Source: Candidatus Clostridium eludens (lineage in GTDB: Bacteria > Bacillota > Clostridia > Clostridiales > Clostridiaceae). From it: a DNA stretch of 64,000 nt. This document shows, in pieces, positions 1 through 64,000 of the stretch. How positions within the stretch are numbered: the first letter of the stretch is position 1; every line of letters starts with the position of its first letter. Position numbers and translations under genes: made by a program. The notes below the pieces were generated by a model. It searched no databases. It worked only from the letters and a program-made list of their open reading frames with translations, and was not told where the DNA came from. The stretch lies in NCBI RefSeq assembly GCF_045310515.1, contig NZ_JBJHZX010000011.1:1-64000 (forward strand). Direction: 5' to 3'.

Positions 1-175
1 CAGCGTCATTTAGGCGCTGGAAGTATTACGCCCTTATAGGGCTGAGCAAGCCACCTCTTTTAGGGGTGGTCATGACTATTTTTTTGTGTATCCTTCTCTG
101 TGTGTAATATTTAATGTGAATTATGATGAATTAAATGGTTGAAATGATTTTTGGCAATATCGGGTTAGGATATCC

Positions 176-349
176 TCATTCCATAAAGTTTAGTGGGCTT
201 TCAGTAGAATTTGATGAGTTAAATTTATAATAAGCAAAGATAAGCCTGTCCAGTTCTTGACTTACAGCCAATATTTCTTCATTAGTAAATTTGTCCGAAT
301 CTAACATAGAATTCAATTTATCTCTTACTTTTTCTAATATTTCCTTCAT
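176..349 (-). CDS. Spo0E-family sporulation regulatory aspartyl-phosphate phosphatase (57 aa; below ORF-track cutoff)
   Basis: Translation of the reverse strand gives MKEILEKVRDKLNSMLDSDKFTNEEILAVSQELDRLIFAYYKFNSSNSTESPLNFME. The SQELDxLI motif and the 50-60 aa size are typical of the Spo0E family. Confidence 0.6.
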   Translation of the reverse strand: MKEILEKVRDKLNSMLDSDKFTNEEILAVSQELDRLIFAYYKFNSSNSTESPLNFME

Positions 350-695
350 ACAATTTACATCCTTACCAATTTATTATTAATTTACAATAACCTAAACATT
401 ATATTATAAAAATACAAATTATTCAAAACTATATATAGAAAAAATACAAAAAATTTCCTATTGGGCAATGCATGAGAAGCTTAAAGCTCCCTCTGTCTAT
501 ATGGCTTTAATAAGTAAATTCGGAAAAGGAAAAATTGAATGGTTTTTAGAATCATGGCAAAAAGCATAAAAATATATTATTACATCAGGTAATAAATATT
601 GAAAAAATAAAATTTTCTTTCTTCTAAGAGAATTTTATGTTATAATATAAAAAATATTATTTTTTAATTATAAATATTAAGGAGGAATAATTATT

Positions 696-1070
696 ATGGA
701 AGTTAAACAAGTATACAAATGTGAAGTTTGTGGCAATATAGTTGAGGTTCTTCATAATGGAGGAGGCGCTTTAGCTTGTTGTGGGCAACCAATGAAGCTT
801 ATTGAAGAAAATACTGTAGATGCAGCTCTTGAAAAGCATATACCTATAATTGAAGAAATAGATGGAGGTGTAATAGTTAAAGTTGGATCAGTTGAACACC
901 CAATGCTCCCAGAACATTATATTCAATGGATTGAAGTTCATACTGAAGATAAAATTTATAGAAAGTATTTGAAACCAGGAGAAAAGCCAGAAGCTATCTT
1001 TAAATTCGATGAAAAAGTAATAATGGCAAGGGAATATTGTAACTTACATGGACTCTGGAAGAAACAATAA
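696..1070 (+). CDS. dfx: desulfoferrodoxin (superoxide reductase, class I, 2Fe-SOR)
   Basis: N-terminal desulforedoxin-like CEVCGN..CCG motif, then a C-terminal SOR domain (EKHIPII..HPM..HYIQWIE). RBS AAGGAGG 8 nt upstream. Confidence 0.9.
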
Positions 1071-1145
1071 AAACTTAAATTTTTAAAAAATAAAGATTTA
1101 TTATCATAAATTATATATTTTTAACTACAAATAGGAGGTAATTTT

Positions 1146-1730
1146 ATGGCATCTTTGAGAGGTACAAAAACTGCTGAAAATTTAATGAAGGCCTTTGCTG
1201 GAGAATCTCAAGCAAGAAATAGATACACTTATTATTCATCTACCGCCAAGAAAGAGGGGTATGTTCAAATTTCTAACATATTTTTGGAAACTGCAGAAAA
1301 TGAGAAAGAACACGCCAAGAGGTTTTTTAAATTTTTAAATGAAGATTTAGAAGGAGAATCTATAGAAATAAATGCTTCTTACCCAGTTACTCTGGGAGAC
1401 ACTAAAACAGTTCTCAAAGTAGCTGCAAAAGGTGAGAATGAAGAATGGTCAAAACTCTATCCGGAGTTTGCCAATACAGCTGATAAGGAGGGTTTCTCTA
1501 AAATAGCTGAAGTTTTCAGGAACATAGCTGAAGTTGAAAAACATCATGAAGAAAGATATTTAGCGTTACTTAAAAATATAGAAGATAATACTGTATTTAA
1601 AAAACAAAAAGCACACAAATGGAAGTGCATTAACTGTGGATATATTTATGAAGGAGTATTTGCTCCTGAAATTTGTCCTTCCTGTGCACATTCTCAATCC
1701 TACTTTGAAATATTTGTAGAAAATTATTAA
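1146..1730 (+). CDS. rbr: rubrerythrin
   Basis: Ferritin-like diiron domain ([21 protein letters not shown]) plus a C-terminal rubredoxin-like CINCGY..CPSC domain. RBS AGGAGG. Confidence 0.9.
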
Positions 1731-1754
1731 TACTTTTTTTCTCAAAAACAAAAC

Positions 1755-1815
1755 TGTATAGGATTTACTTTGACATTCCAAAGTTCACAAAGGTTAAAGT
1801 GAATCCTATAATAAA
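1755..1815. terminator. long imperfect inverted repeat downstream of rbr (putative terminator or regulatory hairpin)
   Basis: tataggatttactttgac...gttaaagtgaatcctata form inverted arms. Confidence 0.35.
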
Positions 1816-1902
1816 ATATAAATATTACATATTCAATGTAATACTAAACATTAACAGTTCACTTTTTTGGAGAGCTTAAAAACATCTAGAAAGGAGTATA
1901 AA

Positions 1903-2973
1903 ATGATATTTGAACAGTTAAATCCACATGCTTGTCGTACTTATCTTATTGGAAATAACAACCTGGCTGTCATGGTTGATCCAGTTATTGATCACTTTAA
2001 TGATTACCTACAAACTTTAAAATCAAGGGAGCTAAAATTAACTCACGTAATTGATACTCATACCCATGCTGATCATATTTCTGCATCCTCAGTTCTCAAG
2101 GATGCTACTGGCTGTGAGTATATAATGCATGTTAATGCGCCAGCAAAATGTGTAAGCATACATGTTAGTGATGGTGATATGTTAACTTTAAATGGTTTAG
2201 AATTTAAGTTTTTATATACTCCAGGTCATACCAAGGATTCTATTAGTATAGTCGTTGGAGATAAGTTTTTAACAGGAGATTTTTTATTTCTTGATGATGG
2301 AGGGGCGGGAAGAGATGATCTTCCAGGCGGAGATCCTGAAGAACATTGGGAAAGCTTAAATAAGCTAAGCTTATTACCTGATAGTATTATCATATATCCA
2401 GCTCACGAATATAGAAATCGTGTACCATCTTTCTTATCAAAACAAAGAAAAACCAATCCTCATTTGAAAAAATCAAATAAGGAAGAATTTATTGAATATA
2501 TTGAAGACTTAAAGTTAGGACCAGCCGATTGGATGAAGGATGTTCTAAAAGCCAACTATACTTGTGCTAAAGATCCCAATGCTGCATGGATACCTATAGA
2601 TGTTCCAGCCTGTGAAGTTAAAGGCACAATGGAAAAGGGTGTTAATGAAATTGATGTCAATTATATTGAAGTAGGAACATTAAAAAATATGATAGAAACT
2701 AACCTGAAAAATATTTTTCTTATTGATGTTCGAGAAAAATATGAGCTTTCTGATCAACTTGGCCATATTGAAGGCGTAATTAACATACCTATAGGAAGTC
2801 TTTCTCATAAACAAAAAGAATTACATCAGTATAAGGATAAAGATATGATTGTAATTTGTCGCTCAGGTGCACGGGCTACTACTGGAGGTCAAATTTTAAT
2901 GCAAGCAGGCTTTAAAAATGTTTATGTTCTTCAGGGAGGAATGCTAGCTTGGAAAACAATGCAGGGAGAGTGA
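1903..2973 (+). CDS. MBL-fold persulfide-dioxygenase-like hydrolase fused to a C-terminal rhodanese domain
   Basis: HxHxDH metal motif ([10 protein letters not shown]) of the ETHE1/MBL fold, and a C-terminal rhodanese active-site loop CRSGARA. The real start is probably ATG at 1903 (RBS AAAGGAG) rather than the TTG at 1867 used by the ORF track. Confidence 0.75.
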
Positions 2974-3313
2974 TAAAAGCATTCTTCTCTCTGACATTGA
3001 CACTGCATTATAAGTCCCTTGAATTTTATTATAAAATCCTCCTATCTGATGAGACATACAATGAACATATTCTAACCTTGCATTATTGAAAGTAATTCAA
3101 GCTATAACATTAGTAAACATCATTTTTTCCCCTAGTCTCTAAATCATTACCATTTTTATATGCTCTCTTTAGATACTCCAAATAATTTTAAAGCATCAAT
3201 TGCTGGGACACCTATAATGGCTATGCATTAAATAAATGTTTTTAAAAAAAACTTGATATTTAACAATTATTATTGTATAATAATAATTGTTAAAAGATAA
3301 AGGAGATGATATT

Positions 3314-3493
3314 ATGTCAGATGATAAAACTAAGAAGAAACCTCAAGATTCTTCAAGAATCAGTTTAGAAGAACCCCATGAAATTATTTATTGGAAAGAT
3401 AAGTTTGGTTGTACAGAGGAAAAGTTAAGAATAGCAGTAGATGAAATGGGGAATTCTGCTAAAAAGGTAGAAGAATATTTAAAAAATCATTAG
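3314..3493 (+). CDS. DUF3606-family small protein
   Basis: IYWKDKFGCTEEKLRIAVDEMGNS is characteristic of DUF3606. RBS AAAGGAG 8 nt before ATG 3314. Putative promoter TTGATA-17-TATAAT at about 3253-3281. Confidence 0.55.
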   Translation: MSDDKTKKKPQDSSRISLEEPHEIIYWKDKFGCTEEKLRIAVDEMGNSAKKVEEYLKNH

Positions 3494-3630
3494 AGCCAAA
3501 AGAGCTTTATACAAGCTCTTTTGGTACACTAAAAGTGTAATTTCAAATTAACTTACAAAACAAGTTAATTTGAAATTACATACTTTCTTTAAATTGTTAT
3601 GTTAATTTATTTTATCGAGGAGTGATGTTT

Positions 3631-3771
3631 ATGAAATATACTATAGGTAATAAACCAGGTAAAGGCAGCTATAAATGTACTACATGTGGTGAAATAGTAG
3701 TTCTTGAAAAGGATACGGATTTTTTACATCGTTGTCCTAGATGTCATCGTATAGAATTTGAAAAAATTTAA
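3631..3771 (+). CDS. 46-aa zinc-ribbon mini-protein (CxxC..CxxC), absent from the ORF track
   Basis: MKYTIGNKPGKGSYKCTTCGEIVVLEKDTDFLHRCPRCHRIEFEKI. RBS GAGGAG upstream. Two CxxC pairs. Confidence 0.5.
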   Translation: MKYTIGNKPGKGSYKCTTCGEIVVLEKDTDFLHRCPRCHRIEFEKI

Positions 3772-3894
3772 ATCATTATTAGGTTATAAATAGGAAATAA
3801 GAAAATTAATCTTGTAAATATAGAAAAAATTACTTATATATTTATTTAAACCAATGGATTATATAATTGATTAAACATATTAAAATTTTAATCG

Positions 3895-4326
3895 AATTAG
3901 GGGAATTGCTGATTGCAGATGATTCCTCTAGTTATTGTTTTAACAGCAGTTTATGAACCTTAAAAGAGGAAATGCACCTTTTTCTTGTTGCTTATTATTG
4001 TTTCAAAAAATAATCACAATATTTCTTTAATTTTACCTTACTGTTATTCGATACATTTTTAGATGCTTCATGTACTTTTACTGAGGAAAAGGATAAGTTA
4101 TTAAATGAAGCTATTCAACTTGGTAATTGGGATACCAGAAGATAAACTCTAGGTTATTTTTGATAGATTTAAACAGATAGATAAATCCCTTTCCAGAAAT
4201 CGTGAAGGAAGTGGTCTAAGTTTATCTATTGCAAAAGTGCTTGTAGAACTACATGATAGAACCATATCTATAAAAAGTAAGATTGATAAGGGCAGTGAGT
4301 TTATAATAGATCTTCCTATTAAGTCA
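3895..4326 (+). pseudogene. remnant of a two-component system: response-regulator N-terminal fragment and frameshifted sensor-kinase HATPase_c fragment
   Basis: The ..ELLIADDSSS.. piece at about 3900-3960 is response-regulator-like. DTRR*/IPEDKL/IFDRFKQIDKSLSRNREGSGLSLSIAKVLVELHDRTISIKSKIDKGSEFIIDLPIK at about 4063-4326 carries the G2 box and C-terminus of a histidine kinase. Frames are broken and the intervening domains are missing. Confidence 0.6.
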
Positions 4327-4801
4327 TTTTTTGATTGTCTTTTATAGTGTTATTATATTTATAAATCTGTTATTTGTACCTATTATGACTATATATGTAA
4401 AAATAGTTTTCGACAATCCTAGCTTGACTATTTTGTATATTTATTAATATATCTGATACTTTTATTCCCATAGCTTCACTGATTTGAACAATTCTTTTCT
4501 CTGGTACTGATACCGATCCTGTACCAGAAATAGTATTTACTGATATTACTGGCAGGGCAATTTAATAACTTCTTTCGGTTCTTCTTTTATGCTTTTACAG
4601 TTATTTGAATAATCTTTTCATTAATATACAATAATAAGAATTATAAGAAAAATTAAAAATTTAGAAAGTATGTTATTATGCAGTCTAACATTGATACTTT
4701 CCAGCGGCAACTGAGATTCACTCCAGTACCATGAAATGTTTCACATTAATGAAATATAAAAATAATTATATAAATATTAATAATATTAGAAGGAATTTAT
4801 A

Positions 4802-5350
4802 ATGAAAAAATTTGTTTGTACAGTATGTGGTTACGTTCATGAAGGAGACACACCGCCTGAAAAATGTCCTGTTTGTGGTGTAACTGCAGATAAGTTTATA
4901 GAAAAGACAGAAACTGGAGCAATCAGTTGGGCGGATGAGCATGTAGTTGGGATTGCCAAAGATGCAGATCCAAAGGTAGTAGAAGGGATAAGAGCTAATT
5001 TTACAGGAGAATGTTCAGAGATTGGAATGTATTTAGCTATGAGCCGTCAGGCGGATAGGGAAGGATATCCTGAGGTGGCAGAAACATACAATCCAATAGC
5101 TTTTGAAGAAGCAGAGCATTCGGCTAAATTTGCGGAATTATTAGGAGAAGTGGTAGTGGCAGATACAAAGAAAAATTTACAAATGAGAGTAGAGGCAGAA
5201 GAAGGTGCCTGTAAGGGCAAAAAAGATTTGGCGACCCTTGCTAAAAAATTAAATTACGATGCAATTCACGATACAGTACATGAAATGTGTAAGGATGAAG
5301 CAAGACACGGAAGTGTATTTCAGGGACTGTTAAATAGATATTTTAAATAA
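4802..5350 (+). CDS. reverse rubrerythrin (N-terminal rubredoxin-like domain plus ferritin-like diiron domain)
   Basis: CTVCGY..CPVCG at the N-terminus, followed by E..EEAEH / E..DEARH diiron motifs. The domain order is reversed relative to rbr. GC is visibly higher than in the flanks. Confidence 0.85.
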
Positions 5351-5403
5351 AGACTAAATGGATTATAGGTTTTTGCTTCTATGGAAATTGTTTTAGAGTG
5401 ATG

Positions 5404-5440
5404 TACTAGTTTTATATAAGGTCATTATATAAAACTAGTA
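5404..5440. terminator. perfect 16-bp inverted repeat (TACTAGTTTTATATAA-ggtca-TTATATAAAACTAGTA) downstream of revRbr
   Basis: Seen directly in the sequence. Probably a bidirectional terminator or an operator. Confidence 0.45.
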
Positions 5441-5474
5441 TACTTAATTAATTTTATGATCCTTCCAATACCAT

Positions 5475-5698
5475 TTAGGAAATTAAATTTACTAACATAT
5501 CATCTTTATGAATGCATTTCCCAAGGGTTTTTGTCCAACATGTAAAGCATCCGCTGCAGTGTTTAATATTCTTATCTTTAAGATAGATTGTCTCAATTTT
5601 TGAGCCTGCTTTTTCTGTACCTTTAAGAAATGGTTTCAAAGAACTTCAGTATTTCCTTTTTCTCCTCTTGGCCTTCCATTTAAAGCCAAAATTTTCAT
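5475..5698 (-). pseudogene. truncated and frameshifted iron-sulfur flavoprotein / NADPH-dependent FMN reductase N-terminus
   Basis: Reverse-strand translation gives MKILALNGRPRGEKGNTEVL*, then after a +1 shift LKPFLKGTEKAGSKIETIYLKDKNIKHCSGCFTCWTKTLGKCIHKDDM. This is homologous to the N-terminus of the intact paralog at 35684-36265. Confidence 0.6.
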
Positions 5699-6000
5699 TT
5701 AACTTCCTTCCAAAGTTTACTTTTTTATAACTCTTTTAAGGACTTAATAGTTTCTTCACACCACTCTCGACTTTTCTTTCAAGTCTTGTTCTTTCTATAG
5801 GTGAAAGTAATGGGGTTGATATTTGGAATAATAAGGATTTTTATTTATTTTGTATAAAATAGTGCTATTATACTGGGATAATGGTAAATTTAAATAAAGG
5901 ATAATGGTGTTGTATATAAGAATAAAAAATAAGCACTAATTAAAGGGAGCATTAACAAATAAATTGAGTTTTAGAGGCACAGAAAGGAATTATAATAAGT

Positions 6001-6864
6001 ATGGAAGATGGTACAAGTATTTTTTCCGGGTTAGAAGACTTAGGATTTGTGGATATAGACAGTATTGAAGTATATAAAAAATATGAAGAAAAAAAGACAG
6101 TGAAAGAAGAACCAAAAATAACAGAAGATATGCTTTTGTATGATAAAGAAGTGACTTGTCCAGTATGTGAACACAAGTTTTTAGTTCGTACAGTGAAAAC
6201 AACTGGTTATAGAATGAAAAAGAAGGAAAGTGATCTTTATATAAAATATGACATTATAAATCCGTACTTTTATGATGTTTGGGTATGCAATATATGTGGA
6301 TACGCTTCTATGAAGACTGATTTTCATAAGTTAAGGGAATTTGAGATAGAAATCATACAGAAAAATATTACTCCAAAATGGCGAGGAAGAAAATATCCAG
6401 CGATATACGATATTAATATAGCAATAGAGAGATATAAGCTATCGTTACTTAATTATACAATCATTGGCTCGAAATCCAGTAAAAAGGCTATGAATTGTTT
6501 GAAAATTTCATGGTTATACAGAGAACTTGGAGACATAAACAACGAGGAACTATTCAGAAAACAAGCTCTTATAGGCCTTAAAGATGCTTATTTAAATGAG
6601 CAACTTCCTGTATATGGTATGGATAATTTCACAATCTTGTATTTAATAGGTGAATTAAATAGACGTTCAGGTAATTATGATGAAGCGTTAAGGTATCTAG
6701 GGGAGGTAATAGCTTCCAGAAGCGCACATAGGAAGATAAAAAATTTGGCAATAGACCAAAGAGATTTAATAAAAGAAACATTAGAGAATAATGAAGAGAA
6801 GAATAATGAAGATGTTGTGGAAAGTAAGAAAAAAGCAGGCTTATTTTCAAGATTTTTTAAATAA
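6001..6864 (+). CDS. DUF2225-family protein (zinc-ribbon N-terminus, TPR-like C-terminus)
   Basis: Two CxxC pairs (CPVCEH, CNICGY) and conserved Clostridial DUF2225 architecture. RBS AAAGGA. Confidence 0.6.
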   Translation: MEDGTSIFSGLEDLGFVDIDSIEVYKKYEEKKTVKEEPKITEDMLLYDKEVTCPVCEHKFLVRTVKTTGYRMKKKESDLYIKYDIINPYFYDVWVCNICGYASMKTDFHKLREFEIEIIQKNITPKWRGRKYPAIYDINIAIERYKLSLLNYTIIGSKSSKKAMNCLKISWLYRELGDINNEELFRKQALIGLKDAYLNEQLPVYGMDNFTILYLIGELNRRSGNYDEALRYLGEVIASRSAHRKIKNLAIDQRDLIKETLENNEEKNNEDVVESKKKAGLFSRFFK

Positions 6865-6954
6865 GGTTGAATTTAATAATTTAATTATAGGACTACATTA
6901 TTTATTTATAGAAAAATTATTTAAAAAACTTTTCATTGGAAAGGATAATATTTA

Positions 6955-8205
6955 GTGATTAATGTATGTGTAATAAGAAAAAGGTTATCTAATAATTTTC
7001 CAGCGCTTAAAGAAAAAAATTTCAGGTATTTCTGGATAGGACAATGTGTATCTTTAGTTGGAACTTGGATGCAGAGAACAGCCCAACAATGGTTAGTGTA
7101 TAGTCTTACAAAATCTTCATTATTGTTAGGAATTTTAGGGGTGGTACAATTTACTCCAATGCTTATATTCTCTCTTTTTGCAGGGGTATTTATAGATAGG
7201 TTTAATAAGAAAAGAGTTCTTATTGTCACCCAGAGCATTTTAATGTTGTTGGCTTTTATACTATCTTTTCTAGTATGGAGTGGCGAAGTACGATATTGGC
7301 ACATACTTGTTCTTGCAGGAATAATGGGTTTTGTAAATACCGTAGATATGCCTACAAGACAATCTTTTATACCAGAAATTGTGGAAAAGGGAAGTATGGT
7401 AAATGCTATTGGATTAAATTCTTCAGTAGTAAATGTGGCAAGAATATTAGGTCCGGCAGTGGCGGGATATGTAATGGTACAATTTGGCTCTGCCTTGTGT
7501 TTTTTCTTTAACGGAATAAGCTTTATGGCTGTAATTCTAGGCATTGTTTTAATTAAACCAACTCACTTATATATGAGGAAGCAAATTGGAAATGTTTTTT
7601 TAGGTGTAAGTGAGGGTATAAAATATATTAGATCAAATAATATAATTCTAGCCGCAATGTTATCTATGTTTGCAGTAGGAACTTTTTCAATGAACTCAGA
7701 TGTTATTATTCCTGCTTTTGCAAAGGTAGTGCTTCACCAAGAAGCATCAGGTTACAGCATTCTCTTATCTGTAATGGCAATAGGTTCTTTTGTAGGAGCT
7801 GTTACTGTTGCGACTAGAGCCAGAAAAGGTCCAAGTAAAAAGTTGCTTTATGGAAGTTCGATATTAGTATGCTTTTTTCAAATCGTTTTGCTATTTGCAC
7901 ATTCCTACGTAATATCGGTAGTACTGTTAGTAGTACTCGGCTTCTTTACAGTAGTTTTTATAACTTCGGTAAATTCAACAATTCAGTTAAATACAAGTAA
8001 TGATTACAGGGGAAGAGTAATGAGTGTTTATACTTTGGCTTTTAATGGAACCACACCTATTGGCAATCTTTATGCAGGGGACATTACAGAAAAATTTGGA
8101 CCTAATTTGGGTTTTTTTAGTTGCGGCTTTATAACCTTAGTTCTTGTAATGGTGGTAATTGGATTGTTCAAAGTTAGTGTGTTTTCTAATACTAAAAGTA
8201 AGTAG
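6955..8205 (+). CDS. MFS transporter (12 TM)
   Basis: Hydrophobicity pattern and MFS-type D-R-x-G-R-K-like loop (FIDRFNKKR). GTG start. Confidence 0.8.
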   Translation: MINVCVIRKRLSNNFPALKEKNFRYFWIGQCVSLVGTWMQRTAQQWLVYSLTKSSLLLGILGVVQFTPMLIFSLFAGVFIDRFNKKRVLIVTQSILMLLAFILSFLVWSGEVRYWHILVLAGIMGFVNTVDMPTRQSFIPEIVEKGSMVNAIGLNSSVVNVARILGPAVAGYVMVQFGSALCFFFNGISFMAVILGIVLIKPTHLYMRKQIGNVFLGVSEGIKYIRSNNIILAAMLSMFAVGTFSMNSDVIIPAFAKVVLHQEASGYSILLSVMAIGSFVGAVTVATRARKGPSKKLLYGSSILVCFFQIVLLFAHSYVISVVLLVVLGFFTVVFITSVNSTIQLNTSNDYRGRVMSVYTLAFNGTTPIGNLYAGDITEKFGPNLGFFSCGFITLVLVMVVIGLFKVSVFSNTKSK

Positions 8206-8360
8206 GGTTCAACAAAATATTTGCATTAATAGTAATCCGCTTATAGAAAATTTGAAAAAATTTGAATAATATGCTTGACTTAGAGTTAACTTTAAGTGGT
8301 AGAGTATAAATAGTTATATTTTTTTATAAACCTTATAAAAAAGAATAGGAGGACTTAAAG

Positions 8361-8840
8361 ATGCCAAAAAGTCTTATTGCATTTTTTTCATATTCGGGAA
8401 ACACAGAAGTTATTGCAAATACCATAAAAGAAAATGTTGGTGGTGAGCTTTTTAAAATAGAAACAATTGAATCTTATCCAACTAATTATAATGGAGTTGT
8501 GGATAAAGCTAGACAGGAACAAAATGCCCACTACAGGCCGGAACTAGCAGCAAAAGTCACTGATATGGATTCTTATGATATAATTTATATTGGTTATCCT
8601 AATTGGTGTAGTACAATACCAATGGCGGTCTTTACATTCTTGGAATCATATGATTTTTCTGGAAAAACGATTATACCATTCTGCACACATGGCGGAGGTG
8701 GCATGGGCAGAAGCGCATCAGATATCAAAAAACTTTGTCCGAATTCAAATGTCTTAGAAGGCGTAGCAATCAGCGGAAGTAGTGTTAATAAAGCAGGAAA
8801 AGATGTATCAGCATGGTTGAGTGAAATTGGTGTTATTTAA
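8361..8840 (+). CDS. flavodoxin-family protein
   Basis: FFSYSGNTE FMN-binding loop. RBS AGGAGG. Confidence 0.8.
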   Translation: MPKSLIAFFSYSGNTEVIANTIKENVGGELFKIETIESYPTNYNGVVDKARQEQNAHYRPELAAKVTDMDSYDIIYIGYPNWCSTIPMAVFTFLESYDFSGKTIIPFCTHGGGGMGRSASDIKKLCPNSNVLEGVAISGSSVNKAGKDVSAWLSEIGVI

Positions 8841-8862
8841 GAACGCTAAGTCAAACCTTAAA

Positions 8863-8994
8863 AGAACTTATCCAGACCCGTAGCACCTCTTATCCCCCCA
8901 CTTTGATAGAAAAGCAGAGAACCAAAATTTTTAATTTTGTGTGAATCGCTTTCACAGAGTGCGATGGGGGTTAGCAATGATAGCGATGGGATAA
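8863..8994 (+). repeat. copy A of a structured 3'-of-gene repeat family (core GAACTTATCCAGG.GC.TAGCA.TGCTTATC.CCC...TTAGCAATGGTAGCG....GGATAAA)
   Basis: Lies directly after the flavodoxin stop. Outer CTTATCC/GGATAAG complementarity. Carries a roughly 50-nt insertion relative to copies B to D. Confidence 0.7.
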
Positions 8995-9035
8995 ATTTAT
9001 TAAATCAATATTTTTTAAAACAGGAGTGATTAAAT

Positions 9036-10166
9036 ATGGAAAAATCAAAAGTTTATTTTACAGATTTTCGTACAAAACTTGGAGAGGGTCTGCCTACCAA
9101 GCTAAAAAGGCTGATTAAAGATGCGGGTATCGGACAAATCGACATGGATAATAAGTTTGTTGCTATCAAGATGCACTTTGGTGAACTTGGTAACTTAAGT
9201 TATCTTCGTCCAAATTATGCTAAAGCTGTAGCCGACATGGCGAAAGAGCTGGGCGGTAAACCTTTTCTGACAGACTGCAACACCCTATATCCTGGCAGCC
9301 GTAAGAATGCCCTTGAGCATCTAGAGTGTGCATGGGAAAATGGATTCACTCCACTTACAGTAGGATGCCCTGTTATTATTGGAGATGGATTAAAGGGGAC
9401 CGATGATATCACGGTACCTGTAATAGGTGGCGAATATATAAAAGAGGCTAAAATCGGCCATGCAATCATGGATGCCGATGTGTTTATCAGCTTAACTCAC
9501 TTCAAAGGTCATGAAATGACTGGTTTTGGTGGTGCCATTAAGAATATTGGAATGGGCTGCGGTTCCCGTGCTGGAAAAAAGGATCAGCATATTAATGGTA
9601 AACCTCATATCATAGAGGAGAAATGCCGAGGATGCCAAAGATGCCATCGTGAATGTGCTAATAATGGTCTGTTGTTTGACGATGTAAAAAAGAAAATGAC
9701 TATCAACACAGAAGATTGTGTTGGTTGCGGTCGCTGCCTAGGTGCATGTAATTTTGATGCAATTCAGTTTGCAAACTGGTCAGCCAGTGAAGAACTGAAC
9801 TGCCGTATGGCAGAATACACCAAGGCAGTAGTATATGGTCGTCCTTGCTTCCACATTTCTCTTGTGGTAGATGTTTCACCTAACTGTGACTGCCACAGCG
9901 AAAATGATGCTCCCATACTTCCTAATCTAGGTATGTTCGCTTCATTTGATCCTTTGGCATTGGATCAGGCATGTGTGGATGCCTGTATGAAGGCTGCCCC
10001 ACTGGCTAATAGTCAGCTGTCCGATAACATATCAGAACCCCATTTTGTTGATCATCATGATCACTTTACTAATTCCACACCGGAATCAGAGTGGCGTACT
10101 TGTCTTGACCATGCAGAAAAAATAGGAATCGGTAATCGTGAATATGAACTGATCATTGTTAAATAA
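9036..10166 (+). CDS. DUF362-domain protein with 4Fe-4S ferredoxin-type clusters
   Basis: CRGCQRCHREC and CVGCGRCLGAC motifs inside a DUF362 scaffold. GC is markedly higher than in neighbouring genes. Confidence 0.75.
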   Translation: MEKSKVYFTDFRTKLGEGLPTKLKRLIKDAGIGQIDMDNKFVAIKMHFGELGNLSYLRPNYAKAVADMAKELGGKPFLTDCNTLYPGSRKNALEHLECAWENGFTPLTVGCPVIIGDGLKGTDDITVPVIGGEYIKEAKIGHAIMDADVFISLTHFKGHEMTGFGGAIKNIGMGCGSRAGKKDQHINGKPHIIEEKCRGCQRCHRECANNGLLFDDVKKKMTINTEDCVGCGRCLGACNFDAIQFANWSASEELNCRMAEYTKAVVYGRPCFHISLVVDVSPNCDCHSENDAPILPNLGMFASFDPLALDQACVDACMKAAPLANSQLSDNISEPHFVDHHDHFTNSTPESEWRTCLDHAEKIGIGNREYELIIVK

Positions 10167-10324
10167 AATATGTACCTCCATTAGAAGATATGGATGAATA
10201 TATTTTATAAAAATTAATTTGTTATTGACAAGGTAATCAAAAAATTATATTATTAATTATAACTTAAATAGTATGTTTTAGTAGTTGTCCATTTAAAAGT
10301 TAACGCTTAAAATTTAATATGAAA

Positions 10325-10440
10325 TTTCTTATCAAGAGTAGTGGAGGGACTGGCCCTATGATGCTCGGCAACCTGAGTATGTTTATCAATATATTCAATG
10401 GTGCTAATTCCAGCAGATGAAATCTGAAAGATGAGAGACA
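10325..10440 (+). ncRNA. SAM-I (S-box) riboswitch aptamer
   Basis: TCTTATCAAGAGTAGTGGAGGGACTGGCCCTATGATGCTCGGCAACC...GGTGCTAATTCCAGCAGATGAAATCTGAAAGATGAGAGA matches the S-box consensus nearly position for position. Putative promoter TTGTCC-17-TAAAAT at 10285-10313. Confidence 0.9.
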
Positions 10441-10451
10441 AACGGAACACA

Positions 10452-10497
10452 ACTTCCTATATAGTTTCTCTATATAGGAAGTTTTTTATTTGATTAA
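10452..10497 (+). terminator. riboswitch expression-platform terminator
   Basis: aacttcctatatag-tttctc-tatataggaagtt hairpin followed by TTTTTTATTT. Confidence 0.8.
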
Positions 10498-10597
10498 CTA
10501 GATAAACTGGAGGTCAAGTCTTGTTTACTATAGAGTTTTGTGTAGTCTCTGTAGTATATGGACTTTGACCTCTTTATTTATTATATGAAATGCCTGG

Positions 10598-10682
10598 AAG
10601 AACTTATTCAGGTGCCCAGTAGTGCTTATCTCCCATTTTCAAGAAGATGGAAGTGTTGGTAATAGCAGCGTTTGGATAAATA
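10598..10682 (+). repeat. copy B of the 3'-of-gene repeat family
   Basis: gaagaacttattcaggtgcccagtagtgcttatctccc...ggtaatagcagcgtttggataaa aligns with copies A, C and D. Confidence 0.7.
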
Positions 10683-10711
10683 ATATTATATACCTGACCG
10701 GTAAACCGGAG

Positions 10712-10748
10712 GTTACATTATTAAAAAGATGTAACCTTTTTTTGTATA
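10712..10748 (+). terminator. intrinsic terminator (ggttacatt-loop-aatgtaacc plus a T7 run)
   Basis: Seen directly in the sequence. Confidence 0.6.
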
Positions 10749-10932
10749 AATTATCAAAGGCATATATACAAATTGTCTTATAAATATTCATAGTCAAATT
10801 GTGCTAGGAGGTGTTCTAATGTTAGAAGAAGATTTGATACAATAATAGGTTGTTAAGTTGAACTGCTTAAAAAAGATAATCTGTGTCAGAAAAATTATTG
10901 AATAAATAAAAGTGAAAAATAGGGGGAAAGAA

Positions 10933-12009
10933 ATGAAAAAAAATAAAAAGTTTAAATTATCTTACTATGTAATTATGTTAATTTTATCCACAGCATTTTT
11001 TGCGGCGTGCTCAAATACAACAACATCTAATCAAAAGTCTGATGCTGTAAATGAACAAAATGCTTCAAATAATAAGAATTCTGCTAGTTCTGGTGTTACT
11101 GATCCTATTGATGGGAAGTCTGTTCCTTCACTTAAAGGTAAGAAGATAGGAGTTGCCATAGAAGGAATAAGCAATAATTGGGAGAGGCAAGCTTATCAAG
11201 CTCAAATTGATCGAATAAAACAATTGGGGGGAACAGCCATTGAAGTTAATGGCGAGCGTAATACTCAAAAACATATTTCTGATATTGAGAATTTGATTAC
11301 TCAAAAGCCTGATGCAATCATTAAGCAACTTGGAGATGCAAAAGTATATGCACCTGTACTTAAGAAGGTACGTGCTGCAAATATTCCGCTTTTTACTGTT
11401 GATCATCCTAGTGAAGATAGTATTACTAATGCTTCATCAGATAATTATTTTATTGGTGAAGCATTAGCACGTAAAATGTTTGAAGATATAGGTGGAGAAG
11501 GTAAAATTGCAGTTTTTAATGGATTTTATGGAGAGAGAACTTTAGCTATTCGTTATGATGAAATGAAATATGTGGCTAAGGATTATCCTAAAATTCAGTT
11601 TATCCAACCTGAGCTGCAGGATATTATTGATGGTACTATAGAAGATTCAAAAAAGAAGGTTCAAGATTTGTTAATAAAGTATCCTAATAAGGGAGATTTA
11701 AAAGCTATCTGGGCAGGGTGGGATATTCCTGCAATTGGCGCTTCTCAGGCTTTAGAGGCAGCTGGGAGAACTGATATTAAAGTTTATGCGGTTGATGGAG
11801 ATCCTAGTGCACTGAAAGTACTTGCGGATAAAAATTCTCCTTTTGCTGCAGATATGGCCCAACAGCCTTATAAAATTGGTCAGGCTGCAGTGGATTCTGC
11901 TGCACGATATTTAAATGGTGAAACAGTACCAAGGTCAATTTACGTAGATCCATTACTTGTTACGAAGGATAATGTACAAGATGCAGAAAAGATTTTATTT
12001 AAAAAGTAA
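10933..12009 (+). CDS. ABC transporter substrate-binding lipoprotein (periplasmic-binding-protein type 1, RbsB/LsrB-like, CUT2 family)
   Basis: Signal peptide with lipobox (AFFAAC). Type-1 PBP fold. ATG at 10933 is preceded by AGGGGG, whereas the ORF track starts at an upstream GTG. Confidence 0.8.
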   Translation: MKKNKKFKLSYYVIMLILSTAFFAACSNTTTSNQKSDAVNEQNASNNKNSASSGVTDPIDGKSVPSLKGKKIGVAIEGISNNWERQAYQAQIDRIKQLGGTAIEVNGERNTQKHISDIENLITQKPDAIIKQLGDAKVYAPVLKKVRAANIPLFTVDHPSEDSITNASSDNYFIGEALARKMFEDIGGEGKIAVFNGFYGERTLAIRYDEMKYVAKDYPKIQFIQPELQDIIDGTIEDSKKKVQDLLIKYPNKGDLKAIWAGWDIPAIGASQALEAAGRTDIKVYAVDGDPSALKVLADKNSPFAADMAQQPYKIGQAAVDSAARYLNGETVPRSIYVDPLLVTKDNVQDAEKILFKK

Positions 12010-12090
12010 ATAAGAATATCAAGACAGAGGGTAGGAATATTTTCTATTCTCTGAATAATAATTTGTGTGTAAAGGAGGGTGTATTAGTTT

Positions 12091-13614
12091 ATGAATGAAA
12101 AATATATTTTAGAAATGATAAATATAGAAAAAGAATTTCCAGGTGTTAAGGCTCTTCAAAATGTTACTTTGCAAATACGTAATGCAGAAATACATGGTAT
12201 TGTAGGAGAAAATGGAGCAGGAAAATCTACATTGATGAAAATACTGGCAGGAATTTATAATCAAGATAGTGGACAAATAAAATTTGATGGTGAAATACAG
12301 GAACACTTAACAACAAAAATGGTAGAAAAGTTGAAAATTCATTTCATTCATCAGGAAAGGTATATAGTCCCTTACCTTACTGTAGCAGAATCTTTATTTT
12401 TGGGCATTGAACCTACACATTCTATATTTAAGTTGGTAAATAGAAAATCCTTAAAGCAAGAAGCTGAAAGACTTTTAAAAGAAAAATTAGGAATTTTTAT
12501 TCGGGGAAATAAATTAATGGGAGATTTAACTGTAGGAGAACAGCAATTAGTTCAAATTTGTCGTGCATTATTGCATAATCCTAAAGTAATTGTTTTTGAT
12601 GAGCCCACTGCTGTACTTTCAAAGCGTGAAGCAGATGGGTTATTTGAAATTATAAGAGAATTGGGAGAGAAAATTTCAATTATTTATATATCTCACTATT
12701 TAGGAGAAATTTTAAATCTGTGTCATAGAATTACGGTATTACGTAATGGTAGAAAAGTTAAAACTATGGATTCTAATGGATTGAATATTAAGGACATTGT
12801 TGTAATGATGATTGGACGAAACATAGAAAAACAGTTTCCGCCTAAAAGAAGGTGGAAGAAAGAAATCTTGTTGAATGTGAAAGGATTAACTCATATTACA
12901 CATTTTAAGGATGTTACTTTTCAAGTTCACGCTGGTGAAATAATTGGCATAACGGGTTTAATAGGTTCCGGACATATTGATGTAGGCAAAGCTATTTATA
13001 ATAATAATGGGATAATTAGTGGTACCATAGAATTTCAGTGCCATCAATTATCCAATAACAAACCTGAGAAAGCGGTGGCTTCTGGAATGGCATATGTACC
13101 AGAGGATAGACGAAATCTAGGTGTAATTCAAAACATGTCTGTGAGAGAAAATATAATGCTTTCGTACTTAAAAAGAGTAAGCAGAAAAGGTGTAATTAAT
13201 ACTAGGGATGAACATAATAAAGTGGACGATATAATAAAAAAATTAAGGATTAGTACTCCAAATCAAGAAATATCAGCAGGACTGCTGAGTGGTGGAAACC
13301 AACAAAAGGTTGTAATTGGAAAGTGGCTAAACAGTGAATCTAAGTTGTATATACTAAATGAACTAACTTCAGGTGTAGATATAGGTGCTAAGGTTGAAAT
13401 TTATTCTATCATAAATAATTTAGCCGGGAATGGTGCAGGAATAATTTTAATTTCACAGGACATACAAGAATTGGTTGGCTTATCTCATCGTATTTTTGTA
13501 ATGTACCGCGGCAAAATTGTAAATGAGTTTCATGGGAACAATACTACAACAGATGAAGTATTTGTTTCTATGATGGGGGGGAATAAAAATGACTCAGTTA
13601 ACATCAAACATTAA
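12091..13614 (+). CDS. ABC transporter ATP-binding protein with duplicated ATPase domains (RbsA/MglA-like)
   Basis: Walker A GENGAGKST. 507 aa with two ABC domains. Confidence 0.85.
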   Translation: MNEKYILEMINIEKEFPGVKALQNVTLQIRNAEIHGIVGENGAGKSTLMKILAGIYNQDSGQIKFDGEIQEHLTTKMVEKLKIHFIHQERYIVPYLTVAESLFLGIEPTHSIFKLVNRKSLKQEAERLLKEKLGIFIRGNKLMGDLTVGEQQLVQICRALLHNPKVIVFDEPTAVLSKREADGLFEIIRELGEKISIIYISHYLGEILNLCHRITVLRNGRKVKTMDSNGLNIKDIVVMMIGRNIEKQFPPKRRWKKEILLNVKGLTHITHFKDVTFQVHAGEIIGITGLIGSGHIDVGKAIYNNNGIISGTIEFQCHQLSNNKPEKAVASGMAYVPEDRRNLGVIQNMSVRENIMLSYLKRVSRKGVINTRDEHNKVDDIIKKLRISTPNQEISAGLLSGGNQQKVVIGKWLNSESKLYILNELTSGVDIGAKVEIYSIINNLAGNGAGIILISQDIQELVGLSHRIFVMYRGKIVNEFHGNNTTTDEVFVSMMGGNKNDSVNIKH

Positions 13615-14584
13615 AATATCAAAACGTACTAATATTTTATTAAAATACAGTGGATATATAGTATTCCTTGTTTTAGCTATATTTTTCTCAATTATTTCAC
13701 CATCTTTTTTAAAATTACAAAATTTAATCAATATCTTAAATCAATGTAGTGTCTTAGCAATTGCTGCAGCTGGAATGACTATTATATTAATTGGCGGAGG
13801 TACTCATGTTATTCAAGGAGGAATTGATTTATCATTAGGAAATAATCTTGCAATTATTAGTACTATTACAGCAGTGTTAATAAGTAAGAACTATTCTTTT
13901 TTCACTATACTGGTGATAATTGTATCATGCAGTTTATTTATTGGTTTGATAAATGCTGTTATGATTGTAAGGCTTAGGATAATACCCTTGCTTGCAACAT
14001 TGTCAATGATGTATTTATTACAAGGGGTAGAACTTTTAATTTCTGGCAACAAACCAATAAATGTATCAAACCCTATGTTGAGTTTTCTTTCAAATGGTAA
14101 TTTTTTATTTTTGCCAAGCTCTGTATGGGTATTTATATTGGTAGAAATAATATTATATCTACTTTTAAATCGGTCAGTCTTTGGAAATTGGATAAATGCT
14201 GTAGGTGGAAATCCTAAGGCAGCGATGGTATCAGGTATTAATGTGAATTTTATTTTATCAGTAACCTATATTATTGCCTCAATTGTGACTCTAATTGCTA
14301 GTTTATTAGCTACAGCTAGGTTATCCGGCAGTGTACCAGGTACGGGAGATGTTATGTTGTTTGATATATTACTTGCAGCTTATATGAGTGCTGTTTTTTC
14401 ACGGACTTTTATACCTAATATTCCGGGAGCGATTCTTAGTTCATTATTTGTTGAAATGCTTACAAATGGGTTTACTTTAATAAATGTCCCCACATACTGG
14501 GTCTATGCTGTTAAAGGAGCATTAATATTATTAACTGTAGCAATTAGCAGCAAACAGCAAAGGAGGTTGGAGCAATATGTCTAA
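13589..14584 (+). CDS. ABC transporter permease (RbsC-like)
   Basis: Polytopic membrane protein. Overlaps the ATPase gene by 26 nt. Confidence 0.8.
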   Translation: MTQLTSNIKISKRTNILLKYSGYIVFLVLAIFFSIISPSFLKLQNLINILNQCSVLAIAAAGMTIILIGGGTHVIQGGIDLSLGNNLAIISTITAVLISKNYSFFTILVIIVSCSLFIGLINAVMIVRLRIIPLLATLSMMYLLQGVELLISGNKPINVSNPMLSFLSNGNFLFLPSSVWVFILVEIILYLLLNRSVFGNWINAVGGNPKAAMVSGINVNFILSVTYIIASIVTLIASLLATARLSGSVPGTGDVMLFDILLAAYMSAVFSRTFIPNIPGAILSSLFVEMLTNGFTLINVPTYWVYAVKGALILLTVAISSKQQRRLEQYV

Positions 14585-15605
14585 ATCATCAATTAAAAAT
14601 TTATCAAACTATAGTAATGGTGTAAGATTGAAAAATAGTTTAGTACGCTATAGTACCATTATAGCATTAGTGATATTGATTATGGGACTTTCTATTGTTA
14701 CTCCCAAATTTCTTAATCCCGGTAACTTAGTAAATATTTTGAGTCAATCATCTATACTTGCACTGGTAGCAGTAGGATTATGTTTAGTTATTGCTACCGG
14801 AGGACTGGACCTTTCTGTAGCAGTAGCATTTGATGTGGGGGGGATGGTATCAGTATTGTTATTACAAGGAGGATTTGGATGGTTAACTGCTATTATTTTT
14901 GGACTGCTTGCAGGAGTTGTCATAGGAGTTTTTAATAGCTTTCTAGTATTAAAGATTAAAATTACAGTTTTTTTAGCTACATTAGGAACTCTTTTTATTG
15001 TACAGAGCATTGAAAGAATTATTACTGAAGGAGGAACACCGGTATATTTACCAGATATGGATGAAGTCTTCAAATTTTTGGGACGTGGAAGTGTATTTGT
15101 CATACAAAAAGGAAGTCAAATCGATTTTAAATTTTCCATAGTTATTGCTCTTCTTGTAGCTTTATTTATACACCTGCTGCTTAAGCGAACTGTGTTTGGC
15201 AGATATTTATACGCAATTGGATCTCAAAAAGAAGCAGCAGAACTTTCTGGTGTTCCAGTTGGCAGATATACTCTCTATGCTTTTATACTTTGCAGTGTAA
15301 TATGTTCATTTGCAGGTATTATTGCTTCGTCCGCTTTGACATCATATGTCCCTCTCAGTGGTAATTACTATTTGATGGACGGCATAGGTGCTGTTTTTAT
15401 CGGGAGTACTTTAAATGAAAAAGGTTTTGTTGATATACCAGGTACATTAATTGGAGTGTTGTTTTATGGAATTGTATCTAATGGACTTAGTCTGGTAGGG
15501 ATCAATTTTTACTGGCAAAGTGTAGCTCATGGACTTCTCATGTTTTTTATATTAATATTGAATTCATATAGATTAATTTCTATTAAAAAGATATGTCTTA
15601 GTTAG
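14577..15605 (+). CDS. ABC transporter permease (RbsC-like), second copy
   Basis: Polytopic membrane protein. Overlaps the preceding permease gene by 8 nt. Confidence 0.8.
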
Positions 15606-15657
15606 ATTATTGTATTTGTTTTACGTGATATTGCTATTATATAAGGAGGTTAAATTA

Positions 15658-16143
15658 ATGGGAAAAATTGTTTTTGCAGGTGGTTGTTTCTGGGGGGTTG
15701 AAGCCTATTTTAATACAGTAAAGGGAGTGCTTTTTACTAAAGTTGGATATGCTAATGGTAATACGGAAAATCCAACATACGAACAAGTATGTAAACATAC
15801 AACAGGCTTTGCAGAAGCTTGCTATATAGAATATGATGACAGCATTATAACACTAGAACAATTACTTGGTGACTATTGGAAAATAGTTGATCCTACAATA
15901 AAAGATAGGCAGGGTCACGATATAGGAAATCAGTATCGCACAGGTATTTATTATTTTAATGAAAAAGATGTTGAAATAATAAAAAAATCTAGAGAGAGTG
16001 AACAAGAGAAATATGAGAAAGTTATTGTAACTGAAATAGAACCTCTAAAAAATTTTTATGATGCAGAGGAATATCATCAAAAATATTTAGATAAAAATCC
16101 AAATGGGTACTGTCATATTCCAAAAGAATTATTAATAAAATGA
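15658..16143 (+). CDS. msrA: peptide methionine sulfoxide reductase MsrA
   Basis: [18 protein letters not shown] active-site motif. RBS AAGGAGG before ATG 15658. Confidence 0.9.
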
Positions 16144-16157
16144 GGCTATTCTTAGAT

Positions 16158-16262
16158 TCAAGTGGGGGATAAGCACTGCTGCGCACCTGGATAAGTTCTT
16201 CTCCTAAAGGATAACGTATTCTAAGTGCTAAAGACACTAAGAATACTGTTAATAAGGTTCAG
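16158..16262 (-). repeat. copy E (reverse orientation, truncated) of the 3'-of-gene repeat family
   Basis: The reverse complement is nearly identical to 44338-44440 (gaaccttattaacagtattcttagtgtctttagcacttagaatacgttatcctttagg.gaagaacttatccagg.gcg.agcagtgcttatcccccactt). Sits directly 3' of the minus-strand gene 16338-17480. Confidence 0.75.
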
Positions 16263-16337
16263 CTGGAGAGAGTCATCCTTATAAGCAAACTCCATCTGAA
16301 CCTAAGAATCACTTGATTGAGAACATATATTGATACA

Positions 16338-17480
16338 TTAGTTACCTGTATTTTCGGTGGTTCCACCTGTTGATGTATTTGTATTTCCAGTGGTTCCATT
16401 TGTTGATGTGTTCGTGTCTGTATTTTTAGTGGTTCCATCTGTGGATGTATTTTCATCTGCATTCTTAGTTGTTTCGTCTGTAGATGTATTTTTATCTGTA
16501 TTATCAGTGGTTCCATCTGTGGATGTCTTTGTATCTGTATTTTGGGTGTTTCCGTCTGTAGATGTTTTTGTATCTGTATTTTTGGTAGTTCCATCTGTAG
16601 ATGTATTTGTATTTTTGGTATTTTCATCTGTGGATGTCTTTGCATTCCCATTTTTAGTTGTTCTACCTGTAGATGTATTTTTACCTGATGAACCCGTTGC
16701 ATCAGTGGATTGTTCTTGAACAGTGGTTTTTATATCGGGAGTTTGTGTATTAGTAGGTATTCTTTTAAAATAAGATTTTACTAAAACACCGGCAATCATA
16801 ACTAAAATGATTGATACAATTGTTATTATTGCCTTTTTACTCTTACTAGGTCTCTTATTTCTATTGGGTACTTTTCTATTTCTTTTATTTATTGTTTTTT
16901 CAGTCCTTGATACTTTATCCATAACTATTGTAAAGTCATCTTTTTTATTAGGAACCATTGTCTTAGTTTTTTTCGTTCTGTTTAAGATTATTTCATTTAT
17001 ATTTTTAGGTATATTAAACAATAAGGCTAGTATCCCATTTTGTTCTACAGAGTCTATCTCCTTAAAATTTTCAGGTGATCTAATTGTAATAACAGGCTTA
17101 TTATACACTCCATGTTGATTTTCTACATATAATGTAACTGAAAATTTATCACCCTTACCTAAAAAAGGTATATAGATATCCAAAATGCTATCTTTTATTG
17201 AAGAATCAAATTTTAAACCTTTTGTTATTTTGGCATCTGTAATCCTTAAGTTATTTTGTGGACTTTGTATATTTAGAGTTAGTTCATGAATTATTTTGTT
17301 TGATATATTGCTAACAGTAATAATGTATGCACGAATCTTTTTACTGTTTATTTCCATAGGTATAGCATTGCCTATGTTACATAGTATTCTGGGTGCTAAA
17401 TTTTTATAATAATCTAACAATAAACCAGATATAAATGATATTATTATAGTTATAATTGCAGTTTTAATAATGCTTATCAT
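16338..17480 (-). CDS. membrane-anchored hypothetical protein with a C-terminal Thr/Asn/Asp-rich 13-aa tandem repeat array
   Basis: Two TM helices. Repeats of the TSTDGTTKNTDTK type are encoded by a 39-bp tandem repeat at about 16350-16700. Start is probably the internal ATG, preceded by AAGGAAG. Confidence 0.55.
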   Translation of the reverse strand: MISIIKTAIITIIISFISGLLLDYYKNLAPRILCNIGNAIPMEINSKKIRAYIITVSNISNKIIHELTLNIQSPQNNLRITDAKITKGLKFDSSIKDSILDIYIPFLGKGDKFSVTLYVENQHGVYNKPVITIRSPENFKEIDSVEQNGILALLFNIPKNINEIILNRTKKTKTMVPNKKDDFTIVMDKVSRTEKTINKRNRKVPNRNKRPSKSKKAIITIVSIILVMIAGVLVKSYFKRIPTNTQTPDIKTTVQEQSTDATGSSGKNTSTGRTTKNGNAKTSTDENTKNTNTSTDGTTKNTDTKTSTDGNTQNTDTKTSTDGTTDNTDKNTSTDETTKNADENTSTDGTTKNTDTNTSTNGTTGNTNTSTGGTTENTGN

Positions 17481-18367
17481 ATTAATTTTCGCTTCCTTAT
17501 TTTTTACCATTATACAACTAAATTATAAAGTAGATAGATATTTGTGTCAAATTTAAAGATTGGTTACTATGAAATGTAATGATTGAATATCTCACTTATA
17601 TTCAAGGAATGCTTCAAAGTATAAAGAAGTGTAATTATGAAAGTTATAGTTTAACTTAATAATAATTTTAAACTTGAAATTAACTTCTAGATTGGTTTCA
17701 GGTTTTATTTTGGTTTGTAAAATATAAAAAGCAAAGGGGCATAAAGATTTACCTTACACCAATATAAATAATTTAATATCTAGTTATAATCCCTTAAATC
17801 ATATTAAATATGATTTTTAAAACCATAACTAAACAGTTCACCACCCATATTAATGATTCGTTCGACCATACAACATACCTACACAGCTATATACAACCCT
17901 CTAGCTGTATATAACCATCTCAGCACCCTGGATGATCTTCGCTGGACCCTATACAATAATTTGGGATCCCATTATAATCAACATAATTAACCATAATGAA
18001 ACCTTTCATCAACATATAAGATCTACCTTAAACCGTATATACAAGATTTTTAACTCTTAATGTAAATCCTACAAAAATTTGTGATTAAACATATTTTTAT
18101 TATCTACTCTACTAAAATTATTAAAAAAACATATACAGTTTAGGGCTAGCTTATATATGCTTTTTAGCATATATAAGCTTTGGCTCAATCCTCATGTCCT
18201 TTACATTATTTAATATGCCCTAGCATAAAAAAATAATTCAAAAATTTTTATGTAATTTAATCCAAATATTTAAAACTTACTATTTAGCAGGAATTTTTTC
18301 TTTTTTAGAGAATTTTAATGTTATATAATTGCAAGTACAATGGCGTTGGTAATCTAGTTTAAAAGGG

Positions 18368-19207
18368 GTGCTTAATTTGAAATTTGATTGTGAACTTGTT
18401 GGTAAAGTGGGTTCAATGGCGTTAATCAGAAAAGGTGAATATGATATAGACTATAATGTTTTTAGCAGATTGGGAAAAGAACTCTTTCCTGGCTGCGTAT
18501 GGATAAGCTCTGGAGCTGGCGAGATTGGCCGTATAGATTATATGAAACGAAATAATGGTGAAGAAATTGAAAATAATTATGATGAAGATATTAAATCATA
18601 TTATGCTTCTCAAGGACAGGCTGTACTTATGGAGAATTATAGACGATTTATTAATCAAGATTATTCTGTAAGACAAATTTTAGTTGAACACTATCACTTT
18701 AATGATCCAGAAAAAAGACAGTTTATCAGAAAACTATTACTTCAATCGGTAAAGCAAAATGCAATACCAATTATAAATTATAACGATTCTGTAAGCAGTG
18801 AGGAAATACGAAAATTAGAACTTTATAATTTAAAACTAAATCACAATAAGGTAGTTGAATGTATTGATAACGATGAAACTGCTTCTCAGGTATCCCTATT
18901 AGTGAAGTCAAAATATTTAGTGATATTAACATCAGAGGTAGGATTACTAAAAAATGCAAAAGATCCTTCAACATTAATAAGTGGAGTAGAAGGTAAAAAT
19001 ACCTATGAATTAATAGAACATATAAGGGAAGTACAAGATTATTGTAGTGGTGCAAGTAGAAAAGGTGCAAATGGTATGAGAGCCAAGCTGGAATATTTAA
19101 TTGAGCCTGTAAAGCAAGGTACTACAGTTATAATAGGCCATTCAAAATATAGGCTTTCAGATTTGATAAATGGGAATGTAGAAAGAACTATTTTTCGTGT
19201 GAGATAA
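18368..19207 (+). CDS. amino-acid kinase family protein, glutamate-5-kinase-like and lacking a PUA domain
   Basis: KVGSMAL, DNDETASQVSLLV, ILTSEVGLL and GANGMRAKLE match ProB signatures. GTG start with RBS AAAAGGGG. Confidence 0.6.
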   Translation: MLNLKFDCELVGKVGSMALIRKGEYDIDYNVFSRLGKELFPGCVWISSGAGEIGRIDYMKRNNGEEIENNYDEDIKSYYASQGQAVLMENYRRFINQDYSVRQILVEHYHFNDPEKRQFIRKLLLQSVKQNAIPIINYNDSVSSEEIRKLELYNLKLNHNKVVECIDNDETASQVSLLVKSKYLVILTSEVGLLKNAKDPSTLISGVEGKNTYELIEHIREVQDYCSGASRKGANGMRAKLEYLIEPVKQGTTVIIGHSKYRLSDLINGNVERTIFRVR

Positions 19208-19518
19208 TTACAATGTTATTTTATCCACAAGTTATAAACAATTTATCCACATTATCCACAATTCATTATTTTTATATCTCTTATCTATTTTTCTATTTTA
19301 TATAAAAGAGTATATCTGAAAATTAAGTATTAACGTAAAAAATGTATACGTTAAGCAGATATACTCATAGCAAGTAATTAGTTGGGGTTAAATTGCCCTA
19401 TATATACTTATATGCCTCAACTTTATATTTATACGTTTTTTAATATCTTAACTTTTATTCACAATATATTATTTTATTTATAATATATATATTGTAAGTA
19501 GATTCACGGAGGTATTTT

Positions 19519-19860
19519 ATGGATACTAGTTCTTCTAGTGACAACATCAATAAAGAAAATGCTGAAAATTTATATGAATTTGAACAGCCTATATATTGTC
19601 CATATTATCGACCAATAAATTATGAATACGTAGATGCCATAGATACAGATTCAGATGATGAGTATTTTGACGATAATGATTTTGATGATTTTGATCTTGG
19701 ATATAGGCACGGAAGTGGTAGAAGGCGCAGACGCAGAAGACACAGACGTAGGAGGCATAGACCTTTATCTTGCCATCATAAATCTTCTCGTTACAGACCT
19801 TGCCCATTCTACTCAAGACCATTTGAACTATATTATGGATGTTGTGATGACTGGTATTAA
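19519..19860 (+). CDS. 113-aa protein with an acidic patch, a poly-arginine tract and a Cys/Tyr-rich tail
   Basis: Strong RBS GGAGG. DDEYFDDNDFDDFD, then RRRRRRRHRRRRHR, then CPFYSRPFELYYGCCDDWY. Confidence 0.6.
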   Translation: MDTSSSSDNINKENAENLYEFEQPIYCPYYRPINYEYVDAIDTDSDDEYFDDNDFDDFDLGYRHGSGRRRRRRRHRRRRHRPLSCHHKSSRYRPCPFYSRPFELYYGCCDDWY

Positions 19861-19861
19861 A

Positions 19862-19944
19862 AACTTATCCAGGCGCATAGTACTGCTTATCTCCCGCTTT
19901 GAAGAAGGTGGGAGTATTAGCTAATTACTGCGTTGGGATAAGGG
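19862..19944 (+). repeat. copy C of the 3'-of-gene repeat family
   Basis: Begins 2 nt after the stop of the 19519-19860 ORF. acttatccaggcgcatagtactgcttatctcccgctt...gcgttgggataag. Confidence 0.7.
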
Positions 19945-20024
19945 TATTTTACTAAATCGATTGCTGTTAGTATAATTCATAATTACTTAAATGTACAGTT
20001 TCCTCGTATTAAGGCAAAAAGGTG

Positions 20025-20053
20025 TTGACAAAGAAATGTATACAGTTTAGAAT
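20025..20053 (+). promoter_or_regulatory. sigma-A-type promoter TTGACA-17-TAGAAT
   Basis: Consensus -35, a 17-nt spacer, and a near-consensus -10. Confidence 0.65.
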
Positions 20054-20059
20054 TAAATT

Positions 20060-20370
20060 CATCAAAGAAAAAATGATGATGGAGACAAGTAAAAAAAATA
20101 TTTCACCAACAGTGAGCTTGGGGATAGTGTGAACCCAGTGGCAGAGTTTTTTTGAATAACACTCCGGAGATGCAAACTGAAATATTTGTAGACTGTACTT
20201 TAAACAAAATGTTTGATACAGGTTCAGTAGATAAAGTAGGGGAGTCGTATTCCATGCGTTATTTGGATACCAGTAGTAGCTGGAAAGAGACCAAATATGG
20301 TAAATTAGGTGGCACCACGGATAAGCGTCAATTCGTCCTATTATTAAGACGAATTGACGCTATTTTTATA
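20060..20370 (+). ncRNA. T-box riboswitch leader of asparagine synthetase
   Basis: T-box-like AAATTAGGTGGCACCACGG at 20302-20320, followed by a perfect terminator gcgtcaattcgtc/gacgaattgacgc plus TATTTTTA. The roughly 330-nt leader is open in the asnB frame, which explains the artificially long ORF-track call. Confidence 0.6.
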
Positions 20371-20388
20371 TCTAAGGAGGAATATAAT

Positions 20389-21978
20389 ATGTGTACAATT
20401 ATGTGTTATACGGGAACAGACATAAAACATGAAAAATTTGTAGGGGCATTGCAGAGAACTGAATCCAGGGGACCAGATATGATGGGGATTCTCACTTTAC
20501 CATCTGGTATTTTGGGGTTCCAAAGACTCTCTATTATGGATTTAAGTTTTAGCGGAATGCAGCCATTTACAAGGAAAATGGATGCCTCCATATGTAACGG
20601 TGAAATTTACGGCTTTCGTGAAATTAAAAAGGAACTAATAGAAAAGGGACATAAGTTTATTTCAGATAGTGATTGTGAAATATTACTTCCTATGTATTAT
20701 GAATATGGACTAGATATGTTTTCAAAATTAGATGCAGAATATGCAGCGATTATCTACGATGGAGAAAAGGACAGTTACATTGCAGCACGGGATCCCATTG
20801 GAATTCGTCCTTTATTCTATGGCTATTCTGGAACAGGTAAAATCATATTTGCAAGTGAGGCAAAAAATTTAATTGGTCTTACAGATAAGATTATAGCGTT
20901 TCCACCAGGACATTATTATGCTGACGGTAAATTCACATGTTATTGTGATATTGCAGCAACAGAGGGTGATTATTGCAAGGACGACTTGAAAGTTATTTGT
21001 AGTGAAATTCATGATAAATTGGTAACTGGTATAGAAAAACGTATGGATGCTGATGCTCCTGTAGGTTTCTTGTTAAGTGGTGGTTTAGACAGCTCATTAG
21101 TATGTGCAGTCGCTCAAAAAATGTATCCTGAAAAACCAATTAGAACATTTTCTATAGGTATGACTGAAGATGCAATTGACTTAAAATACGCACAGGAAGT
21201 TGCAGATTACATTCACAGTGATCATACCGTTGTGTACATGATAAAAGAAGAAGTGCTTGCATCACTTGATGAGGTTGTTAAAATTCTTGGAACATATGAT
21301 ATTACTACAATAAGAGCAAGTATTGGAATGTATTTGATTTGCAAGAAAATACATGAGATTTCTGATATCAGAGTGCTTCTGACTGGTGAAATTTCTGATG
21401 AATTATTTGGCTATAAATATACTGATTTTGCCCCAAGTGCAGAAGAATTTCAAAAGGAATCACAAAAGAGAATACGGGAGCTTTATATGTACGATGTACT
21501 TCGTGCAGACCGCTGCATCAGTTCAAATTCTTTAGAAGCAAGGGTACCATTTGGAGATTTAGATTTTGTAAAGTATGTTATGGCCATCGACCCTGAAAAG
21601 AAACTAAACAAATACAATATGGGTAAATACCTTTTGAGACATTCATTTGAAGGTGATTATCTGCCACGTAATATTTTATATCGTGAAAAAGCAGCATTTA
21701 GTGATGCTGTAGGGCATTCTATGGTAGACTATTTAAAGGAATATGCAGAAACATACTATGGTGATGAAGAATTTGAAAAATCATGTGAAAAGTATAAATA
21801 TCACTCTAAACCATTCACAAAAGAATCATTATTATACAGAGAAATTTTTGAAAAATACTATCCAGGACAAGCGGAAATGATAGTAGGATTCTGGATGCCA
21901 AACAAAGCATGGGAGGGCTGTGACGTAGATGATCCTAGTGCCAGAATATTATCCAATTATGGTGCCAGCGGTAAATAA
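20389..21978 (+). CDS. asnB: asparagine synthetase, glutamine-hydrolysing (class II GATase N-terminal Cys plus PP-loop SGGLDSS)
   Basis: MCTIMCYTG gives a Cys2 nucleophile. LLSGGLDSSLV PP-loop. RBS AAGGAGG before ATG 20389. Confidence 0.85.
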   Translation: MCTIMCYTGTDIKHEKFVGALQRTESRGPDMMGILTLPSGILGFQRLSIMDLSFSGMQPFTRKMDASICNGEIYGFREIKKELIEKGHKFISDSDCEILLPMYYEYGLDMFSKLDAEYAAIIYDGEKDSYIAARDPIGIRPLFYGYSGTGKIIFASEAKNLIGLTDKIIAFPPGHYYADGKFTCYCDIAATEGDYCKDDLKVICSEIHDKLVTGIEKRMDADAPVGFLLSGGLDSSLVCAVAQKMYPEKPIRTFSIGMTEDAIDLKYAQEVADYIHSDHTVVYMIKEEVLASLDEVVKILGTYDITTIRASIGMYLICKKIHEISDIRVLLTGEISDELFGYKYTDFAPSAEEFQKESQKRIRELYMYDVLRADRCISSNSLEARVPFGDLDFVKYVMAIDPEKKLNKYNMGKYLLRHSFEGDYLPRNILYREKAAFSDAVGHSMVDYLKEYAETYYGDEEFEKSCEKYKYHSKPFTKESLLYREIFEKYYPGQAEMIVGFWMPNKAWEGCDVDDPSARILSNYGASGK

Positions 21979-22212
21979 TTAAGAAAATCTAAGTTTATTG
22001 ATACAGCGTTAGTTCAGCAGGAACCAGCAAAATCTTTAATACTACATAGTGATTTAGGATGTTAGTATTATTGTAAACTCTGCTTTTAAGGAATACATAA
22101 ATTTTAGCAAGATAATTATTCATTCCTTCAATTCTAAAAGAGTGTCTATATGATAATGATTGTATTAAATAATTTCATGTCCTATAAAAAATAAAGGACT
22201 TCATCTTGAATA

Positions 22213-22250
22213 CTTCGCAACCCTCTATCATTTTCATAGAGGGTTTTATA
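22213..22250 (+). terminator. intrinsic terminator after asnB
   Basis: aaccctctatc-atttt-catagagggtt followed by TTATATTT. Confidence 0.7.
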
Positions 22251-22289
22251 TTTAGAGCCTACCCTTAACCTATTTTTGCCATATATTAG

Positions 22290-22478
22290 ATTTCTACCAT
22301 CACTACTCTTTCTTACCAAGATGATAAAAAATTTTACGATAGAGCGTCCAGTACAGTTATTCAGGAAATTATAAATAGCAAGTCTACAAGCGTTGATTCA
22401 GTGTCAGGGGCTACTTTCAGCAGAATGGTATTATGGAAGCTGTAGAGAATGCACTGAGTAATGCTAAGCAATAAAAAG
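22290..22478 (+). pseudogene. C-terminal fragment of an FMN-binding-domain protein (frameshifted)
   Basis: DDKKFYDRASSTVIQEIINSKSTSVDSVSGATFS then, after a shift, NGIMEAVENALSNAKQ*. The SGATxSS motif is typical of FMN_bind. Confidence 0.5.
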
Positions 22479-22683
22479 CATATTCAGGTTTGAGATGATA
22501 TTCTTAACCAATTAAAAGGACTTTGCATATATGTAAATTAGACCTGTAACTATTCATTTAAATATAGCTGAAAATTTAAATTGGCAAAAAACAATAAAAC
22601 AGATAAAAAGAAAGTTGTTAGAACAATAGATGAACTCAACTGGTATATAGGCGTATGATTGAATATACAGGAGGAATATAAAA

Positions 22684-23487
22684 ATGGGAAAAAAATTAAT
22701 TTACAAATACAATTTAAAACCAGGAAAGCTAATGAAAAGCGATTTATTGTTTCATAAAGAAGTAAAAAAGACACAACCAGTACCTGCAAGTGCAGATTTG
22801 AGATCAGGATATGGTCCAATAAAAGATCAGGGTGAGTTAGGAGCTTGCACAAGTTTTAGTGCTTGTAGTGTATTAGAATATCTATTAAATAAAGATGTCT
22901 CTTTGTCAGAACTTTATTTTTATTATCAAGAGCGTAAAGAAGATGGAGATGTTAATGAGGATGCAGGGAGTACAATCTCTAGATCTGCTATAGTTGCAAC
23001 TACTATAGGTACTTGTACGGAAACTTTGGATCCTTATGCTATAAGTAACTTTACCAATATTCCTACTCCAATTATGGATGCAGATGCTCCAAAGCACAAA
23101 GCAGTTAAAAGATATGCAGTTATAACTATAGATGATATTTTATATTCAGTAGGTGTATTAAAAAGACCTGTATTAATAGGTATAGATGTATATGAAAGCT
23201 TTGAGAATATAAGTTCTGATGGATATGTACCAATACCTCAACCTGAAGAGCAACTTTTAGGTGGTCATGCTCTTAATATTTGTGGCTACTTCTATAAGAA
23301 TAATAATGTGTTTGAAAAAGTAGAAAATGAATTTGAAAGGATATTTTCTAAGACTAAATACAATGGCTTATATTTTATAGTTAGAAATAGCTGGGGAAAT
23401 ACTTTTGGTGATAAAGGATATATTTATATGCCAGCACAATACTTGCTTAAATATTCATCTGACTGGTGGCATATTGATTTAAAATAA
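22684..23487 (+). CDS. papain-family (C1A) cysteine peptidase with no signal peptide
   Basis: DQGELGACTSFSA (catalytic Cys region), GGHALNICGY (His) and NSWG (Asn) motifs. RBS AGGAGG. Confidence 0.8.
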   Translation: MGKKLIYKYNLKPGKLMKSDLLFHKEVKKTQPVPASADLRSGYGPIKDQGELGACTSFSACSVLEYLLNKDVSLSELYFYYQERKEDGDVNEDAGSTISRSAIVATTIGTCTETLDPYAISNFTNIPTPIMDADAPKHKAVKRYAVITIDDILYSVGVLKRPVLIGIDVYESFENISSDGYVPIPQPEEQLLGGHALNICGYFYKNNNVFEKVENEFERIFSKTKYNGLYFIVRNSWGNTFGDKGYIYMPAQYLLKYSSDWWHIDLK

Positions 23488-23654
23488 AATATAGAAGTTT
23501 TTGAAATAAAAGCCCTGGTTAATTCCAGAGCTTTTATTGAATTATGGTAAAATATAATTAAGTGAGATATTAAAGGATTAATATGGAGATTGATACAAAC
23601 ATTAATATTATAACCAATTCAGAGTATTTTTATATATTCTTTGTAAATATCCAC

Positions 23655-23716
23655 TCAATTACTTGGAGTATTTTTTATGCAAATGCACAAACTTTAGGTG
23701 TAGCAGTAAGGGTTAC
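23655..23716 (+). repeat. orphan copy of the SASP promoter/5'-region (about 85% identical to 40759-40820)
   Basis: caattacttggagtattttttatgcaaatgcacaaactttaggtgtagcagtaagggttac versus caattacctagagtattttttatagaaatacacaaactttaagtgtagcaataaaggttac. No SASP coding sequence follows. Confidence 0.6.
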
Positions 23717-23830
23717 AAAAAATAAGTATATTTATGAAATGGAAAGTATGTTTAAAATGGTAATGAGTTCAATTATAATAATTTTAGGAATAGTATTTGA
23801 TTTATGAGATAATTTACTGGGAGGAGTATT

Positions 23831-24466
23831 ATGAAAATTTATGATATTTTATTTGGTCCAAGACCAAAATCTATTTCAGCAATAATAGAAGAGGGAAATT
23901 TGGATGAACTTAAAATTTTTATAAAAAATGGAGGTGATGTTAATGTAAAATGTGATGATAAGAGCCTGCTTCATTTTGTCATAGATAATTGTGAAAACAA
24001 TTATTTTGAAGTAATAGAACTTTTAATCAATAATGGTGCAGACATCAACAGCCATGAAAGTTATTTAAAAGAAACACCTTTGCATAGAATATGTGCAAGA
24101 ATAAAACCTAAAATTGATGTTGTGCAATTATTATTAGACAGAGGAGCTAAAGTAAATGCTGAAAATATATCAGGTAAAACCCCTATATTTTACTGCAGCT
24201 TTAGTTATTCAGTAGAACTTTTAAACCTTCTTGTTGTTAAATATGGAGCAGATATCAAACACACTGACAAATATAACAATACTCTTTTACATGATGATTA
24301 TTTAAATAATAATACTGAAACTTTTGAAGATTTTTTAAAAGTTCTTATCTCACTTGGTTTTAATATAAACTCAAAAAATAATGCAGGACATACTCCACTG
24401 TATATGTGTAAAAATAAATATATTGAAGGTATATTTATAAAATACGGTGGAAAGATAAGTTTTTGA
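23831..24466 (+). CDS. ankyrin-repeat protein
   Basis: Repeated NGADIN/GAKVN..G.TPL motifs. Confidence 0.7.
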   Translation: MKIYDILFGPRPKSISAIIEEGNLDELKIFIKNGGDVNVKCDDKSLLHFVIDNCENNYFEVIELLINNGADINSHESYLKETPLHRICARIKPKIDVVQLLLDRGAKVNAENISGKTPIFYCSFSYSVELLNLLVVKYGADIKHTDKYNNTLLHDDYLNNNTETFEDFLKVLISLGFNINSKNNAGHTPLYMCKNKYIEGIFIKYGGKISF

Positions 24467-24549
24467 TAAGCTAACTTGGGTTATACCACAACTGCAATTT
24501 TATATTTAAAAGAAGTTCTGAAACAATAAATAAATCCTTATTTTAAAAA

Positions 24550-24987
24550 TTATAGACTCTGATTTATTTTCGTTAATAAATATATTAAAATATCTTTTTC
24601 TTTTGAAGTTAAATTTTTAGTAATACTTTGTTCGGTATCCTCAAATACTGTATTAAAATCTTGTATCAAATCTGCACCTTTTGGCAATACATAAATATTT
24701 TTCTGCCTTTGATTGTTATTTGGAGTTCTTCGTTCAATATATCCTTTTCTCTCCAATCCTTGAAGCATACTAGTAATACTTGCTCCTTTACGCTGAAAAA
24801 CATCTGCAAGATCCTTCTGAATTATTCCATCGTCTTGATGTTCGTAGATGTAACCAATCATACGGCCTTGTTGAGAATTTAGCCCTAATTTATTTATTTT
24901 TTGGTCAGATTTTAATTTTATTTTTACAGCAATAGTTCTTATCAAGTTAGAATAGGTAGTTTTCAAGAAAAAATTAGATTTGTTCAT
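24550..24987 (-). CDS. MarR-family transcriptional regulator
   Basis: Winged-HTH pattern (QGRMIGYI..QKDLADVFQRKGASITSMLQGLERKGYIERR). Confidence 0.8.
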   Translation of the reverse strand: MNKSNFFLKTTYSNLIRTIAVKIKLKSDQKINKLGLNSQQGRMIGYIYEHQDDGIIQKDLADVFQRKGASITSMLQGLERKGYIERRTPNNNQRQKNIYVLPKGADLIQDFNTVFEDTEQSITKNLTSKEKDILIYLLTKINQSL

Positions 24988-25010
24988 TATGAAACCTCCT
25001 GCAATTTATA

Positions 25011-25058
25011 AATTAGAGCTCTAATTATACTATAGTATAATAATTAGAATTCTAATTG
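25011..25058. promoter_or_regulatory. two palindromic operator-like sites (AATTAGAGCTCTAATT and TAATTAGAATTCTAATTG) upstream of marR
   Basis: Perfect or near-perfect 16-18 bp palindromes sharing TAATTAGA half-sites, 25-70 bp upstream of the MarR start. Confidence 0.55.
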
Positions 25059-25173
25059 TCAATGATTATTTTTTAATACATAGTAAATATTTTTCATCAC
25101 ATAAATAAATTGTAAGAATTGATATTGCTCTAATAGTAGTAGTAAAATAATAGATAATAGGAGGAAAAAAATA

Positions 25174-25227
25174 ATGATTGATATAGTACACAAAATTAAT
25201 AACTCCGTCTCCCATTTAGCCCCATAA
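25174..25227 (+). CDS. 17-aa micro-ORF (MIDIVHKINNSVSHLAP) with a consensus Shine-Dalgarno sequence
   Basis: TAGGAGG lies 9 nt before the ATG. Located between marR and the orphan histidine kinase. Confidence 0.35.
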   Translation: MIDIVHKINNSVSHLAP

Positions 25228-25397
25228 ACTTTCTATAATATTCATTTGGAGACTATAAGTAACAATAAATACTAAATTTGTACAAATATTTGGTCAACGA
25301 TTATAGAAATTCTTGTTTGCATATAGTATCATAAAAATAGAATGTTAAAAATCTAACAAGCGTTATAGTAAAATATAATATAATTGGGGGCAATTTT

Positions 25398-27650
25398 ATG
25401 GATGATTTTGAAAGATTTGAAGAAAAAGTATTAAATATAAATTTAAGCCATGCTGTAGAATATGAGAATGCAGACAAGAAAATAGGATTTCAGAACTTTG
25501 TACTAGATGGTATTAACAGAATATTTCGTGAAGTGTTGGAGTGTGATACTGAAGAAGCGTTAGGATGCTTATGTCTTAACATTTTGGAAGAGTTAACCCA
25601 AAGCAAATTTGGTTTTATTGGAGAATTAAGTCCGGAAGGGAAATTGTATGATATTGCTATGAGTAATTTAGGGCGCGATGTATGGAAAATACCAAATTCA
25701 ACAGAAATAGAACTTAGAGAAACGTCAACAGGTTTTAATGTACATGACATATATGAACGAATACTTTTTGATGGTAAGCCATCTATTACTAATGATTCTA
25801 TAATATTATCAAAGGAATATCCTCCTTTGAATGCATTTGTTGGAGTACCATTAAAGGATGGTGTTAAAACTATTGGCATGATTGGTTTAGGCAATCGGGA
25901 GGGTGGATATACAATTAAAGAATTAGAGACCATAGAGATGATTTTACCGGCAATTGTACAAGCTTTTAAATATAAAAAGTCTCAGGAAGCATTAAAACGG
26001 AATGAGCAGCATTATAGAGAGTTATTTAACAATACATCTGAAGGTATATTCCTGCTGGAAGTAACTGAAGAAGACCAGTTCAAACTTGTAGAAATTAACT
26101 TAGTTGAAAAAGAGTTTGTTAAATTAACAAATCATAAAGTAGAAGGAAGAAATATAGATGAAGTTTATTCTAGAGAATTTGTGGAAGTATTAATAGATAA
26201 ACTTAAAATGTGTATAGAAGCAAGGAATTTGATAGAATTTAAGGAGTGCCAAAAACATAAGTCTGAAGTAGTTTATTTTTCTATTAAGTTAATACCCGTA
26301 GAGGATACTACAGGTAGAATATATAGAATTTTGGGCATAAGAAATAACATTACTGAACAAGTTGAAAAAGACAAAATAATAAAGATGCACAGACATCAGT
26401 TGGAGGTCATAATTGAAAATATGCCTGATGCCTTTCTTGTTTATAATAAAGAAGGCCATATTACACTATTAAATGCTGAGGCACGTAAACTATATCCTGA
26501 ATTAAATGCTAAAAAGACAATAGAAGAAGCCCAGAGCTGTTTCAAATATTTTGACTTAGATAATAAAATCATACCTCCAGAGAGCTTTCTAACAAGACGA
26601 GCCTTCAGAGGTGAAGAAGTAAGAGACGAAAGAATAGTTGTAAAGCGACCCCATAAGATTCAAATTACAGAAGTCAACACTACCCCTATTTTTGATGAAG
26701 AACACAATTTGGTTTCTGTAGTGGTGTCTCATCGTGATATTTCAGATGTTATAAAGAGTCAGGAAGAAATTAAGGTTCAACAAGAAAAACTATTGAATGC
26801 AGAGAGAGCTAAGAATGAAGCTCTTGAAGAATCAATAAAGTTAAAAGACGAATTTTTCTATCTTATCACTCATGAGTTCAAAACGCCTATATCAGTTATA
26901 AATTTAGCCTTACAAGCAATTAATTTGATGTATAAAGAAGAAATAACTGAAAAGGCAGGTAAATATTTAAATACTATTAAGCAAAACATTAATAGGCAGC
27001 TTCGTTTGGTTAATAATTTACTTGATATTGCTCGCATTAATTCAGGCCATTTAAAGATGAATAAAAATTTTTTTGACATTGCGAATGCTGTTGAAACAAT
27101 TGTAAATTCAGTGGAGGTATATGCAGAGCAAAAAAATGTGACATTGAAATTGAATACTAATTTATCAGCCAATACTATTTATTCTGATGAAGAGAAGCTG
27201 GAGCGTATACTACTTAATTTATTGTCTAATGCTTTAAAGTTTACTCCAGGTGGAAAATCAATTACCATAAGCCTCTCTACAAAGAAATATAAAAATGCAG
27301 ATATGATTTCTGTAAGTGTACAAGATGAGGGCTTGGGAATACCGCGGGATAAACAAAAAACTATTTTTCAACGTTTTGGACAGGTAGATAGTAGCTTGTC
27401 ACGCCAAGCTGAAGGTACTGGGTTAGGATTACATCTCGTTAACCTTCTTGTTAACCTTCTTGGTGGTGAAATATTATTAGACAGTGTGGTAGATAAAGGC
27501 AGCACTTTTACAGTACTGCTTCCTGCAAGTGAGTCTGAGATTTATTATGAAGAGTCGGCATGCAGTAAAATCAATAACAATTTTCTTAGTGATGATGATC
27601 GAATTATTCAATCTGCCGCAATTGAATTTTCAGATATGCATTTTCAGTAA
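25398..27650 (+). CDS. soluble multi-sensor (GAF plus PAS) orphan histidine kinase
   Basis: HEFKTPIS H-box. HATPase_c with G boxes (GTGLGLHLV). No TM segments and no adjacent response regulator. Confidence 0.8.
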   Translation: MDDFERFEEKVLNINLSHAVEYENADKKIGFQNFVLDGINRIFREVLECDTEEALGCLCLNILEELTQSKFGFIGELSPEGKLYDIAMSNLGRDVWKIPNSTEIELRETSTGFNVHDIYERILFDGKPSITNDSIILSKEYPPLNAFVGVPLKDGVKTIGMIGLGNREGGYTIKELETIEMILPAIVQAFKYKKSQEALKRNEQHYRELFNNTSEGIFLLEVTEEDQFKLVEINLVEKEFVKLTNHKVEGRNIDEVYSREFVEVLIDKLKMCIEARNLIEFKECQKHKSEVVYFSIKLIPVEDTTGRIYRILGIRNNITEQVEKDKIIKMHRHQLEVIIENMPDAFLVYNKEGHITLLNAEARKLYPELNAKKTIEEAQSCFKYFDLDNKIIPPESFLTRRAFRGEEVRDERIVVKRPHKIQITEVNTTPIFDEEHNLVSVVVSHRDISDVIKSQEEIKVQQEKLLNAERAKNEALEESIKLKDEFFYLITHEFKTPISVINLALQAINLMYKEEITEKAGKYLNTIKQNINRQLRLVNNLLDIARINSGHLKMNKNFFDIANAVETIVNSVEVYAEQKNVTLKLNTNLSANTIYSDEEKLERILLNLLSNALKFTPGGKSITISLSTKKYKNADMISVSVQDEGLGIPRDKQKTIFQRFGQVDSSLSRQAEGTGLGLHLVNLLVNLLGGEILLDSVVDKGSTFTVLLPASESEIYYEESACSKINNNFLSDDDRIIQSAAIEFSDMHFQ

Positions 27651-27730
27651 AGTAAAAGACTGTAGTGAATTTCTCAAGTAATGTTAAAGGTTTATTATTC
27701 CATAATAACAAAATTTAGGAGGTATATTAA

Positions 27731-29893
27731 ATGTCATCAAATTTATTAATTCACTTTGCATTTATAGGAGGCATAATCGTAGGTATATTAGTTTTGATAG
27801 TAATTATAGTAAAAGTGGTAGGTATTATAATTATACATAGCGATGAAGTAGGCATAGAGGAAAAATGGTGGTCTCTTAAGGGGACACTAGACAAGCAGAT
27901 TATTGCTCTTAATGGAGAGTCTGGGTTTCAGCCGGATTTACTCAGGGCTGGTATTTATTTAAGATCCCCCATAATGTATCACATACACAGAGCACCACTT
28001 ATAACAATACCACAAGGTAAGATTGCCTATGTATTTGCAAGGGATGGTAAATCGCTAGATACAACACAAACATTAGGAAAAGTTATTAAAGAATCAGATA
28101 ACTTTCAAGATGTTAGAGCATTCTTGGCAAATGGGGGACAGAAAGGGCCTCAAAGGGCAATACTTAGAGAAGGTACTTATGCTATAAATTTAGCTCAATT
28201 TATTGTAATTACTGAGGAGCAGGTCTATTCATTAGTAGCAGATACTGAGTATGAACAAATGAAAATTAAGATACAAGCATTAAATGGTTTTACACCTGTA
28301 ATAATTAACGGCAAGAGTGATTTGATAGGAATAGTAACAGTTAATGAAGGACCTTCTTTACCTAATGGAGAAATCATAGCACCGGTTGTAGCTCAGAATA
28401 CTTCAGATGAAAATTATCATAATAATTTTCAAGATATAGAAAAATTTTTAGCGGCAGGTGGTCTTAAGGGGAGACAGTACCAAACTTTATCAGATGGTAC
28501 TTACTTCATAAATAGGTTGTTTGCCACTGTAGAGTTATTACCTAAAACAGTTATTGATGTTACAGAAGTAGGAGTAGTTACTTCTTACTATGGCTCTAAG
28601 GGAGAGGATGTTACTGGTTCTAAATATACACACGGTGAGTTAGTATCTCAAGGTTCTAAGGGTATATGGGAAGTTGCACTACAGCCTGGTAAGTATGCTT
28701 TTAACACCTATGCAGGCAGGATTATAAAAGTACCAACAATAAATATAATATTAAAGTGGATGCAAAACCAGTCTGGTAATCACAAGCTTGATGAGAATTT
28801 AAAAGAAATCAGTTTGATTACTAAGGATGCCTTTGAACCTGTTCTCCCATTAACAGTAGTAATGCACATTGACTATAAAAATGCTTCTAGAGTAATTCAG
28901 CGCTTTGGAGATATTAAAATACTTATAGAACAGTCACTTGACCCTATGATTGCAGGATACTTTAAAAATATAGGACAGCAAATGACCTTAATCGAACTTA
29001 TTCAGAACAGAAATGAGATACAGAGTAGGGCTTCCGAAGAAATGAAAGAGAGATTTTCAAGATATGATTTAGAGCTTGAAGAGGTTCTAATAGGAACTCC
29101 AGCAGCTTCTCCTAATGATTCTAGAATAAATACTATTCTACAACAATTAAGAGACAGGCAAGTTGCAAAGGAACAAATCGCAACTTATGATGCACAACAG
29201 AAATCAGCAGACAAGATGAAAGAACTTGAAGAAGCTAAGGCCAAAGCTAATGCACAGGCAGCACTTACCCAATCGGATATAGATATTACCATAGCTGATA
29301 ATAAGGGTAAAGCGGCATTAAAATCAGCAGAGCAAGAAGCGGCTAAGATTAAAGCTTTATCGGAGGCAGATAAGTACAAGAGTAATCAAAAAGCGGAAGC
29401 AGATAGATATGCAAGAGAGCAAGATGCAGAAGCTACAGCTAAAACAGTTGAATTGACAGCTAAGGCTAATGCAGAGAAGGTAAAGGTAACAGCAGACGCT
29501 GATTCATATGAATTAGAAACAATAGGTAATGCTAAGGCTCTCAATATTAAAGCCGTAGCTTCAGCAGAAGCAGACAAAGAAACTAAGGTTGGTACAGCAA
29601 AAGGTATAGCAGCTAAGGCATTAGTTGATGCATATGGGGGACCTGAATTACAGGTAGTGCAGTCAGTATTAACACAATTTGCAGAAGCTTTAAAAGTGTC
29701 TAAGTCACCTTTAGTGCCTAATACTATAATAACTGCTGCTGGAGATGGCAAAACTCCCAATGCCATGGAAGGTATTTTAAGCTTGGTATTAGCAAATATA
29801 GCTAATGGCAAAGGGTTATTAGTACCAAAAGATATAGAAAGTTCAAAAATTACAGAAAAACAAGATGAAGCAGATAAAACAGATAATCAATAA
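27731..29893 (+). CDS. flotillin-like SPFH/band-7 protein (FloT/YqiK family) with a long Ala/Lys/Glu coiled-coil
   Basis: N-terminal TM, then an SPFH domain, an EA-rich coiled-coil, and a C-terminal flotillin-like segment (GGPELQVVQSVLTQFAEAL..). 720 aa. Confidence 0.7.
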   Translation: MSSNLLIHFAFIGGIIVGILVLIVIIVKVVGIIIIHSDEVGIEEKWWSLKGTLDKQIIALNGESGFQPDLLRAGIYLRSPIMYHIHRAPLITIPQGKIAYVFARDGKSLDTTQTLGKVIKESDNFQDVRAFLANGGQKGPQRAILREGTYAINLAQFIVITEEQVYSLVADTEYEQMKIKIQALNGFTPVIINGKSDLIGIVTVNEGPSLPNGEIIAPVVAQNTSDENYHNNFQDIEKFLAAGGLKGRQYQTLSDGTYFINRLFATVELLPKTVIDVTEVGVVTSYYGSKGEDVTGSKYTHGELVSQGSKGIWEVALQPGKYAFNTYAGRIIKVPTINIILKWMQNQSGNHKLDENLKEISLITKDAFEPVLPLTVVMHIDYKNASRVIQRFGDIKILIEQSLDPMIAGYFKNIGQQMTLIELIQNRNEIQSRASEEMKERFSRYDLELEEVLIGTPAASPNDSRINTILQQLRDRQVAKEQIATYDAQQKSADKMKELEEAKAKANAQAALTQSDIDITIADNKGKAALKSAEQEAAKIKALSEADKYKSNQKAEADRYAREQDAEATAKTVELTAKANAEKVKVTADADSYELETIGNAKALNIKAVASAEADKETKVGTAKGIAAKALVDAYGGPELQVVQSVLTQFAEALKVSKSPLVPNTIITAAGDGKTPNAMEGILSLVLANIANGKGLLVPKDIESSKITEKQDEADKTDNQ

Positions 29894-29989
29894 GATTTAG
29901 AGAGAAAACCATATGTAAATTCAAAATATACTTGGCTTGAGGCAGAAAGACCATAATTACAAAAAATTCTTATTTTATTATGACAAAGT

Positions 29990-30050
29990 AAAAAACTGTA
30001 CTGTGCCTCAGGACGGTTATATGTATTGTGGGTTTAAGTGGTGGTGCGGG
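29990..30050 (+). repeat. copy 1 of a 60-nt hairpin-containing repeat (AAAAAACYGTACTG..CAG.ACGGTTRTATGTATKGTGGGTTYTAGTGGTGG.GCG)
   Basis: Aligns with 36753-36812. Both copies sit in convergent 3'-3' gaps. Confidence 0.55.
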
Positions 30051-30141
30051 AGGTGGTATTTGGCATTTATAACCCACTACTTTTACTCAATATCTGCTAT
30101 GTAATATTTATATTTTGACATTCTAAAAATGAATAATAGAT

Positions 30142-31197
30142 CTAGAAATTATAATTATCTTCCAATAAATTATTAAGTTCATTGTTATTAAGCACGCTTA
30201 ATTCTTCTTCAGTTTCTTTGCTATCCGTATCTAAATCAATAATAACACTTCTTTTTTTATTTCTTGATAATTTTCTTTTATTTTTATCCTCTAATGCCAT
30301 TTTTATTAAATTTATTGATTCTGTGGGAGTTTCACATCCTCCAAGGACTACTATATTATTTTTCTTATTATATGTTATATATGTACTTCTATAAACTTCA
30401 AATAATTTAGTTACTTCATATGGATCATACCCATCAATTTTTAAATTAATTGCCAAATAATCGCAATCATATACATCTTGTTGAACAAACACACTATTTT
30501 TTATTGATAAATCAATAGCAGTCTTAACATCTTTTAACCCATCATATAGCTTTAAAATAAGTCCTGATCCATCTGCTGTATTTATTCTGAATGAATCTTT
30601 ATTATCGATGCTACCATCAGCATGGATACCTACTATGTTATATGCTAGATCTAAACTTTCAATCACTTCATTATTAATTTCTTTATACGTATTTCTTTTA
30701 TTATTATCTACAAATTTAACGTCATTTATTAAATCCATTATGCTATTTATATCATTCCAACATTCTATTGTATTTTTAAATGCTAACTCATCTTCCTTTA
30801 AACTAGGTAAAATAGCTACTACATTTACTTTAGAATTTGGTAATACTTTTTTTACTATTTGTACAAAGGTTTTTATTGCCCCAGAACCCGTTCCTCCAGC
30901 CATAGTTGTAAGTACTACGACTACTTCTGTTAAAGGATATTTGCTTAATAATGTTCCTATAGCGTTAGCATTATCTTTTATCATTTCTTTAGACTTAGTT
31001 CTATCTCTTCCTGAACCATCTGTTCCTGGATACACATATACATTTTTCGCCATATCTGCATTTTTTAATGGTTTAATATCAAATAAACTGCTATTTATAA
31101 ATAACCCGTTGTATCTTGAATTTCTACTTAATAATCCATCTACAATATTTCCCGCACCTTGACCTAATGAGACTAATAACATTTTGCCTTTTTCCAT
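30142..31197 (-). CDS. tubulin/FtsZ-superfamily GTPase, TubZ-like
   Basis: N-terminal G-box LVSLGQGAGNIV. Tubulin signature TTMAGGTGSGA. A basic then acidic C-terminal tail (KNKRKLSRNKKRS...EEELSVLNNNELNNLLEDNYNF). RBS AAGGGAGGG. Confidence 0.7.
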   Translation of the reverse strand: MEKGKMLLVSLGQGAGNIVDGLLSRNSRYNGLFINSSLFDIKPLKNADMAKNVYVYPGTDGSGRDRTKSKEMIKDNANAIGTLLSKYPLTEVVVVLTTMAGGTGSGAIKTFVQIVKKVLPNSKVNVVAILPSLKEDELAFKNTIECWNDINSIMDLINDVKFVDNNKRNTYKEINNEVIESLDLAYNIVGIHADGSIDNKDSFRINTADGSGLILKLYDGLKDVKTAIDLSIKNSVFVQQDVYDCDYLAINLKIDGYDPYEVTKLFEVYRSTYITYNKKNNIVVLGGCETPTESINLIKMALEDKNKRKLSRNKKRSVIIDLDTDSKETEEELSVLNNNELNNLLEDNYNF

Positions 31198-31336
31198 AAT
31201 TACCCTCCCTTAGTGTATTTTATATATCTATTATCGAAAAAAGTCAGAATAACCTTATATTTTTTAAACTAATAATATTTTTTACTTAAGCTTACCTTCT
31301 ATTTGTTCGAAAAAAGGAGAAGGGGGATTAATTATT

Positions 31337-32173
31337 ATGGATAATAAAGATAAATATATAGATACACAAAAAGTTGATCATAAAATTCAAAATAAAAAAA
31401 GAGGCGAAATATTGTACTACTCTATTAATCAGGTTGCTGATTTGTTGAATGAAAATATTAGTAATATAAAATACTATACAAATATATTTGACGATCTTCT
31501 AAAAATTGAAATAATAGATAAAGAATTGCGTTATACTAATAATGATATTGATAACTTAGAATTTTTAATAAAATTAAAAAATAGAGGAATGTCTCTTAAA
31601 GAAATTCAAGATTATTATAGTAAATTACCTTTAAATGATAATGAAGTCCAGCATCTAGAAAGTAATTTATTATCTGTTGAAGAACTTATTGATTCAATTA
31701 AAGAAGAACAACAAATTCAATTTAACAATTTTAAAATTCAATTAAATAATGATATACAAAATGCCAATTTATTATATATTGAAAATATTACCTCAACAAT
31801 TATTGAGGCTCAAAATAAAAGCCTTAATAAATTCAAACAGGATTTATTTGAGGAAATTAAACAATATCTAAATTCTAAGTTTGATGAAATTAATGAAATT
31901 AACCTTGATTTACATAACCAATTTATTTCTAACATTACAGAATTTATATCTGAAAAAATTGACAGTAAAAATGACGAATTAAAACTTAACTTGCAAAGTG
32001 ATTTTAATGTATTTTCCCAATCATCTTTAACTAATAATGAACGTTTAATAAAGGAAGTTAAGGGTTTTAAAAAAGTTATAGAGAATGCTTATTATATCCA
32101 ATACCAAGTAGAAATGGATAATGCTAATTCAGGATTTTTGAATAAATTACTTCAAATATTTAAATCTAAATAA
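31337..32173 (+). CDS. MerR-type HTH protein with a long coiled-coil and a C-terminal amphipathic helix (TubY-like)
   Basis: N-terminal MerR HTH (YSINQVADLL..LRYTNNDIDNLEFLIKLKNRGMSLKEI). The rest is heptad-rich. Divergent from the TubZ-like gene across a 140-bp gap. Confidence 0.6.
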   Translation: MDNKDKYIDTQKVDHKIQNKKRGEILYYSINQVADLLNENISNIKYYTNIFDDLLKIEIIDKELRYTNNDIDNLEFLIKLKNRGMSLKEIQDYYSKLPLNDNEVQHLESNLLSVEELIDSIKEEQQIQFNNFKIQLNNDIQNANLLYIENITSTIIEAQNKSLNKFKQDLFEEIKQYLNSKFDEINEINLDLHNQFISNITEFISEKIDSKNDELKLNLQSDFNVFSQSSLTNNERLIKEVKGFKKVIENAYYIQYQVEMDNANSGFLNKLLQIFKSK

Positions 32174-32479
32174 AATTTAAAGAGATTAGTTTTATACTCT
32201 TGTTTTAAACTATAAAAAGGGAAAATCTTGGATATTTCTTAGGAGTTATTATGGGTATTAGCGATGAGGCTAGAATATTTAATAGTATTTGAATATAGAA
32301 CAGGATGAAATTGTAAATTATCTCGTGGAGTAAGTAATAACCTGAAATAGAAAATTGATACAACAAATTATATAATACCAGTAACACTCGTATTCTTAGG
32401 CAAATCTAAAAGGTGAGTTAATGGTTGATAACCGCAATGCAAGTCTCTAATATCCCACACCAACAGCTTCATAGACTTA

Positions 32480-32695
32480 AAGATGGTGTATAAAGTCCTG
32501 CCCAGCTTTTAAGAATGGTTCTACTATCAGCAACGGTTCCTATCTCTGAGGCTTTTTTAATTTTTTCTTCTGCCCAATCTATGACAGCACTTGTGATGTT
32601 TTTGAGTGTGCGTTATCTACGACATGATAGGTGACACCTTGTGAATTGCCACCAGTCTGTGCATACCTGGCAACATAAGGAGATAAGTAAAATTT
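32480..32695 (-). pseudogene. frameshifted fragment resembling a cell-wall hydrolase/amidase
   Basis: Reverse-strand pieces YVARYAQTGGNSQGVTYHVVDNAH and TLKNITSAVIDWAEEKIKKASEIGTVADSRTILKSWAGLYTP, with frame breaks and no start codon. Confidence 0.35.
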
Positions 32696-32707
32696 TTAAC
32701 AATAAAA

Positions 32708-32748
32708 AATCCCCGGTTTTATTATAATATGACCGGGGATTTTTATCT
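32708..32748. terminator. bidirectional intrinsic terminator (aaaaatccccggt / accggggattttt)
   Basis: Perfect 13-bp stem flanked by A and T runs. Serves the minus-strand gene ending at 32802. Confidence 0.8.
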
Positions 32749-32801
32749 GTCTACATTGAATCACATGTATCAGGTTATGGTACTTATAAGTTATTTTGGT
32801 C

Positions 32802-33740
32802 TTAAATTTCTTTCATTGCAGAATCAAATGCATTTTGAATAGCTGTTTCCTGGTCTTGAGTAATTGTTCCAGCAGATACCAAACTATCTAAAGCATTTGC
32901 AAATGGGTTGTTTGTTCTGTCCGTTTGTGACTGAGATGACTTCACCGCAGAATCAAATGCACTTTTAATAGCTGTCTCTTGATCCTGTGTGATTGTTCCA
33001 GCAGATACTAAACTATCTAGAACGGATGTGCCAGGGTCTCCAGTTGAGTTCTGTGGCTGGGTGGAGTTCATAGCAGATTTAAATGCATTTTGAATAGCTG
33101 TTTCCTGGTCTTGAGTAATTGTTCCAGCAGATACCAAACTATCTAAAGCATTTGCAAATGGATTATTTGTTTTATCAGTTTGTGCCTGAGGTGACTTCAT
33201 AGCAGAATCAAATGCACTTTTAATAGCTGTCTCTTGATCCTGTGTGATTGTTCCAGCAGATACTAAACTATCTAAAACGGATGTGCCAGGGTCTTCAGTT
33301 GAGTTCTGTGGCTGGGTGGAGTTCATAGCAGATTTAAATGCATTTTGAATAGCTGTCTCTTGGTCTTGAGTAATTGTTCCTGAAGATACTAGACTATCTA
33401 ATGGATTTGTAGGTCTTCTATTGTATACTGCTGATGGTTGGGTTGACTGGTTTCTAGATTGAAAAATACTAGTTATAGTATTTGCTTGATCCTGAGTAAT
33501 TGTTCCTGCTGACACCAAACTATCTAAGGAACTACTGATGCTGTTGGCAATATTTGTTTCTCTCGGCATTAAGTTATTTGCTGTTTGCATCCCACATTGA
33601 CTTAATTCTATTGAATCTTGTCCATATTTTTTATAATCATTTATTTCTGTATAGTTGTCACCATCTGTATTTTCAGTATTGTTTTGAGTATATAAACTAT
33701 ATAAATTACTTGTGCTTCTAGTATCATATATTGTGTTCAT
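32802..33740 (-). CDS. hypothetical protein with six copies of a 42-aa repeat (LDSLVSAGTITQDQETAI..AF.SAM)
   Basis: Alternating A and B repeat types, encoded by long near-identical DNA repeats of about 250 bp. No signal peptide. RBS GAGGAGG. Confidence 0.6.
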   Translation of the reverse strand: MNTIYDTRSTSNLYSLYTQNNTENTDGDNYTEINDYKKYGQDSIELSQCGMQTANNLMPRETNIANSISSSLDSLVSAGTITQDQANTITSIFQSRNQSTQPSAVYNRRPTNPLDSLVSSGTITQDQETAIQNAFKSAMNSTQPQNSTEDPGTSVLDSLVSAGTITQDQETAIKSAFDSAMKSPQAQTDKTNNPFANALDSLVSAGTITQDQETAIQNAFKSAMNSTQPQNSTGDPGTSVLDSLVSAGTITQDQETAIKSAFDSAVKSSQSQTDRTNNPFANALDSLVSAGTITQDQETAIQNAFDSAMKEI

Positions 33741-34061
33741 TGGTATTCCTCCTCTATATTAATTTCTTGTTAATCTAACTATAACTAGAAATTGTTGTAT
33801 AAATGTCAAATGATTATGTGAAAATTATGTGATTTATGTGATGGTAACTATATTTTATATAATCTTTTTGTTGTGTTAGACTATACTTTTAAATAAGATA
33901 CAGTTATATCTATTTATAATTAAATAGATAAATTATATTCTCTATTTCTTTTGTGTTAAAGTATTAAATGCAGTTTTTTATTTACTTATGATATATAATG
34001 TGGTAACATAAATTATATACAAAATATAATTTATTAAAATATGCAAAAAGGGGAATATAAT

Positions 34062-34535
34062 ATGACAACTATTCTTGATAATACTGATAAAGCAATCTTA
34101 AGAGAATTACAGGAAGACGGTTCAATCTCAAATTTAGATTTATCAAAAAAAATTGGACTTTCACCATCAGCGTGCTTGGCAAGAACAAAAAATTTAGTAG
34201 AAACTGGTACTATCAAAAAATTCGCTACTATTATAGACGAGAAAAAATTGGGAATGGAAGTGCTTGCATTTGTTCTGGTCAATATAACACCTCTTAATAG
34301 GCAAACAATACATTTATTTTTAGAGGATGTAAATAGATTTCCGCAGATTCAAGAGTGTTACACACTTACAGGAGGCCACGATTATCTGCTTAAAATTATA
34401 GCAAAAGATATGGAGAGTTATAGAGATTTTATAATTGATTCATTAATGCAGAATACCACAATCAGCAGTGTTGAAACAAGCATGGTCATGGGGATAGAAA
34501 AAAGGACTGTCAATGTACCCATTGATGAGGTTTAG
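34062..34535 (+). CDS. Lrp/AsnC-family transcriptional regulator
   Basis: HTH_AsnC followed by a RAM domain. RBS AAGGGG before ATG 34062. Confidence 0.85.
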   Translation: MTTILDNTDKAILRELQEDGSISNLDLSKKIGLSPSACLARTKNLVETGTIKKFATIIDEKKLGMEVLAFVLVNITPLNRQTIHLFLEDVNRFPQIQECYTLTGGHDYLLKIIAKDMESYRDFIIDSLMQNTTISSVETSMVMGIEKRTVNVPIDEV

Positions 34536-35181
34536 TGAGGTGAAAAATTTGAAAGAAAAAGCTAGTGCGTTAAAGGCTGCCTTTCCCCATACTATCCCTG
34601 TATTAACTGGGTTTATTTTCTTAGGCATTGCCTATGGTATCTTGATGAACAGTAAGGGTTATGGTATTGGTTGGGCGGTTTTGATAAGTTTTATGGCATT
34701 TGCAGGCTCAGCACAATATGTAGCAATTACCTTTCTTACATCAATTTTTAATCCTATTTATGCATTGCTAATGACATTAATGGTAAATGCTCGTCATTTA
34801 TTTTATGGAATATCAATGCTGGATAAATATAAAGATACTGGTAAATTAAAACCATATCTTATTTTTGGTTTGTGTGATGAAACATTTTCTATTATCTGCT
34901 CGGCCGAGCCACCAGAGGGTATAAATCGAAACTGGTTTAATTTTTTTATTACATTCCTTGACCACAGCTATTGGGTGTTGGGCACAGCTCTCGGCGGGAT
35001 GCTGGGTTCTATGGTTTCATTTAATACAAAAGGTCTTGATTTTGTCTTGACTGCTCTTTTTGTGGTAATATTTGTGGGACAATGGAAGACTCATAAAAAT
35101 CACAAACCTGCAATAATCGGAGTTTTATGTTCTATTATTTGTTTGTTTTTGGACAAAGTAATTTCATTATTCCTTCTATGA
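34513..35181 (+). CDS. azlC: AzlC-family branched-chain amino acid permease
   Basis: AzlC membrane topology. Overlaps the lrp stop. Confidence 0.8.
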   Translation: MYPLMRFSEVKNLKEKASALKAAFPHTIPVLTGFIFLGIAYGILMNSKGYGIGWAVLISFMAFAGSAQYVAITFLTSIFNPIYALLMTLMVNARHLFYGISMLDKYKDTGKLKPYLIFGLCDETFSIICSAEPPEGINRNWFNFFITFLDHSYWVLGTALGGMLGSMVSFNTKGLDFVLTALFVVIFVGQWKTHKNHKPAIIGVLCSIICLFLDKVISLFLL

Positions 35182-35254
35182 TTGCCATATTGGCAGTATT
35201 GACAGTATTTCGAAAAGAATATTTAGAAGAGAAAGAACTGGCCAAGGAGGGAGT

Positions 35255-35593
35255 ATGATGACTTTAACACCTGTTCAAACTTTTATTATTATTTCTATGG
35301 TAACTATTGGTACGCTCATAACAAGGTTTTTGCCTTTTATTTTATTTCAAGATGCTAAATTAAATAATTCATATATCAGTTACCTTGGAAAAGTTTTGCC
35401 ATATTCTGCTATCGGATTATTGGTGGTATATTGCCTTAAAAGCGTCAATTTCAAAAGCCCTACATATGGGATTCCGGAGGCCATAGCTATCATTTGCATT
35501 ACTGTGCTTCATTATTGGAAAGGTAATACACTTCTGAGCATTGGGATAGGTACAGTTATCTACATGGTACTTGTTCAAGCTGTTTTTATTTAA
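35255..35593 (+). CDS. azlD: AzlD branched-chain amino acid transport protein
   Basis: About 110-aa four-TM protein directly after azlC. Confidence 0.75.
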   Translation: MMTLTPVQTFIIISMVTIGTLITRFLPFILFQDAKLNNSYISYLGKVLPYSAIGLLVVYCLKSVNFKSPTYGIPEAIAIICITVLHYWKGNTLLSIGIGTVIYMVLVQAVFI

Positions 35594-35683
35594 GAATTGA
35601 TCAAAGAACTCTCTAAACTAAGACTCATTCTTTTTATTTTTAATGTATGTGTATAGGTTATTTAAAACAGATGGAGGTATGAA

Positions 35684-36265
35684 ATGAAATATTGTATTCT
35701 TATGGGAAGCCCACGTAAAAATGGAAATACATTTAAATTATTAAAGCCGTTTGTTGAAGAACTTGAACTTCATCAAGTTCAGTATGATTTGATTTGGCTT
35801 TATGATAAACATATTGAGCCTTGTATTGCTTGTCGGAATTGTCAAAAAGACTGGACGATTTTTGGATGTGGATATTCCGATGATGTGCAGGAAATTTTTT
35901 ATAGAATATATGATTGTGATGTCATTATTTTAGCTACGCCTATTTATTCATGGTACTGCACGCCACCTATGAAATCACTGTTGGATCGCTTGGTGTATGG
36001 AATGAATAAGTATTATGGTGATGAAAAAGGTCCTTCTCTTTGGAAGGGTAAAAAGTTAGGTATCATAACAACTTGCGGGTATAGACCTGAAAATGGAGCT
36101 GATTTATTTGAAAAAGGTATAAAACGGTATTGTAAGCACTCTCAATTAAAATATATTGGAATGCTTGCTGAAAGAGATTTTGGGTATAAATCTGTCTTTA
36201 TAACGAATGATAAGATTGAGCATTCCAAATCATTTGCTCGACAGCTAATAAGTGATGGCATATAA
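35684..36265 (+). CDS. iron-sulfur flavoprotein / NADPH-dependent FMN reductase family protein
   Basis: MGSPRKNGNT flavodoxin-like loop and a CIACRNC cysteine cluster. Confidence 0.75.
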   Translation: MKYCILMGSPRKNGNTFKLLKPFVEELELHQVQYDLIWLYDKHIEPCIACRNCQKDWTIFGCGYSDDVQEIFYRIYDCDVIILATPIYSWYCTPPMKSLLDRLVYGMNKYYGDEKGPSLWKGKKLGIITTCGYRPENGADLFEKGIKRYCKHSQLKYIGMLAERDFGYKSVFITNDKIEHSKSFARQLISDGI

Positions 36266-36465
36266 TATGATATGCTTCAATGAAAAATCTTATTATGAAA
36301 ATTTAGGTGAAATTTTTTTATTTTTGAGAAGGAATAAGTGTTTTTTAATGCATTCCCGTACCTTGTAAAAATTCTCTTATAATGATATTATGTTAAATAA
36401 TGTAGACATTGAAAAATTTATAAGTTAGAGTAATATAGAAAAATCTACAATAGGGGCTGATAAAA

Positions 36466-36735
36466 ATGAAGGAAGTTAAAACATATCAAGACTGGCAAGG
36501 AGATATAAACGACTATCTACAAGTTGGAGATTTAGTTGATTTTCAAATGGTTGCTTTCTTTCTTCGTGCATTACCTATAACATGTGAAAATGATATAATA
36601 CAGGGAAGGCAATCTATTAAAGTATATATTGACGGAAAAAAAGAATATGTATATCCAACATTAATGCAAACTAAAGAAGGTTGGGAATATGCTGGAAATT
36701 GCCTAAAAGGTGAAACGAAAAATATAGAAATATAG
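36466..36735 (+). CDS. hypothetical protein (89 aa)
   Basis: ORF with RBS. No recognisable motif. Confidence 0.4.
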   Translation: MKEVKTYQDWQGDINDYLQVGDLVDFQMVAFFLRALPITCENDIIQGRQSIKVYIDGKKEYVYPTLMQTKEGWEYAGNCLKGETKNIEI

Positions 36736-36752
36736 GAAAACTATTGAAGTGA

Positions 36753-36812
36753 AAAAAACCGTACTGAATTCCAGTACGGTTGTATGTATGGTGGGTTCTA
36801 GTGGTGGAGGCG
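36753..36812 (+). repeat. copy 2 of the 60-nt hairpin-containing repeat
   Basis: aaaaaaccgtactgaattccagtacggttgtatgtatggtgggttctagtggtggaggcg. Matches the copy at 29990-30050. Confidence 0.55.
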
Positions 36813-36882
36813 CAAAGCATAGTGTGTGAAATTCACTAATCTTTACATAATTAAAGTAGTCTTCAACAAAACGTCTTTAATA

Positions 36883-38088
36883 CTACTCCTCTAATCTTTT
36901 CTTTATCTCTAAAAGGAATTCCTCTGTATTAACTATTTTTTTATTTTCCAGTTCTGAAAGTGGAGCTAAATCCTTAGTCACAACTCCTTCTTCAATAGTT
37001 CTGATAGATGCAGCTTCAAGTTTATCTGCAAATTCGACTAATTCATTTATTTCGTCCATTTCTCCTCTTTTTCTCAGAGCTCCTGTCCATGCAAATAAAG
37101 TAGCCATGGAATTTGTAGAGGTTAACTGTCCTTTAAGATGCTGATAATAATGTTTTTGTACAGTACCATGAGCAGCCTCATACTCATAATAGCCTTCAGG
37201 TGATACAAGTACTGAAGCCATCATTGCAAGACTTCCAAAAGCAGTAGCAACCATATCCGACATTACATCGCCATCATAATTCTTACATGCCCATATAAAA
37301 CCACCTTCTGATTTTACAACTCTGGCAACAGCATCATCAATTAATGTATAGAAATATTCTATATCCGCATCCTTAAACTTAGCATCGTATTCAGCATCAT
37401 ATATTTCTTGGAATATATCCTTAAATCTGTGATCATAGGTCTTGGAAATAGTATCCTTTGAGGCAAACCATAAATCTTGTTTCATATCTAATGCATAATT
37501 AAAGCAGGATCTTGCAAAACTTTCAATAGATTTATCCAGGTTATGCATTCCCATTACAACACCTGGTCCATTGAAAACATGAATTGTTTGCCTTGTTTCT
37601 TCACCTGTCTCAGAAGTAAATACTAATTCCATTTTACCAGGTTCTTCTACTTTGTATTCTACATCTCTATATATATCACCATATGCATGTCTTGCAACTG
37701 TAATAGGTTTTTTCCATGTTTTCATAAGAGGTTTTATACTGTTCACTATAATAGGTGTACGAAAAACTGTACCATCAAGAATTGCTCTTATTGTTCCGTT
37801 AGGACTTTTCCACATACTCTTTAGATTATACTCCTTAACTCTTTCAGCGTTTGGAGTTATAGTAGCACATTTTACACCAACACCATATTTTTTTATTGCA
37901 TTTGCAGCAGCAACAGTTATTTCATCATTAGTTTCGTCTCTTTTAACAAGTCCAAGATCATAATACTCAGTTTTTAAATCTATATATGGTTTCAAAAGTA
38001 AATCTTTAATCATCTTCCAGATGATTCTAGTCATTTCATCTCCGTCCATTTCTACTAAAGGTACGTTCATTTTAATCTTTTCAGTCAT
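36883..38088 (-). CDS. icd: NADP-dependent isocitrate dehydrogenase, eukaryotic-type (subfamily II)
   Basis: [13 protein letters not shown] and [11 protein letters not shown] signatures nearly identical to IDH1/IDH2-type enzymes. Probable start is the internal ATG (MTEKIK) with RBS AAAGAGGA. Confidence 0.9.
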
Positions 38089-38480
38089 TATTAGTCCTCT
38101 TTTCATTTATATTTTTTCGTATAAATATAAAATATTTTGATATATTCATGCATTTTTTAACTAAATATACTTTATTATAAAAGAAATGGACAGTACATGC
38201 AAGTCGTTCTTCCATTCTACTGGCAGTAATAGTATTCTTTTGAACAGACCATAGTATTCTTTAGGTGCTTTCTTGGTTCTGTTATTCTTCATAGCTACAA
38301 TTTACGGGGTTGCATCTCTTTGATAAAGTATTATTATATAAGGTAATAAGTGTTAAGTAAGACTAATTCATCCCTTAAAGTTAAGATACAGTATCCTTGT
38401 ACTCTTGGCAAACAGTATCTAAATTTTGTTTTACCCCAAAGGGGTGTGAAGGAAAGAGATATAAATATGGAGGTATTCTT

Positions 38481-38927
38481 ATGTGTGGGATTGTAAGATT
38501 AATAAAGTATGATGAATTGAGAGAATTATTGAATCTTTATAGGCAATTACAACCTAATGACCCAAATGTTTATGAAAATAAAGATTTAAAAGATATATGG
38601 GATTCAATATATAATGATCCAAATCTTTGTTATATTGTAGTTGAAGTAGAAGGTAGATTGGTTTCTTCATGCAATATATCTATTATAAAAAATCTTACTC
38701 GGAATTTACGACCCTATGGGTTAATAGAAAATGTTATTACTGACTTAAATCATAGAAAAAAAGGATATGCCACAAAAGCACTTAATATGGCAGTTGAAAT
38801 TGCAAAGGGCAGTAATTGTTACAAAGTAATGCTTTTAACAAGCTCAAAAAAAGAAGAAACACTAAAATTTTATGAACAAGCAGGATTTATAAGAGGAAAG
38901 AAAACTGGATTTATTAAAAATCTTTAG
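38481..38927 (+). CDS. GNAT-family N-acetyltransferase
   Basis: Acetyl-CoA-binding motif (HRKKGYATKALNMAVEIAK). RBS GGAGG before ATG 38481. Confidence 0.75.
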   Translation: MCGIVRLIKYDELRELLNLYRQLQPNDPNVYENKDLKDIWDSIYNDPNLCYIVVEVEGRLVSSCNISIIKNLTRNLRPYGLIENVITDLNHRKKGYATKALNMAVEIAKGSNCYKVMLLTSSKKEETLKFYEQAGFIRGKKTGFIKNL

Positions 38928-38990
38928 ATAAAGGCTTAGAAATGATTTCACAGTCTAAATAATAGTGATATGATGGGGGAGTGGTATTTA

Positions 38991-39527
38991 ATGAAAGAGA
39001 TAAGCAGTAATAGTTCAAAAGTTATAATTAGAAAAGCTGTTAAATCAGATGCTAAAGCATTAATAGAATATCTTAATATAATTGGTGGAGAATCAGATTT
39101 TTTAACCTTTGAAATGGGAGAATTCGGAATAAGTATTGAACAGGAAGAAGAATTTATTGCAAATGCCTTAAATAAGCAAAATGCCTTGTTCATTATAGCT
39201 GAAATTAACGAAAAGATAATTGGGAATCTAAATTTCTCTGGAGGTCCAAGAAAAAGGAATGCTCATGTTGGCGAATCTGGAGTAAGTGTTCTTAAGAAAT
39301 ATTGGGGAAATGGTATAGGTAAAGAACTCATAAAATATTTAATTGATTGGAGTAAAAATTCAGGAATAATTAGAAAACTTAATTTAAGAGTTAGAAATGA
39401 TAATATACGAGGTATTTGTCTATACAAGAAACTTGGATTTTCAGAGGAAGGAATATTAAAGAGAGATTTTTTAGTTAATGGCAAGTTCTATGACTCTTTA
39501 TTAATGGGATTACAAATAGACCAGTAA
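38991..39527 (+). CDS. GNAT-family N-acetyltransferase
   Basis: KKYWGNGIGKELIKYLIDW motif. Confidence 0.75.
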   Translation: MKEISSNSSKVIIRKAVKSDAKALIEYLNIIGGESDFLTFEMGEFGISIEQEEEFIANALNKQNALFIIAEINEKIIGNLNFSGGPRKRNAHVGESGVSVLKKYWGNGIGKELIKYLIDWSKNSGIIRKLNLRVRNDNIRGICLYKKLGFSEEGILKRDFLVNGKFYDSLLMGLQIDQ

Positions 39528-39599
39528 AAAAGCTGATTTTTGTATAATCAACTTTTAATGGATGGAAGAGGGGCTTTCTACTTTAATATGTGTATGAAA

Positions 39600-39998
39600 C
39601 TACAGCATGTCACATGAAGTGTCAACCTTACTATACTGTGACACTTTTTTTGCCCACTTACCCAATTGCATTAAAATAGGTACTAAATCATCTACCAGCT
39701 CTGTGGAGGAATATTCCACACGCAGAGGCATAACATTATATTGCTTTCGGTTCACCAGTCCGTCAGCTTCCAATTCTCTCAAAGAACTGGCAAGCATTGT
39801 ATTCGTAATACCATGCACTTTCTGTTTTAGTTGGCTGTAACGTATTGGTCCATCGTTTTTTAGAACACACAAAATCTGAAGTTTCCACTTACCACCAATA
39901 ATCTTTATAGCATTGGATAAAGGACATTCTTCCATGCACGGACATATACCACGCAGCTCTTCATCTATATTTTTAGCAGTTGTTTTCTCTGTAATCAT
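39600..39998 (-). CDS. HxlR-family transcriptional regulator
   Basis: CPxxxxIxxIGGKWK HxlR signature. Confidence 0.8.
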   Translation of the reverse strand: MITEKTTAKNIDEELRGICPCMEECPLSNAIKIIGGKWKLQILCVLKNDGPIRYSQLKQKVHGITNTMLASSLRELEADGLVNRKQYNVMPLRVEYSSTELVDDLVPILMQLGKWAKKVSQYSKVDTSCDML

Positions 39999-40120
39999 AT
40001 TTTTCTTACCTACCCACATTTTTTTGCGTTATTTACAACATATTCTTGCAGTAGTAAAATTATATCACATAGCAATTACAGAGTAAATATAATATTGATA
40101 TTGAGGAGGATTTTCTTATT

Positions 40121-40519
40121 ATGGAAGAAGTCTTAAAATTTTTACATGAAAATAGCCCGTTTTATTTTGCAACTGTTGACAAAACAACACCAAAGGTTCG
40201 TCCGCTGGGGCTTTGCCTGGAACATAACGGAAAGATTTATTTTGGCATAGGAACATTCAAACAAGCATTTAAACAATTACTGGCAAATCCACAAGTTGAA
40301 ATCTGTACAACAAACAAAAACAGTGAATGGATTCGCCTGCACGGTACTGCCATTGTGGATGACAATGATGCTGTGTTGGAAAAAGCATTTGCAGCAATAC
40401 CCTTCCTAAAGAATATGTACAATGAAGAAACCGGCAGGAAACTTGGTTTGTTTTATCTTAAAGATGCTGTTGCTGAAATCGCCGATATGAAGGGCGGATT
40501 CAAAGAAATTAAATTATAA
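40121..40519 (+). CDS. pyridoxamine 5'-phosphate oxidase-family flavin-binding protein
   Basis: Split-barrel FMN-binding family. Divergent from hxlR. Confidence 0.7.
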   Translation: MEEVLKFLHENSPFYFATVDKTTPKVRPLGLCLEHNGKIYFGIGTFKQAFKQLLANPQVEICTTNKNSEWIRLHGTAIVDDNDAVLEKAFAAIPFLKNMYNEETGRKLGLFYLKDAVAEIADMKGGFKEIKL

Positions 40520-40840
40520 TACATTTTGATAATCATTTTAGGGCTGTCTTTAGGACAGTCTTTTATTTCTAGTTAACTTTCTTATCACATACAATCTGAG
40601 CCATAATCAATTGTGGTTTGAAATACTTTCCCATACATGACATCAAACAGTTTTTCATAAAATTTTTGTTCTGATAGGATAATATTTTTTAGATGTGAAC
40701 AACTCCTAATTATAAATCACATAAATTTCACATGGTTATTACATATTGTAACTACAATCCAATTACCTAGAGTATTTTTTATAGAAATACACAAACTTTA
40801 AGTGTAGCAATAAAGGTTACTATGTGAAGGAGTGTTTATT

Positions 40841-41038
40841 ATGGCACGTAACAGTAATAATTTAGTAGTACCAGAAGCTAGAGAAGCTTTGAATAGGTTT
40901 AAGATGGAGTCAGCTCAGGAAGTTGGAGTAAATTTAAAGAATGGCTACAATGGAGATTTAACTGCTAGGGAAGCTGGCTCAATAGGCAGAAATATGGTTA
41001 AGAAAATGATTGAAGCTTATGAGCAGGACTTAAAGTAA
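40841..41038 (+). CDS. ssp: small acid-soluble spore protein, alpha/beta type
   Basis: ARNSNNLVVPEAREALNRFKMESAQEVGV..DLTAREAGSIG is the canonical SASP alpha/beta sequence. A forespore-type promoter candidate (GAAATA-18-CAATAAA) lies upstream. Confidence 0.9.
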   Translation: MARNSNNLVVPEAREALNRFKMESAQEVGVNLKNGYNGDLTAREAGSIGRNMVKKMIEAYEQDLK

Positions 41039-41048
41039 CAATGTGACA

Positions 41049-41085
41049 AAAACCTGTACCCTAATAAGTAGGGTGCAGGTTTTAT
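41049..41085 (+). terminator. intrinsic terminator after ssp
   Basis: aacctgtaccct-aataag-tagggtgcaggtt followed by TTAT. Confidence 0.65.
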
Positions 41086-41258
41086 GTTGTAATTACAAGT
41101 GCATCAGTAATTATTGAAATTTTTCGCCTTAATAAGGAGGAATTTTTTCTTTTTTTGGAGAAATATTAATCCGATATATATTATACAAGTATAATTTACA
41201 GTGAGTGTATTTTTATGTCAAATTGTAACAATAGAATATATAGTCGGGAGGAAAATCA

Positions 41259-41687
41259 ATGAAAAGCTATGAGAATATAATTAACGAGAGGGTACATAAG
41301 TATTACTGGGAAGATGATATAAATTGTGCAACTACGGTTTTAAAAACTTTAGCACAAATATATGAAATAGATTTAAATCCCCAAGTTATAGATTCTGCAA
41401 TTGGAATGCATGGTGCAGGAAAATTTGGTGCACAATGTGGATTAGTAGAGGGTTCTCTTATGTTTATAGGTATCTTTGGAAGAAAACTTAAATACAAAAA
41501 TGAAGAAATTGTAGATTATTGCTACAGCTTTGCAAATGAATTTCAAGATAGCTTTGGAAGTATAGTTTGTAAGGATTTGCGTTCTCAAGGTTTTAAATCA
41601 GATGACCCACCTCATATGTGTGAAGAAATCACTAAAAAAGCAATTGAATTTACACATAATTATGTTAATAGGATAAAAGAAAATTAA
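41259..41687 (+). CDS. C_GCAxxG_C_C-family putative redox-active protein
   Basis: Cys-containing GAQCGLVEG-type motif and about 140-aa size. Confidence 0.45.
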   Translation: MKSYENIINERVHKYYWEDDINCATTVLKTLAQIYEIDLNPQVIDSAIGMHGAGKFGAQCGLVEGSLMFIGIFGRKLKYKNEEIVDYCYSFANEFQDSFGSIVCKDLRSQGFKSDDPPHMCEEITKKAIEFTHNYVNRIKEN

Positions 41688-41862
41688 GTAAGGTAGATTA
41701 AACTTCTATATTTTATGTATAATAATTGTATAAAAAATTTAACTACAAAAATATATCTTTAAAAATGGGTTACAAGACAAATATAGTAGTAAAGCTATAG
41801 AAAGTCAAAATTAATTATTGAGTTAGTTTTAAGAAGATTATATTTAGGAGGGTGATATTGAG

Positions 41863-42579
41863 ATGAATACTTTAATTAAAATAGGAATAATTGGCGACTT
41901 CAATGGAGAATCTCCGACACACAAAGCAACTAATGAAGTATTAAAGTATTGTGCAGATTATATAGATACTGATTTAGAAATACAGTGGCTGCCAACAGAA
42001 TCACTAGAAAATGATGTGGAAGTGGTCGTTAATAAGGATGGATTATGGTGTGCCCCAGGTAGTCCATATAACAGTATGGAGGGGGCGTTAAATGCTATTA
42101 AATTTGCAAGAGAAAATAATTATCCATTTATAGGAACTTGTGGTGGCTTTCAGCACGTTATTTTGGAGTATGCAAGAAATGTTTTAAATTTTAAAGATGC
42201 TCAACACGCAGAATATGACCCGTATGCATCCAAATTGTTTATTTCTGCTTTAACTTGTTCTTTAGTTGGGAAAATACTCAAAATCTTCATAGATAAGAAT
42301 TCAAAGACTTATGGATTTTATAATAAAACTGAAATTGAAGAACATTATTATTGTAATTTTGGTCTTAATACTGAATATGAAAAATTAATTGATGAAGGTG
42401 GTTTAAAAGTAGTAGGTACTGATGAACTCCACGAAGCGAGAATAGTTGAATTACCTGAAAATAACTTTTTTGTAGCTACGTTATTTGTTCCTCAGCTTAA
42501 TTCTTCACCTGAAATACCACATAAACTTATAATTGAATTTTTAAGGTCTGCTAAAGAATTTCATTTATCAAGAAAGTAA
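41863..42579 (+). CDS. class-I glutamine amidotransferase-like protein (stand-alone CTP-synthase C-terminal-domain homolog)
   Basis: GTCGGFQHVILEYARNVLNFKDAQHAEYDP resembles the PyrG glutaminase-domain Cys loop. Confidence 0.6.
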   Translation: MNTLIKIGIIGDFNGESPTHKATNEVLKYCADYIDTDLEIQWLPTESLENDVEVVVNKDGLWCAPGSPYNSMEGALNAIKFARENNYPFIGTCGGFQHVILEYARNVLNFKDAQHAEYDPYASKLFISALTCSLVGKILKIFIDKNSKTYGFYNKTEIEEHYYCNFGLNTEYEKLIDEGGLKVVGTDELHEARIVELPENNFFVATLFVPQLNSSPEIPHKLIIEFLRSAKEFHLSRK

Positions 42580-42614
42580 CTTAAATTTGCAAAATAAATA
42601 TTTAGGAGGATTAT

Positions 42615-44231
42615 ATGAATCTTGTTGTTGGTAGTATTAATTTTTTACGTAAAAGCAGGCATGCAAAATTAATTGCTTCTATAGTTATAGCAGTAATTTT
42701 GGCGATATCTGTTTATGCATATTTACCTGTTCTGTCACTAAGATTTTCATCATTATGGTATTGTTTAATTGTAGTTTCTATAATAATAGAACTTGTTTTT
42801 TGGAAGCGTAGTACATGGATTAAGTTACTTCCTGCATTAATAATCGCTATATATGTTATTTTAGTAGTAGCTTCTTCGCCTCTATTTAGGTCATATAGTT
42901 ATAGAAACCTGCTTCCACCCATAGAAGAAAAAAATTTTTCTTCAAGTATTAATCCAGTAGATATTACGCAAGTGCCAACTGTAAATCCAGACTATGCACG
43001 CCTATTGGCTGATAAGAAGATAGGTCAAGATGCTACACTAGGTAGTAGGGCAGAACTTGGTGATTTGACACTTCAGAGTATAAACAATAAGTTGTATTAT
43101 GTAGCTCCATTGTTACATAGTGGATTTTTCAAATGGGCCGTAAATGGATCTACACCAGGTTATATAATGGTATCGGCTACTGATGATCAGGATGTAAAAT
43201 TGGTCACTAATTACAGTATTGTATATCAGCCTAAAGCATGGTTTGGACAAAATGCATCCAGAAAGATTTACACTTCAGGTAATGAATTTAAAGGATTTTG
43301 TGATATGACATTCGAGATAGATAATAGTGGTAAACCTTTCTGGACAGCCTCAATATACGAACATAAAATAGGTTTATCTGGAGTTAAAGTTATAGGTGTA
43401 GCAATATTAAATGCCACTACAGGTGAGGTGAAAAATTACTCCTTAAATAATATACCTACTTGGGTTGATAGGGTACAACCTGCAAGTGTTGTTAAGGACA
43501 ATATAGATTATTATGGTAAATATATACATGGCATTTTTAACTTTAGTGGTAATGATAAGTTCCAGACAACTTCTGATCTATCACTTATCTACAACAAAGG
43601 CAAATGCTACTTCTATTCTGGTATAACTTCAATTGGTAGTGACAGTTCAACTATAGGATTTACTCTTACAGATTCAAAAACAGAAAAAACAACAGAGTTT
43701 AAAATATCTGGTGCAACAGAAAATTCTGCTATGAAGTCTGCTGAAGGTAAAGTCCAAAATTTAAATTACAGTGCTTCATTTCCTGTACTTATTAATGTGC
43801 AAAATGTACCTACATATTTTACAACTCTTAACGATAAGACAGGCCTAACAAAGATGTTTGCTATGGTATCTGTGGTAAATTACAATATAGTTGGTGTAGG
43901 TAATTCAATACAAGAATGCCAGTCAAATTACATTGAAACATTATCAGAGAAAGGGAATTCATTAAATGAAAGTTCAGGAAGCATGAAATCTGTTAAAGGT
44001 ACTATAAATAGAATAGGATCGTATATAAATAATAATTCTACTTATTATACGTTTACGTTAAAAGAACAACCTAACAAAATATACTCAGCTTCACCACAAT
44101 TGTCAGCTAAATTACCACTTACAGGCATAGGCGATGCTGTAATTATAAAATATGTTGATACAAAGCAACCTGTTCAATCATTAAATTCTTTTGATAATTT
44201 ATCTATAACAGAAGTTAATACAGGTAAATAG
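42615..44231 (+). CDS. hypothetical membrane-anchored protein (three N-terminal TMs plus a large extracytoplasmic domain)
   Basis: Hydrophobic N-terminus. No recognisable catalytic motif. Confidence 0.5.
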   Translation: MNLVVGSINFLRKSRHAKLIASIVIAVILAISVYAYLPVLSLRFSSLWYCLIVVSIIIELVFWKRSTWIKLLPALIIAIYVILVVASSPLFRSYSYRNLLPPIEEKNFSSSINPVDITQVPTVNPDYARLLADKKIGQDATLGSRAELGDLTLQSINNKLYYVAPLLHSGFFKWAVNGSTPGYIMVSATDDQDVKLVTNYSIVYQPKAWFGQNASRKIYTSGNEFKGFCDMTFEIDNSGKPFWTASIYEHKIGLSGVKVIGVAILNATTGEVKNYSLNNIPTWVDRVQPASVVKDNIDYYGKYIHGIFNFSGNDKFQTTSDLSLIYNKGKCYFYSGITSIGSDSSTIGFTLTDSKTEKTTEFKISGATENSAMKSAEGKVQNLNYSASFPVLINVQNVPTYFTTLNDKTGLTKMFAMVSVVNYNIVGVGNSIQECQSNYIETLSEKGNSLNESSGSMKSVKGTINRIGSYINNNSTYYTFTLKEQPNKIYSASPQLSAKLPLTGIGDAVIIKYVDTKQPVQSLNSFDNLSITEVNTGK

Positions 44232-44337
44232 AAGATATGAACAAACAGTAATTTTGTTATAGCAAACAAGTATATAATTATCAAGTGATTCTTAGGTTCA
44301 GGTGGAGTTTGCTCATGAGAAATACTTTTCTCCATCT

Positions 44338-44482
44338 GAACCTTATTAACAGTATTCTTAGTGTCTTTAGCACTTAGAATACGTTATCCTTTAGGGGAAG
44401 AACTTATCCAGGCGCGTAGCAGTGCTTATCCCCCACTTTGGAGAAGTTGGGTGTTAGCAATGGTAGCGTTGTTCGGATAAAA
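44338..44482 (+). repeat. copy D (longest) of the 3'-of-gene repeat family
   Basis: Contains both the 60-nt extension shared with copy E and the full core shared with copies A, B and C. Confidence 0.75.
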
Positions 44483-44656
44483 TATTGGAAATTAAAATAT
44501 CTGACACATTAATAAAAGTGTCAAATATTTTAATTTTGTTTTTTTGCGAAATAACTATTAAAACTTATAAAAAACAATTATATACCTACTTGACATTACA
44601 TAGTAGTTAATATATAGTTTATATAGACTATTGTGTAATACAAAGTAGGTGATTAT

Positions 44657-44977
44657 ATGACTAATACTACACAAATATTGAAAGGGTTATTAGAAGGGTG
44701 TATTTTAAAAGTAGTAAGTAATTATGAAACATATGGCTATAAGATATGTGAAGATTTGGTCAAATATGGATTTAATCAGATCTCGGAAGGTAGTGTTTAT
44801 CCTATACTTATAAGGTTAGAAAAGAAAAAATTGCTTTATTCTATTATGAAGAAATCCCCTTTAGGTCCTATGAGAAAGTATTATTATCTAACTGAAGAAG
44901 GGCGCAGAGAATTAAAGGATTTTATATTCTCGTGGAATGAAATTAAGCAAAGTATTGATAACATACTGGAGGGATAA
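44657..44977 (+). CDS. PadR-family transcriptional regulator
   Basis: Winged-HTH PadR pattern (LKGLLEGCIL..YGY..SEGSVYPIL.RLE). Confidence 0.8.
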   Translation: MTNTTQILKGLLEGCILKVVSNYETYGYKICEDLVKYGFNQISEGSVYPILIRLEKKKLLYSIMKKSPLGPMRKYYYLTEEGRRELKDFIFSWNEIKQSIDNILEG

Positions 44978-44980
44978 TTT

Positions 44981-45691
44981 ATGTTATTACAATGGCAGTT
45001 TAAAAAAATAAGGCTAAAAGAGCAAAAAAAATTAAATGAAACTAACTTATATTTATATAAAGCTATTACCATTTATATTCAAAACAGTAATTTGAGGTTA
45101 ATTGAGAAAGAAGAAATTCTCCAACAAATTATGGATATGATATTGCAATCACAAGTTGAAAATAGATCTGTAGATTTAATTATAGGCCAAGACTATGAAA
45201 AATTTTGCGAATCAATTATTGAAGAATATAGAAGTAGTAAAAATACTGTATATAATGTGTTAAATTGTATGCAGAAATATTTAATATGGATGGTTTCAAT
45301 TGCATTGTTTATGTCATTATTAAATGGAATAATTATTCATTCACTTAATTTAGGTATTAATATGAACCAATTTGTAATGGCAAATGTTGTAGCGCTTATC
45401 ATTATTCCTGCATCAAAAAAAGAAAAGCAAAAAAACTCATCAATATTTTATTTACCACAAAGATTATATGCTATGAATAAAGGGCTTGTTCAATCAGGCA
45501 TTTATGCCATTATTTTAATATCACTTGTTTCTGTCATATTAAAGTTTATACTTCAAAAAGTATTGGACTGGAGGACTTTTAGTTATACAATAATTTTATA
45601 TAAAGTTCTGCCCTATATGCTAATAATAATTTTGGTAATTACATTAATTGAAATTTATAAGAGGATATATGATAGAGATGTAATAATATAA
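44981..45691 (+). CDS. PadR-associated hypothetical membrane protein
   Basis: Starts immediately after padR. Multi-TM C-terminal half. Confidence 0.5.
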   Translation: MLLQWQFKKIRLKEQKKLNETNLYLYKAITIYIQNSNLRLIEKEEILQQIMDMILQSQVENRSVDLIIGQDYEKFCESIIEEYRSSKNTVYNVLNCMQKYLIWMVSIALFMSLLNGIIIHSLNLGINMNQFVMANVVALIIIPASKKEKQKNSSIFYLPQRLYAMNKGLVQSGIYAIILISLVSVILKFILQKVLDWRTFSYTIILYKVLPYMLIIILVITLIEIYKRIYDRDVII

Positions 45692-45862
45692 TATGAATGG
45701 ATTGCATTAAATGGTATTAATTATTATGTAAAAGGAGCATCGCGTTTATATAATTTCAATAATTGGCGTAATTCTAATGTTATGATGAACAATATTCTTA
45801 ACTTGTGTCACAAGTGTAAAAAATGCGAATTTATTAAAGTCTTTTTATAGGAGAAAAGAGCG

Positions 45863-46363
45863 ATGGATATTATTAAGGGACAGAAGCAAGACCTATCAGA
45901 CATTCTTGATATAATTTCTAAATGTATAAAGTATATGGAAAGTCAAGACATATACCAGTGGAATAAATTTTATCCAAATTCAGATATTATTGAAAATGAT
46001 ATTAAGAGTGAGGATTGTTACATTTTAAATGATAATGGAAAATGTGTAGCATATGTTGCAATAAATGAAGAACAATCCCCAGAATACAGTCAAATAAACT
46101 GGTTTACTGATGGAAGAAAGGTATTAGTTATTCATAGATTATCTGTTGATCCTGAATTTCAAGGGAAAGGTATTGCAAAAAAAGTACTAAAATTTATTGA
46201 AGATTTGGCTACTAAAAATAACTATTCATGTATTAGATTAGATGCTTATAGTGGAAATGAGAAAGCACTTAAACTATATGAGAATTTTGGCTATAAGAAA
46301 GTGGGACAGTTATATTTTCCACGAAGAGACCTTCCTTTCTATTGCTATGAGAAAAATATTTAA
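45863..46363 (+). CDS. GNAT-family N-acetyltransferase
   Basis: HRLSVDPEFQGKGIAKKVL motif. Confidence 0.75.
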   Translation: MDIIKGQKQDLSDILDIISKCIKYMESQDIYQWNKFYPNSDIIENDIKSEDCYILNDNGKCVAYVAINEEQSPEYSQINWFTDGRKVLVIHRLSVDPEFQGKGIAKKVLKFIEDLATKNNYSCIRLDAYSGNEKALKLYENFGYKKVGQLYFPRRDLPFYCYEKNI

Positions 46364-46519
46364 AACTTTTAATATACGATATTTTAACTTGCGCCATAAA
46401 TAATTTATGAGGTATTTATGGAATATTAGATTATTCATCCAGAAATAAAAGATGTAAGAAGACCACGAATATAATAAATAAAGCTTTTTAAGTATTAATT
46501 ATATTTTTATAGAAGCAGC

Positions 46520-46548
46520 TTGACAATAGTTCGATGGTGAACTATATT
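46520..46548 (+). promoter_or_regulatory. marR promoter TTGACA-17-TATATT with the palindrome TAGTTCGATGGTGAACTA inside the spacer
   Basis: Seen directly. The same palindrome recurs at 47036-47053 in front of the permease gene. Confidence 0.65.
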
Positions 46549-46588
46549 AATAGTAACAATATAAATTGCAAGAGTGGGAGTATTATTT

Positions 46589-47023
46589 ATGATAAATAAA
46601 TATTTAGCTATATCTAAAATCTCAAAGATAAGAAATGAGGTTTCTAACTACATTGAGTGCGAACTAAAAAAACGTGGTATTGAGGGGCTTATGGTATCAC
46701 ATGGCAATATATTAGACATACTCTATGAGAACAATGGAAAATTAACTATGAAAGAAATAAGTGAAGGAATTGATCGTTCAAAGTCTACAGTTACTAAATT
46801 AGTAGACAGATTATTAAAATCTGGATATGTTACTAAAGAATCAAATTTAGAAGATAAAAGATACTCTTATATAGAGTTAACTGAAAAGGGATTAAATATA
46901 AAAGAAGACTTCAAAGATATTTCACAAAATGTAATTAAAAAATTCTTTAAAAATTTTACCGAAGAGGAAGTTGAAATATTACTTTTATTATTAGATCGGG
47001 TAATACACAATTTTACCCAATAA
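46589..47023 (+). CDS. MarR-family transcriptional regulator
   Basis: MarR winged HTH (LTMKEISEGIDRSKSTVTKLVDRLLKSGYVTK). Confidence 0.8.
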   Translation: MINKYLAISKISKIRNEVSNYIECELKKRGIEGLMVSHGNILDILYENNGKLTMKEISEGIDRSKSTVTKLVDRLLKSGYVTKESNLEDKRYSYIELTEKGLNIKEDFKDISQNVIKKFFKNFTEEEVEILLLLLDRVIHNFTQ

Positions 47024-47035
47024 TTTTTGCAAAAA

Positions 47036-47053
47036 TAGTTCGATGGCGAACTA
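47036..47053 (+). promoter_or_regulatory. second copy of the MarR operator palindrome (TAGTTCGATGGCGAACTA)
   Basis: 17 of 18 identical to the box at 46527-46544. Lies 28 bp upstream of the permease start. Confidence 0.6.
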
Positions 47054-47080
47054 TACGAGTCAGGAAAAAGAGGTTTTTAT

Positions 47081-48322
47081 ATGAATAGTAATTTTAAAGC
47101 AACTATAAATCTGCCCCAAGCAATAGCACTTTATATAGGAGCAGTACTAGGGGCTGGCATACTTATAGTCCCTGGCATTGCAGCAGAAATTGCAGGACCG
47201 GCATCCATATTAGATTGGGGAGTAATGATGATTTTAGTACTTCCACTTGCACTTTGTATGGCTTTTTTATCACAAAGGTATCCAAATGTGGGTGGTGTGT
47301 CTTATTTTGTAACTAAAGCATTTGGAGATAAATTAGGAACAATCATTGGTTGGTTTTTTCTTATGTCGGCACCTATAGGAGCTCCAGTAGCATCTTTAAC
47401 TGGCGGGGGTTATTTAAGTTCTGCTCTTGGTTTGCCACAAAATTCAAAAATCATTATAGCCTGCATAATTCTCATTTTTGCCCTAGTTATTAACTTCATG
47501 GGTATGAGTATAGCTGGAAAAGTTCAAGTTGCAGTTGTAATAAGTATTATATCAATACTTATTCTTACCATAATTGGTTCTATGCCAAATATAAAGGCAG
47601 TAAATTTTACCCCTTTTATGCCTAATGGTATTACAAGTGTTGGAAAAGCATCTCCAATTTTATTTTGGTGCTTCATTGGTTGGGAGGCAGTCTCTCATTT
47701 GTCTGAAGAATTTATTAATCCTGAGAAAGATATTATTAAAGCAACTGTGATTTCTGCCATAATTATAGGGGTTCTTTATTTTATGACGTCTTTAGTTACT
47801 GTAGGAACTGATAGCTACGGAATTGAAACACAGGCATCTTTGGTTATTGTAGCACGTAAAATTTTTGGATCATCTGGAGCTATTCTAATAGGAATTACAA
47901 GTTTACTTATATGCACTGCCACAGTAATATCTTATATTGGAGCTGCATCAAGATTAGCTTTTTCATTATCTAAAAATAAAGATGCACCTAAAATTCTTGG
48001 ATATGTTTCAAAAAAGCATAACACACCAATAGGTGGACTCGTATTTTTATTTCTATGTTTTGTTGTGGTAATCACACTATACTATTTTAAGATTGTATCA
48101 TTTACTCAACTAATACAGATTCCAAATGCAACTTTCATATTGACATATCTAGCTGGATGCGCTGCTGGAGTTGTATTATTTAAAGATAACAAGAAAAAAT
48201 TTATAATTAGTCTTATTTCATTAGTTACAACAGCCTTTATATTTATTTTTTCAGGTTGGGCTATATTATATCCAATGATAATTCTTATTGGAGTTATTAT
48301 TAATAAATTAATAAAGAAGTAA
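47081..48322 (+). CDS. APC-superfamily amino acid permease
   Basis: 12-TM APC pattern. Confidence 0.8.
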   Translation: MNSNFKATINLPQAIALYIGAVLGAGILIVPGIAAEIAGPASILDWGVMMILVLPLALCMAFLSQRYPNVGGVSYFVTKAFGDKLGTIIGWFFLMSAPIGAPVASLTGGGYLSSALGLPQNSKIIIACIILIFALVINFMGMSIAGKVQVAVVISIISILILTIIGSMPNIKAVNFTPFMPNGITSVGKASPILFWCFIGWEAVSHLSEEFINPEKDIIKATVISAIIIGVLYFMTSLVTVGTDSYGIETQASLVIVARKIFGSSGAILIGITSLLICTATVISYIGAASRLAFSLSKNKDAPKILGYVSKKHNTPIGGLVFLFLCFVVVITLYYFKIVSFTQLIQIPNATFILTYLAGCAAGVVLFKDNKKKFIISLISLVTTAFIFIFSGWAILYPMIILIGVIINKLIKK

Positions 48323-48503
48323 AAATAACTTGCACATAATGTAGATAAACAATTTTCATATATTAAGTTGTATAATAGATTAAGGACATATTTGTAAAAT
48401 ATTAAGGATAACAAAGTTATTATGAATCTATTACAATATCTAATTAAGAAATATAATAATGATAAGAACTAAAATAGCTAAAGAATTAGGGGGATGTGTA
48501 ATT

Positions 48504-48989
48504 ATGTTCAGAGAAATGAGAAGAAAGAAACAATTATTATCCAAAGAAGAGACAATTGAAATTCTAAAGTTATGCACTTCTGGAGTTTTGGGTGTAATTG
48601 GCGATGATGATTACCCGTATACCGTTCCAGTAAGTTACGCTTTTAAAGACGACAAACTATTCATTCATAGTGCAAAAGAAGGGCATAAGATTGACAGTAT
48701 AAAAAGGAATGATAAAGTGACATTTTGTGTGATAGAAAAAGACGAAGTAATACAAAAAACTTTTACTACCCATTTTCGAAGTGCTTCCATCTTTGGTAGA
48801 GCAAGGATACTTACAGATGATTCCCATAGACGATATGCACTTGAAAGTTTAATTGAAAAATATTCACCTGACTATATTAAAGAAGGACAGCAAGAAATTG
48901 AAAGAGAATGGGATAGAGTATGTTTGGTTGAAATCAAAATCGAACATATGACAGGTAAAGCTGCTATAGAAATTGTCAATAGTAAATGA
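48504..48989 (+). CDS. pyridoxamine 5'-phosphate oxidase-family protein, NimA-like (5-nitroimidazole reductase family)
   Basis: Split-barrel family. RBS AGGGGGATG before ATG 48504. Confidence 0.65.
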   Translation: MFREMRRKKQLLSKEETIEILKLCTSGVLGVIGDDDYPYTVPVSYAFKDDKLFIHSAKEGHKIDSIKRNDKVTFCVIEKDEVIQKTFTTHFRSASIFGRARILTDDSHRRYALESLIEKYSPDYIKEGQQEIEREWDRVCLVEIKIEHMTGKAAIEIVNSK

Positions 48990-49306
48990 TAATATAAATA
49001 AAACTATTGATTGGGTAAAAGAAGAATTAGGTAAAATAGATGCTGATGATTGGTACATATGGGTAATTTTATCTAAGGAAAAGGAATATTTACTTGGAAC
49101 TGAAATAATTTATGTTGAGGAGGAATATGAAAAGTTTGAAATATGTATAAACATAGAAAAATAAGAGTCACCCCCCCACAACAGGAGGGAACTTTTATTC
49201 TGTAAAGTTACAAAATCTGCATTTGGTTTATTAATATTATTTTACAATAGTTTCGCCAATTATAGCTAAAATATCAAAGAGTGAAAATTTGAATAATATA
49301 GAATAC

Positions 49307-50149
49307 CTATTCTAAATGAGATTGAAAAGCTCTATGCACAATTGGATTTATGTACACAGGTGGTAATCCTAAATTATCAATTAGCCTCTTACAATTTTCA
49401 AGTGTATTTTCCTCTTTGCTTGAATAATACTGTTTTACTCCCATATCCAACTTTATCAAATACTGCTCCCCGTTCATAATTAATTCTTTAATTTTAGCCA
49501 AGTTATTTATTGGTTCTGTCCATGATGAAAGTAATATATTATAGTCACTGAAATTTTTAATAGCTTTTAGGGAACTCTTCAATTCATTAAGGTTATCATA
49601 ATTTGGAATATCATTAACCAAAGGAATGGAATCAGCTGTAAAAAGTATTTTATCTTCTTTGAAAAAAATATTGATTGAGCCTTTTGAATGGCCTGGCGAA
49701 TGGATTATTTGCAGCGTCAGATTTTCATCTAGTTGTATTTCTTGTTTATCTTTAACTAAATCATCAATTTTTACTGATTCATTTACTAATTCATAAAATC
49801 CCGGAACCATTCTTGAATTATACTGAACACTCAAATTCTCTATCCATTCCTTTTCTTCCTTATGTATCATGACTTTACAACCAGTAATAGTTTTGATTTT
49901 ATTTGCAGAACCAATATGGTCAGGGTGTGAATGAGATAAAATTAAGAACTTAATCTCATCAATGCTCCTACCTTGTTCTTTAATGTACCTAAGGATCTTT
50001 TTATAACTATCTTTTACGCCAGTGTCAATTAAAGTAATTTCTTTACCAAATATAATTATTGAGTTAACAAATCTAGATAACTTTTTTTCTTTTGAAACTG
50101 AAATCTGAAAATCATGTCTTAACAAATGTATTTTATCTGTAATATTCAC
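49307..50149 (-). CDS. MBL-fold metallo-hydrolase
   Basis: HSHPDHIG metal-binding motif. Confidence 0.8.
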   Translation of the reverse strand: MNITDKIHLLRHDFQISVSKEKKLSRFVNSIIIFGKEITLIDTGVKDSYKKILRYIKEQGRSIDEIKFLILSHSHPDHIGSANKIKTITGCKVMIHKEEKEWIENLSVQYNSRMVPGFYELVNESVKIDDLVKDKQEIQLDENLTLQIIHSPGHSKGSINIFFKEDKILFTADSIPLVNDIPNYDNLNELKSSLKAIKNFSDYNILLSSWTEPINNLAKIKELIMNGEQYLIKLDMGVKQYYSSKEENTLENCKRLIDNLGLPPVYINPIVHRAFQSHLE

Positions 50150-50369
50150 TATTTCTCCCCCCAGTTTAATTTGCGTTTACTACGCTGAATTATATACTGG
50201 CAATTATATCATATTCTTTAATTGATTTATTAACCCTAATATACATATGCAGTAGTAACTTTGTGTAGTATTACAGGTCTACATAGATTGCGTAATTATG
50301 GTTTTTGTAGTTGACAAAAAAATATTTAAATGTTAGTATGTCTATAATATTGATAGACAGGAGAACAAA

Positions 50370-51338
50370 ATGGATGAATTTATTCGTAGTGCAACTATAG
50401 GTGATTTTAAAAGAGGCTATGTGTGGGATAGCAAAAAAGAAGAATTTGTTTGTTTGATATGTGGAGAATTTATTGGAGAAAATAATGATAATATAAGTAC
50501 TCATACTGCTAACCATGGAACCCCTATCGGAAGGTTACTGATGCTGAATAAGAAATACACTGGATTGACGGAAATTCAAAAAGAGCTTTTAGAAATGCTG
50601 TCAAATAGATATAGTAATAGTGAAATTGCAATGAAGCTGGGATATACAGAATCCACAGTAAGAAATATGAGATTTGCCTTAAGAGAGAGGGCAAGACAAG
50701 CAAGAGCTTTTTTGGCTGTTATGGAATTGGTCGAGGAAGAAGAACCGAAAGTAACAAACCCCAAGATTCGTTTTTTCCCTATCAAAGAAGAAAAAAGAAA
50801 AGCACTATTGCCAAGATTTGCTGGTTTGTTTGAGCCTGATAGAGAGTATACGGAAGCTGAATTAAAGAAAATTATTAAAACTATTTATGAAGATGATGCT
50901 ATAATACGACGATACTTAGTAGATTATGGATACTTGGACAGAACTGATGATGGAAGCAAATATTATAAGAAATGTGAGGCTAATGCTATGAGCAGTGTAA
51001 ATAAAAAAGAACTTAAAAACAAGTATAAACAGCAAGAAATAGAGATGGGTATAATTCAAGTATATAATACAGTAAATGGATATTCTTTTGTGGATATATG
51101 TACAAATTTATATAAGCCCTTTGAATCAATTAAATTTCAATTAAATTTAGGTAGAACGAAATTTAAAAAGTTAAAGGAGGACTGGAATATTTATGGAGAA
51201 AATGTTTTTCAGTTTAATGTTGTCGAAAAGCTAAAGCCCAAAGAAGGTGCTGCAGATAAAGAAAAGGTTGATGACTTAAAGGAGCTTTTAAAAATATGGA
51301 TTGAGAGTCAAGGAGATAATCTGAAGTTATATAAATAA
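50370..51338 (+). CDS. multidomain protein: N-terminal Cys cluster, LuxR/sigma-4-like HTH, DUF2087-like region and C-terminal GIY-YIG nuclease domain
   Basis: CLICGE. LTEIQKELLEMLSNRYSNSEIAMKLGYTESTVRNMRF HTH. GIIQVYNTVNGYSFVDICTNL...KFKKLKEDWNIYGENVFQFNVVE has the GIY-YIG layout. Confidence 0.6.
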   Translation: MDEFIRSATIGDFKRGYVWDSKKEEFVCLICGEFIGENNDNISTHTANHGTPIGRLLMLNKKYTGLTEIQKELLEMLSNRYSNSEIAMKLGYTESTVRNMRFALRERARQARAFLAVMELVEEEEPKVTNPKIRFFPIKEEKRKALLPRFAGLFEPDREYTEAELKKIIKTIYEDDAIIRRYLVDYGYLDRTDDGSKYYKKCEANAMSSVNKKELKNKYKQQEIEMGIIQVYNTVNGYSFVDICTNLYKPFESIKFQLNLGRTKFKKLKEDWNIYGENVFQFNVVEKLKPKEGAADKEKVDDLKELLKIWIESQGDNLKLYK

Positions 51339-51536
51339 AAGATATCACTACTGCATACTAATTATAGTACGGCAAATGGGATAACTCTTATGTGATAATA
51401 TGTGCAATAACGTGAAAGGACCAGGACAATATGTAATTAATGATGATAATTTAGTAAAAAATTTTACTAAATATATTCTACAAAAATTATAAGCATAAAT
51501 TATATCATTGAGAGTAACGATGAAGGAGTGTATTAA

Positions 51537-51641
51537 ATGTTAATTGAACTAGCAACTTTTTCTGTTGGAGTTATAATAGTAGCCTCGGTAGTTACAATGC
51601 TCTATGTTATAAAGATTTATAATTTACTTAAGAAGAAATAA
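51537..51641 (+). CDS. 34-aa hydrophobic peptide (MLIELATFSVGVIIVASVVTMLYVIKIYNLLKKK), absent from the ORF track
   Basis: RBS AAGGAG 8 nt upstream. A single predicted TM helix with a KKK tail. Confidence 0.45.
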   Translation: MLIELATFSVGVIIVASVVTMLYVIKIYNLLKKK

Positions 51642-51671
51642 TATGCAACTTCTTTGTTTTGCTTGAAATGA

Positions 51672-52640
51672 ATAGCTGAACTTGGTTTAAAAACCTTTGT
51701 TATTGACTTACGAGGTCATGGTGAAAATATATTAAGCTTAGATGAAGAAGTTATAAGTGAAAAAGGATTATATGAGCTTAATGACATGGCAAGTTCTACA
51801 GTAGTTAACAGTGACGTAAGAAAAATTAATAATGCTTCAGGAAAAAATTATGTAAAAGTTCATCCAGAAATAATTAAAATGATAAAAGCTTCACAAAAAT
51901 ACTCAAAAATAAGTAATGGATTGTGGGATATTACCGTTGGTCCTCTAGTAAACCTGTGGGGAATAGAGACTGACAAGGCAAGAAAGCCTTCTGATGCAGA
52001 AACTAAGTCAAAATTGCTACTGGTTGGTTATTCTAAGATTAGTATAAATGAGAAAGAGAACCGTGTTATGCTCACTCAGCCAGGTATGGCTATAGACTTA
52101 GGTGGTATAGCAAAAGGATTTGCTGCGGATGGAGTACTTAAGATATATAAAAAATACAATATTCAAAGTGGTCTTATAAATTTAGGGTCAAGTTCTATAT
52201 ATGCTGTTGGTGAAAGTGGAACTGGTGATCCGTGGGGAATTGCGATTAAACATCCTAGAAGCGATGAAAATGATAATTATCTCGGCATAATTGAAATCTC
52301 AAATGAAGGAATATCTACTTCAGGCTACTATGAGAGATATTTCATGCAAAATGGCAAAAGATATCATTACATACTTAATCCGTCTACAGGATATCCTGTA
52401 GATAATGGTGTTATGAGTGTAACGGTAGTAATTGATGGAACTGTTCCAGATAGCTGTATGCTAGCAGATATTTTGTCCTTGACTGTTTTTGAATTGTGAT
52501 CAAAGAAAGGTATTGATCTTATCAACAGCATCCCAAGGGTATCTTGTGAAGTTACTAAAACAGATTTTAAAGTTTATACATCATCAGGATTTAAAGATAA
52601 ATTTTTAGACTTAAATAAGGATTTCAAATTTGCAAATTAG
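51672..52640 (+). pseudogene. FAD:protein FMN transferase (ApbE family), N-terminally truncated with an in-frame TGA
   Basis: DITVGPLVNLWG, IDLGGIAKGFA and LADILSLTVFEL-TGA-SKKGIDLI are present. The TGA replaces the conserved Gly of F.LG.EKG (GGA to TGA). The signal peptide and N-terminus are missing. Confidence 0.65.
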
Positions 52641-52837
52641 TATAGCTGGTTTTTAATAATATTATATAAACAATGGAATAAAATTTGGTAAACTTTCTTC
52701 GGCGAAAAAAATAAGAAATGATTAAACTTTTTTATAAAGCTACATCTCAATTAAAATAATTATGAATTACACACAACTATACTTTTGTAGAACTAAAAGA
52801 AGTACCTTATTCAATACTATGTTCTGTTTATTGACTA

Positions 52838-52872
52838 GAGTGAAAAACACTCTAGTTTTGTTTTTTAGAGAG
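52838..52872 (+). terminator. intrinsic terminator (ctagagtg-aaaaa-cactctag plus a T-run)
   Basis: Seen directly in the sequence. Confidence 0.65.
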
Positions 52873-53021
52873 CAACGTAAAACAACCAAGTTCAATAATA
52901 TAAATATTCTATATATTATTTTTTAACAAAGTTAGATGCATTTAGATATTGTAGTATAGATTTCTATAATATATAATCAAGTAATGATTATTAAACTTAA
53001 ATGTTTACTAGAGGTGTAGTT

Positions 53022-54860
53022 ATGATTAATAGTATTAAAGAATTTTTAATTGGAAAATCTCTTAGAACAGAACAATTAAAATCAGAAAGATTTAATATCT
53101 TTTGGGGGCTGCCAATATTGTCTAGTGATGCTATATCTTCAGTGGCATATGCAGGCCAGGAAATACTTTATATACTTGTGCCGGCAGTAGGCTTTATGGC
53201 ATTCACCGACATGATTCATGCAGTGCTAATGGTTATACTTCTATTATTTATATTAGTATTTTCATACAGACAAGTTATTGATTGCTACCCAAAGGGTGGA
53301 GGAGCCTACATAGTTGCACAAGATAATTTAGGAATAACACCAAGTTTAATAGCTGCAGCAGCTTTGTGTATTGATTATATCTTAACTGTTGCAGTTAGTA
53401 TTTCAGCAGGTACTGCCGCAATTACTTCAGCATTCCCACATTTATTACCATATAATGTAACTATATGTATTATACTTATTATTTTAATGACTATAGGAAA
53501 TTTAAGGGGTATTAGCGAATCAGCTAAAGTTTTTGCCATACCACCTTATTTGTTTATTTCTATTATGATCATAATGATTGTATATGGGTTCGTTAAATAT
53601 AATATAATGGGAATTCATCCTAAGCCAATTTACAAGGTGCCAAACTTTACAAATACACTTTCTTTTTTGGTATTTTTAAAGGCTTTTGCCGCGGGTTGTA
53701 CAGCACTTACTGGAGTTGAAGCTGTAAGTAACGGAATACCTAATTTTAAAGAACCATCTCAAAAAAATGCAAAGATTGTATTATTATTACTAGGGTGTGT
53801 TGCACTTGTATTATTTGGAGGTATCTCATATCTTTCCACAATATATAAGGCAGTATATAATCCTGATGTGACTGTAATAGCACAGGTTGCCATTCAAGTA
53901 TTTGGAAAAGGTTTTATGTTCTACATTGTCCAAACATTTACGGCCTTAATATTAATTATGGCTGCAAATACTTCATACAATGGATTTCCACTTTTACTTT
54001 CAATAATAGCAAAAGATGGTTATGTGCCAAGACAGTTTTCAAAAAGAGGATCTAGACTGAGTTATTCTAATGGAATAATATTTTTGTCTTTAACAGCCAT
54101 TGTTCTTCTTGTATATTTTAAAGGTGATAATCATAGCTTATTACCACTTTATGCAGTAGGGGTTTTTGTATCATTTACCCTTGCACAAACAGGAATGGTA
54201 TTAAAATGGCTCAGAAATAAAGATGGAGCATGGAAACATAAAGCATTAATTAATGCAATTGGTGCAATATTATCCTTCAGTACAACTATAGTTCTCAGTA
54301 TAACAAAATTTAAAGAGGGTGCTTGGCTCGTATGTATTCTAATACCAATTTTAGTATTTATAATGTGGAGAATTAAGGCACATTATAATATAGTTGCAGA
54401 TGAACTTAAGCTTAATCTATCACAAAAACCAAAATGTATAGATTATAAGAAACAAAAAAATTATATGATAATACCTATTGATTCACTTAATAAGTCATTT
54501 TTAAAATCATATAATTATGCTGAAGCTTTTACTAAAGATATTATCGTTTTTCATGTTTCAATTGATGAAGAAGCTACTAAAAAATTACTTGATAGTTGGA
54601 AAGAATATGGAATGCAAGTTCCTATAGTTGTAAGAAGATCACCCTATAGAAATTTAATAGGACCACTTGTAAAATTTATAGAATCAGAAGAATTTACAGT
54701 AACGCCAGGAGATACAATAACAGTTATAATGCCTCAGCTTGTTGTGAAAAAATGGTGGGAAAATGTTCTTCACAATCAGACTTCACTATTTATTAGAAGT
54801 ACTCTATTAAAGCGAAGAAATATTGCATTGGTTACTTTGCCTTATATAATAAGCAAATAA
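53022..54860 (+). CDS. kimA: KimA-family (APC-superfamily) K+/H+ symporter with a C-terminal cytoplasmic domain
   Basis: SIKEFLIGKSL...LSSDAISSVAYAGQEILYIL...YPKGGGAYIVAQDNLG closely parallels B. subtilis KimA. Similar length, about 610 aa. Confidence 0.8.
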   Translation: MINSIKEFLIGKSLRTEQLKSERFNIFWGLPILSSDAISSVAYAGQEILYILVPAVGFMAFTDMIHAVLMVILLLFILVFSYRQVIDCYPKGGGAYIVAQDNLGITPSLIAAAALCIDYILTVAVSISAGTAAITSAFPHLLPYNVTICIILIILMTIGNLRGISESAKVFAIPPYLFISIMIIMIVYGFVKYNIMGIHPKPIYKVPNFTNTLSFLVFLKAFAAGCTALTGVEAVSNGIPNFKEPSQKNAKIVLLLLGCVALVLFGGISYLSTIYKAVYNPDVTVIAQVAIQVFGKGFMFYIVQTFTALILIMAANTSYNGFPLLLSIIAKDGYVPRQFSKRGSRLSYSNGIIFLSLTAIVLLVYFKGDNHSLLPLYAVGVFVSFTLAQTGMVLKWLRNKDGAWKHKALINAIGAILSFSTTIVLSITKFKEGAWLVCILIPILVFIMWRIKAHYNIVADELKLNLSQKPKCIDYKKQKNYMIIPIDSLNKSFLKSYNYAEAFTKDIIVFHVSIDEEATKKLLDSWKEYGMQVPIVVRRSPYRNLIGPLVKFIESEEFTVTPGDTITVIMPQLVVKKWWENVLHNQTSLFIRSTLLKRRNIALVTLPYIISK

Positions 54861-55148
54861 AATATAGTTAGATCGTTAAATAACTAAACTTGGGAGTATC
54901 AAAAGTATCTACCTGTCAATGATTAAATTCTAGCATCCAGCTCTTATATGAATATATAAGAACTGGATGAATAGTTATATCTTTATATAGTGAACTAGAC
55001 ATTATAAACCTAATGTTTAATTCTTTATATAAATCTATAATAATCTGTCTCAATAATAATTTGTTTATGGTATTATTTACATATGGTTAAGCCACAAATA
55101 TAAGAAATGACGAAGTAAAGAGTATTTATATAATAAGAGAGGGGTACT

Positions 55149-55580
55149 ATGCAAATAAGGACAATGACTATTGATGATTATGAAGAAGTGTATCAGTTAT
55201 GGACCAATACGCCTGGAATGGGTATGAGAAGTGTAGATGATTCAAAAGAAGGTATTGAAAAATATCTTAATAGAAATCCTGAAACTTGTTTTATTGCAGA
55301 ATTTGAAAATAAAATTATTGGTGTCATTTTGAGTGGACATGATGGACGAAGGGGTTATATACATCATACAGCAGTTAATGCTACTGTACGTAAGCAAGGA
55401 ATAGGTACTGCATTAGTAAATGCTGCAACTGAGGCCTTAAAAAAACAAGGAATTAACAAGGTAGCCTTGGTAGCTTTTCGTACAAATAAATTAGGAAATT
55501 CTTTTTGGAAAGCACTAGGGTTTGAATATAGGAATGATTTAGTATATAGAAATAAGAATCTTAATGATAACAATATTTGA
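55149..55580 (+). CDS. GNAT-family N-acetyltransferase
   Basis: RKQGIGTALVNAATEALKKQG motif. Confidence 0.75.
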   Translation: MQIRTMTIDDYEEVYQLWTNTPGMGMRSVDDSKEGIEKYLNRNPETCFIAEFENKIIGVILSGHDGRRGYIHHTAVNATVRKQGIGTALVNAATEALKKQGINKVALVAFRTNKLGNSFWKALGFEYRNDLVYRNKNLNDNNI

Positions 55581-55689
55581 TTTCATAAAATTCTTATTTC
55601 ATAAAAGAGACCACTTAAATATAATGGTCTCTAAAACACAATTTTTCTAGGAAATTCTTTGGATATATTAAAACTTCGTAACATTTTAT

Positions 55690-56040
55690 ACAATTTTTTT
55701 ATCATATTCTATTTCACAAGCATCAATATCTTTCTTAATACAAACTATCACATCTTCTTTTCTGGTATTTATAAACAGGCATGTACCTCCAACGGCCATC
55801 CAACCTAAAAATGGAAATAAATTGTAAGGATATGTTGGAAGAGGATATACACTGCCAACAACTTATGTCGTGACATAGTAAAGATTGTTCTTGAAGCAGC
55901 ATTCATACAAGCCGTAACGCATGATCAAAAACTAATTAAAGCACCAATTGCTAAGAAAACGCCTAAGACTTTCATTCCATATTTAGCAGCAAGAAACGCC
56001 GGTGGCGCATCAACTTTATCAAGTGTTTGCCCAGTTCCCA
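55690..56040 (-). pseudogene. frameshifted fragment of a small membrane protein
   Basis: Reverse-strand pieces MGTGQTLDKVDAPPAFLAAKYGMKVLGVFLAIGALISF* and LGWMAVGGTCLFINTRKEDVIVCIKKDIDACEIEYDKKIV* lie in different frames. Confidence 0.35.
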
Positions 56041-56385
56041 TGTGAAAAAAATATTTAATGAATTGGGATATGTTTTTGAAATTGGGGAAAAAAATATAGA
56101 AAAAGTTACCGCATTTTCTGCTTGTGGTTTAGGCTTTGCTGCATATATATTGAATGCCTTTCAGAAAGTTGGGCAAGCCTTTGGATTTAGTTCAGAAGTA
56201 AGTGAGAAAATAGTAGCCAAGACTTTTAATATATAGGTATGTCAGATTATGAAGGAACAGCAAATGCAGTTGCAACAAAAGGAGGAGCAACTAAACAGGG
56301 GATAATATGCTTTGAAGAAAATAATTTGAATAGAATTGTCAGTGAGGCAATGAATAAAGCATATGATAAGATGCGATAGGGGCTG
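56027..56385 (+). pseudogene. proC: pyrroline-5-carboxylate reductase (proC), 3' half only and frameshifted
   Basis: KKIFNELGYVFEIGEKNIEKVTAFSACGLGFAAYILNAFQKVGQAFGFSSEVSEKIVAKTF and, in another frame, GTANAVATKGGATKQGI..LNRIVSEAMNKAYDKMR match the ProC C-terminal dimerisation domain. No N-terminal Rossmann domain is present. Confidence 0.6.
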
Positions 56386-56487
56386 AATTATTCATCATGA
56401 GTAATAACAGTGCCTCTTGCTATTGGTATTTGGTATTCTCTTTATAGAAGAGGAATAAAATAAGTGAACACGGAGGAAATTGATAAT

Positions 56488-57027
56488 ATGATTGAAGATA
56501 TTAAAACACGTAGAAGTATAAGAAAATACCTCAATAAGTTAGTTGAAGATGAAAAAATAATTCAATTACTTGAGAGTGCAAGACTTGCTCCATCTGGTAG
56601 TAACACCCAGCCTTGGCATTTCATTATAGTAAAGTCTGAATTGATTAAACAAAAGTTGGCTGAAGTATCTCATAATCAGCAATGGATGATTTCTGCTCCG
56701 GTATTTATTGTATGTATTGCAGATATACGTTGTAGAATGGCAGAAAATGTAGATATATCAATAAAAGAGGATAGCCCACAAGAAGAACTTAAACAGATAA
56801 TTAGGGATACGTCAATTTCCATAACTCATATACTACTTGAAGCTAATAATTTGGGATTAGGCGCATGTTGGGTTGCATGGTTTACCCAAGAAGAAATTAG
56901 ACCAATTTTAAATATACCTTCTGATAAATACGTAGTTGGTATTGTCACTCTTGGTTATGCCAATGAAGCACCAGAAGCTCGTCCAAGAAAAAAACTTGAG
57001 GAACTAGTACACTATGAAAGTTGGTAA
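56488..57027 (+). CDS. nitroreductase-family protein
   Basis: RRSIRKY..APSGSNTQPW nitroreductase signature. RBS GGAGG. Confidence 0.8.
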   Translation: MIEDIKTRRSIRKYLNKLVEDEKIIQLLESARLAPSGSNTQPWHFIIVKSELIKQKLAEVSHNQQWMISAPVFIVCIADIRCRMAENVDISIKEDSPQEELKQIIRDTSISITHILLEANNLGLGACWVAWFTQEEIRPILNIPSDKYVVGIVTLGYANEAPEARPRKKLEELVHYESW

Positions 57028-57191
57028 ACTACTTTTTACTTCTTAATATATTGCTGTTAGTTAACAACATGGTAATGTCACCACCTAATGTAGTATATTG
57101 ATATATAGACTTAATATGTTTCTGTAATTATATGAATAACCATACAAAGTATGGAAAATAATATAATTATAAGAAAGAGGTGTATATAGAA

Positions 57192-57908
57192 ATGAAAAAT
57201 ATTTATAAAAGTGCTGTAGTAGTGGTGGCGTTCCTTACTTTAACTGCTGGAGGATATACATATTCAAAGTATCACAATAAGTTAACTGTTAATAAAGCAG
57301 TAACCAGTAATACAGTACCAACCAATACAAAAACTTCATCAAATAGTTATACTGAAAATTCTATAGTTCCATTTTCATCAGATATTGTAATCTACAATTC
57401 CCATCCAGATGAAACTTATCTATCTGGTAAGAATATAACTGATGTTGGTGCTTTAATTAATGATGAACTTGCTAAAGTAGGATTAAACAGTAGCTTTATA
57501 AAAGTTACAGCACCTAAAGAATATACAAAATCATATGAAAATACACGTAATATAATAACAAAGAATGTAAAGAACTATGCTAGCACAACTCTCTTAGATG
57601 TATCTCGAGATGAAAGTAATAATGCTACAACAGATACAAAAAAAATAAGGTTAATACTTACTCAGGCCAGTCCAAGATATGAAGCAAATAAGAAATTCGC
57701 TAACCAATTGTTAGAACAGCTAAAAAAGGCTAATGGTGTTACGGCAGAAATAATTGAATTTAAGACAGATACATTGTCATATTTCAATGAGGATTTGTCT
57801 AATAATACTATCCTTATTGAGATTGGAAATGATAAGTCTAGTGACAGTGACATTCAACAAAGTGTAAATGTATTAGCTGCATCATTAAAGAACATACAAA
57901 ATAAATAG
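57192..57908 (+). CDS. SpoIIP-family (stage II sporulation protein P-like) amidase-domain protein, tentative
   Basis: Signal-anchor, then IVIYNSHPDETY and a C-terminal ILIEIGN pattern reminiscent of SpoIIP. Shorter than canonical SpoIIP. Confidence 0.4.
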   Translation: MKNIYKSAVVVVAFLTLTAGGYTYSKYHNKLTVNKAVTSNTVPTNTKTSSNSYTENSIVPFSSDIVIYNSHPDETYLSGKNITDVGALINDELAKVGLNSSFIKVTAPKEYTKSYENTRNIITKNVKNYASTTLLDVSRDESNNATTDTKKIRLILTQASPRYEANKKFANQLLEQLKKANGVTAEIIEFKTDTLSYFNEDLSNNTILIEIGNDKSSDSDIQQSVNVLAASLKNIQNK

Positions 57909-58316
57909 TTTCTGTGAAAACATAAGCACACAATATCAATTGTTATTCAAAATTAACAAATTAATACTGTGTGTTTGTATTTTTGCACAGTTTTTTTCTT
58001 AGAATCTTTTAACCAATTAGAGGTTTTGAAGCAAAATATTTGTAATTTTAGACTTGTGTGATATATAATTAAACAAGTGAACAATTGTAAGTTATGATGA
58101 AGTGAGGGCTTACCTCATCTTGTGGAGGAATAGTAAGCCTATTTTATGTGTTTATATACTTAAATATTGAGTCTGTATACCATGCATGTCAAAAAGCGAA
58201 TTAGGTAATGAGGCAGCCTATGACCTATTCAAGAAGTATTGATTGAGCCTAATGACCATGATGTTGTAGGATGTACAGTTAAAAATTTCAAGTGAGGTGG
58301 TATAAGGTTAGAAGAA

Positions 58317-59156
58317 ATGCTTTCATCCCGTTTTGTGACTTTGGCGAAAGGAATGATTATAAAAATGAATAAATCAAAAGTAGAAAAAGTAAATTTTTAT
58401 AGCGATATACTTGGTAAAGAGATGTTAATGCTGGTATATTTACCTGAATGCTATAATAGTTCAACTCCTATGCCTGTATTATACTTTCTACATGGGAGAA
58501 GTGGGAATGAAAATATAATGTTTGAAATGGATATAAACACCAAAGCTGATGGAATGATAAAAGATGAGGAAATTAAACCTATGATAATTGCATGTCCAAG
58601 AATTGAAAACAGCCGAGGATTGAATTCATCCTTAATCTGTAAAGAGGTGTCTGAACTTGGAGATAATAATAGAATCATAAATGTAGGAATGTATGAAGAT
58701 TACTTTATAAAAGAGATAATACCTTTAACAGATAAAACTTTTAATACTATAAAAGATAGGAAAGGAAGATATATAGGAGGAGCATCTGCTGGTGGTTATG
58801 CAGCTCTTCACAATGCATTTCGGCATCAGAATATGTTTTTAAAGGTAGGAGGGCATATGCCTGCCTTAGAACTTCAACTTGAAGATGAAGACAAACCATA
58901 TTTCAAAAATATGGGTATATGGCAAAAATATGATCCAATACATATTGCAGGAAACAATAATATTTCTTCTGATATTGATGTATATCTTGATGCTGGAGAT
59001 AAGGATGAAGGGAGATTTTATGAAGGATGTTCAATTTTACATAAAATATTGAAAGAAAAAGGTATAAGTTCTGAAAATCATATATTCCCTGGTAATCACA
59101 GTGCTGAATATATACAGTCAAATATTGAAAAATATCTAAAATTTTATGGAGATTAA
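58317..59156 (+). CDS. esterase-family alpha/beta hydrolase (putative esterase/enterochelin-esterase-like)
   Basis: LYFLHGRSGNE and GGASAGGYAAL nucleophile elbow. The start may be the internal ATG at 58365. Confidence 0.7.
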   Translation: MLSSRFVTLAKGMIIKMNKSKVEKVNFYSDILGKEMLMLVYLPECYNSSTPMPVLYFLHGRSGNENIMFEMDINTKADGMIKDEEIKPMIIACPRIENSRGLNSSLICKEVSELGDNNRIINVGMYEDYFIKEIIPLTDKTFNTIKDRKGRYIGGASAGGYAALHNAFRHQNMFLKVGGHMPALELQLEDEDKPYFKNMGIWQKYDPIHIAGNNNISSDIDVYLDAGDKDEGRFYEGCSILHKILKEKGISSENHIFPGNHSAEYIQSNIEKYLKFYGD

Positions 59157-59236
59157 TATATTGTGAACAGGCCTTGTGTAATTTATACAGATAAAACTAA
59201 TAATTAATAACTATTAAAAAAAGAAAGTCAGAAAAG

Positions 59237-59594
59237 GTGAGTAATCCGGCTAAGGATTTATTAGATGATAACAGAGTTAAGATACCAAAGCATATTGCTA
59301 TAATTTGTGATGGAAATGGTAGATGGGCTAAAAAGAAAGGCTTGCCTCGAACTTTTGGACATAAAGCTGGTACAAAGCCAATTGAAAATATTACTAGAGA
59401 CTGTTTTCAATTTTACCTCAGGATTACCTGATGTTGATTTAATTACTAGAACGAGTGGAGAAATGAGGATAAGTAATTTCTTATTATGGCAGTCTGCAAA
59501 AGCTAAGTTATGGTTTACAAATGACTTTTGGCCAGATTTTAGATACGATCATTTGAAAAACGCAATTAAACACTATAATGAAATAGACTTGTAA
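59237..59594 (+). pseudogene. uppS: undecaprenyl-diphosphate synthase (uppS) remnant, two fragments with the middle deleted
   Basis: [30 protein letters not shown] (N-terminal motif) and [35 protein letters not shown] (C-terminal motif) lie in different frames, about 120 aa apart in a full-length enzyme. Confidence 0.65.
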
Positions 59595-59653
59595 ATTTCT
59601 TAAACTTATGTATTTAATGTATACTTAAAATAAAATATAAAGGAGATAGAGGT

Positions 59654-60283
59654 GTGACAGAATTCTGGGAATCAAGTTTTATAGAAAATCAAATGATGTG
59701 GGGATTTGAACCTTCAGACTCAGCAATCTTGACAAAGGACTTTTTCCTTGAAAAGAAAGTTAAGGATATATTGATACCTGGTATTGGATATGGTAGAAAC
59801 GCAAGAGTTTTTATTGACAATGGAATAAATGTAACAGGTATTGAGATTTCAAAAACAGCCATTGATTTGGCAAGGCAAAATGGGCTTAATATTAGTATTT
59901 TTCATGGTTCAGTAAATGACATGCCTTTTGATAACAAACTTTATGATGGTATATTTTGTTATGCACTTATTCACTTATTGAATAATCGAGAGAGAGAGAA
60001 GTTCATTAAAGATTGCTATAATCAGCTAAAGCCAAACGGATATATGATTTTTACGGCTATTTCAAAAGAAGCTCCAATGTTTGGAAAGGGCAAACAACTG
60101 AGTAAAGACTATTTCGAGATAATGGAAGGATTAAAAATGTTTTTTTATGATTCTGACTCGATAAAACAAGAATTTGGAAAATATGGACTGATAGAATCTT
60201 GGAAAATTGCTGAGCCACATAAGAATATGGAAAATAAACCTCCATTTAAATTTATAATGGTAAAATGTGAAAAGGAACTATAA
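59654..60283 (+). CDS. class I SAM-dependent methyltransferase
   Basis: ILIPGIGYGRN glycine-rich motif I. GTG start with RBS AAGGAG. Confidence 0.7.
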   Translation: MTEFWESSFIENQMMWGFEPSDSAILTKDFFLEKKVKDILIPGIGYGRNARVFIDNGINVTGIEISKTAIDLARQNGLNISIFHGSVNDMPFDNKLYDGIFCYALIHLLNNREREKFIKDCYNQLKPNGYMIFTAISKEAPMFGKGKQLSKDYFEIMEGLKMFFYDSDSIKQEFGKYGLIESWKIAEPHKNMENKPPFKFIMVKCEKEL

Positions 60284-60540
60284 TTACATAATTAAAAAAA
60301 GTTGAGGATTAACAATGAGCAAATGAAAATTATGGTTTTAAGTAGAGACGGAACAGCTATTAAATAGTATTTACATAAGAAGTAAAGATACGCAAAGGAT
60401 GTCGCCAACATTTCCGACAAAACCCATGCTAAGGAATGAAATTTATTAATATTTTATAATTCACCCCGGTTAAGCTATAGTGAGGCATTATATACAATGG
60501 TATAAATAACTTAATAAATATGAATTTGAGGTGAGCTGCT

Positions 60541-60906
60541 ATGGACAAATATACAAGAGAAGAATTGTTAGAAGCCCTACCAATTGTATCTTCAACTATC
60601 AGTAAATGTGAAAAAATACAGCTAAAATTTGCGGAGGGTACCTCTCAACACACACTCCTTAAGAACAGGATAAAAGCAATGTATATTTCAAAATCATTGA
60701 TAACAGATGAAAATGTTATGGACAAATATACAAAAGAAGAATTGATAGAAGCACTACGCCCCGTATCTTCAATTATCAGCAAATGTGAAAAAGCACAGCT
60801 AAAATTTGCGGAGGGTACCTCTCATCACACACGCTTTAAGAACATAATAAAAGCGATGTATATTTCAAAGTTATTAATAACAAATGGAATTAGTAAAAGA
60901 GGTTAA
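60541..60906 (+). CDS. hypothetical protein made of two tandem 57-aa repeats
   Basis: MDKYTREELLEALPIVSSTISKCEKIQLKFAEGTSQHT.. repeats as MDKYTKEELIEALRPVSSIISKCEKAQLKFAEGTSHHT... The DNA halves are about 85% identical. Confidence 0.5.
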   Translation: MDKYTREELLEALPIVSSTISKCEKIQLKFAEGTSQHTLLKNRIKAMYISKSLITDENVMDKYTKEELIEALRPVSSIISKCEKAQLKFAEGTSHHTRFKNIIKAMYISKLLITNGISKRG

Positions 60907-61023
60907 TTTCCAGAACAATACTTGTGTTACAAGTGTAATTTATTATGTCTTAATTTATGTTTTTGGGTAAAGATAATATTACCATTGAACTGGAGAATTA
61001 AGCTGAAGATAGGAGAAGAGATT

Positions 61024-61575
61024 ATGAAAAGTGAAAAGGAAAAAATGTTAGCAAGTGTTTATTATAACGCTGGTGATGAAGAATTGAGCAAAGAAAGAGA
61101 ATACGCAAGAAACTTAACTTTTGAGTTTAATCATACAAGACCAAGTGAAAAAGATAAAAGAAAGAAAATTATAAAGCAATTGATAAATGCTAAAGGCTCT
61201 TTTTATGTTGAAGCACCCTTTAATTGTGATTATGGCTATAACATTGAAGTGGGTGAAAACTTTTATGCTAATTATAGTTGCATAATACTCGACGTGAATA
61301 AGGTCAAAATTGGAGATAATGTACTTTTAGCACCAAATGTTCAAATCTATACCGCTACTCACCCTATTAACCCTACTGAAAGACTCAATGGTAAAGAGTC
61401 CGGTAAGCCGATTGCTATAGGAAATAATGTTTGGATTGGTGGCGGAGCAATAATATGTCCAGGAGTAAAAATTGGAGATAACGTAACAATAGGAGCAGGT
61501 AGTGTCGTGACTGAAGACATACCTGATAATGTGATTGCAGCTGGAAATCCATGCAAGATTATTAAAAATATTTAA
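61024..61575 (+). CDS. maa: maltose/galactoside O-acetyltransferase (left-handed beta-helix hexapeptide family)
   Basis: Hexapeptide repeats (IGDNVLLAPNV.., IGNNVWIGGGAII, IGDNVTIGAGSVV). RBS AGGAGAAG before ATG 61024. Confidence 0.8.
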   Translation: MKSEKEKMLASVYYNAGDEELSKEREYARNLTFEFNHTRPSEKDKRKKIIKQLINAKGSFYVEAPFNCDYGYNIEVGENFYANYSCIILDVNKVKIGDNVLLAPNVQIYTATHPINPTERLNGKESGKPIAIGNNVWIGGGAIICPGVKIGDNVTIGAGSVVTEDIPDNVIAAGNPCKIIKNI

Positions 61576-61911
61576 TGCTGCGGAATATAATTATATGTAT
61601 TAACAGCATATAGCTTGCTCCTAGGAGTAAGTAAAGATTTATTAGAAAGTGATAATACAGGTGATTACGAATGTGCAATAGAAGGTTATCTAAATCTTAT
61701 TTTTATTTATAATTCATATGGGATTGCTATTACTTATTTTATTGGTTGTCTCTAAAGATAATGAAATAAATAATTTAAAATCCAAATGTCTGGTGATTAT
61801 AATAGGGTTACTTATGTTTATTATTAACTATATAGTGTCGTTTTCTTTTTATAAAGTGTCACAAGTGTAAATTGTTTCGTACAAATAACATCTTAAAAGG
61901 GGAAAAATAAA

Positions 61912-62673
61912 ATGATAGGAAAAATAAAAAAAGAATGTTCAAATCATGTAAAGTTTAATGATATGTATATAGAGAAAGATTATAAACTAAACTTAAGAAA
62001 AGAAACTGAACATTTTATAATTCATTATACTGAATTTGATAAGACATGTATAGATAAAATTTCGGATGTTCTTGAAAATAGTTATAATAGGATTACTAAT
62101 AACCTCAATCAACAACTCCAAAAAAAATTGATTATAGAGGTTCATCCAGATCGTAATCAACTTCATATCGCTTTAGGATTTCCAAATGCACCTGACTGGA
62201 TAAGAGGAGGACTTGGAATAGGTAAGATTGTAATAGCATCACCTTTAAATCCACCACCAGGTTCAGAATTCTATAATGTGTTAAATACAGCCGTTCACGA
62301 ATTTGTACATATCATAGTAAATAAAATAAATGAGGACACACCAAGATGGTTAAATGAAGGAATTGCATGTTATGAAGCAAAAGACAATAGTGAAAACTGG
62401 ATAGTAAAAACTGTTGGGAATGGATTAGTAAATAATATTCTTCCTACATTTAAAGATTTAGATACTGGGGTGGATTTTGAAACGTTTTTCAAACGTAATG
62501 GGTATCAATACTCATATACTATAGTAGAATCAATAATCAAATTATTTGGATATGATAAGTTGCGTAAATTAATAAAAACGCCAAATAGTTTTGTAGAGAT
62601 TTTTGGCATAACCGAAGATGAACTTCAAAATCAATGGATTGATTATATAAAAGTGAACTACTTGTTAAATTAG
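61912..62673 (+). CDS. hypothetical protein with an HExxH motif (possible zinc metallopeptidase)
   Basis: AVHEFVHII followed by NEGIACYEA, a gluzincin-like arrangement. Confidence 0.4.
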   Translation: MIGKIKKECSNHVKFNDMYIEKDYKLNLRKETEHFIIHYTEFDKTCIDKISDVLENSYNRITNNLNQQLQKKLIIEVHPDRNQLHIALGFPNAPDWIRGGLGIGKIVIASPLNPPPGSEFYNVLNTAVHEFVHIIVNKINEDTPRWLNEGIACYEAKDNSENWIVKTVGNGLVNNILPTFKDLDTGVDFETFFKRNGYQYSYTIVESIIKLFGYDKLRKLIKTPNSFVEIFGITEDELQNQWIDYIKVNYLLN

Positions 62674-62857
62674 ACAATTATAATTTCTAAGATGATTGGA
62701 GCTGATTTTTCCACCCAGGTTTCATATCGTTTTGCATAATAGTTATCAGTACCTTTATATTGTTCTCTAAGCTCTTTTTCAATTTTATAAAGTTACTATT
62801 ATGGATACAATAAAGTATAATTAGTTATATTAAAAATTAATTTATGGAGGAAAAAAT

Positions 62858-63166
62858 ATGGCTTTAAGAGAATCTAATATAGATATTCATATATCTTCTG
62901 ACTTAGTACCATTGCTTGACGATTTAGCACATAGAAACAGTGTAAATGATAATGTAAGAATATCCATAGCTATTAGCTTATTTGTAGCAAAGACAGTTTC
63001 TCTTGCTAGAGCAGCAGAAATTGCAGAGTTATCTTTAAATGATTTTATATATAAGTTAAAAATAAAGAAAATTCCTTGGGGTGAATATTCAGAGGAAGAT
63101 GTTGTTCAAGATGATATTGCAGTGAAAGATTTGCTCAGGGAATTAGGAGAAGGAAAGAATGGCTAA
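62858..63166 (+). CDS. UPF0175-family protein (putative antitoxin)
   Basis: UPF0175-like sequence with helix-turn-helix character (TVSLARAAEIAELSLNDFIYKL). Overlaps the next ORF by 8 nt. Confidence 0.55.
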   Translation: MALRESNIDIHISSDLVPLLDDLAHRNSVNDNVRISIAISLFVAKTVSLARAAEIAELSLNDFIYKLKIKKIPWGEYSEEDVVQDDIAVKDLLRELGEGKNG

Positions 63167-63407
63167 GGTAGTTTGTAATGCAAGTCCAATGATAGGACTA
63201 AGTATTATTGGTATTGGTAAGGTAGACTTGTTGTGGAAGATATTTGATGAAGTCTTTATTCCAGAAGAAGTTTATAATGAAGTAGTAAGTAATAATAAAT
63301 ATAGTAACTATGGAGAACATGAAATTAAAGAAGCTTTAAATAATGGAAATATAAAATTATACAAGGTTAAACATAAAAATTTCTACAAAAGAATAAAACT
63401 GTATTAG
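63159..63407 (+). pseudogene. DUF3368 (PIN-like) putative toxin, truncated after about 80 aa
   Basis: VVCNASPMIGLSIIGIGKVDLLWKIFDEVFIPEEVYNEV is the DUF3368 N-terminus. C-terminal-like sequence (..ARKSGFEIGTL..) continues in another frame after the stop. Confidence 0.5.
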
Positions 63408-63942
63408 CTGCAAATAAAATTGCTCGTAAGTCTGGTTTTGAAATAGGAACTCTATGTTTTAAAGTTGGAGCTTCTGAATTACATAGCGATTGCAAAGCAA
63501 ATGAAGTGCTGTCTACTAAAAAGGGTCAAGGCGTAAAGTCAGCAGAAGGAAAAATTAGATACTGGCTTCCTGTGAAAGATTGCGATAACGTTTATGTTCA
63601 TATTACATTAGACCCTAATACTATTGAGTAAGAGTAAAATAGTTATGGATATACTTATAGGTCTAGTGGGAGCATCGTTGTTATGTACTGCAAAGTAAGT
63701 TACACAATTTAGAAATTTGTATTAGATATCTTATTAAATCTAGACACTACATATTTAATGTTTAATTAAGCTACCTGTTAAAAAATAAAACTAGAGCGTT
63801 TTTCACTCTAGTTGCTGAACAAAATCAATAACTTACGTCACAAGTATTATACTATGCGAAACAATAATCTACATATTATTAATGGAATAAGACTTACACA
63901 TGTTAAAATGACATATAGATTTTAGTAATTGGAGGGATAGAA

Positions 63943-64000
63943 ATGCGAATAGGTTTTTTTGACTCTGGCATTGGAGGCATTACTGTATTACATGATACAT
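63943..64000 (+). CDS. murI: glutamate racemase, 5' end (runs off the window)
   Basis: MRIGFFDSGIGGITVLHDT is the canonical MurI N-terminus. RBS GGAGGG. Confidence 0.8.
   Translation, partial: MRIGFFDSGIGGITVLHDT

Follow-up and report, generated by a model that had tools for sequence, protein, structure and literature searches.

What is the structured repeat that recurs behind several genes in a 64,000-nt stretch of Candidatus Clostridium eludens DNA (NZ_JBJHZX010000011.1, positions 1 to 64,000; hereafter the window), and why does it lie so close to stop codons? An earlier note had described a five-copy family located immediately 3' of genes and offered three readings of it: a 3'-UTR RNA module, a REP/MITE-like terminator-associated element or a family of small RNAs. 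The family is real. The pattern CTTATYCAGN6AGNAN3CTTATC has exactly five matches in the window (8867, 10603, 19864 and 44403 on the plus strand, 16168 on the minus strand), with 0.01 expected by chance from shuffles. A repeat search of the window recovered the same family. When a covariance model built on the core was applied to the window without filters, it found these five copies and no others.

We defined the complete unit from about 100 copies in C. ljungdahlii, C. ragsdalei, C. carboxidivorans, C. drakei, C. aciditolerans and relatives, and set its ends from the junctions, 88 on the 5' side and 96 on the 3' side. Starting from the 5' end ATCAAGTGATTC, it contains two long hairpins, HP1 and the irregular HP2; the latter corresponds to the previously described core and terminates ...GATCGG. 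Further hairpin modules are optional. The unit is ~150 nt long; the element measures roughly 150-250 bp, or 150-340 nt at the widest. While the termini, 5' ATCAAGTGATTC and 3' ...GGATAAA, do not vary, the outer flanks are unrelated. In the junction alignments we found no terminal inverted repeats, the two ends not being inverted repeats of each other, and no target duplication of 3-6 bp at any offset tested.

Both hairpins are evolutionarily maintained, with compensatory changes that persist when diverse copies are aligned. In HP2, 88.8% of the cells pair, compared with 31-47% when the partner columns are slid; double-change cells number 36, compared with 12.3 in shuffles, and the covariation score was matched by none of 500 shuffles. 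HP1 contains two covarying stem pairs (GC/AU/CG and UA/CG). Pairing holds, as claimed, for the outer arms CTTATCC/GGATAA and for the inner arms CCCCC/GGGGG, and both covary. The sequence around GTAGCA, proposed to form a separate hairpin, fits better within a single long and irregular stem, where the pairing partners are CGCGTAGCA and TGGTAGCG, and TGCT and AGCA. No Rfam family matched the repeats, either at the gathering score on both strands of the window or up to E = 10 around copy D.

When compared with the complete unit, the five repeats of the window are mostly broken copies of one larger gene-less element. Only copy D is full-length (44280..44476, plus strand; 82.9 bits with the covariance model): its inserted DNA runs from ATCAAGTGATTC to ...GTTCGG, with HP1 at about 44289-44345, an optional 51-nt hairpin module at about 44346-44399 and HP2 from 44403, and it belongs to the length class with a 123-nt 5' part plus the core. 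The adjoining target-derived ATAAA, 3' of the insertion point (44477..44481, plus strand; TTTAT on the minus strand), pairs with CTTATCC at 44403-44409 and so closes HP2. Copy E (16157..16317, minus strand; 25.3 bits, a partial match) is 3'-truncated. Its 5' end is intact (ATCAAG, 16317-16312); HP1 and the 51-nt module are retained, as is the 5' strand of HP2 up to a break within the tip hairpin P3. The copy begins 20 nt past the TAA (16340-16338) that ends the gene of the Thr-rich repeat protein, and its broken end reaches the 3' end of msrA (plus strand, 15610-16143). D and E form inverted repeats with ~157 nt in common (44280-44438 and 16160-16317), in two pieces that are 96% and 87% identical. 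Their shared 5' extension, previously given as 60 nt, is actually ~120 nt and comprises HP1 and the 51-nt module. Because the element normally has this part as its 5' half, D is complete and A, B and C, which lack HP1, are 5'-truncated.

Copy A (8853..8995, plus strand) has the flavodoxin gene on its 5' side (stop at 8840) and the DUF362 gene on its 3' side (start at 9036). The 3' strand of HP1 and the linker survive merely as a trace, AAACCTTAAAAGAA, the HP2 tip bears a 51-nt insertion that recurs at the tip of many other copies, and the copy ends GATGGG, followed by ATAAA (8991-8995). Copies B and C, also on the plus strand, consist of HP2 only. Copy B (10597..10680; 78.2 bits) ends GTTTGG, followed by ATAAA (10676-10680); it lies downstream of a SAM riboswitch (10326-10437) and of a terminator-like hairpin assigned to that riboswitch, and a second such hairpin follows at about 10709-10747, both read from the sequence. 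Copy C (19861..19942; 74.4 bits) has the end GTTGGG before an ATAAG (19938-19942). Its start lies 1-3 nt past the TAA (19858-19860) that ends the Arg-tract ORF, and a promoter-like sequence and the T-box leader of asnB lie downstream of it. The claim that every copy begins 0-100 nt past a stop codon of the same orientation holds for A, C, D and E (1-48 nt) but not for B: the DUF362 gene, which B was said to follow immediately, ends at 10166, about 430 nt before it.

Integration places the block ATCAAGTGATTC...GATCGG directly before an ATAAA or ATAAG that was already present. One of these pentanucleotides lies 3' of the element in about nine-tenths of 96 copies, each position agreeing in 87-95 of the 96. 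The codY locus provides the one empty site at the DNA level. The filled site of C. ragsdalei (L096) reads ...gaagaag, then ATCAAGTGATTC...GCGATCGG, then ATAAAATAAAAAATACTAATT, and in a relative with a 97% identical CodY (L106) ...aaaaag is directly followed by ATAAAATAAAAAATACTAATT; the segment ATCAAG...GATCGG was thus inserted immediately 5' of a pre-existing ATAAA. All 12 inspected Clostridium CodY sequences have 258 aa and end ...KKIK, nearly all of 120 listed have the same length, and the codY site is empty in two further species. Since the native codY reads ATAAA-ATAAA, an alternative parse is insertion 3' of ATMAA plus one substitution. At another locus (L012), one copy lies downstream of a gene for a DUF364 protein whose C-terminus reads ...VSVRI plus SRDS, while homologues of this protein mostly have 254-256 aa and those of 254 aa end ...SVRV or ...TVRI, as would be expected if the native stop were the TAA within A-TAA-A. 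Nested and tandem copies follow the same ATAAA rule as codY. Subfamily 2 is nested in subfamily 1 as GG^ATAAG GTGATTC...CATCGG^ATAAG, where ^ marks the junction (L032, L059, L090 and L099), and subfamily 3 lies directly 3' of the end of a subfamily-1 copy (L094 and L078) and, in L001, 3' of a native AGATAAA. In L117 the stop codon of glgA falls within ATAAAC.

The closeness to stop codons has an explanation at the DNA level, because the insertion occurs directly 5' of an ATAAA that contains TAA and the element brings early stop codons of its own. Its first bases provide an immediate stop (ATC AAG TGA or, in another frame, A TCA AGT GAT TCT TAG), and 12 of 55 co-oriented upstream ORFs owe their stop codon to the element, ending in IK or SSDS. 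The element is common in Clostridium, with at least 97 genuine copies in 103 fetched loci from this genus and its relatives. In a single genome, many of the copies match one another exactly or almost exactly over the displayed regions, and this near-identity, together with the 96% of D and E over their longest common stretch, suggests recent activity.

Our preferred reading, to which we give a probability of about 0.5, is that the repeats are a gene-less, non-autonomous and site-specific transposable element, and we propose for it an IS200/IS605-like or similar single-strand mechanism. IS200/IS605-family elements move as single-stranded DNA via a Y1 HUH transposase (TnpA), and palindrome-associated transposable elements (PATEs) are their gene-less derivatives. 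The complementary strand reads 5'-TTTAT^CCGATCGC...HP2...HP1...CACTTGAT^-3', with the flank pentanucleotide at one end, a similar pentanucleotide encoded by the element (TTGAT) at the other and hairpins just inside both, and this arrangement is that of IS200/IS605-family elements and PATEs. A precedent comes from the Firmicute Geobacillus stearothermophilus, where ISGst2 (IS605 family) has the transposon-adjacent motif TTTAT, an encoded right-end motif and PATE-like derivatives without ORFs (10.1101/2023.03.14.532601). The element would be moved in trans by a transposase encoded elsewhere, as single-stranded DNA via a Y1 HUH TnpA or by a closely similar single-strand mechanism, with the hairpins as putative recognition structures. 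Because the target contains TAA and abounds at gene ends, insertions would accumulate at stop codons, which largely explains the placement after genes. Selection would purge insertions inside genes, and with a stop codon within 3-6 codons in the orientation first described, insertions into last codons would be nearly harmless; co-transcription with host operons and any effects of the hairpins on mRNA would be by-products.

Since no transposase was found, we infer the mechanism of movement: neither tnpA nor tnpB turned up in ~0.9 Mb of fetched DNA (regex scan; phmmer with an approximate IS608 TnpA query), and viral and metagenome scans gave no autonomous element with these ends. Some features argue against an IS605-like mechanism. 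The two end hairpins are mutually dissimilar, whereas the left-end and right-end hairpins of the IS200/IS605 family are usually alike, and the flank motif is an arm of the closing stem of HP2 instead of sitting a few bases beyond a hairpin. Moreover, the active strand would be opposite to the better-folding one, and the strand bias (the strand first described is the G-rich one in 60 of 95 loci) is weak and opposite to what would follow from the lagging-strand-template rule of IS608 and ISDra2.

A different possibility, compatible with mobility but on balance unlikely, is that the element is or became a cis-acting RNA module in the 3' UTRs and operon spacers of host mRNAs, where G.U-stabilised hairpins would block 3' exonucleases or offer a processing site to RNase III or another enzyme. 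Roles in mRNA protection and processing have been proposed for REP and BOX-type repeats. The transcribed-sense strand, which is the one first described, folds better in 74 of 80 unique copies (mean -69.7 vs -60.7 kcal/mol) and has conserved G.U pairs, some of them invariant, but this asymmetry traces back to a handful of master sequences and does not amount to 80 independent observations. The HP2-only relics A, B and C still fold, B and C with 74-78 bits. Across genomes the orientation bias is moderate only: among about 100 copies, those between tandem genes are 40 sense and 15 antisense, and relative to the downstream gene 63 are sense and 32 antisense, as an RNA role would favour; however, the 15 antisense copies and another 18 between divergent genes make orientation far from obligatory, and 11 lie between convergent genes. 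The rule that the repeat always closely follows a gene of its own orientation is therefore not general. Many copies lie within operons, 13-40 nt upstream of the start of the next gene, a position that suits an RNA module. From such short spacers they evidently do not stop transcription, and no terminator-like site was predicted inside copy D, so a mechanistic association with terminators falls away. The ATAAA target and the stop codons that the element carries already account for the stop-codon bias, the neighbouring genes share no common theme, and Rfam gave no match.

It is improbable, in our view, that HP2 is a folded single-strand site for a tyrosine recombinase, like integron attC or the CTX-phage attP hairpin, with crossover at the hairpin base GG^ATAAR, a circular form GG-ATCAAG and ATAAR-like secondary sites. 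The resemblance to attC is in the fold: a basal inverted repeat, CTTATCC/GGATAAG, spans the junction, an unpaired spacer AGG lies opposite ATC, the inner helix has conserved mismatches and the tip varies from about 20 to >140 nt. Furthermore, an imperfect direct repeat of the core flanks the unit (ATCAA/ATAAA or ATAAG/ATAAG), its left copy derived from the element and its right copy from the target, units stand head to tail in L094 and L078, and in the predicted fold the two ends meet where the two hairpins join. Nevertheless, the junction does not fit the attC consensus GTTRRRY, and copies are single and scattered in ordinary operons instead of forming arrays next to an integrase. Informal inspection of the neighbouring ORFs showed no recombinase gene next to any copy, and to our knowledge integrons are essentially unknown in Firmicutes.

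Slightly more doubtful still is a PATE that also encodes an omega RNA guide for a TnpB-type nuclease, as PATEs often do (10.1101/2023.03.14.532601). Transcription of that guide would use the opposite strand and run through HP1 to beyond ...CACTTGAT, giving the scaffold followed by a flank-derived guide. The geometry of flank and end motifs fits, TTTAT is identical to the flank motif of ISGst2 TnpB2, and the end region is highly structured, but the opposite strand folds less well, HP1, the would-be scaffold, is the part most often lost, the Rfam searches of both window strands and around D gave no match, and a crude regex test saw no tnpB-like ORF in the loci. Finally, we disfavour as very improbable a riboswitch, an independent small RNA gene or a SINE-type retroelement spreading through RNA, because the conserved, covarying structure and an excess of 5'-truncated, 3'-intact copies that resembles retrotransposition (roughly 9 vs 2-3 3'-truncated) face the lack of any Rfam family or of a promoter or terminator tied to the unit, unrelated neighbouring genes that make a common ligand or regulon implausible, no reverse transcriptase seen nearby, and a short DNA target without duplication that nested and tandem copies share, which indicates DNA-level integration.

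The interpretation in the earlier note is thus partly supported. Among its three readings the REP/MITE-like one comes closest (multi-copy, gene-less, structured, with sharp ends), and, judged by that note's own yardstick, the repeats behave like mobile-element ends. BOX of Streptococcus pneumoniae and REP/BIME of enterobacteria are short, gene-less, multi-copy, intergenic repeats, often co-transcribed with their neighbours, with optional modules that fold into stable stem-loops and a spread that is uncertain or trans-acting. By description, not by sequence, the element is likewise short, gene-less, multi-copy, intergenic and modular, but its insertion site is base-exact, 5' of ATAAR. REPs, moreover, each consist of one palindrome of 20-40 nt headed by GTAG and are linked to RAYT genes, whereas the element has 150-340 nt and two dissimilar hairpins. 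Classical MITEs such as Correia and RUP are also small, gene-less, multi-copy, intergenic and capable of forming RNA hairpins; they derive from DDE transposons such as IS630 and have terminal inverted repeats and target-site duplications, both of which were sought in the element and are absent. With integron attC it shares an imperfect hairpin with the junction in a basal inverted repeat, a conserved internal loop and conserved mismatches, a tip of highly variable length, a position just 3' of co-oriented ORFs and a short core repeated directly on either side, but its core is GG^ATAAR instead of G^TTRRRY, and it is dispersed, carries the extra hairpin HP1 and has no cassette ORF or intI arrays. 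Unlike PATEs, it has no cognate TnpA/TnpB in the ~0.9 Mb of fetched DNA, its end hairpins are dissimilar with the flank motif arming the closing stem, its hairpin modules vary in and between stems, and its better-folding strand and weak replication-strand bias oppose the expected active strand. Like PATEs, for instance the PATE-like relatives of ISGst1 and ISGst5 in G. stearothermophilus, it has no terminal inverted repeats, target duplication or ORF, has hairpins inside both ends and many copies in a Firmicute host, and inserts beside a fixed pentanucleotide that is kept in one flank, whose complement TTTAT is that of ISGst2 (10.1101/2023.03.14.532601), while its other end encodes a similar motif, TTGAT, CTTAT or TTTAT depending on the subfamily.

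The five-copy repeat family proposed in the earlier note is real: the degenerate core pattern CTTATYCAGN6AGNAN3CTTATC has exactly five hits across the 64 kb of the window, four on the plus strand (8867, 10603, 19864 and 44403) and one on the minus strand (16168), against 0.01 matches expected by chance from dinucleotide-preserving shuffles. A repeat search of the window recovered the same family independently, with ~157 nt common to copy D (44.3 kb, plus strand) and copy E (16.2 kb, minus strand) in pieces 96% and 87% identical, and a covariance model built from 30 diverse cores and run with filters off found only these five copies. When the whole window was searched against Rfam, a SAM riboswitch at 10326-10437 and a T-box leader at 20067-20343 were alone in passing the gathering thresholds, and a permissive search (E up to 10) around copy D gave a best E of 0.7, all such matches lying outside the core; the repeat thus has no matching Rfam family in either search. 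The ordinary explanation for these repeats is mobile DNA.

Scanning species-representative genomes with the core pattern returned at least 103 loci, 6 of which are chance matches in unrelated phyla. Among the matches listed, the hosts are Clostridium ljungdahlii, C. ragsdalei, C. carboxidivorans, C. drakei, C. muellerianum, C. aciditolerans, C. aromativorans, C. luticellarii, C. lapidicellarium, C. moutaii and C. amylolyticum, together with several Clostridium MAGs and, for a few copies, Garciella, Desulfosporosinus and a Peptococcales MAG. Alignment of the surroundings of all copies outlined a sharply bounded unit with a basic form of ~150 nt, made of a 5' end (ATCAAGTGATTCTTAGG), a long hairpin (HP1, from GGTTCAGATGGAG to CTCCATCTGAACC), a linker (TTAGAAGAA) and a second, irregular hairpin (HP2, from CTTATCC to GCGATCGGATAAA). 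Optional blocks at fixed places, namely a 51-nt hairpin module that separates HP1 from HP2, extra stretches of ~51, 70 or 120 nt at the HP2 tip and repeated modules in the HP1 loop, bring the length from 150 to ~340 nt. The repeats delimited in the earlier note are therefore pieces of a larger element, and only copy D (44280-44481, plus strand), which carries the 51-nt module, is complete. Copy E (16157-16317, minus strand) has an intact 5' end and is broken off inside the HP2 tip, while copies A (8853-8995), B (10597-10680) and C (19861-19942), all on the plus strand, have lost HP1 and keep HP2 alone, A with a 51-nt tip insertion.

Some copies outside the window depart from this plan. At two Garciella loci (L078 and L066) the 5' part is only ~35 nt, ATCAAGT[GA]ATTCTTA... 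to GAGTTT[AG]CTT, and joins the core directly, so that the 3' strand of HP1 is absent; the L066 copy ends in CGG followed by ATATT instead of ATAAA. These copies may belong to a differently built subfamily. A decayed, 5'-truncated copy on an IMG/VR contig (L105, 4690-4850) directly follows a transposase-like stretch that to our eye reads like the N-terminal part of an IS5/IS1182-type transposase, and may be an insertion into another mobile element.

The ends of the element are constant, ATCAAG... on one side and ...GGATAAA on the other, and the flanks beyond them are unrelated between copies, the only conservation on the ATCAAG side being that 59 of 88 copies have T at position -1. The motif ATCAAG itself, which is CTTGAT on the complement, is present in 85-88 of these 88 copies, and ATAAA or ATAAG (TTTAT or CTTAT) abuts the HP2 end in about nine-tenths of 96 copies, with each position conserved in 87-95 of the 96. 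The end profiles of these 88 and 96 junctions revealed unrelated termini with no terminal inverted repeats, and no target-site duplication of 3-6 bp was found at any offset.

The end of codY in C. ragsdalei (L096), where one copy lies, defined the insertion rule. Nearly all of the best 120 CodY homologues listed in Clostridium are 258 aa long and the 12 inspected end in ...DELKKIK; an empty locus (L106) encodes a CodY 97% identical to that of C. ragsdalei. The empty site reads ...gagttaaaaaag followed directly by ATAAAATAAAAAATACTAATT..., and the filled site reads ...gagttgaagaag, a block running from ATCAAGTGATTC to GCGATCGG, and then the same ATAAAATAAAAAATACTAATT..., which indicates that the block ATCAAG...GATCGG entered directly 5' of an ATAAA that was already there. 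The native codons were ATA AAA and not ATC AAG, so the ATCAAG at the left junction came with the element; all species examined, among them C. carboxidivorans, C. aciditolerans and Clostridium sp. BJN0013 (L107), have ATAAAA or ATAAAG at this site. By coincidence or design, the first nine bases of the element encode I-K-stop like the native gene end, and the L096 protein keeps its ...KKIK terminus because ATC AAG TGA repeats the native ATA AAA TAA. As the native site reads ATAAA-ATAAA, the junction can also be parsed as an insertion 3' of ATMAA plus one substitution, which is less economical. Our first model, drawn from a paralogous site in L058, took the element to be GTGATTC...GGATAAA inserted 3' of ATCAAG, and is not favoured by the codY empty site.

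Several other junctions fit the codY rule. A diverged subfamily is nested, reversed, inside copies of subfamily 1 (...GG, ATAAG-GTGATTC...CATCGG, ATAAG..., with commas at the boundaries); copies of a third subfamily (ATAAACAGAGTTCTTG...) adjoin the ATAAA at the end of another copy (L094, L078) or follow a native AGATAAA (L001); and in a metagenomic copy the glgA stop codon lies inside an ATAAAC junction. One copy in L012 has upstream of it a gene for a DUF364 protein whose terminus is ...VSVRI-SRDS; the homologues of this protein are mostly 254-256 aa, those of 254 aa ending in ...SVRV or ...TVRI, as would be expected if the native stop were the TAA inside A-TAA-A. The 538-aa protein flanking copy D is 100% identical to an entry of Clostridium sp. 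WILCCON 0269, which identifies the host of the window; beyond that entry the best homologue reaches only 53% identity, which ruled out an empty-site comparison for this copy. That the element is mobile and site-specific has good support.

The earlier note had placed each repeat just 3' of a co-oriented gene and offered three readings, a 3'-UTR RNA module, a REP/MITE-like terminator-associated element or a family of small RNAs. In the window the placement holds for copies A, C, D and E, which begin 1-48 nt past a stop codon, and fails for copy B, which is separated from the DUF362 gene by 430 nt that include the SAM riboswitch and its terminator as read by eye from the sequence; Pfam confirms the flavodoxin and DUF362 labels of the neighbouring genes. 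When ORFs of at least 90 aa were called around each copy, 40 lay between two genes in sense and 15 in antisense, with 18 between divergent and 11 between convergent genes, and orientation split 55 vs 37 relative to the upstream gene and 63 vs 32 relative to the downstream one. The bias toward sense placement is real but moderate (~3.4 standard deviations for 40 vs 15). Many copies occupy short operon spacers, a few bases past one stop codon and 13-40 nt before the next start codon, and no terminator-like site was predicted inside copy D. The element itself supplies the stop codon in 12 of the 55 co-oriented upstream ORFs, seven ending in ...IK-stop (ATC AAG TGA) and five in ...S(S/R)DS-stop (A TCA AGT GAT TCT TAG). 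Insertion rewrites protein C-termini stereotypically, from the C. ragsdalei CodY, which retains its KKIK end, to five other proteins (in L012, L047, L063, L077 and L001) that gained an S(S/R)DS tail. The clustering of copies in sense just after genes is explained by the TAA in the target, selection against intragenic insertions and built-in stop codons, and this DNA-level account, with its ATAAA target, mostly replaces the RNA-centred reading.

The consensus minimum-energy fold predicts two adjacent long stem-loops whose bases abut, an arrangement that would bring the two ends of the element together. According to RNAalifold on 30 diverse cores, HP2 is one irregular stem that runs, from base to tip, through CTTATCC/GGATAA, an internal loop, CGC/GCG, TA/TA beside a G-G mismatch, CA/TG, TGCT/AGCA and the tip CCCCCAC...GTGGGGG; a local GTAGCA hairpin or pseudoknot, which we had also considered, was dropped in its favour on this fold and on pair counts. 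Pairing was found in 88.8% of cells, compared with 31-47% when the partner columns were slid, and double-change cells numbered 36 vs 12.3 in shuffles. The compensatory changes described in the earlier note were borne out, as the HP2 covariation score was reached in none of 500 shuffles; pair 14-78, for example, is CG in 16 cores, GC in 7, UG in 3, AU in 1 and UA in 1. In HP1 one pair occurs as GC, AU or CG and the next as UA or CG. A comparison by eye of internal CTTATC motifs with the end motifs across subfamilies gave no convincing pattern of covariation, and we make no claim of a guide sequence.

The strand on which the element runs ATCAAG...GATCGG and then ATAAA gives the better fold in 74 of 80 unique copies (mean -69.7 vs -60.7 kcal/mol for the complement) and contains G.U pairs that never vary, an asymmetry that is a trait of a few master sequences and not 80 independent observations. 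The invariant G.U pairs, like the tolerance of sense copies inside operons, would fit a secondary role of the RNA as a stabiliser or processing site in operon transcripts; such a role is not directly supported, and the positions of the copies can be accounted for without it.

Read on the complementary strand, the element has the layout 5'-TTTAT followed by CCGATCGC..., HP2, HP1 and ...CACTTGAT at its 3' boundary, with the flank pentanucleotide adjoining one end and a related, element-encoded pentanucleotide (TTGAT, or CTTAT/TTTAT in other subfamilies) at the other. This layout is defining for elements of the IS200/IS605 family, which move as single strands through a Y1 HUH transposase. In ISGst2 of Geobacillus stearothermophilus, TTTAT is the transposon-adjacent motif and a transposon-encoded motif lies at the right end, and gene-less, PATE-like derivatives were reported in the same study (10.1101/2023.03.14.532601). 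On the match in layout and this precedent we file the repeat as a PATE-like, non-autonomous element, and put the odds that it belongs to the IS200/IS605 mechanism at about even.

A cognate enzyme was sought in several collections. Neither tnpA nor tnpB was found in ~0.9 Mb of fetched DNA, using a regex and phmmer for the Y1 TnpA, the latter with an approximate IS608 TnpA sequence as query, and a crude zinc-finger test for TnpB. A blastn search of a plasmid collection gave no match, two scans of viral contigs yielded two further gene-less copies, chance matches and no autonomous relative, and a metagenome scan aimed at autonomous elements, with ordinary copies passed over, added one further copy, again gene-less. 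The left ends in L019 and L045, taken at one point as signs of an autonomous element, were rejected as truncated relics. The active strand of IS200/IS605 elements is expected on the lagging-strand template; by GC skew, the proposed active strand was the G-rich one at only 35 of the 95 loci, contrary to that prediction, in a weak test in which gene orientation and selection are confounders. GC skew and the strand on which more distant genes lie produced the same 60 vs 35 split, so that transcription and replication are indistinguishable here. A weakness of the IS200/IS605 assignment is that folding quality and the weak GC-skew bias alike point away from the presumed active strand, to its complement. 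Excision from either template has been reported (10.1101/2023.03.14.532601).

The two Rfam matches and several other repeats lie in the same window. The SAM riboswitch (87 bits), whose terminator we read at ~10511-10580, is followed by no plausible SAM-regulated gene; 3' of the terminator lie copy B, a second terminator-like hairpin (~10709-10747) and, ~165 nt on, a gene for a sugar-type periplasmic binding protein (Peripla_BP_4, 10912-12009); msrA (15610-16143) is the last gene of the operon. The riboswitch may be an orphan left by an element-linked rearrangement, or a stand-alone RNA. The T-box leader scores 95.9 bits, just over the gathering score of 93, and precedes an asparagine synthase gene (20374-21978, Asn_synthase and GATase domains); the ORF as listed starts at 20152, which makes it overlap the leader, and translation probably begins instead near 20389, at the ATG that follows AAGGAGG. 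Copy E begins 20 nt past the stop codon of a Thr-rich protein gene (16338-17510, minus strand) that contains at least eight tandem 39-nt (13-codon) repeats at 16337-16720 and has no Pfam match. Six copies of a ~126-129 nt unit at 32797-33527, arranged in a 255-nt super-repeat whose copies are 95% identical, probably belong to a repeat-domain protein gene on the minus strand, and two copies of a 176-nt unit, 86% identical, lie in tandem at 60537-60889. A 61-nt repeat (CAATTACTTGGAGTATTTTTTATGCAAATGCACAAAC...) occurs at 23656-23716 and, 17 kb apart and with 87% identity, at 40760-40820, the second copy adjoining a 47-nt inverted match (40712-40758 vs 33791-33837); these may represent a regulatory or leader region common to the loci, or a further family of small repeats. 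Terminator-like hairpins of the form CTAGAGTG-AAAAA-CACTCTAG followed by a T-run are found at 52822-52867, 63779-63824 and 44508-44549, and one pair of them forms an inverted match of 46 nt with 85% complementarity.

We found no description of this repeat in the literature searched; the family is new but its kind is known, and its insertion rule is unusually clear. For annotation, these elements create apparent conserved, structured 3'-UTR motifs and change protein C-termini, either adding SSDS or retaining the IK-stop end. The genome paper of C. autoethanogenum describes uncharacterised intergenic assembly gaps of 180-215 bp (PMC4022347), which could be these elements. The family would represent a well-populated, gene-less group resembling single-stranded DNA transposons in industrially important acetogens, with an exact insertion rule and a build that makes insertion at gene ends nearly harmless. 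If a cognate TnpA/TnpB exists, it would offer a ready-made Clostridium targeting system with a TTTAT flank motif; even without one, genome instability would be expected to have hotspots where ATAAA occurs at the end of a gene.

A hairpin recombination site like the attC of integrons fits in shape and fails on other counts. HP2 is imperfect, with an unpaired spacer, conserved mismatches and a tip of variable length (0, +51, +70 or +120 nt), the core repeats would be one element-derived and one target-derived, and tandem units occur. The attC consensus, however, has R''/R' boxes RYYYAAC and GTTRRRY with the crossover between G and TT, a core sequence unlike the basal arms CTTATCC and GG-ATAAR of the element; moreover, integron cassettes form arrays beside intI and attI, whereas the copies here are single and scattered, at most two in tandem, and no integrase was noticed beside any of them. 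It seems improbable that HP2 is such a site in a new Clostridia cassette-like system (crossover between GG and ATAAR, with small circles inserting at ATAAR), or that the units are orphan TnpB-type guide-RNA genes, in either case read at HP2 by a dedicated enzyme. A PATE carrying a guide RNA is possible but unsupported, and a riboswitch, sRNA gene or retroelement is disfavoured.

Compared with other known systems, the element lacks the terminal inverted repeats and the variable-sequence target-site duplication of classical, DDE-derived MITEs. REP/BIME sequences (REPINs) are palindromes of 20-40 nt with a GTAG head, usually in inverted pairs and accompanied by a RAYT gene; unlike them, the element measures 150-340 nt and has two different hairpins, with GTAGC present on both arms of HP2. 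Group I and group II introns, retrons and IS91/IS110 elements were considered by their end rules and set aside, the element being too small, lacking conservation in both flanks, or differing in sequence. The end hairpins of IS200/IS605 elements are imperfect, usually similar to each other and bound by TnpA; those of our element, HP1 and HP2 with its tip P3, lie just inside the two ends and are dissimilar in sequence, and its flank motif is also an arm of the stem closing HP2. Like an IS200/IS605 PATE, on the other hand, it has neither terminal inverted repeats nor a target duplication, inserts 3' of a fixed motif of 4-5 nt that remains in just one flank, and encodes a short motif (ATCAAG) at the opposite end.

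Follow-up and report, generated by a model that had tools for sequence, protein, structure and literature searches.

A SAM-I riboswitch as the predicted ancestral leader of a CUT2-type importer operon with msrA in Candidatus Clostridium eludens

The question

What does a SAM-I riboswitch control when no methionine gene follows it? In the window analysed here, a stretch of 64,000 nucleotides from Candidatus Clostridium eludens, such a riboswitch lies upstream of an operon that encodes a CUT2 sugar-type ABC importer and ends in msrA. A sequence-only reading of this DNA had considered that the riboswitch might act in cis, might have been orphaned by insertion of a repeat, or might act in trans, and had suggested that, if the riboswitch controls the operon, the importer takes up a methionine-cycle-related compound, which would be unusual for a CUT2 system. 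We address these possibilities through the structure of the leader, the conservation of the locus in relatives and the gene neighbourhoods of the transporter family.

The leader and the operon

The elements of the leader, in the order of transcription, are the following:

10225..10253, forward strand: sigma-70-type promoter of the riboswitch transcript (TTGACA, 17 nt, TATTAT)
10326..10437, forward strand: SAM-I (S-box) riboswitch aptamer (Rfam RF00162)
10451..10491, forward strand: T1, intrinsic terminator of the expression platform, with a 14-bp stem and a T run
10509..10573, forward strand: H2, long AU-rich hairpin with a U-rich tract 3' of it, candidate second terminator or processing site
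10596..10690, forward strand: copy of a dispersed intergenic repeat, in a leader segment absent from C. kluyveri
10708..10746, forward strand: T3, terminator-like hairpin and T run, beside the repeat in the same extra leader segment

The riboswitch and T1 are canonical. The aptamer, which the sequence-only reading had placed at 10325-10440, matches RF00162 over the full model (1-108) on the forward strand with 87.3 bits (E 2.4e-19) against a gathering score of 44.4, and the minimum-free-energy fold displays the four-way junction together with the 14-bp terminator. The expected expression-platform terminator was recovered by both scan and fold (stem 10451-10483, then the T run); the terminator scan returned two hits, T1 and T3, for 0.1 expected. 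A search by eye for an antiterminator helix revealed no clear candidate, with at most about 7 bp of pairing. The promoter scan located TTGACA at 10225 and TATTAT at 10253, matching at 11 of 12 positions, and this promoter is kept in the alignment with C. kluyveri, as is T1. The -35 box formerly proposed, at 10285, falls instead in a 27-nt segment absent from C. kluyveri.

H2 is an additional long hairpin beyond the elements previously described. It folds at -32.8 kcal/mol (z -5.3) and its C. kluyveri counterpart at -32.1 kcal/mol (z -7.5), the stem being preserved despite substitutions in both arms; it may be another terminator or mark a site of processing. The repeat behind the riboswitch is real and belongs to a dispersed family with further forward copies at 8862, 19859 and 44280-44486 and a reverse copy at 16160-16317. 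The second terminator noted before the operon corresponds to T3 (hairpin 10708-10739), where region 10690-10760 folds at -17.5 kcal/mol (z -3.1). Some 440 nt separate T1 from the start codon of the binding-protein gene, in agreement with the earlier estimate of about 420 bp.

Domain searches confirmed the gene content that had been read from the sequence:

10933..12009, forward strand: lipoprotein substrate-binding protein of a CUT2-type importer (Peripla_BP_4; lipobox FFAAC)
12091..13614, forward strand: fused double ABC ATPase (two ABC_tran domains; best matches XylG and RbsA, both under cut-off)
13589..14584, forward strand: permease 1 (BPD_transp_2)
14577..15605, forward strand: permease 2 (BPD_transp_2)
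15659..16143, forward strand: msrA, the final operon gene, for methionine-(S)-S-oxide (methyl sulfoxide) reductase (PMSR domain, TIGR00401), in the same position in C. kluyveri
16160..16317, reverse strand: long-form copy of the dispersed repeat, between msrA and a convergent gene (92 % identical to 44280-44438)

The binding protein is 100 % identical to a protein of Clostridium sp. WILCCON 0269 and 84 % identical to that of C. kluyveri. MsrA scores 207.9 bits against TIGR00401 (cut-off 108.1); its most likely start is the ATG at 15659, preceded by the ribosome binding site AAGGAGG at 15645 and yielding the same length of 161 aa that MsrA has in C. kluyveri, rather than the TTG at 15610 chosen before. 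Within the window, we found no sulfur-processing gene other than msrA and no homologue of yoaD or yoaC. The best Pfam and NCBIfam matches of the transporter are sugar transporters, but no NCBIfam sugar equivalog reaches its cut-off (RbsB, 77 bits against 337).

Conservation of the riboswitch-operon link

From the promoter through H2, the sequences of this strain and C. kluyveri align almost identically, and in C. kluyveri (L081) the orthologous binding-protein gene directly follows H2, with the same order of promoter, riboswitch (94 bits, 9648-9756), terminator, H2 and binding-protein start (10002). Because it is common to both species, this layout would be ancestral. The spacer from H2 to the start codon measures 358 nt here against 109 nt in C. 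kluyveri, about 250 nt longer and without detectable similarity, and the extra segment contains the repeat copy and T3.

Four Bacillaceae provide independent cases of the link: in each, a SAM riboswitch heads an operon containing the same CUT2-type transporter. In a Bacillus metagenome-assembled genome (L004), the promoter, riboswitch (4408-4505) and terminator are followed after about 190 nt by the binding-protein ATG; in Neobacillus soli, a 2-hydroxyacid dehydrogenase and an FGGY kinase gene lie between riboswitch and transporter, while in B. timonensis and Bacillus sp. FJAT-50079 SfnB/DmoA genes occupy this place. Altogether the riboswitch is present at 6 of 12 transporter loci of the Clostridium/Bacillales clade, and these six represent four different gene arrangements; none was found in the DNA examined from C. 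luticellarii or from five further Firmicutes loci.

Since the relatives checked do not show a met gene directly 3' of the riboswitch, the link with the operon stands. Comparative synteny identifies the riboswitch as the predicted ancestral cis leader of the importer operon, not an orphan. The cis reading is favoured by its retention before the orthologous operon, and orphaning is not; insertion holds only in that this strain has the repeat-bearing stretch as additional sequence. The cis and insertion readings are therefore each partly right.

Gene context and ligand class

Genes of organosulfur metabolism surround the transporter in many genomes. At 48 of 85 transporter loci there is a gene for an NtaA/DmoA monooxygenase (578 bits, cut-off 280), and at 45 there is one for SfnB (611 bits, cut-off 431); on the same strand and at most three genes from the transporter, the counts are 39 and 22, respectively. 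SfnB/DmoA flanking covers three proteobacterial classes and the Firmicutes, about half of the 85 loci. Further recurrent neighbours are SsuD and MetQ/MetI-like genes, the latter adjoining the CUT2 system in several genomes. In C. luticellarii (80 % identical), an SsuA-like ABC system and NifDK-like and NifH-like genes precede the transporter, and a DmsA-family gene (945 bits, cut-off 778), accompanied by DmsB-like and DmsD-like genes, occupies the place held by msrA in this strain. In C. kluyveri, two O-acetylhomoserine sulfhydrylases come after msrA. Two groups lack a sulfur context: gut-type loci (L009-L011) with a DeoR/LsrR-like regulator, an aldolase and a kinase, and the 3L49 clade with SDR and aldehyde dehydrogenase genes. 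Judged by these neighbourhoods, this conserved family within CUT2 travels with organosulfur modules: SfnB and DmoA-type flavin monooxygenases in aerobes, the S-box genes yoaD (dehydrogenase) and yoaC (kinase) in some Bacillaceae, and nitrogenase-like and S-oxide reductases in anaerobic clostridia. Across phyla, gene context gives strong support to the suggested import of a methionine- or sulfur-related compound.

Two structures, PDB 3L49 and 4WT7, belong to the binding-protein family (E to the window protein 2.5e-90 and 6e-89, respectively); both are structural-genomics entries without physiological assignment. 4WT7 is Avi_5165 of A. vitis, crystallised with allitol, and hence a polyol-like ligand is suggested. 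Allitol, the sole ligand seen in a family member, has no sulfur; it may be a stand-in in the crystal. Rhizobial members about 90 % identical to the 4WT7 protein are in several cases encoded beside SfnB and/or DmoA genes.

Proposed function and its rivals

The explanation we favour, SAM-I control in cis combined with import of a sulfur-bearing polyol- or pentose-like compound, is on balance probable. The elements, the synteny and the gene associations on which it draws are directly observed; its mechanism would run as follows. Transcription would begin at the conserved promoter, near 10260. With SAM bound, T1 would form and the transcript end near 10490; with SAM scarce, RNA polymerase would continue into the operon with its five genes for the binding protein, the ATPase, the two permeases and MsrA. 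As the terminator-like H2 and T3 separate T1 from the operon, SAM control by read-through in this strain is what we infer, and coupling may be weaker here because the spacer holds the repeat copy and a third terminator-like hairpin; equally, the longer spacer with repeat and T3 might add to it. The importer probably serves methionine supply. A candidate substrate is a methyl thioether, 5-methylthioribose for example, or the corresponding sulfoxide; the latter would be reduced by MsrA, and the sulfur would pass into methionine. Methylthioribose or its sulfoxide is our leading guess, weakened because in B. subtilis the routes named for methylthioribose uptake are MtrA(YfnA) and the ribose transporter, and YoaB is not among them (PMC5743806).

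As to regulation, the riboswitch could be functionally uncoupled in this strain if H2 and T3 block read-through, so that it yields only a short terminated RNA and the operon has a promoter downstream of 10746. The three successive terminator-like hairpins of the leader, and a post-H2 spacer so unlike that of C. kluyveri in length and content, would fit. We nevertheless hold this to be unlikely: a scan of 10746-10932 gave no sigma-70-like promoter, the aptamer is wholly intact at 87 bits, and in C. kluyveri H2 alone precedes the gene, so that read-through of H2 must be normal. That the terminated transcript instead works as a trans-acting small RNA, like Listeria SreA, is very improbable. Its own promoter and terminator and the further hairpins before the operon would suit such a role, but no target is indicated by sequence and the conserved synteny accounts for the presence of the riboswitch. 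A trans role would be compatible with cis control.

As to the substrate, it is possible, if doubtful, that the transporter is the MTR importer earlier predicted for S-box and MetJ regulons (MtnABC, MtrACB or MtnXYZ). The importer proposed there is a ribose-like ABC transporter that carries an S-box in B. cereus and, in enterobacteria, MetJ boxes (PMC3228920, PMC4239095), and the thioether and sulfoxide enzymes SfnB, DmoA, MsrA and DmsA-like suit a methylthio-sugar. However, that system comprises three genes with one permease, clustered with mtnK and mtnA (PMC3228920), whereas this family has two permeases and neither MtnK nor MtnA among its annotated recurrent neighbour families; no B. cereus protein is among the best 120 homologues listed, and the polyol in the crystal is open-chain. 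That the operon encodes an ordinary importer of allitol, ribitol or ribose, with the riboswitch associated incidentally, is very improbable. The sugar-transporter matches, the allitol in 4WT7 and the resemblance of the gut-type and 3L49-clade loci to carbon catabolism speak for it, but every sugar equivalog stays under its cut-off, the riboswitch precedes the transporter in four different arrangements, and sulfur-acquisition genes flank about half of the loci in three proteobacterial classes and the Firmicutes.

Methionine sulfoxide and AI-2/DPD, both named as candidates in the sequence-only reading, we judge very improbable. The co-located msrA suggests the former. Methionine sulfoxide is an amino acid, however, and the ligand crystallised in this family, bound by a protein about 90 % identical to rhizobial members, is a polyol; separate MetQ/MetI-like transporter genes also adjoin the system in several genomes. 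For AI-2, the best NCBIfam match of the FGGY kinases of related loci is the AI-2 kinase model and one locus type has an LsrR-like regulator; yet the kinase matches stay at 126-164 bits, under the cut-off of 528, LsrA, LsrC and LsrD score 324, 96 and 76 bits against 586, 388 and 500, an LsrB match is absent, and neither LsrF nor LsrG is among the annotated recurrent neighbours. AI-2 is moreover a sulfur-free molecule, and SAM control and SfnB/DmoA neighbours would therefore lack an explanation.

Comparison with known systems

The binding-protein family is the one to which 4WT7 and 3L49 belong, while the importer as a whole recalls the predicted MTR transporter, likewise a ribose-like ABC importer, assigned by comparative genomics to S-box (B. 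cereus) and MetJ (enterobacteria) regulons and uncharacterised (PMC3228920). By description the two differ: three genes, a single permease and a link to mtnK/mtnA there, two permeases and links to SfnB, DmoA, YoaDC, nitrogenase-like proteins and S-oxide reductases here. The enzyme families of sulfur-starvation organosulfur clusters (SfnB, DmoA/NtaA-type, SsuD) also flank the transporter in Proteobacteria and Bacillales, but the binding proteins known from such clusters are of the Ssu/Tau or MetQ type; in the literature searched, we found no description of a sugar-type CUT2 importer as their component.

In B. subtilis, yoaB and yoaC are members of the S-box regulon (PMC5519356), and the functionally uncharacterised yoaDCB operon offers a comparable layout. 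In N. soli and a Bacillus metagenome-assembled genome, the riboswitch is followed by yoaD-like and yoaC-like genes and the transporter; in N. soli the arrangement reproduces yoaE / S-box-yoaD-yoaC-yoaB of B. subtilis, down to the divergent gene for a yoaE-like molybdoenzyme, except that the four-gene CUT2 ABC system replaces the MFS carrier YoaB.

With the SAM-I attenuators of Firmicutes (RF00162), finally, the locus shares a full-length aptamer with its four-way junction, a terminator directly 3', its own sigma-70-type promoter and an operon linked to both methionine and sulfur metabolism. It differs from them in that its leader adds two terminator-like hairpins, the conserved H2 and T3 in the repeat-bearing extra sequence, and in that the operon is not met, cys or metNIQ but a CUT2 sugar-type ABC importer with msrA.

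The transporter operon and its riboswitch

On sequence evidence, the SAM-I riboswitch in this window, itself ordinary, can with considerable confidence be assigned as the cis leader of an operon for a CUT2-type ABC importer and MsrA. The full-length aptamer (10326-10437, + strand) reaches 87.3 bits, where the gathering score is 44.4, and covers positions 1-108 of the Rfam model RF00162. In the minimum free energy fold of 10320-10500, a hairpin of 14 bp with a U run comes directly after the four-way junction P1-P4; a terminator scan flagged this hairpin at 10451-10483 and another at 10708-10739 (two, compared with 0.1 in shuffles). The Rfam score, the fold and the terminator scan thus bear out the sequence-only reading, which had recognized a SAM-I riboswitch with its own terminator. 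A candidate antiterminator, noticed by eye, comprises ~7 bp at most (GAGAGAC with GUUUCUC) and is absent from the computed folds. A permissive-threshold Rfam search of the leader detected the SAM aptamer alone and no further RNA family.

The gene content downstream (binding protein, double ATPase, two permeases and MsrA) is as the earlier reading gave it.

Transporter genes of the operon, from domain search
10933-12009, + strand, lipoprotein binding protein (Peripla_BP_4)
12091-13614, + strand, fused double ATPase
13589-14584, + strand, permease 1 (BPD_transp_2)
14577-15605, + strand, permease 2 (BPD_transp_2)

The combination of a Peripla_BP_4 binding protein, a fused ATPase of ~500 aa and BPD_transp_2 permeases is that of a CUT2 importer. 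The most probable start of msrA is ATG 15659, with the ribosome-binding site AAGGAGG ahead of it; the product would then have 161 aa, the length found in C. kluyveri. Clostridium sp. WILCCON 0269 has an identical binding protein, and the C. kluyveri homologue shows 84% identity. None of the NCBIfam equivalog cut-offs for named sugars is reached by the binding protein (RbsB, 77 vs 337 bits; XylF, 46 vs 390), and RbsA (456 vs 745 bits) and RbsC (146-171 vs 398) also stay under theirs.

Redox- or sulfur-related genes lie upstream of the riboswitch (1867-10166); no link to the operon was established.

Genes upstream of the riboswitch
1867-2973, metallo-beta-lactamase/rhodanese fusion
4802-5350, rubrerythrin
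6955-8205, MFS_3 transporter
8361-8840, flavodoxin
9036-10166, DUF362 4Fe-4S protein

Convergent with msrA is an ORF of 390 aa (16338-17510, - strand) with no Pfam match, the 3' part of which consists of about ten tandem 39-nt (13-aa) repeats (16337-16720). Six tandem repeats of 126-129 nt (~42 aa) at 32797-33527 mark another ORF (32802-33740, - strand), probably a repetitive surface protein. A T-box leader (20067-20343, 95.9 bits) precedes an asparagine synthase gene (20389-21978); the longest ORF call for this gene, 20152-21978, overlaps the leader, and the true start is probably ATG 20389.

The leader compared with C. kluyveri

C. kluyveri has the same five genes in the same order, behind a leader composed of a SAM riboswitch (94 bits), a terminator, a long hairpin and, 109 nt further, the start codon. 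A met gene directly behind the riboswitch in relatives, which the sequence-only reading had named as a refutation, was looked for; C. kluyveri carries the same transporter gene at this place instead, and the proposed link between riboswitch and operon stands. The two leaders align nearly base for base from the promoter through the long hairpin, H2. The promoter common to both is TTGACA at 10225 and TATTAT at 10253; the -35 box suggested earlier (10285) falls within a 27-nt segment missing from C. kluyveri and is abandoned. H2 (10509-10573; -32.8 kcal/mol, z -5.3) has its counterpart at 9825-9888 of the C. kluyveri locus L081 (-32.1 kcal/mol, z -7.5). It is AU-rich, directly follows the riboswitch terminator and has a U-rich tract behind it, and substitutions in both arms preserve the stem between the two species. 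H2 could serve as a second terminator or as a site of processing.

Beyond H2 the spacer measures 358 nt in the window versus 109 nt in C. kluyveri. Local alignment of the two spacers, meant to locate the edges of an insertion, scores 22 and thus no higher than shuffled sequence (20.9 +/- 3.1). The added length carries a repeat copy and the terminator-like hairpin at 10708. SAM control may be less tight in this strain, whose leader has gained both elements. Taken alone, the window yields a more modest result: a normal riboswitch, and a leader enlarged by extra sequence that includes a repeat.

What had been described as a 3' repeat is a genuine dispersed family; the window has five copies, each of them intergenic.

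Copies of the repeat
8862-8905, + strand
10596-10690, + strand
16160-16317, - strand
19859-19941, + strand
44280-44486, + strand

Its core reads AAGAACTTATCCAGGCGC..GCTTATCCCCC...GGATAAA, with a short inverted repeat closing the element, and is missing from the C. kluyveri and C. luticellarii loci. A long form of ~160-200 nt exists in two copies that are 92% identical; a search of the long copy against Rfam matched no described RNA family. A small mobile element and a structured RNA are both possible identities of the repeat. In the long form, the first 66 nt (44280-44345 and 16252-16317) make up a hairpin, of which C. kluyveri has an 89% identical copy (L081 2862-2927, - strand) just downstream of a gene for a PLP enzyme of Cys/Met metabolism.

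The riboswitch at the transporter in other lineages

An Rfam scan of related loci placed a SAM riboswitch upstream of the transporter, on the same strand, in four further lineages. In L004, a Bacillus metagenome-assembled genome, a promoter precedes the riboswitch (4408-4505), a terminator follows it, and the ATG of the binding protein comes ~190 nt further on. This locus has two SAM riboswitches within 3 kb, the other (1476-1564) heading the pair of genes immediately upstream, yoaD-like and yoaC-like, which argues for separate control of the enzyme half and the transporter half. In Neobacillus soli, a single run contains the riboswitch, a 2-hydroxyacid dehydrogenase, an FGGY kinase and the transporter. 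Operons headed by the riboswitch in B. timonensis and Bacillus sp. FJAT-50079 combine SfnB and/or DmoA-type monooxygenases with the transporter, and the scan flagged no strong + strand terminator further down these operons. The Bacillaceae and clostridial loci form one clade in a neighbour-joining tree, half of whose 12 loci (six) have the riboswitch. The Rfam search found no riboswitch of any class in 16 proteobacterial, three gut-type, two actinobacterial and one Chloroflexota loci; in the proteobacteria, regulation is therefore presumably protein-based.

The link to yoaDCB

The kinase of N. soli has its best homologues among FGGY kinases of the B. subtilis group (56-57% identity), and a more distant homologue (48%) carries the UniRef name 'YoaC'. 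The corresponding B. subtilis locus, yoaE and S-box-yoaD-yoaC-yoaB, consists of a divergent molybdopterin oxidoreductase, a SAM riboswitch (88 bits), a 2-hydroxyacid dehydrogenase, an FGGY kinase and an MFS carrier. N. soli shows this layout, including the divergent molybdoenzyme, with the MFS carrier replaced by the CUT2 system. Since the rest of the operon is conserved, this exchange is good evidence for the transport of one and the same compound by both carriers. SAM riboswitch, YoaD-like protein, YoaC-like protein and transporter, the components of a yoaDCB-type operon, occur together in N. soli and in L004. The MFS version is kept in Peribacillus, with a riboswitch, and in Paenibacillus, where no riboswitch was detected. 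The yoaB and yoaC genes belong to the S-box regulon and are induced by methionine starvation (PMC5519356), and only guesses have been made about their function (PMC2885750).

A YoaE-like molybdopterin oxidoreductase gene lies divergent from yoaD in four Bacillales genera.

YoaE-like genes in the related loci
L088, 1584-3626, - strand
L084, 4926-6965, - strand
L089, 3541-5589, - strand
L090, 3479-5569, - strand

Among NCBIfam models, this enzyme matches the DmsA/YnfE subfamily best, with 314 bits where the cut-off is 778, which hints that S-oxide reduction may also be part of the yoaDCB system.

The YoaD/YoaC pair is not sulfur-linked everywhere, as judged from its context in the Bacteroidota member Chitinophaga (L091, 3636-11468). 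There, YoaD-like and YoaC-like genes are found with a divergent DeoR-family regulator gene and no riboswitch, along with an MFS carrier, a second FGGY kinase, a histidine phosphatase and a glycerophosphodiester phosphodiesterase.

The window itself is not of the yoaDCB type: its 64 kb hold no homologue of YoaD or YoaC, nor of class II aldolase, SfnB, DmoA, SsuD, O-acetylhomoserine sulfhydrylase or MetQ. A search of the 64 kb with every gene from the C. kluyveri and C. luticellarii loci showed only the transporter and msrA to be common.

Sulfur genes around the transporter family

Neighbouring genes were clustered across 85 loci and the recurrent families annotated. An NtaA/DmoA-family FMN monooxygenase is present in 48 of the 85 loci and an SfnB-family sulfur-acquisition oxidoreductase in 45, both scoring above the curated cut-off; the DmoA type (39 loci) and SfnB (22) are found on the same strand within three genes of the transporter. 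By the established biochemistry of the related DszC, DszA, DmoA and SfnG, these families carry out sulfide oxidation and carbon-sulfur bond cleavage. Further recurrent neighbours are MetQ/MetI-like transporter genes and SsuD. Three clusters (c6, c7 and c13), mainly from proteobacterial loci, were rejected as antisense shadow ORFs, as they lie on the opposite strand at the expected positions of the ATPase and permeases.

In the anaerobe C. luticellarii (80% identical), a single same-strand run (L001, 3-16303) begins with an SsuA-like ABC system, followed by two NifD/K-like genes, a NifH-like gene, the transporter, a DmsA/YnfE-family molybdoenzyme (945 bits vs a cut-off of 778), and DmsB-like and DmsD-like genes. 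The run has the look of an island for anaerobic organosulfur acquisition, and in it an S-oxide reductase occupies the exact position of msrA in the window and in C. kluyveri. No SAM riboswitch is present within the 17 kb examined. To acquire sulfur, some nitrogenase-like systems split thioethers (methylthio-alkane reductase) and others sulfonates (isethionate reductase) (PMC13474568, PMC12552129). Methylthio-alkane reductase as the sole reading of the C. luticellarii genes was dropped, since the isethionate-reductase type also exists (PMC13474568) and an SsuA-like transporter adjoins. Behind its msrA, C. kluyveri encodes two O-acetylhomoserine sulfhydrylases, an alpha/beta hydrolase and an SsuA-like protein; O-acetylhomoserine sulfhydrylase converts methanethiol to methionine (PMC13474568).

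What the transporter may carry

The binding protein belongs to a family with known structures, 3L49 (E 2.5e-90) and 4WT7 (E 6e-89). The latter is Avi_5165 of A. vitis with bound allitol (PMC10318746), from which it follows that the pocket accepts an open-chain, polyol-like molecule. It is ~90% identical to rhizobial members, several of which adjoin SfnB and/or DmoA genes. From the allitol pocket, the thioether and sulfoxide enzymes and the SAM control, we infer a sulfur-bearing polyol or pentose as cargo. Allitol is sulfur-free, however, and the neighbours of two clades are carbon-catabolic (a DeoR/LsrR-like regulator, class II aldolase and kinase in the gut-type clade; SDR and aldehyde dehydrogenase genes in the 3L49 clade); the case for an organosulfur substrate is about evenly balanced. 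5-Methylthioribose or its sulfoxide is the obvious candidate; methylthioribose specifically is nevertheless rather doubtful, its entry into B. subtilis being reported to proceed via MtrA(YfnA) and the ribose transporter (PMC5743806). A more speculative alternative would be a methylthio-pentitol, which YoaC and YoaD could convert to methylthioribulose 1-phosphate.

The two cargoes put forward by the sequence-only reading fare worse. AI-2 is excluded by model scores and gene context: the Lsr importer models are not reached (LsrA, 324 vs 586 bits; LsrC, 96 vs 388; LsrD, 76 vs 500), no LsrB match was returned, lsrK, lsrR, lsrF and lsrG are absent from the window, and the related loci gave weak LsrK-like and LsrR-like matches below cut-off. 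Methionine sulfoxide is unlikely, because the fold binds a polyol and MetQ/MetI-like systems are found alongside.

As a tentative proposal, which we hold to be somewhat less probable than an organosulfur substrate as such, the CUT2 system would be an unrecognised uptake route for a sulfur-bearing sugar or polyol (methylthioribose, its sulfoxide or a methylthio-pentitol), extending from Clostridia to Rhizobiales and Enterobacterales and feeding three interchangeable carbon-sulfur modules. Aerobes would use the SfnB and DmoA oxygenases, Bacillaceae the YoaD/YoaC pair of dehydrogenase and kinase, and anaerobes nitrogenase-like reductases with S-oxide reductases (MsrA or DmsA-like). Unusual is what the riboswitch heads, namely a conserved but unassigned sugar-type importer that connects the S-box regulon with MsrA, sulfur-scavenging oxygenases, nitrogenase-like reductases and yoaDCB. 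SAM riboswitch, MsrA, monooxygenases, nitrogenase-like reductases and YoaDC meet at one transporter family with two crystal structures. S-box regulons are well charted, yet B. subtilis yoaDCB has no assigned function, which the identity of the ligand would also provide if the proposal is true. Many 'sugar ABC transporters' beside sulfur-starvation genes are blindly annotated as ribose transporters. With a confirmed sulfur ligand, the organosulfur nutrients of the environment would gain a new class, and methionine an anaerobic route of supply.

Relation to known systems

The predicted methylthioribose transporter MtnABC was reportedly first described by Rodionov et al. in 2004. The methylthioribose importer predicted long ago is a ribose-like ABC transporter that has an S-box in B. 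cereus and MetJ boxes in enterobacteria (PMC3228920, PMC4239095); its description gives three genes, a single permease, and mtnK and mtnA alongside (PMC3228920). Our literature search found neither a characterised member of the present CUT2 family nor a connection of SfnB or methylthioribose with a sugar ABC transporter. MtnK and MtnA are absent among the annotated recurrent neighbour families of the CUT2 transporter. S-box control, as in the predicted system, is found at six CUT2 loci altogether, where a SAM riboswitch lies upstream. By its description, the predicted system differs from the CUT2 family, which has two permeases rather than one. Compared with yoaDCB, the difference lies in the carrier, as the transporter replaces YoaB in N. 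soli and L004.

Follow-up and report, generated by a model that had tools for sequence, protein, structure and literature searches.

Does the small open reading frame at positions 19519-19860 of the window (the whole 64,000-nucleotide stretch of Candidatus Clostridium eludens DNA analysed here) encode a real protein, and does that protein belong to the spore surface or act on nucleic acid? An earlier note on this DNA had offered both functions, citing an acidic patch, a poly-arginine tract and a Cys/Tyr-rich tail. The reading frame is a genuine gene. In Clostridium sp. WILCCON 0269 ('Ca. C. eludens') it is annotated as ACJDU8_08830, a hypothetical protein. The GGAGG ribosome-binding site that had been pointed out is present at 19508-19512, 6 nt 5' of the ATG, and the three protein segments singled out were all recovered: DDEYFDDNDFDDFD at residues 46-59 (19654-19695), RRRRRRRHRRRRHR as an unbroken run of 14 basic residues at residues 68-81 (19720-19761), and CHHKSSRYRPCPFYSRPFELYYGCCDDWY at the C-terminal end of the protein. 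The gene and the parts of its product are as follows.

19519..19860, + strand: coding sequence of 113 aa plus stop, ATG start (ACJDU8_08830 / WP_406791783.1)
19519..19632, + strand: N-terminal conserved module, residues 1-38, MDTSS..N..E.EN.YeFEqPIYCPYY...Y, from family alignments
19633..19695, + strand: acidic block DAIDTDSDDEYFDDNDFDDFD, residues 39-59; an acidic block is found in every family member
19720..19761, + strand: basic tract RRRRRRRHRRRRHR, residues 68-81, with a conserved GYRxG motif just before it
19762..19857, + strand: C-terminal tail, residues 82-113, ending in the family's DDWY terminus (alignment)

The earlier note had named a lack of homologs as grounds for rejecting its reading, and homologs were found in the C. 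kluyveri/ljungdahlii group. An exhaustive phmmer search of 1.84 billion representatives returned 7 matches, and profile searches returned 13-14 clusters, assigned to Clostridium in every case in which the source named an organism. Altogether, the 1.8-5.8 billion proteins searched contained only about 15 clusters, all from the C. kluyveri/ljungdahlii/autoethanogenum/luticellarii/moutaii group; C. moutaii (two) and C. luticellarii supplied extra members. The Ca. C. eludens genome carries three paralogs (ACJDU8_08830, _18355 and _21365), and there are 2-3 per genome across the family; C. kluyveri DSM 555 (WP_012103853) and C. ljungdahlii DSM 13528 (WP_013239612) also have members. The impression that nothing similar exists among characterised families was correct, as Pfam, NCBIfam, PHROGs and PDB profile searches were all negative. 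With the 113-aa protein as query, Pfam gave no family at E <= 1 (PF00269 included), NCBIfam gave noise matches far under cutoff, the PDB profile search gave nothing below E = 0.05, and PHROGs gave only noise (E >= 0.018). Known spore-coat, SASP and exosporium HMMs (Coat_F, CotJ, Coat_X, CotH, SASP PF00269, SspH and others) produced no significant match. A tblastn search of 50,697 phage and 72,556 plasmid records found no homolog; a phage- or plasmid-borne small protein is not supported by these empty phage and plasmid searches together with that of PHROGs. A literature search by accession numbers returned only the genome announcement and nothing on family members. Two paralogs bear the UniRef title 'Spore coat protein', a naming that is probably automatic.

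All members share one architecture, in which a conserved N-terminus (…PIYCPYY/C-SMPY) is followed by an acidic block, the GYRxG motif, a basic tract and a Pro/aromatic tail with DDWY at its end. In the family alignments, P28 and Y29 of the N-terminal module are invariant and C27 is nearly so, some members carry CPYC, and no signal peptide-like hydrophobic stretch is found in residues 1-38. Members differ in their longest basic run, which measures 5 to 17 residues and includes Arg runs of up to 16 in C. moutaii; the basic tract of paralog P0007 is dispersed and Lys-rich. In the alignment, the tail of the window copy has a polar Arg/Cys/Tyr-rich stretch in place of the family's usual Pro/aromatic hydrophobic segment (e.g. 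PFIPFVFPVIMY). A frameshift behind this divergence was rejected, as the other reading frames hold no family-like tail. Nine pairwise comparisons within the family gave dN/dS values of 0.16-0.44, which shows purifying selection on the gene and its family, and comparisons of the window copy with its homologs (0.16-0.32) are as low as those of other pairs.

A strain-specific microsatellite in non-coding DNA, as the source of the Arg tract, had also been named as grounds for rejection. The tract is coding, it lies in a gene with the low dN/dS just given, and every member has a basic tract. Its codons in the window (AGA AGG CGC AGA CGC AGA AGA CAC AGA CGT AGG AGG CAT AGA) are mixed, the Arg codons occurring in roughly background proportions. 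TRF detected a weak 15-nt x 3 periodicity (76% matches), a weak 6-nt periodicity lies beside it, and tract length differs among strains and paralogs. The tract is not a pure microsatellite; with its mixed Arg codons, and Lys instead of Arg in P0007, it is the basic character that is kept, at the protein level.

The surroundings of the gene hold housekeeping rather than sporulation genes, along with two further sequence features:

18368-19207, upstream neighbour: amino-acid-kinase family gene (PF00696, E = 3e-11)
19308..19366, + strand: imperfect palindrome (GAGTATATCTG ... CAGATATACTC), fold -18.3 kcal/mol, z = -4.5 vs shuffles
19859..19945, + strand: copy of an intergenic repeat element abutting the stop codon, from a repeat search in the window
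20067-20343, downstream of the reading frame: T-box leader (RF00230, 95.9 bits)

The description of the upstream gene as a ProB-like kinase stands as regards the amino-acid-kinase family (PF00696); it reaches only 63.6 bits against the proB TIGR01027 cutoff of 186 and appears to be 'ProB-like' at best. The T-box-controlled asnB that had been placed downstream is indeed there, with the RF00230 leader followed by a true AsnB (NF006949, 625.7 bits vs a cutoff of 499). No neighbour gene is conserved among ten family loci, and a functional link to the kinase-like gene or asnB was rejected, since this synteny occurs in no other locus. In some family loci spore genes (SASP, Coat_F, SspH) lie a few kb away, and a Cu/Zn-SOD-like gene with its own sigma-K-like motif lies near some of them. 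The sequence block of the palindrome is common to the window, L010, L001 and, in part, L005. Despite its good fold, the palindrome was rejected as a conserved structure because its pairing is broken in L001 (by inspection); it accompanies the gene in some paralogs or orthologs and is probably dispensable. The repeat element that had been seen 3' of the gene is real and begins at the stop codon, with five copies in the 64-kb window (8865, 10601, 16197 on the minus strand, 19862 and 44401) where 0.01 are expected. It has a predicted outer stem and inner hairpin and no terminator-like site, and an Rfam search at E <= 1 over 19200-20100 gave only a meaningless plant-miRNA match and nothing for the repeat. 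As a part of the gene it was rejected, being absent from 23 of 23 related loci and no canonical terminator; we treat it as a neighbour and do not count it among the gene's parts.

The sequence immediately upstream of the gene contains three elements that recur across the family:

19460..19463, + strand: -35 element of sigma-K type, CACA, with the invariant 'AC' at 19461-19462 (10-locus alignment, matrix score)
19479..19487, + strand: homolog of the -10 element, TATAATATA, 16 nt from the AC (alignment)
19490..19518, + strand: conserved short leader with GGAGG (19508-19512), the block TTGTAAATAAATTTAyGGAGGTA being common to the loci

A promoter block of the form ATT(C/A)AC-N16-CATAgTATA-leader-GGAGG is kept in all 12 scored loci, AC and ATA being its invariant positions; across the ten aligned loci ATT(C/A)AC does not vary, and the family signature can be written TTCACAA-N15-CATAGTATA. 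When the leader block was used as a search pattern, four more family loci were found in reference genomes, and the promoter block was also present in two further family loci found by the leader scan. The -10 element reads CATAnnnTA/G in 11 of the 12 scored loci, the window copy having T for the first C. [quoted passage not shown] Matrices for both were built from mapped C. difficile promoters (PMC3789822), a species outside the C. kluyveri/ljungdahlii clade, and discriminated between the two classes with leave-one-out accuracies of 100% and 98%. On the sigma-K matrix the family -35 elements score 6.7-7.7 bits (training mean 5.7), with 2.9 for C. kluyveri L005, whereas on the sigma-E matrix they reach 1.0 bit at most (training mean 4.2); the window -35 itself scores 6.7 bits for sigma-K and -0.3 for sigma-E. 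The spacing of 18-19 between -35 and -10 is the modal range, and the same -10 (CATAGTAT) occurs in the mapped C. difficile sigma-K promoters of CD0896, CD1063.2, CD1067 and yabG/CD3569. Judged by the C. difficile matrices, the family promoter scores as sigma-K rather than sigma-E type, and the upstream motif that the earlier note had proposed to look for is thus of sigma-K type at the family level, across the 12 loci scored, while the window copy itself combines an intact -35 with a weakened -10 (TATA instead of CATA). Transcription of the window gene is predicted to start near 19492. A strict regular expression (mACm-N15/16-CATAnnnTA) run over the 64-kb window gave 3 matches against 2.45 expected; such a single-sequence scan is uninformative, and therefore only cross-locus conservation and matrix scoring carry weight.

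The acid-to-base charge switch that had been described lies far beyond chance. The sequence-charge-decoration (SCD) of the window protein is -5.39, whereas 500 shufflings of its residues gave -0.83 +/- 0.60 (z = -7.6), and across the family SCD z ranges from -3.6 to -14.5. Of 18 members, 17 have a net charge between -5 and 0, the window protein having -3; C. moutaii L016 has -10, so that the charge balance is loose. Acidic and basic residue counts are weakly correlated (r = 0.54), a value that is not phylogeny-corrected and is not relied on. Family members contain 12-22 aromatic residues in roughly 100 aa. AlphaFold2 returned a pLDDT of 57, a pTM of 0.12 and zero secondary structure for the window protein, which is predicted to be intrinsically disordered. 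With no predicted fold, segregated charges and a net charge near zero, the window protein and its family fit the physical class of block polyampholytes.

The explanation that we favor, at about even probability, is that the gene encodes a late mother-cell, disordered component of the spore coat or exosporium. Of the two functions first proposed, this one gains support, indirect yet specific, from the conserved sigma-K-type promoter of the family, and the spore genes close to some loci are circumstantial evidence for it. Against it stand the weakened -10 and divergent tail of the window copy, the housekeeping genes around that copy and the loose charge balance. The gene would be monocistronic and, judging from the conserved promoter, transcribed by sigma-K RNA polymerase in the mother cell late in sporulation. 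Its product, disordered and without a signal peptide, would be laid onto the developing spore from the mother-cell cytoplasm. While in the mother cell, the poly-Arg tract would be neutralised in cis by the acidic block, leaving the protein near net-zero charge, which should keep it soluble and away from nucleic acid. At the spore surface, intermolecular pairing of acidic blocks with Arg, or binding of Arg to anionic surface components, would give a dense electrostatic assembly. The N-terminal YCPYY/C motif, the Pro/aromatic tail and the DDWY terminus may dock to partners and provide the Tyr and Cys for oxidative cross-linking. Sporulation-specific expression, spore-surface location, electrostatic assembly and cross-linking are all steps that we infer.

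That the product is made late in the mother cell but has no structural role is an unlikely alternative, although the promoter evidence serves it equally well. Such a protein might be a counter-ion or chaperone for a coat component or for a polyanion such as RNA, polyphosphate or teichoic-type polymers, or else a factor in mother-cell lysis, with the Arg tract and short hydrophobic tail perturbing membranes after removal of the acidic block. Sigma-K regulons also hold non-coat genes; in C. difficile, glmS, murE, dpaA and sleC are among the genes with a mapped sigma-K promoter. In the pro-forms of cationic peptides, an acidic block precedes a cationic and a hydrophobic segment, and the order of segments in the family resembles this. 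Against it, the hydrophobic segment of about 10-12 residues is Pro-rich, too short for a membrane span and absent in the window copy. The loci have no conserved gene for a protease or partner close by, and the high Tyr/Cys content and 2-3 paralogs per genome would be more typical of structural coat proteins.

Equally unlikely in our estimate is that the family is real but its window member is decaying or re-wired, poorly expressed or under vegetative-type control and with the family function lost. Its -10 element (TATAATATA) has T at the first base, a position occupied by C in 13, A in 9 and T in 1 of the 23 mapped C. difficile sigma-K promoters, and a second possible reading of the promoter is a weak sigma-A-like (sigma-70-like) TTCACA-17-TAATAT, matching at 9 of 12 positions. 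The divergent tail without the hydrophobic segment and the repeat inserted right after the stop codon, with no terminator detected, point the same way. On the other side, the reading frame is intact with its native DDWY terminus, its dN/dS is low as in other pairs, and the -35 box (6.7 bits), leader and ribosome-binding site are preserved; the C is in any case lacking from 10 of the 23 mapped promoters. The loss of the hydrophobic tail segment also weighs against the favored reading, as the window copy may be diverging or weakly expressed.

The protamine-like function of the earlier note, in which a SASP-like factor condenses the forespore chromosome, is very improbable on this evidence. The long uninterrupted Arg-rich tract is a real likeness to protamines, alpha/beta-type SASPs and Chlamydia Hc1; with 14 basic residues here and up to 16 Arg in C. 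moutaii it would bind nucleic acid avidly if exposed. The conserved -35 'AC', however, is of sigma-K type and not of the forespore sigma-F/G type, and this disfavors the idea because sigma-K acts in the mother cell while the chromosome is packaged in the forespore. SASPs are forespore proteins under sigma-G, and the SASP genes in the L004 and L005 loci carry a different upstream motif. Protamines, SASPs and Hc1 carry a net polycationic charge and have the chromosome as their target, whereas the family is net neutral to acidic (-10 to 0), matches neither PF00269 nor any other Pfam family, and includes a paralog whose tract is just dispersed and Lys-rich.

Still less probable is a secreted or RiPP/bacteriocin precursor, perhaps tied to the adjacent kinase-like gene or Asn-synthetase homolog. 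Small size, Cys residues (including CPYC in some members), the presence of lasso-peptide cyclases among Asn-synthetase homologs and a weak NF033535 match could be cited for it. The downstream gene, by contrast, is the bona fide T-box-controlled AsnB, and the N-terminus has no signal- or leader-like hydrophobicity. The idea is strongly disfavored because synteny is lacking: the ten loci have unrelated neighbours, and neither window neighbour recurs at any other locus. Finally, a spurious reading frame, in which microsatellite expansion in non-coding DNA is read as poly-Arg, can draw on the weak 15-nt and 6-nt periodicities and the variable tract length and retains practically no probability, being refuted by homologs with the same full-length architecture, dN/dS of 0.16-0.44, the conserved promoter and strong ribosome-binding site, mixed Arg codons and Lys for Arg in one paralog.

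Within the favored reading of a coat or exosporium component, it is tentatively hypothesized, as a possibility more doubtful than the reading itself, that the family is a kinase-independent counterpart of CotG/CotH, a self-neutralising 'electrostatic zipper' with a slippage-tuned Arg tract. The acidic block would chaperone poly-Arg in cis in the cytoplasm and then swap to intermolecular acid-Arg pairs on the spore, leading to coacervate-like condensation of the outer spore layer that is fixed by Tyr/Cys cross-links. Arg-tract length (8-16, through replication slippage) and paralog number would tune surface charge and permeability of the spore within the C. kluyveri-C. ljungdahlii clade.

Catalogues of spore-coat components are poor for Clostridium sensu stricto, its industrial acetogens and chain-elongators (C. 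ljungdahlii, C. autoethanogenum, C. kluyveri) included, and most lineage-specific coat proteins of these clostridia are annotated as 'hypothetical'. The family is a concrete, testable coat candidate with a clear promoter signature. It bears on a question of coat assembly, namely how a disordered protein of high charge does no harm inside the mother cell and later condenses on the spore. If the proposal is true, it would offer a minimal natural block polyampholyte for studies of electrostatically driven assembly, and in gas-fermenting clostridia it might be used for display on the spore surface or to report sporulation; if this is merely another minor coat protein, interest would be modest.

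Several known systems resemble the family in part. Block polyampholyte coacervating proteins likewise have extreme charge segregation, a disordered chain and many aromatics; they form a physical class and not a homologous family, and coacervation is for the present family a proposal only. CotC and CotU of B. subtilis are small outer-coat proteins, rich in Tyr, Lys and Asp, that are expressed late in the mother cell. Like the family they have about 70-110 aa, a very high Tyr/Asp/basic content and Tyr residues that are candidates for cross-linking, but their charges are interspersed and their basic residues are Lys, whereas the family has its charges in blocks; the library searches gave no homology. 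The Cys-rich exosporium proteins CdeC and CdeM of C. difficile are Cys-containing and lineage-specific like the family, whose spore-surface location is proposed; they and the C. difficile coat proteins have no acidic or poly-Arg blocks and no sequence similarity to it, and the family was absent from C. difficile in all sequence searches. The sigma-K-dependent coat genes of that species (cotA, cotE, yabG; PMC3789822) are clostridial too, and share with the family the -35 AC and the -10 CATAgTAT.

The closest parallel in design is CotG of B. subtilis, a disordered coat protein with a positive central region whose charge has to be balanced through CotH phosphorylation for assembly, and which aggregates in the mother cell when that balance is lacking (PMC9765600). 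For coat proteins rich in Arg, Lys and Ser, an assembly by principles of phase separation has been put forward (PMC7821199). CotG and 'CotG-like' proteins are, like the family, small to medium-sized and disordered, with a mother-cell origin that is known for CotG and proposed for the family, and both have a positive central region between N- and C-terminal modules (partner-binding; proposed for the family). Membership is defined in both by architecture rather than by sequence homology. CotG-like proteins have been described in Bacillus, not Clostridium, and no sequence similarity to the family was found. The center of CotG is built from tandem repeats of several residues each, with much Lys, Arg and Ser, whereas that of the family is a near-homopolymeric Arg run without Ser; in the Arg/His tract of the window TRF gave only the weak 15-nt x 3 periodicity. 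The high net positive charge and adjacent cotH of CotG-like proteins are also missing from the window, where the protein has a net charge of -3 and its gene adjoins an AA_kinase-family gene and asnB. For correct assembly the positive charge of CotG has to be neutralised, as is proposed for the family too. The net charge of +57 on CotG is neutralised in trans by CotH phosphorylation, the counter-charge being supplied by a kinase, whereas the family encodes its counter-charge in cis and comes close to zero through an acidic block in the same chain.

The open reading frame at 19519-19860 (plus strand) starts with ATG, encodes 113 amino acids and is preceded, six bases 5' of the start codon, by a GGAGG ribosome-binding site (19508-19512), as the earlier note had described. 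Its product is identical to the hypothetical protein ACJDU8_08830 (WP_406791783.1) of Clostridium sp. WILCCON 0269 ('Candidatus Clostridium eludens'), isolated from soil in Singapore; among type strains, that of C. kluyveri is the closest to it. In an exhaustive HMMER search across 1.84 billion cluster representatives, six relatives turned up besides the query, and profile searches of 5.8 billion proteins matched 13-14 clusters. When the conserved leader was used to scan the DNA of 185,579 species genomes, further loci emerged in C. moutaii (two), C. luticellarii and one Clostridium MAG. Far from lacking homologs, the gene has relatives across several Clostridium species, the named sources being C. 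kluyveri, C. ljungdahlii, C. autoethanogenum, C. luticellarii, C. moutaii and other Clostridium spp., and the basic tract is present in every member. Paralogs number three in the window's own genome and at least two each in C. moutaii and one metagenomic sample. Pairwise dN/dS values of 0.16-0.44 (dS = 0.7-2.0) indicate purifying selection on the reading frame, and sequence comparison identifies the ORF as a genuine gene. The view that it belongs to no characterised family was borne out: Pfam, NCBIfam, PHROGs, PDB profile, phage-record and plasmid-record searches gave no match, and a literature search on accession numbers found no paper naming any member. Two paralogs carry the UniRef name 'Spore coat protein', probably of automatic provenance.

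Family members are 88-117 aa long and share five modules.

Modules shared in the family alignments
N-terminal module: M(D/S)xSxS..N..E.EN.Y.FE.PIYCPY(Y/C)SMPY
Acidic block: aromatic-rich, DDEY..D.D..DF.DDF
Third shared module: GYRxG(R)P motif
Basic tract: 5-17 basic residues in an unbroken run
Tail: usually RPFPYHHSM, then a Pro/aromatic hydrophobic segment of 10-12 residues, ending (Y)DDWY(W)(Y)

Pro28 and Tyr29 of the N-terminal module never vary and Cys27 hardly does, and the alignments show no hydrophobic signal-like stretch there. The window protein has the acidic patch (residues 46-59, inside a wider acidic block at 39-59), the poly-Arg tract (RRRRRRRHRRRRHR, residues 68-81) and the Cys/Tyr-rich tail. 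Its acid-to-base charge switch far exceeds chance from composition, with a sequence charge decoration of -5.39 versus -0.83 +/- 0.60 for 500 shuffles (z = -7.6). Charge segregation is strong in every member (z -3.6 to -14.5), net charge is -5 to 0 in 17 of 18 members (-10 in the remaining one), and each carries 12-22 aromatic residues. An AlphaFold2 model built from a 24-sequence alignment (pLDDT 57, pTM 0.12, no secondary structure) indicates that the protein is intrinsically disordered.

The basic tract appears, from comparison among members, to be selected at the protein level. Its Arg codons are mixed in proportions roughly equal to the window background, its DNA periodicity is weak (15-nt or 6-nt), and in the paralog P0007 the tract is Lys-rich instead of Arg-rich. 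Tract length varies among paralogs (the two in C. moutaii have 8 and 16 consecutive Arg) and exact make-up differs between close relatives, which suggests that slippage happens now and then in a coding tract under selection. A strain-specific, non-coding microsatellite is contradicted by the homologs, the purifying selection and the mixed Arg codons, and a spurious microsatellite ORF was rejected on comparative data. The tail of the window copy is atypical, with SRYRPCPFYSRPFELYYGCC in place of the hydrophobic segment and five Cys in the whole protein; its 'CCDD' motif recurs in P0007. A reading-frame check ruled out a frameshift artefact as the source of this tail.

The window neighbourhood is of housekeeping type (ABC transporter, MsrA, histidine kinase, etc.). 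The upstream gene, called a ProB-like kinase, belongs to the amino-acid-kinase family and falls far short of the ProB cutoff (63.6 bits versus 186). The gene on the downstream side encodes a genuine AsnB (625.7 bits versus a cutoff of 499), and both its T-box leader and the repeat element directly 3' of the ORF, which begins at the stop codon, were recovered.

Other features of the window
8865-8985: repeat copy with an internal insertion
10326-10437: SAM riboswitch (RF00162, 87 bits), upstream of an ABC transporter operon
10601-10680: repeat copy
10912-16143: this operon (Peripla_BP_4, ABC_tran, two BPD_transp_2; last gene methionine sulfoxide reductase, PMSR)
16197-16110, minus strand: repeat copy without the 3' half
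16338-17510, minus strand: 390-aa ORF without a Pfam domain
19862-19945: repeat copy
20067-20343: T-box leader
20152-21978: AsnB ORF, long TTG-initiated version overlapping the leader
22684-23487: papain-family (C1) cysteine peptidase homolog
23831-24466: ankyrin-repeat protein
32797-33527: six tandem copies of a 126-129-nt unit, 67-95% identical to the reference copy
44401-44480: repeat copy
60537-60889: direct repeat, two adjoining copies of ~176 nt, 86% identical

The true asnB start is probably an ATG near 20389, since the match of the TTG-initiated ORF to the AsnB profile begins at its residue 80. The peptidase homolog and ankyrin-repeat protein, both downstream of asnB, are somewhat unusual in a Clostridium chromosome. 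The oriented intergenic repeat (~80 nt; five copies versus 0.01 expected) has a 5' core of ~45 nt, AAGAACTTATCCAGGCGC.TAGCA.TGCTTATCCCCCAC, and a variable 3' half that completes an outer stem (…GCGTT.GGATAAR) enclosing an inner hairpin. Four of the five copies closely follow the 3' end of a gene and share its orientation, and one separates the SAM riboswitch from the first gene of its operon. The element matches nothing in Rfam, lacks a T-run terminator and was not found in 23 related Clostridium loci. The C-terminal half of the 390-aa ORF holds about eight 13-aa (39-nt) tandem repeats, TSTDGTTKNTDTK, following a hydrophobic segment, and the ORF may encode a Thr/Asn-rich surface or membrane-anchored repeat protein. 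The six tandem copies fall within a minus-strand ORF (32802-33740) and give protein repeats of ~42 aa.

Neighbouring genes differ at every family locus, which indicates that the gene is mobile and monocistronic; across the loci compared, it shows no linkage to the kinase-like gene or to asnB. Some 75 nt of upstream sequence travels with it: ATT(C/A)AC-N16-CATAgTATA, then TTGTAAATAAATTTAyGGAGGTA, then ATG, with 'AC' and 'ATA' invariant, the spacer variable and the -35/-10 spacing modal. [quoted passage not shown] The -35 weight matrices were built from Saujet et al. Table S7 (PMC3789822; 47 mapped sigma-E and 23 mapped sigma-K promoters of C. difficile), and leave-one-out discrimination was 98% for sigma-E and 100% for sigma-K. 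On these C. difficile matrices, which are not of this clade, family -35 elements scored 6.7-7.7 bits for sigma-K (C. kluyveri 2.9; training mean 5.7) and at best <= 1.0 bit for sigma-E (training mean 4.2). The -10 box CATAGTAT also occurs in several mapped C. difficile sigma-K promoters, yabG included (PMC3789822), and the motif upstream of SASP genes at the family loci is a different one. The conserved block is thus of sigma-K and not sigma-E type, and transcription late, in the mother cell, by sigma-K RNA polymerase is most likely. The promoter evidence is this cross-locus conservation and classification, not single-sequence regex matches, which were uninformative in the window (3 versus 2.45 expected).

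An imperfect palindrome of ~60 nt (19308-19366; GAGTATATCTG…CAGATATACTC; -18.3 kcal/mol, z = -4.5) lies ~150-210 nt 5' of the ORF, with a second conserved block, TATATGC.TCAACTTTATATTTATAC, on its 3' side. Both are common to some family loci (L010, L001 and, in part, L005 of C. kluyveri), and the pairing is not kept in L001; the region may serve as a regulatory site or be left over from the duplicated unit. In each of two species, ~3 kb separate the family gene from a Cu/Zn-superoxide-dismutase-like gene (PF00080), which has a conserved, sigma-K-like upstream motif, GTAAC-N17-CATAACAT (L001 ~5915-5969; L004 ~8520-8575, minus strand). In C. ljungdahlii (L004), SASP, Coat_F and SspH genes lie within 5 kb.

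The -10 box of the window copy, TATAATATA (19479-19487), has T at its first base, where mapped C. difficile sigma-K promoters have C 13, A 9 and T 1 (PMC3789822); a weak sigma-A-like reading is also present. Together with the divergent tail, this box makes it possible that the copy in the window is a paralog that is diverging and weakly expressed, although purifying selection acts on it as on other members.

For the family as a whole, we give about even credence to a role as a component of the outer spore layers, the first of two options in the earlier note. A small, disordered, signal-peptide-free, Tyr/Cys/Asp/basic-rich predicted sigma-K product fits the profile of such proteins. Expression, location and mechanism are what we infer from sequence: during the mother-cell stage the acidic block would neutralise the poly-Arg tract in cis; on the spore, acid and Arg segments would pair between molecules or attach to anionic surface components; the conserved termini would dock the protein, and Tyr/Cys cross-linking would be the last step. 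A non-structural role at the same late mother-cell stage, as counter-ion, chaperone or lysis factor, is a less likely possibility. The second option, a protamine-like condenser of nucleic acid, is disfavoured by the mother-cell promoter, a net charge that is not positive and the absence of a SASP match. A RiPP or bacteriocin precursor was rejected on comparative data. The genes form a clade-restricted, compositionally extreme family, probably of coat proteins, whose acid/poly-Arg architecture is balanced in cis. Coat proteins that are small and lineage-specific are an expected kind of find; the architecture stands out, and the hypothesis lends itself to direct testing in clostridia of industrial relevance.

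In function, the nearest analogue is CotG of B. subtilis, a disordered protein with a positively charged central spacer flanked by partner-binding termini, whose assembly requires charge balancing through CotH phosphorylation and which aggregates in the mother cell when not phosphorylated (PMC9765600). Phase-separation-type assembly has been proposed for CotG-type proteins (PMC7821199). The defining CotG-like features of multi-residue tandem repeats, net positive charge and cotH linkage are missing in the present family. Whereas CotG is balanced via CotH phosphorylation, this family carries the counter-charge inside the same chain, and by analogy it may act in a CotG-related way.
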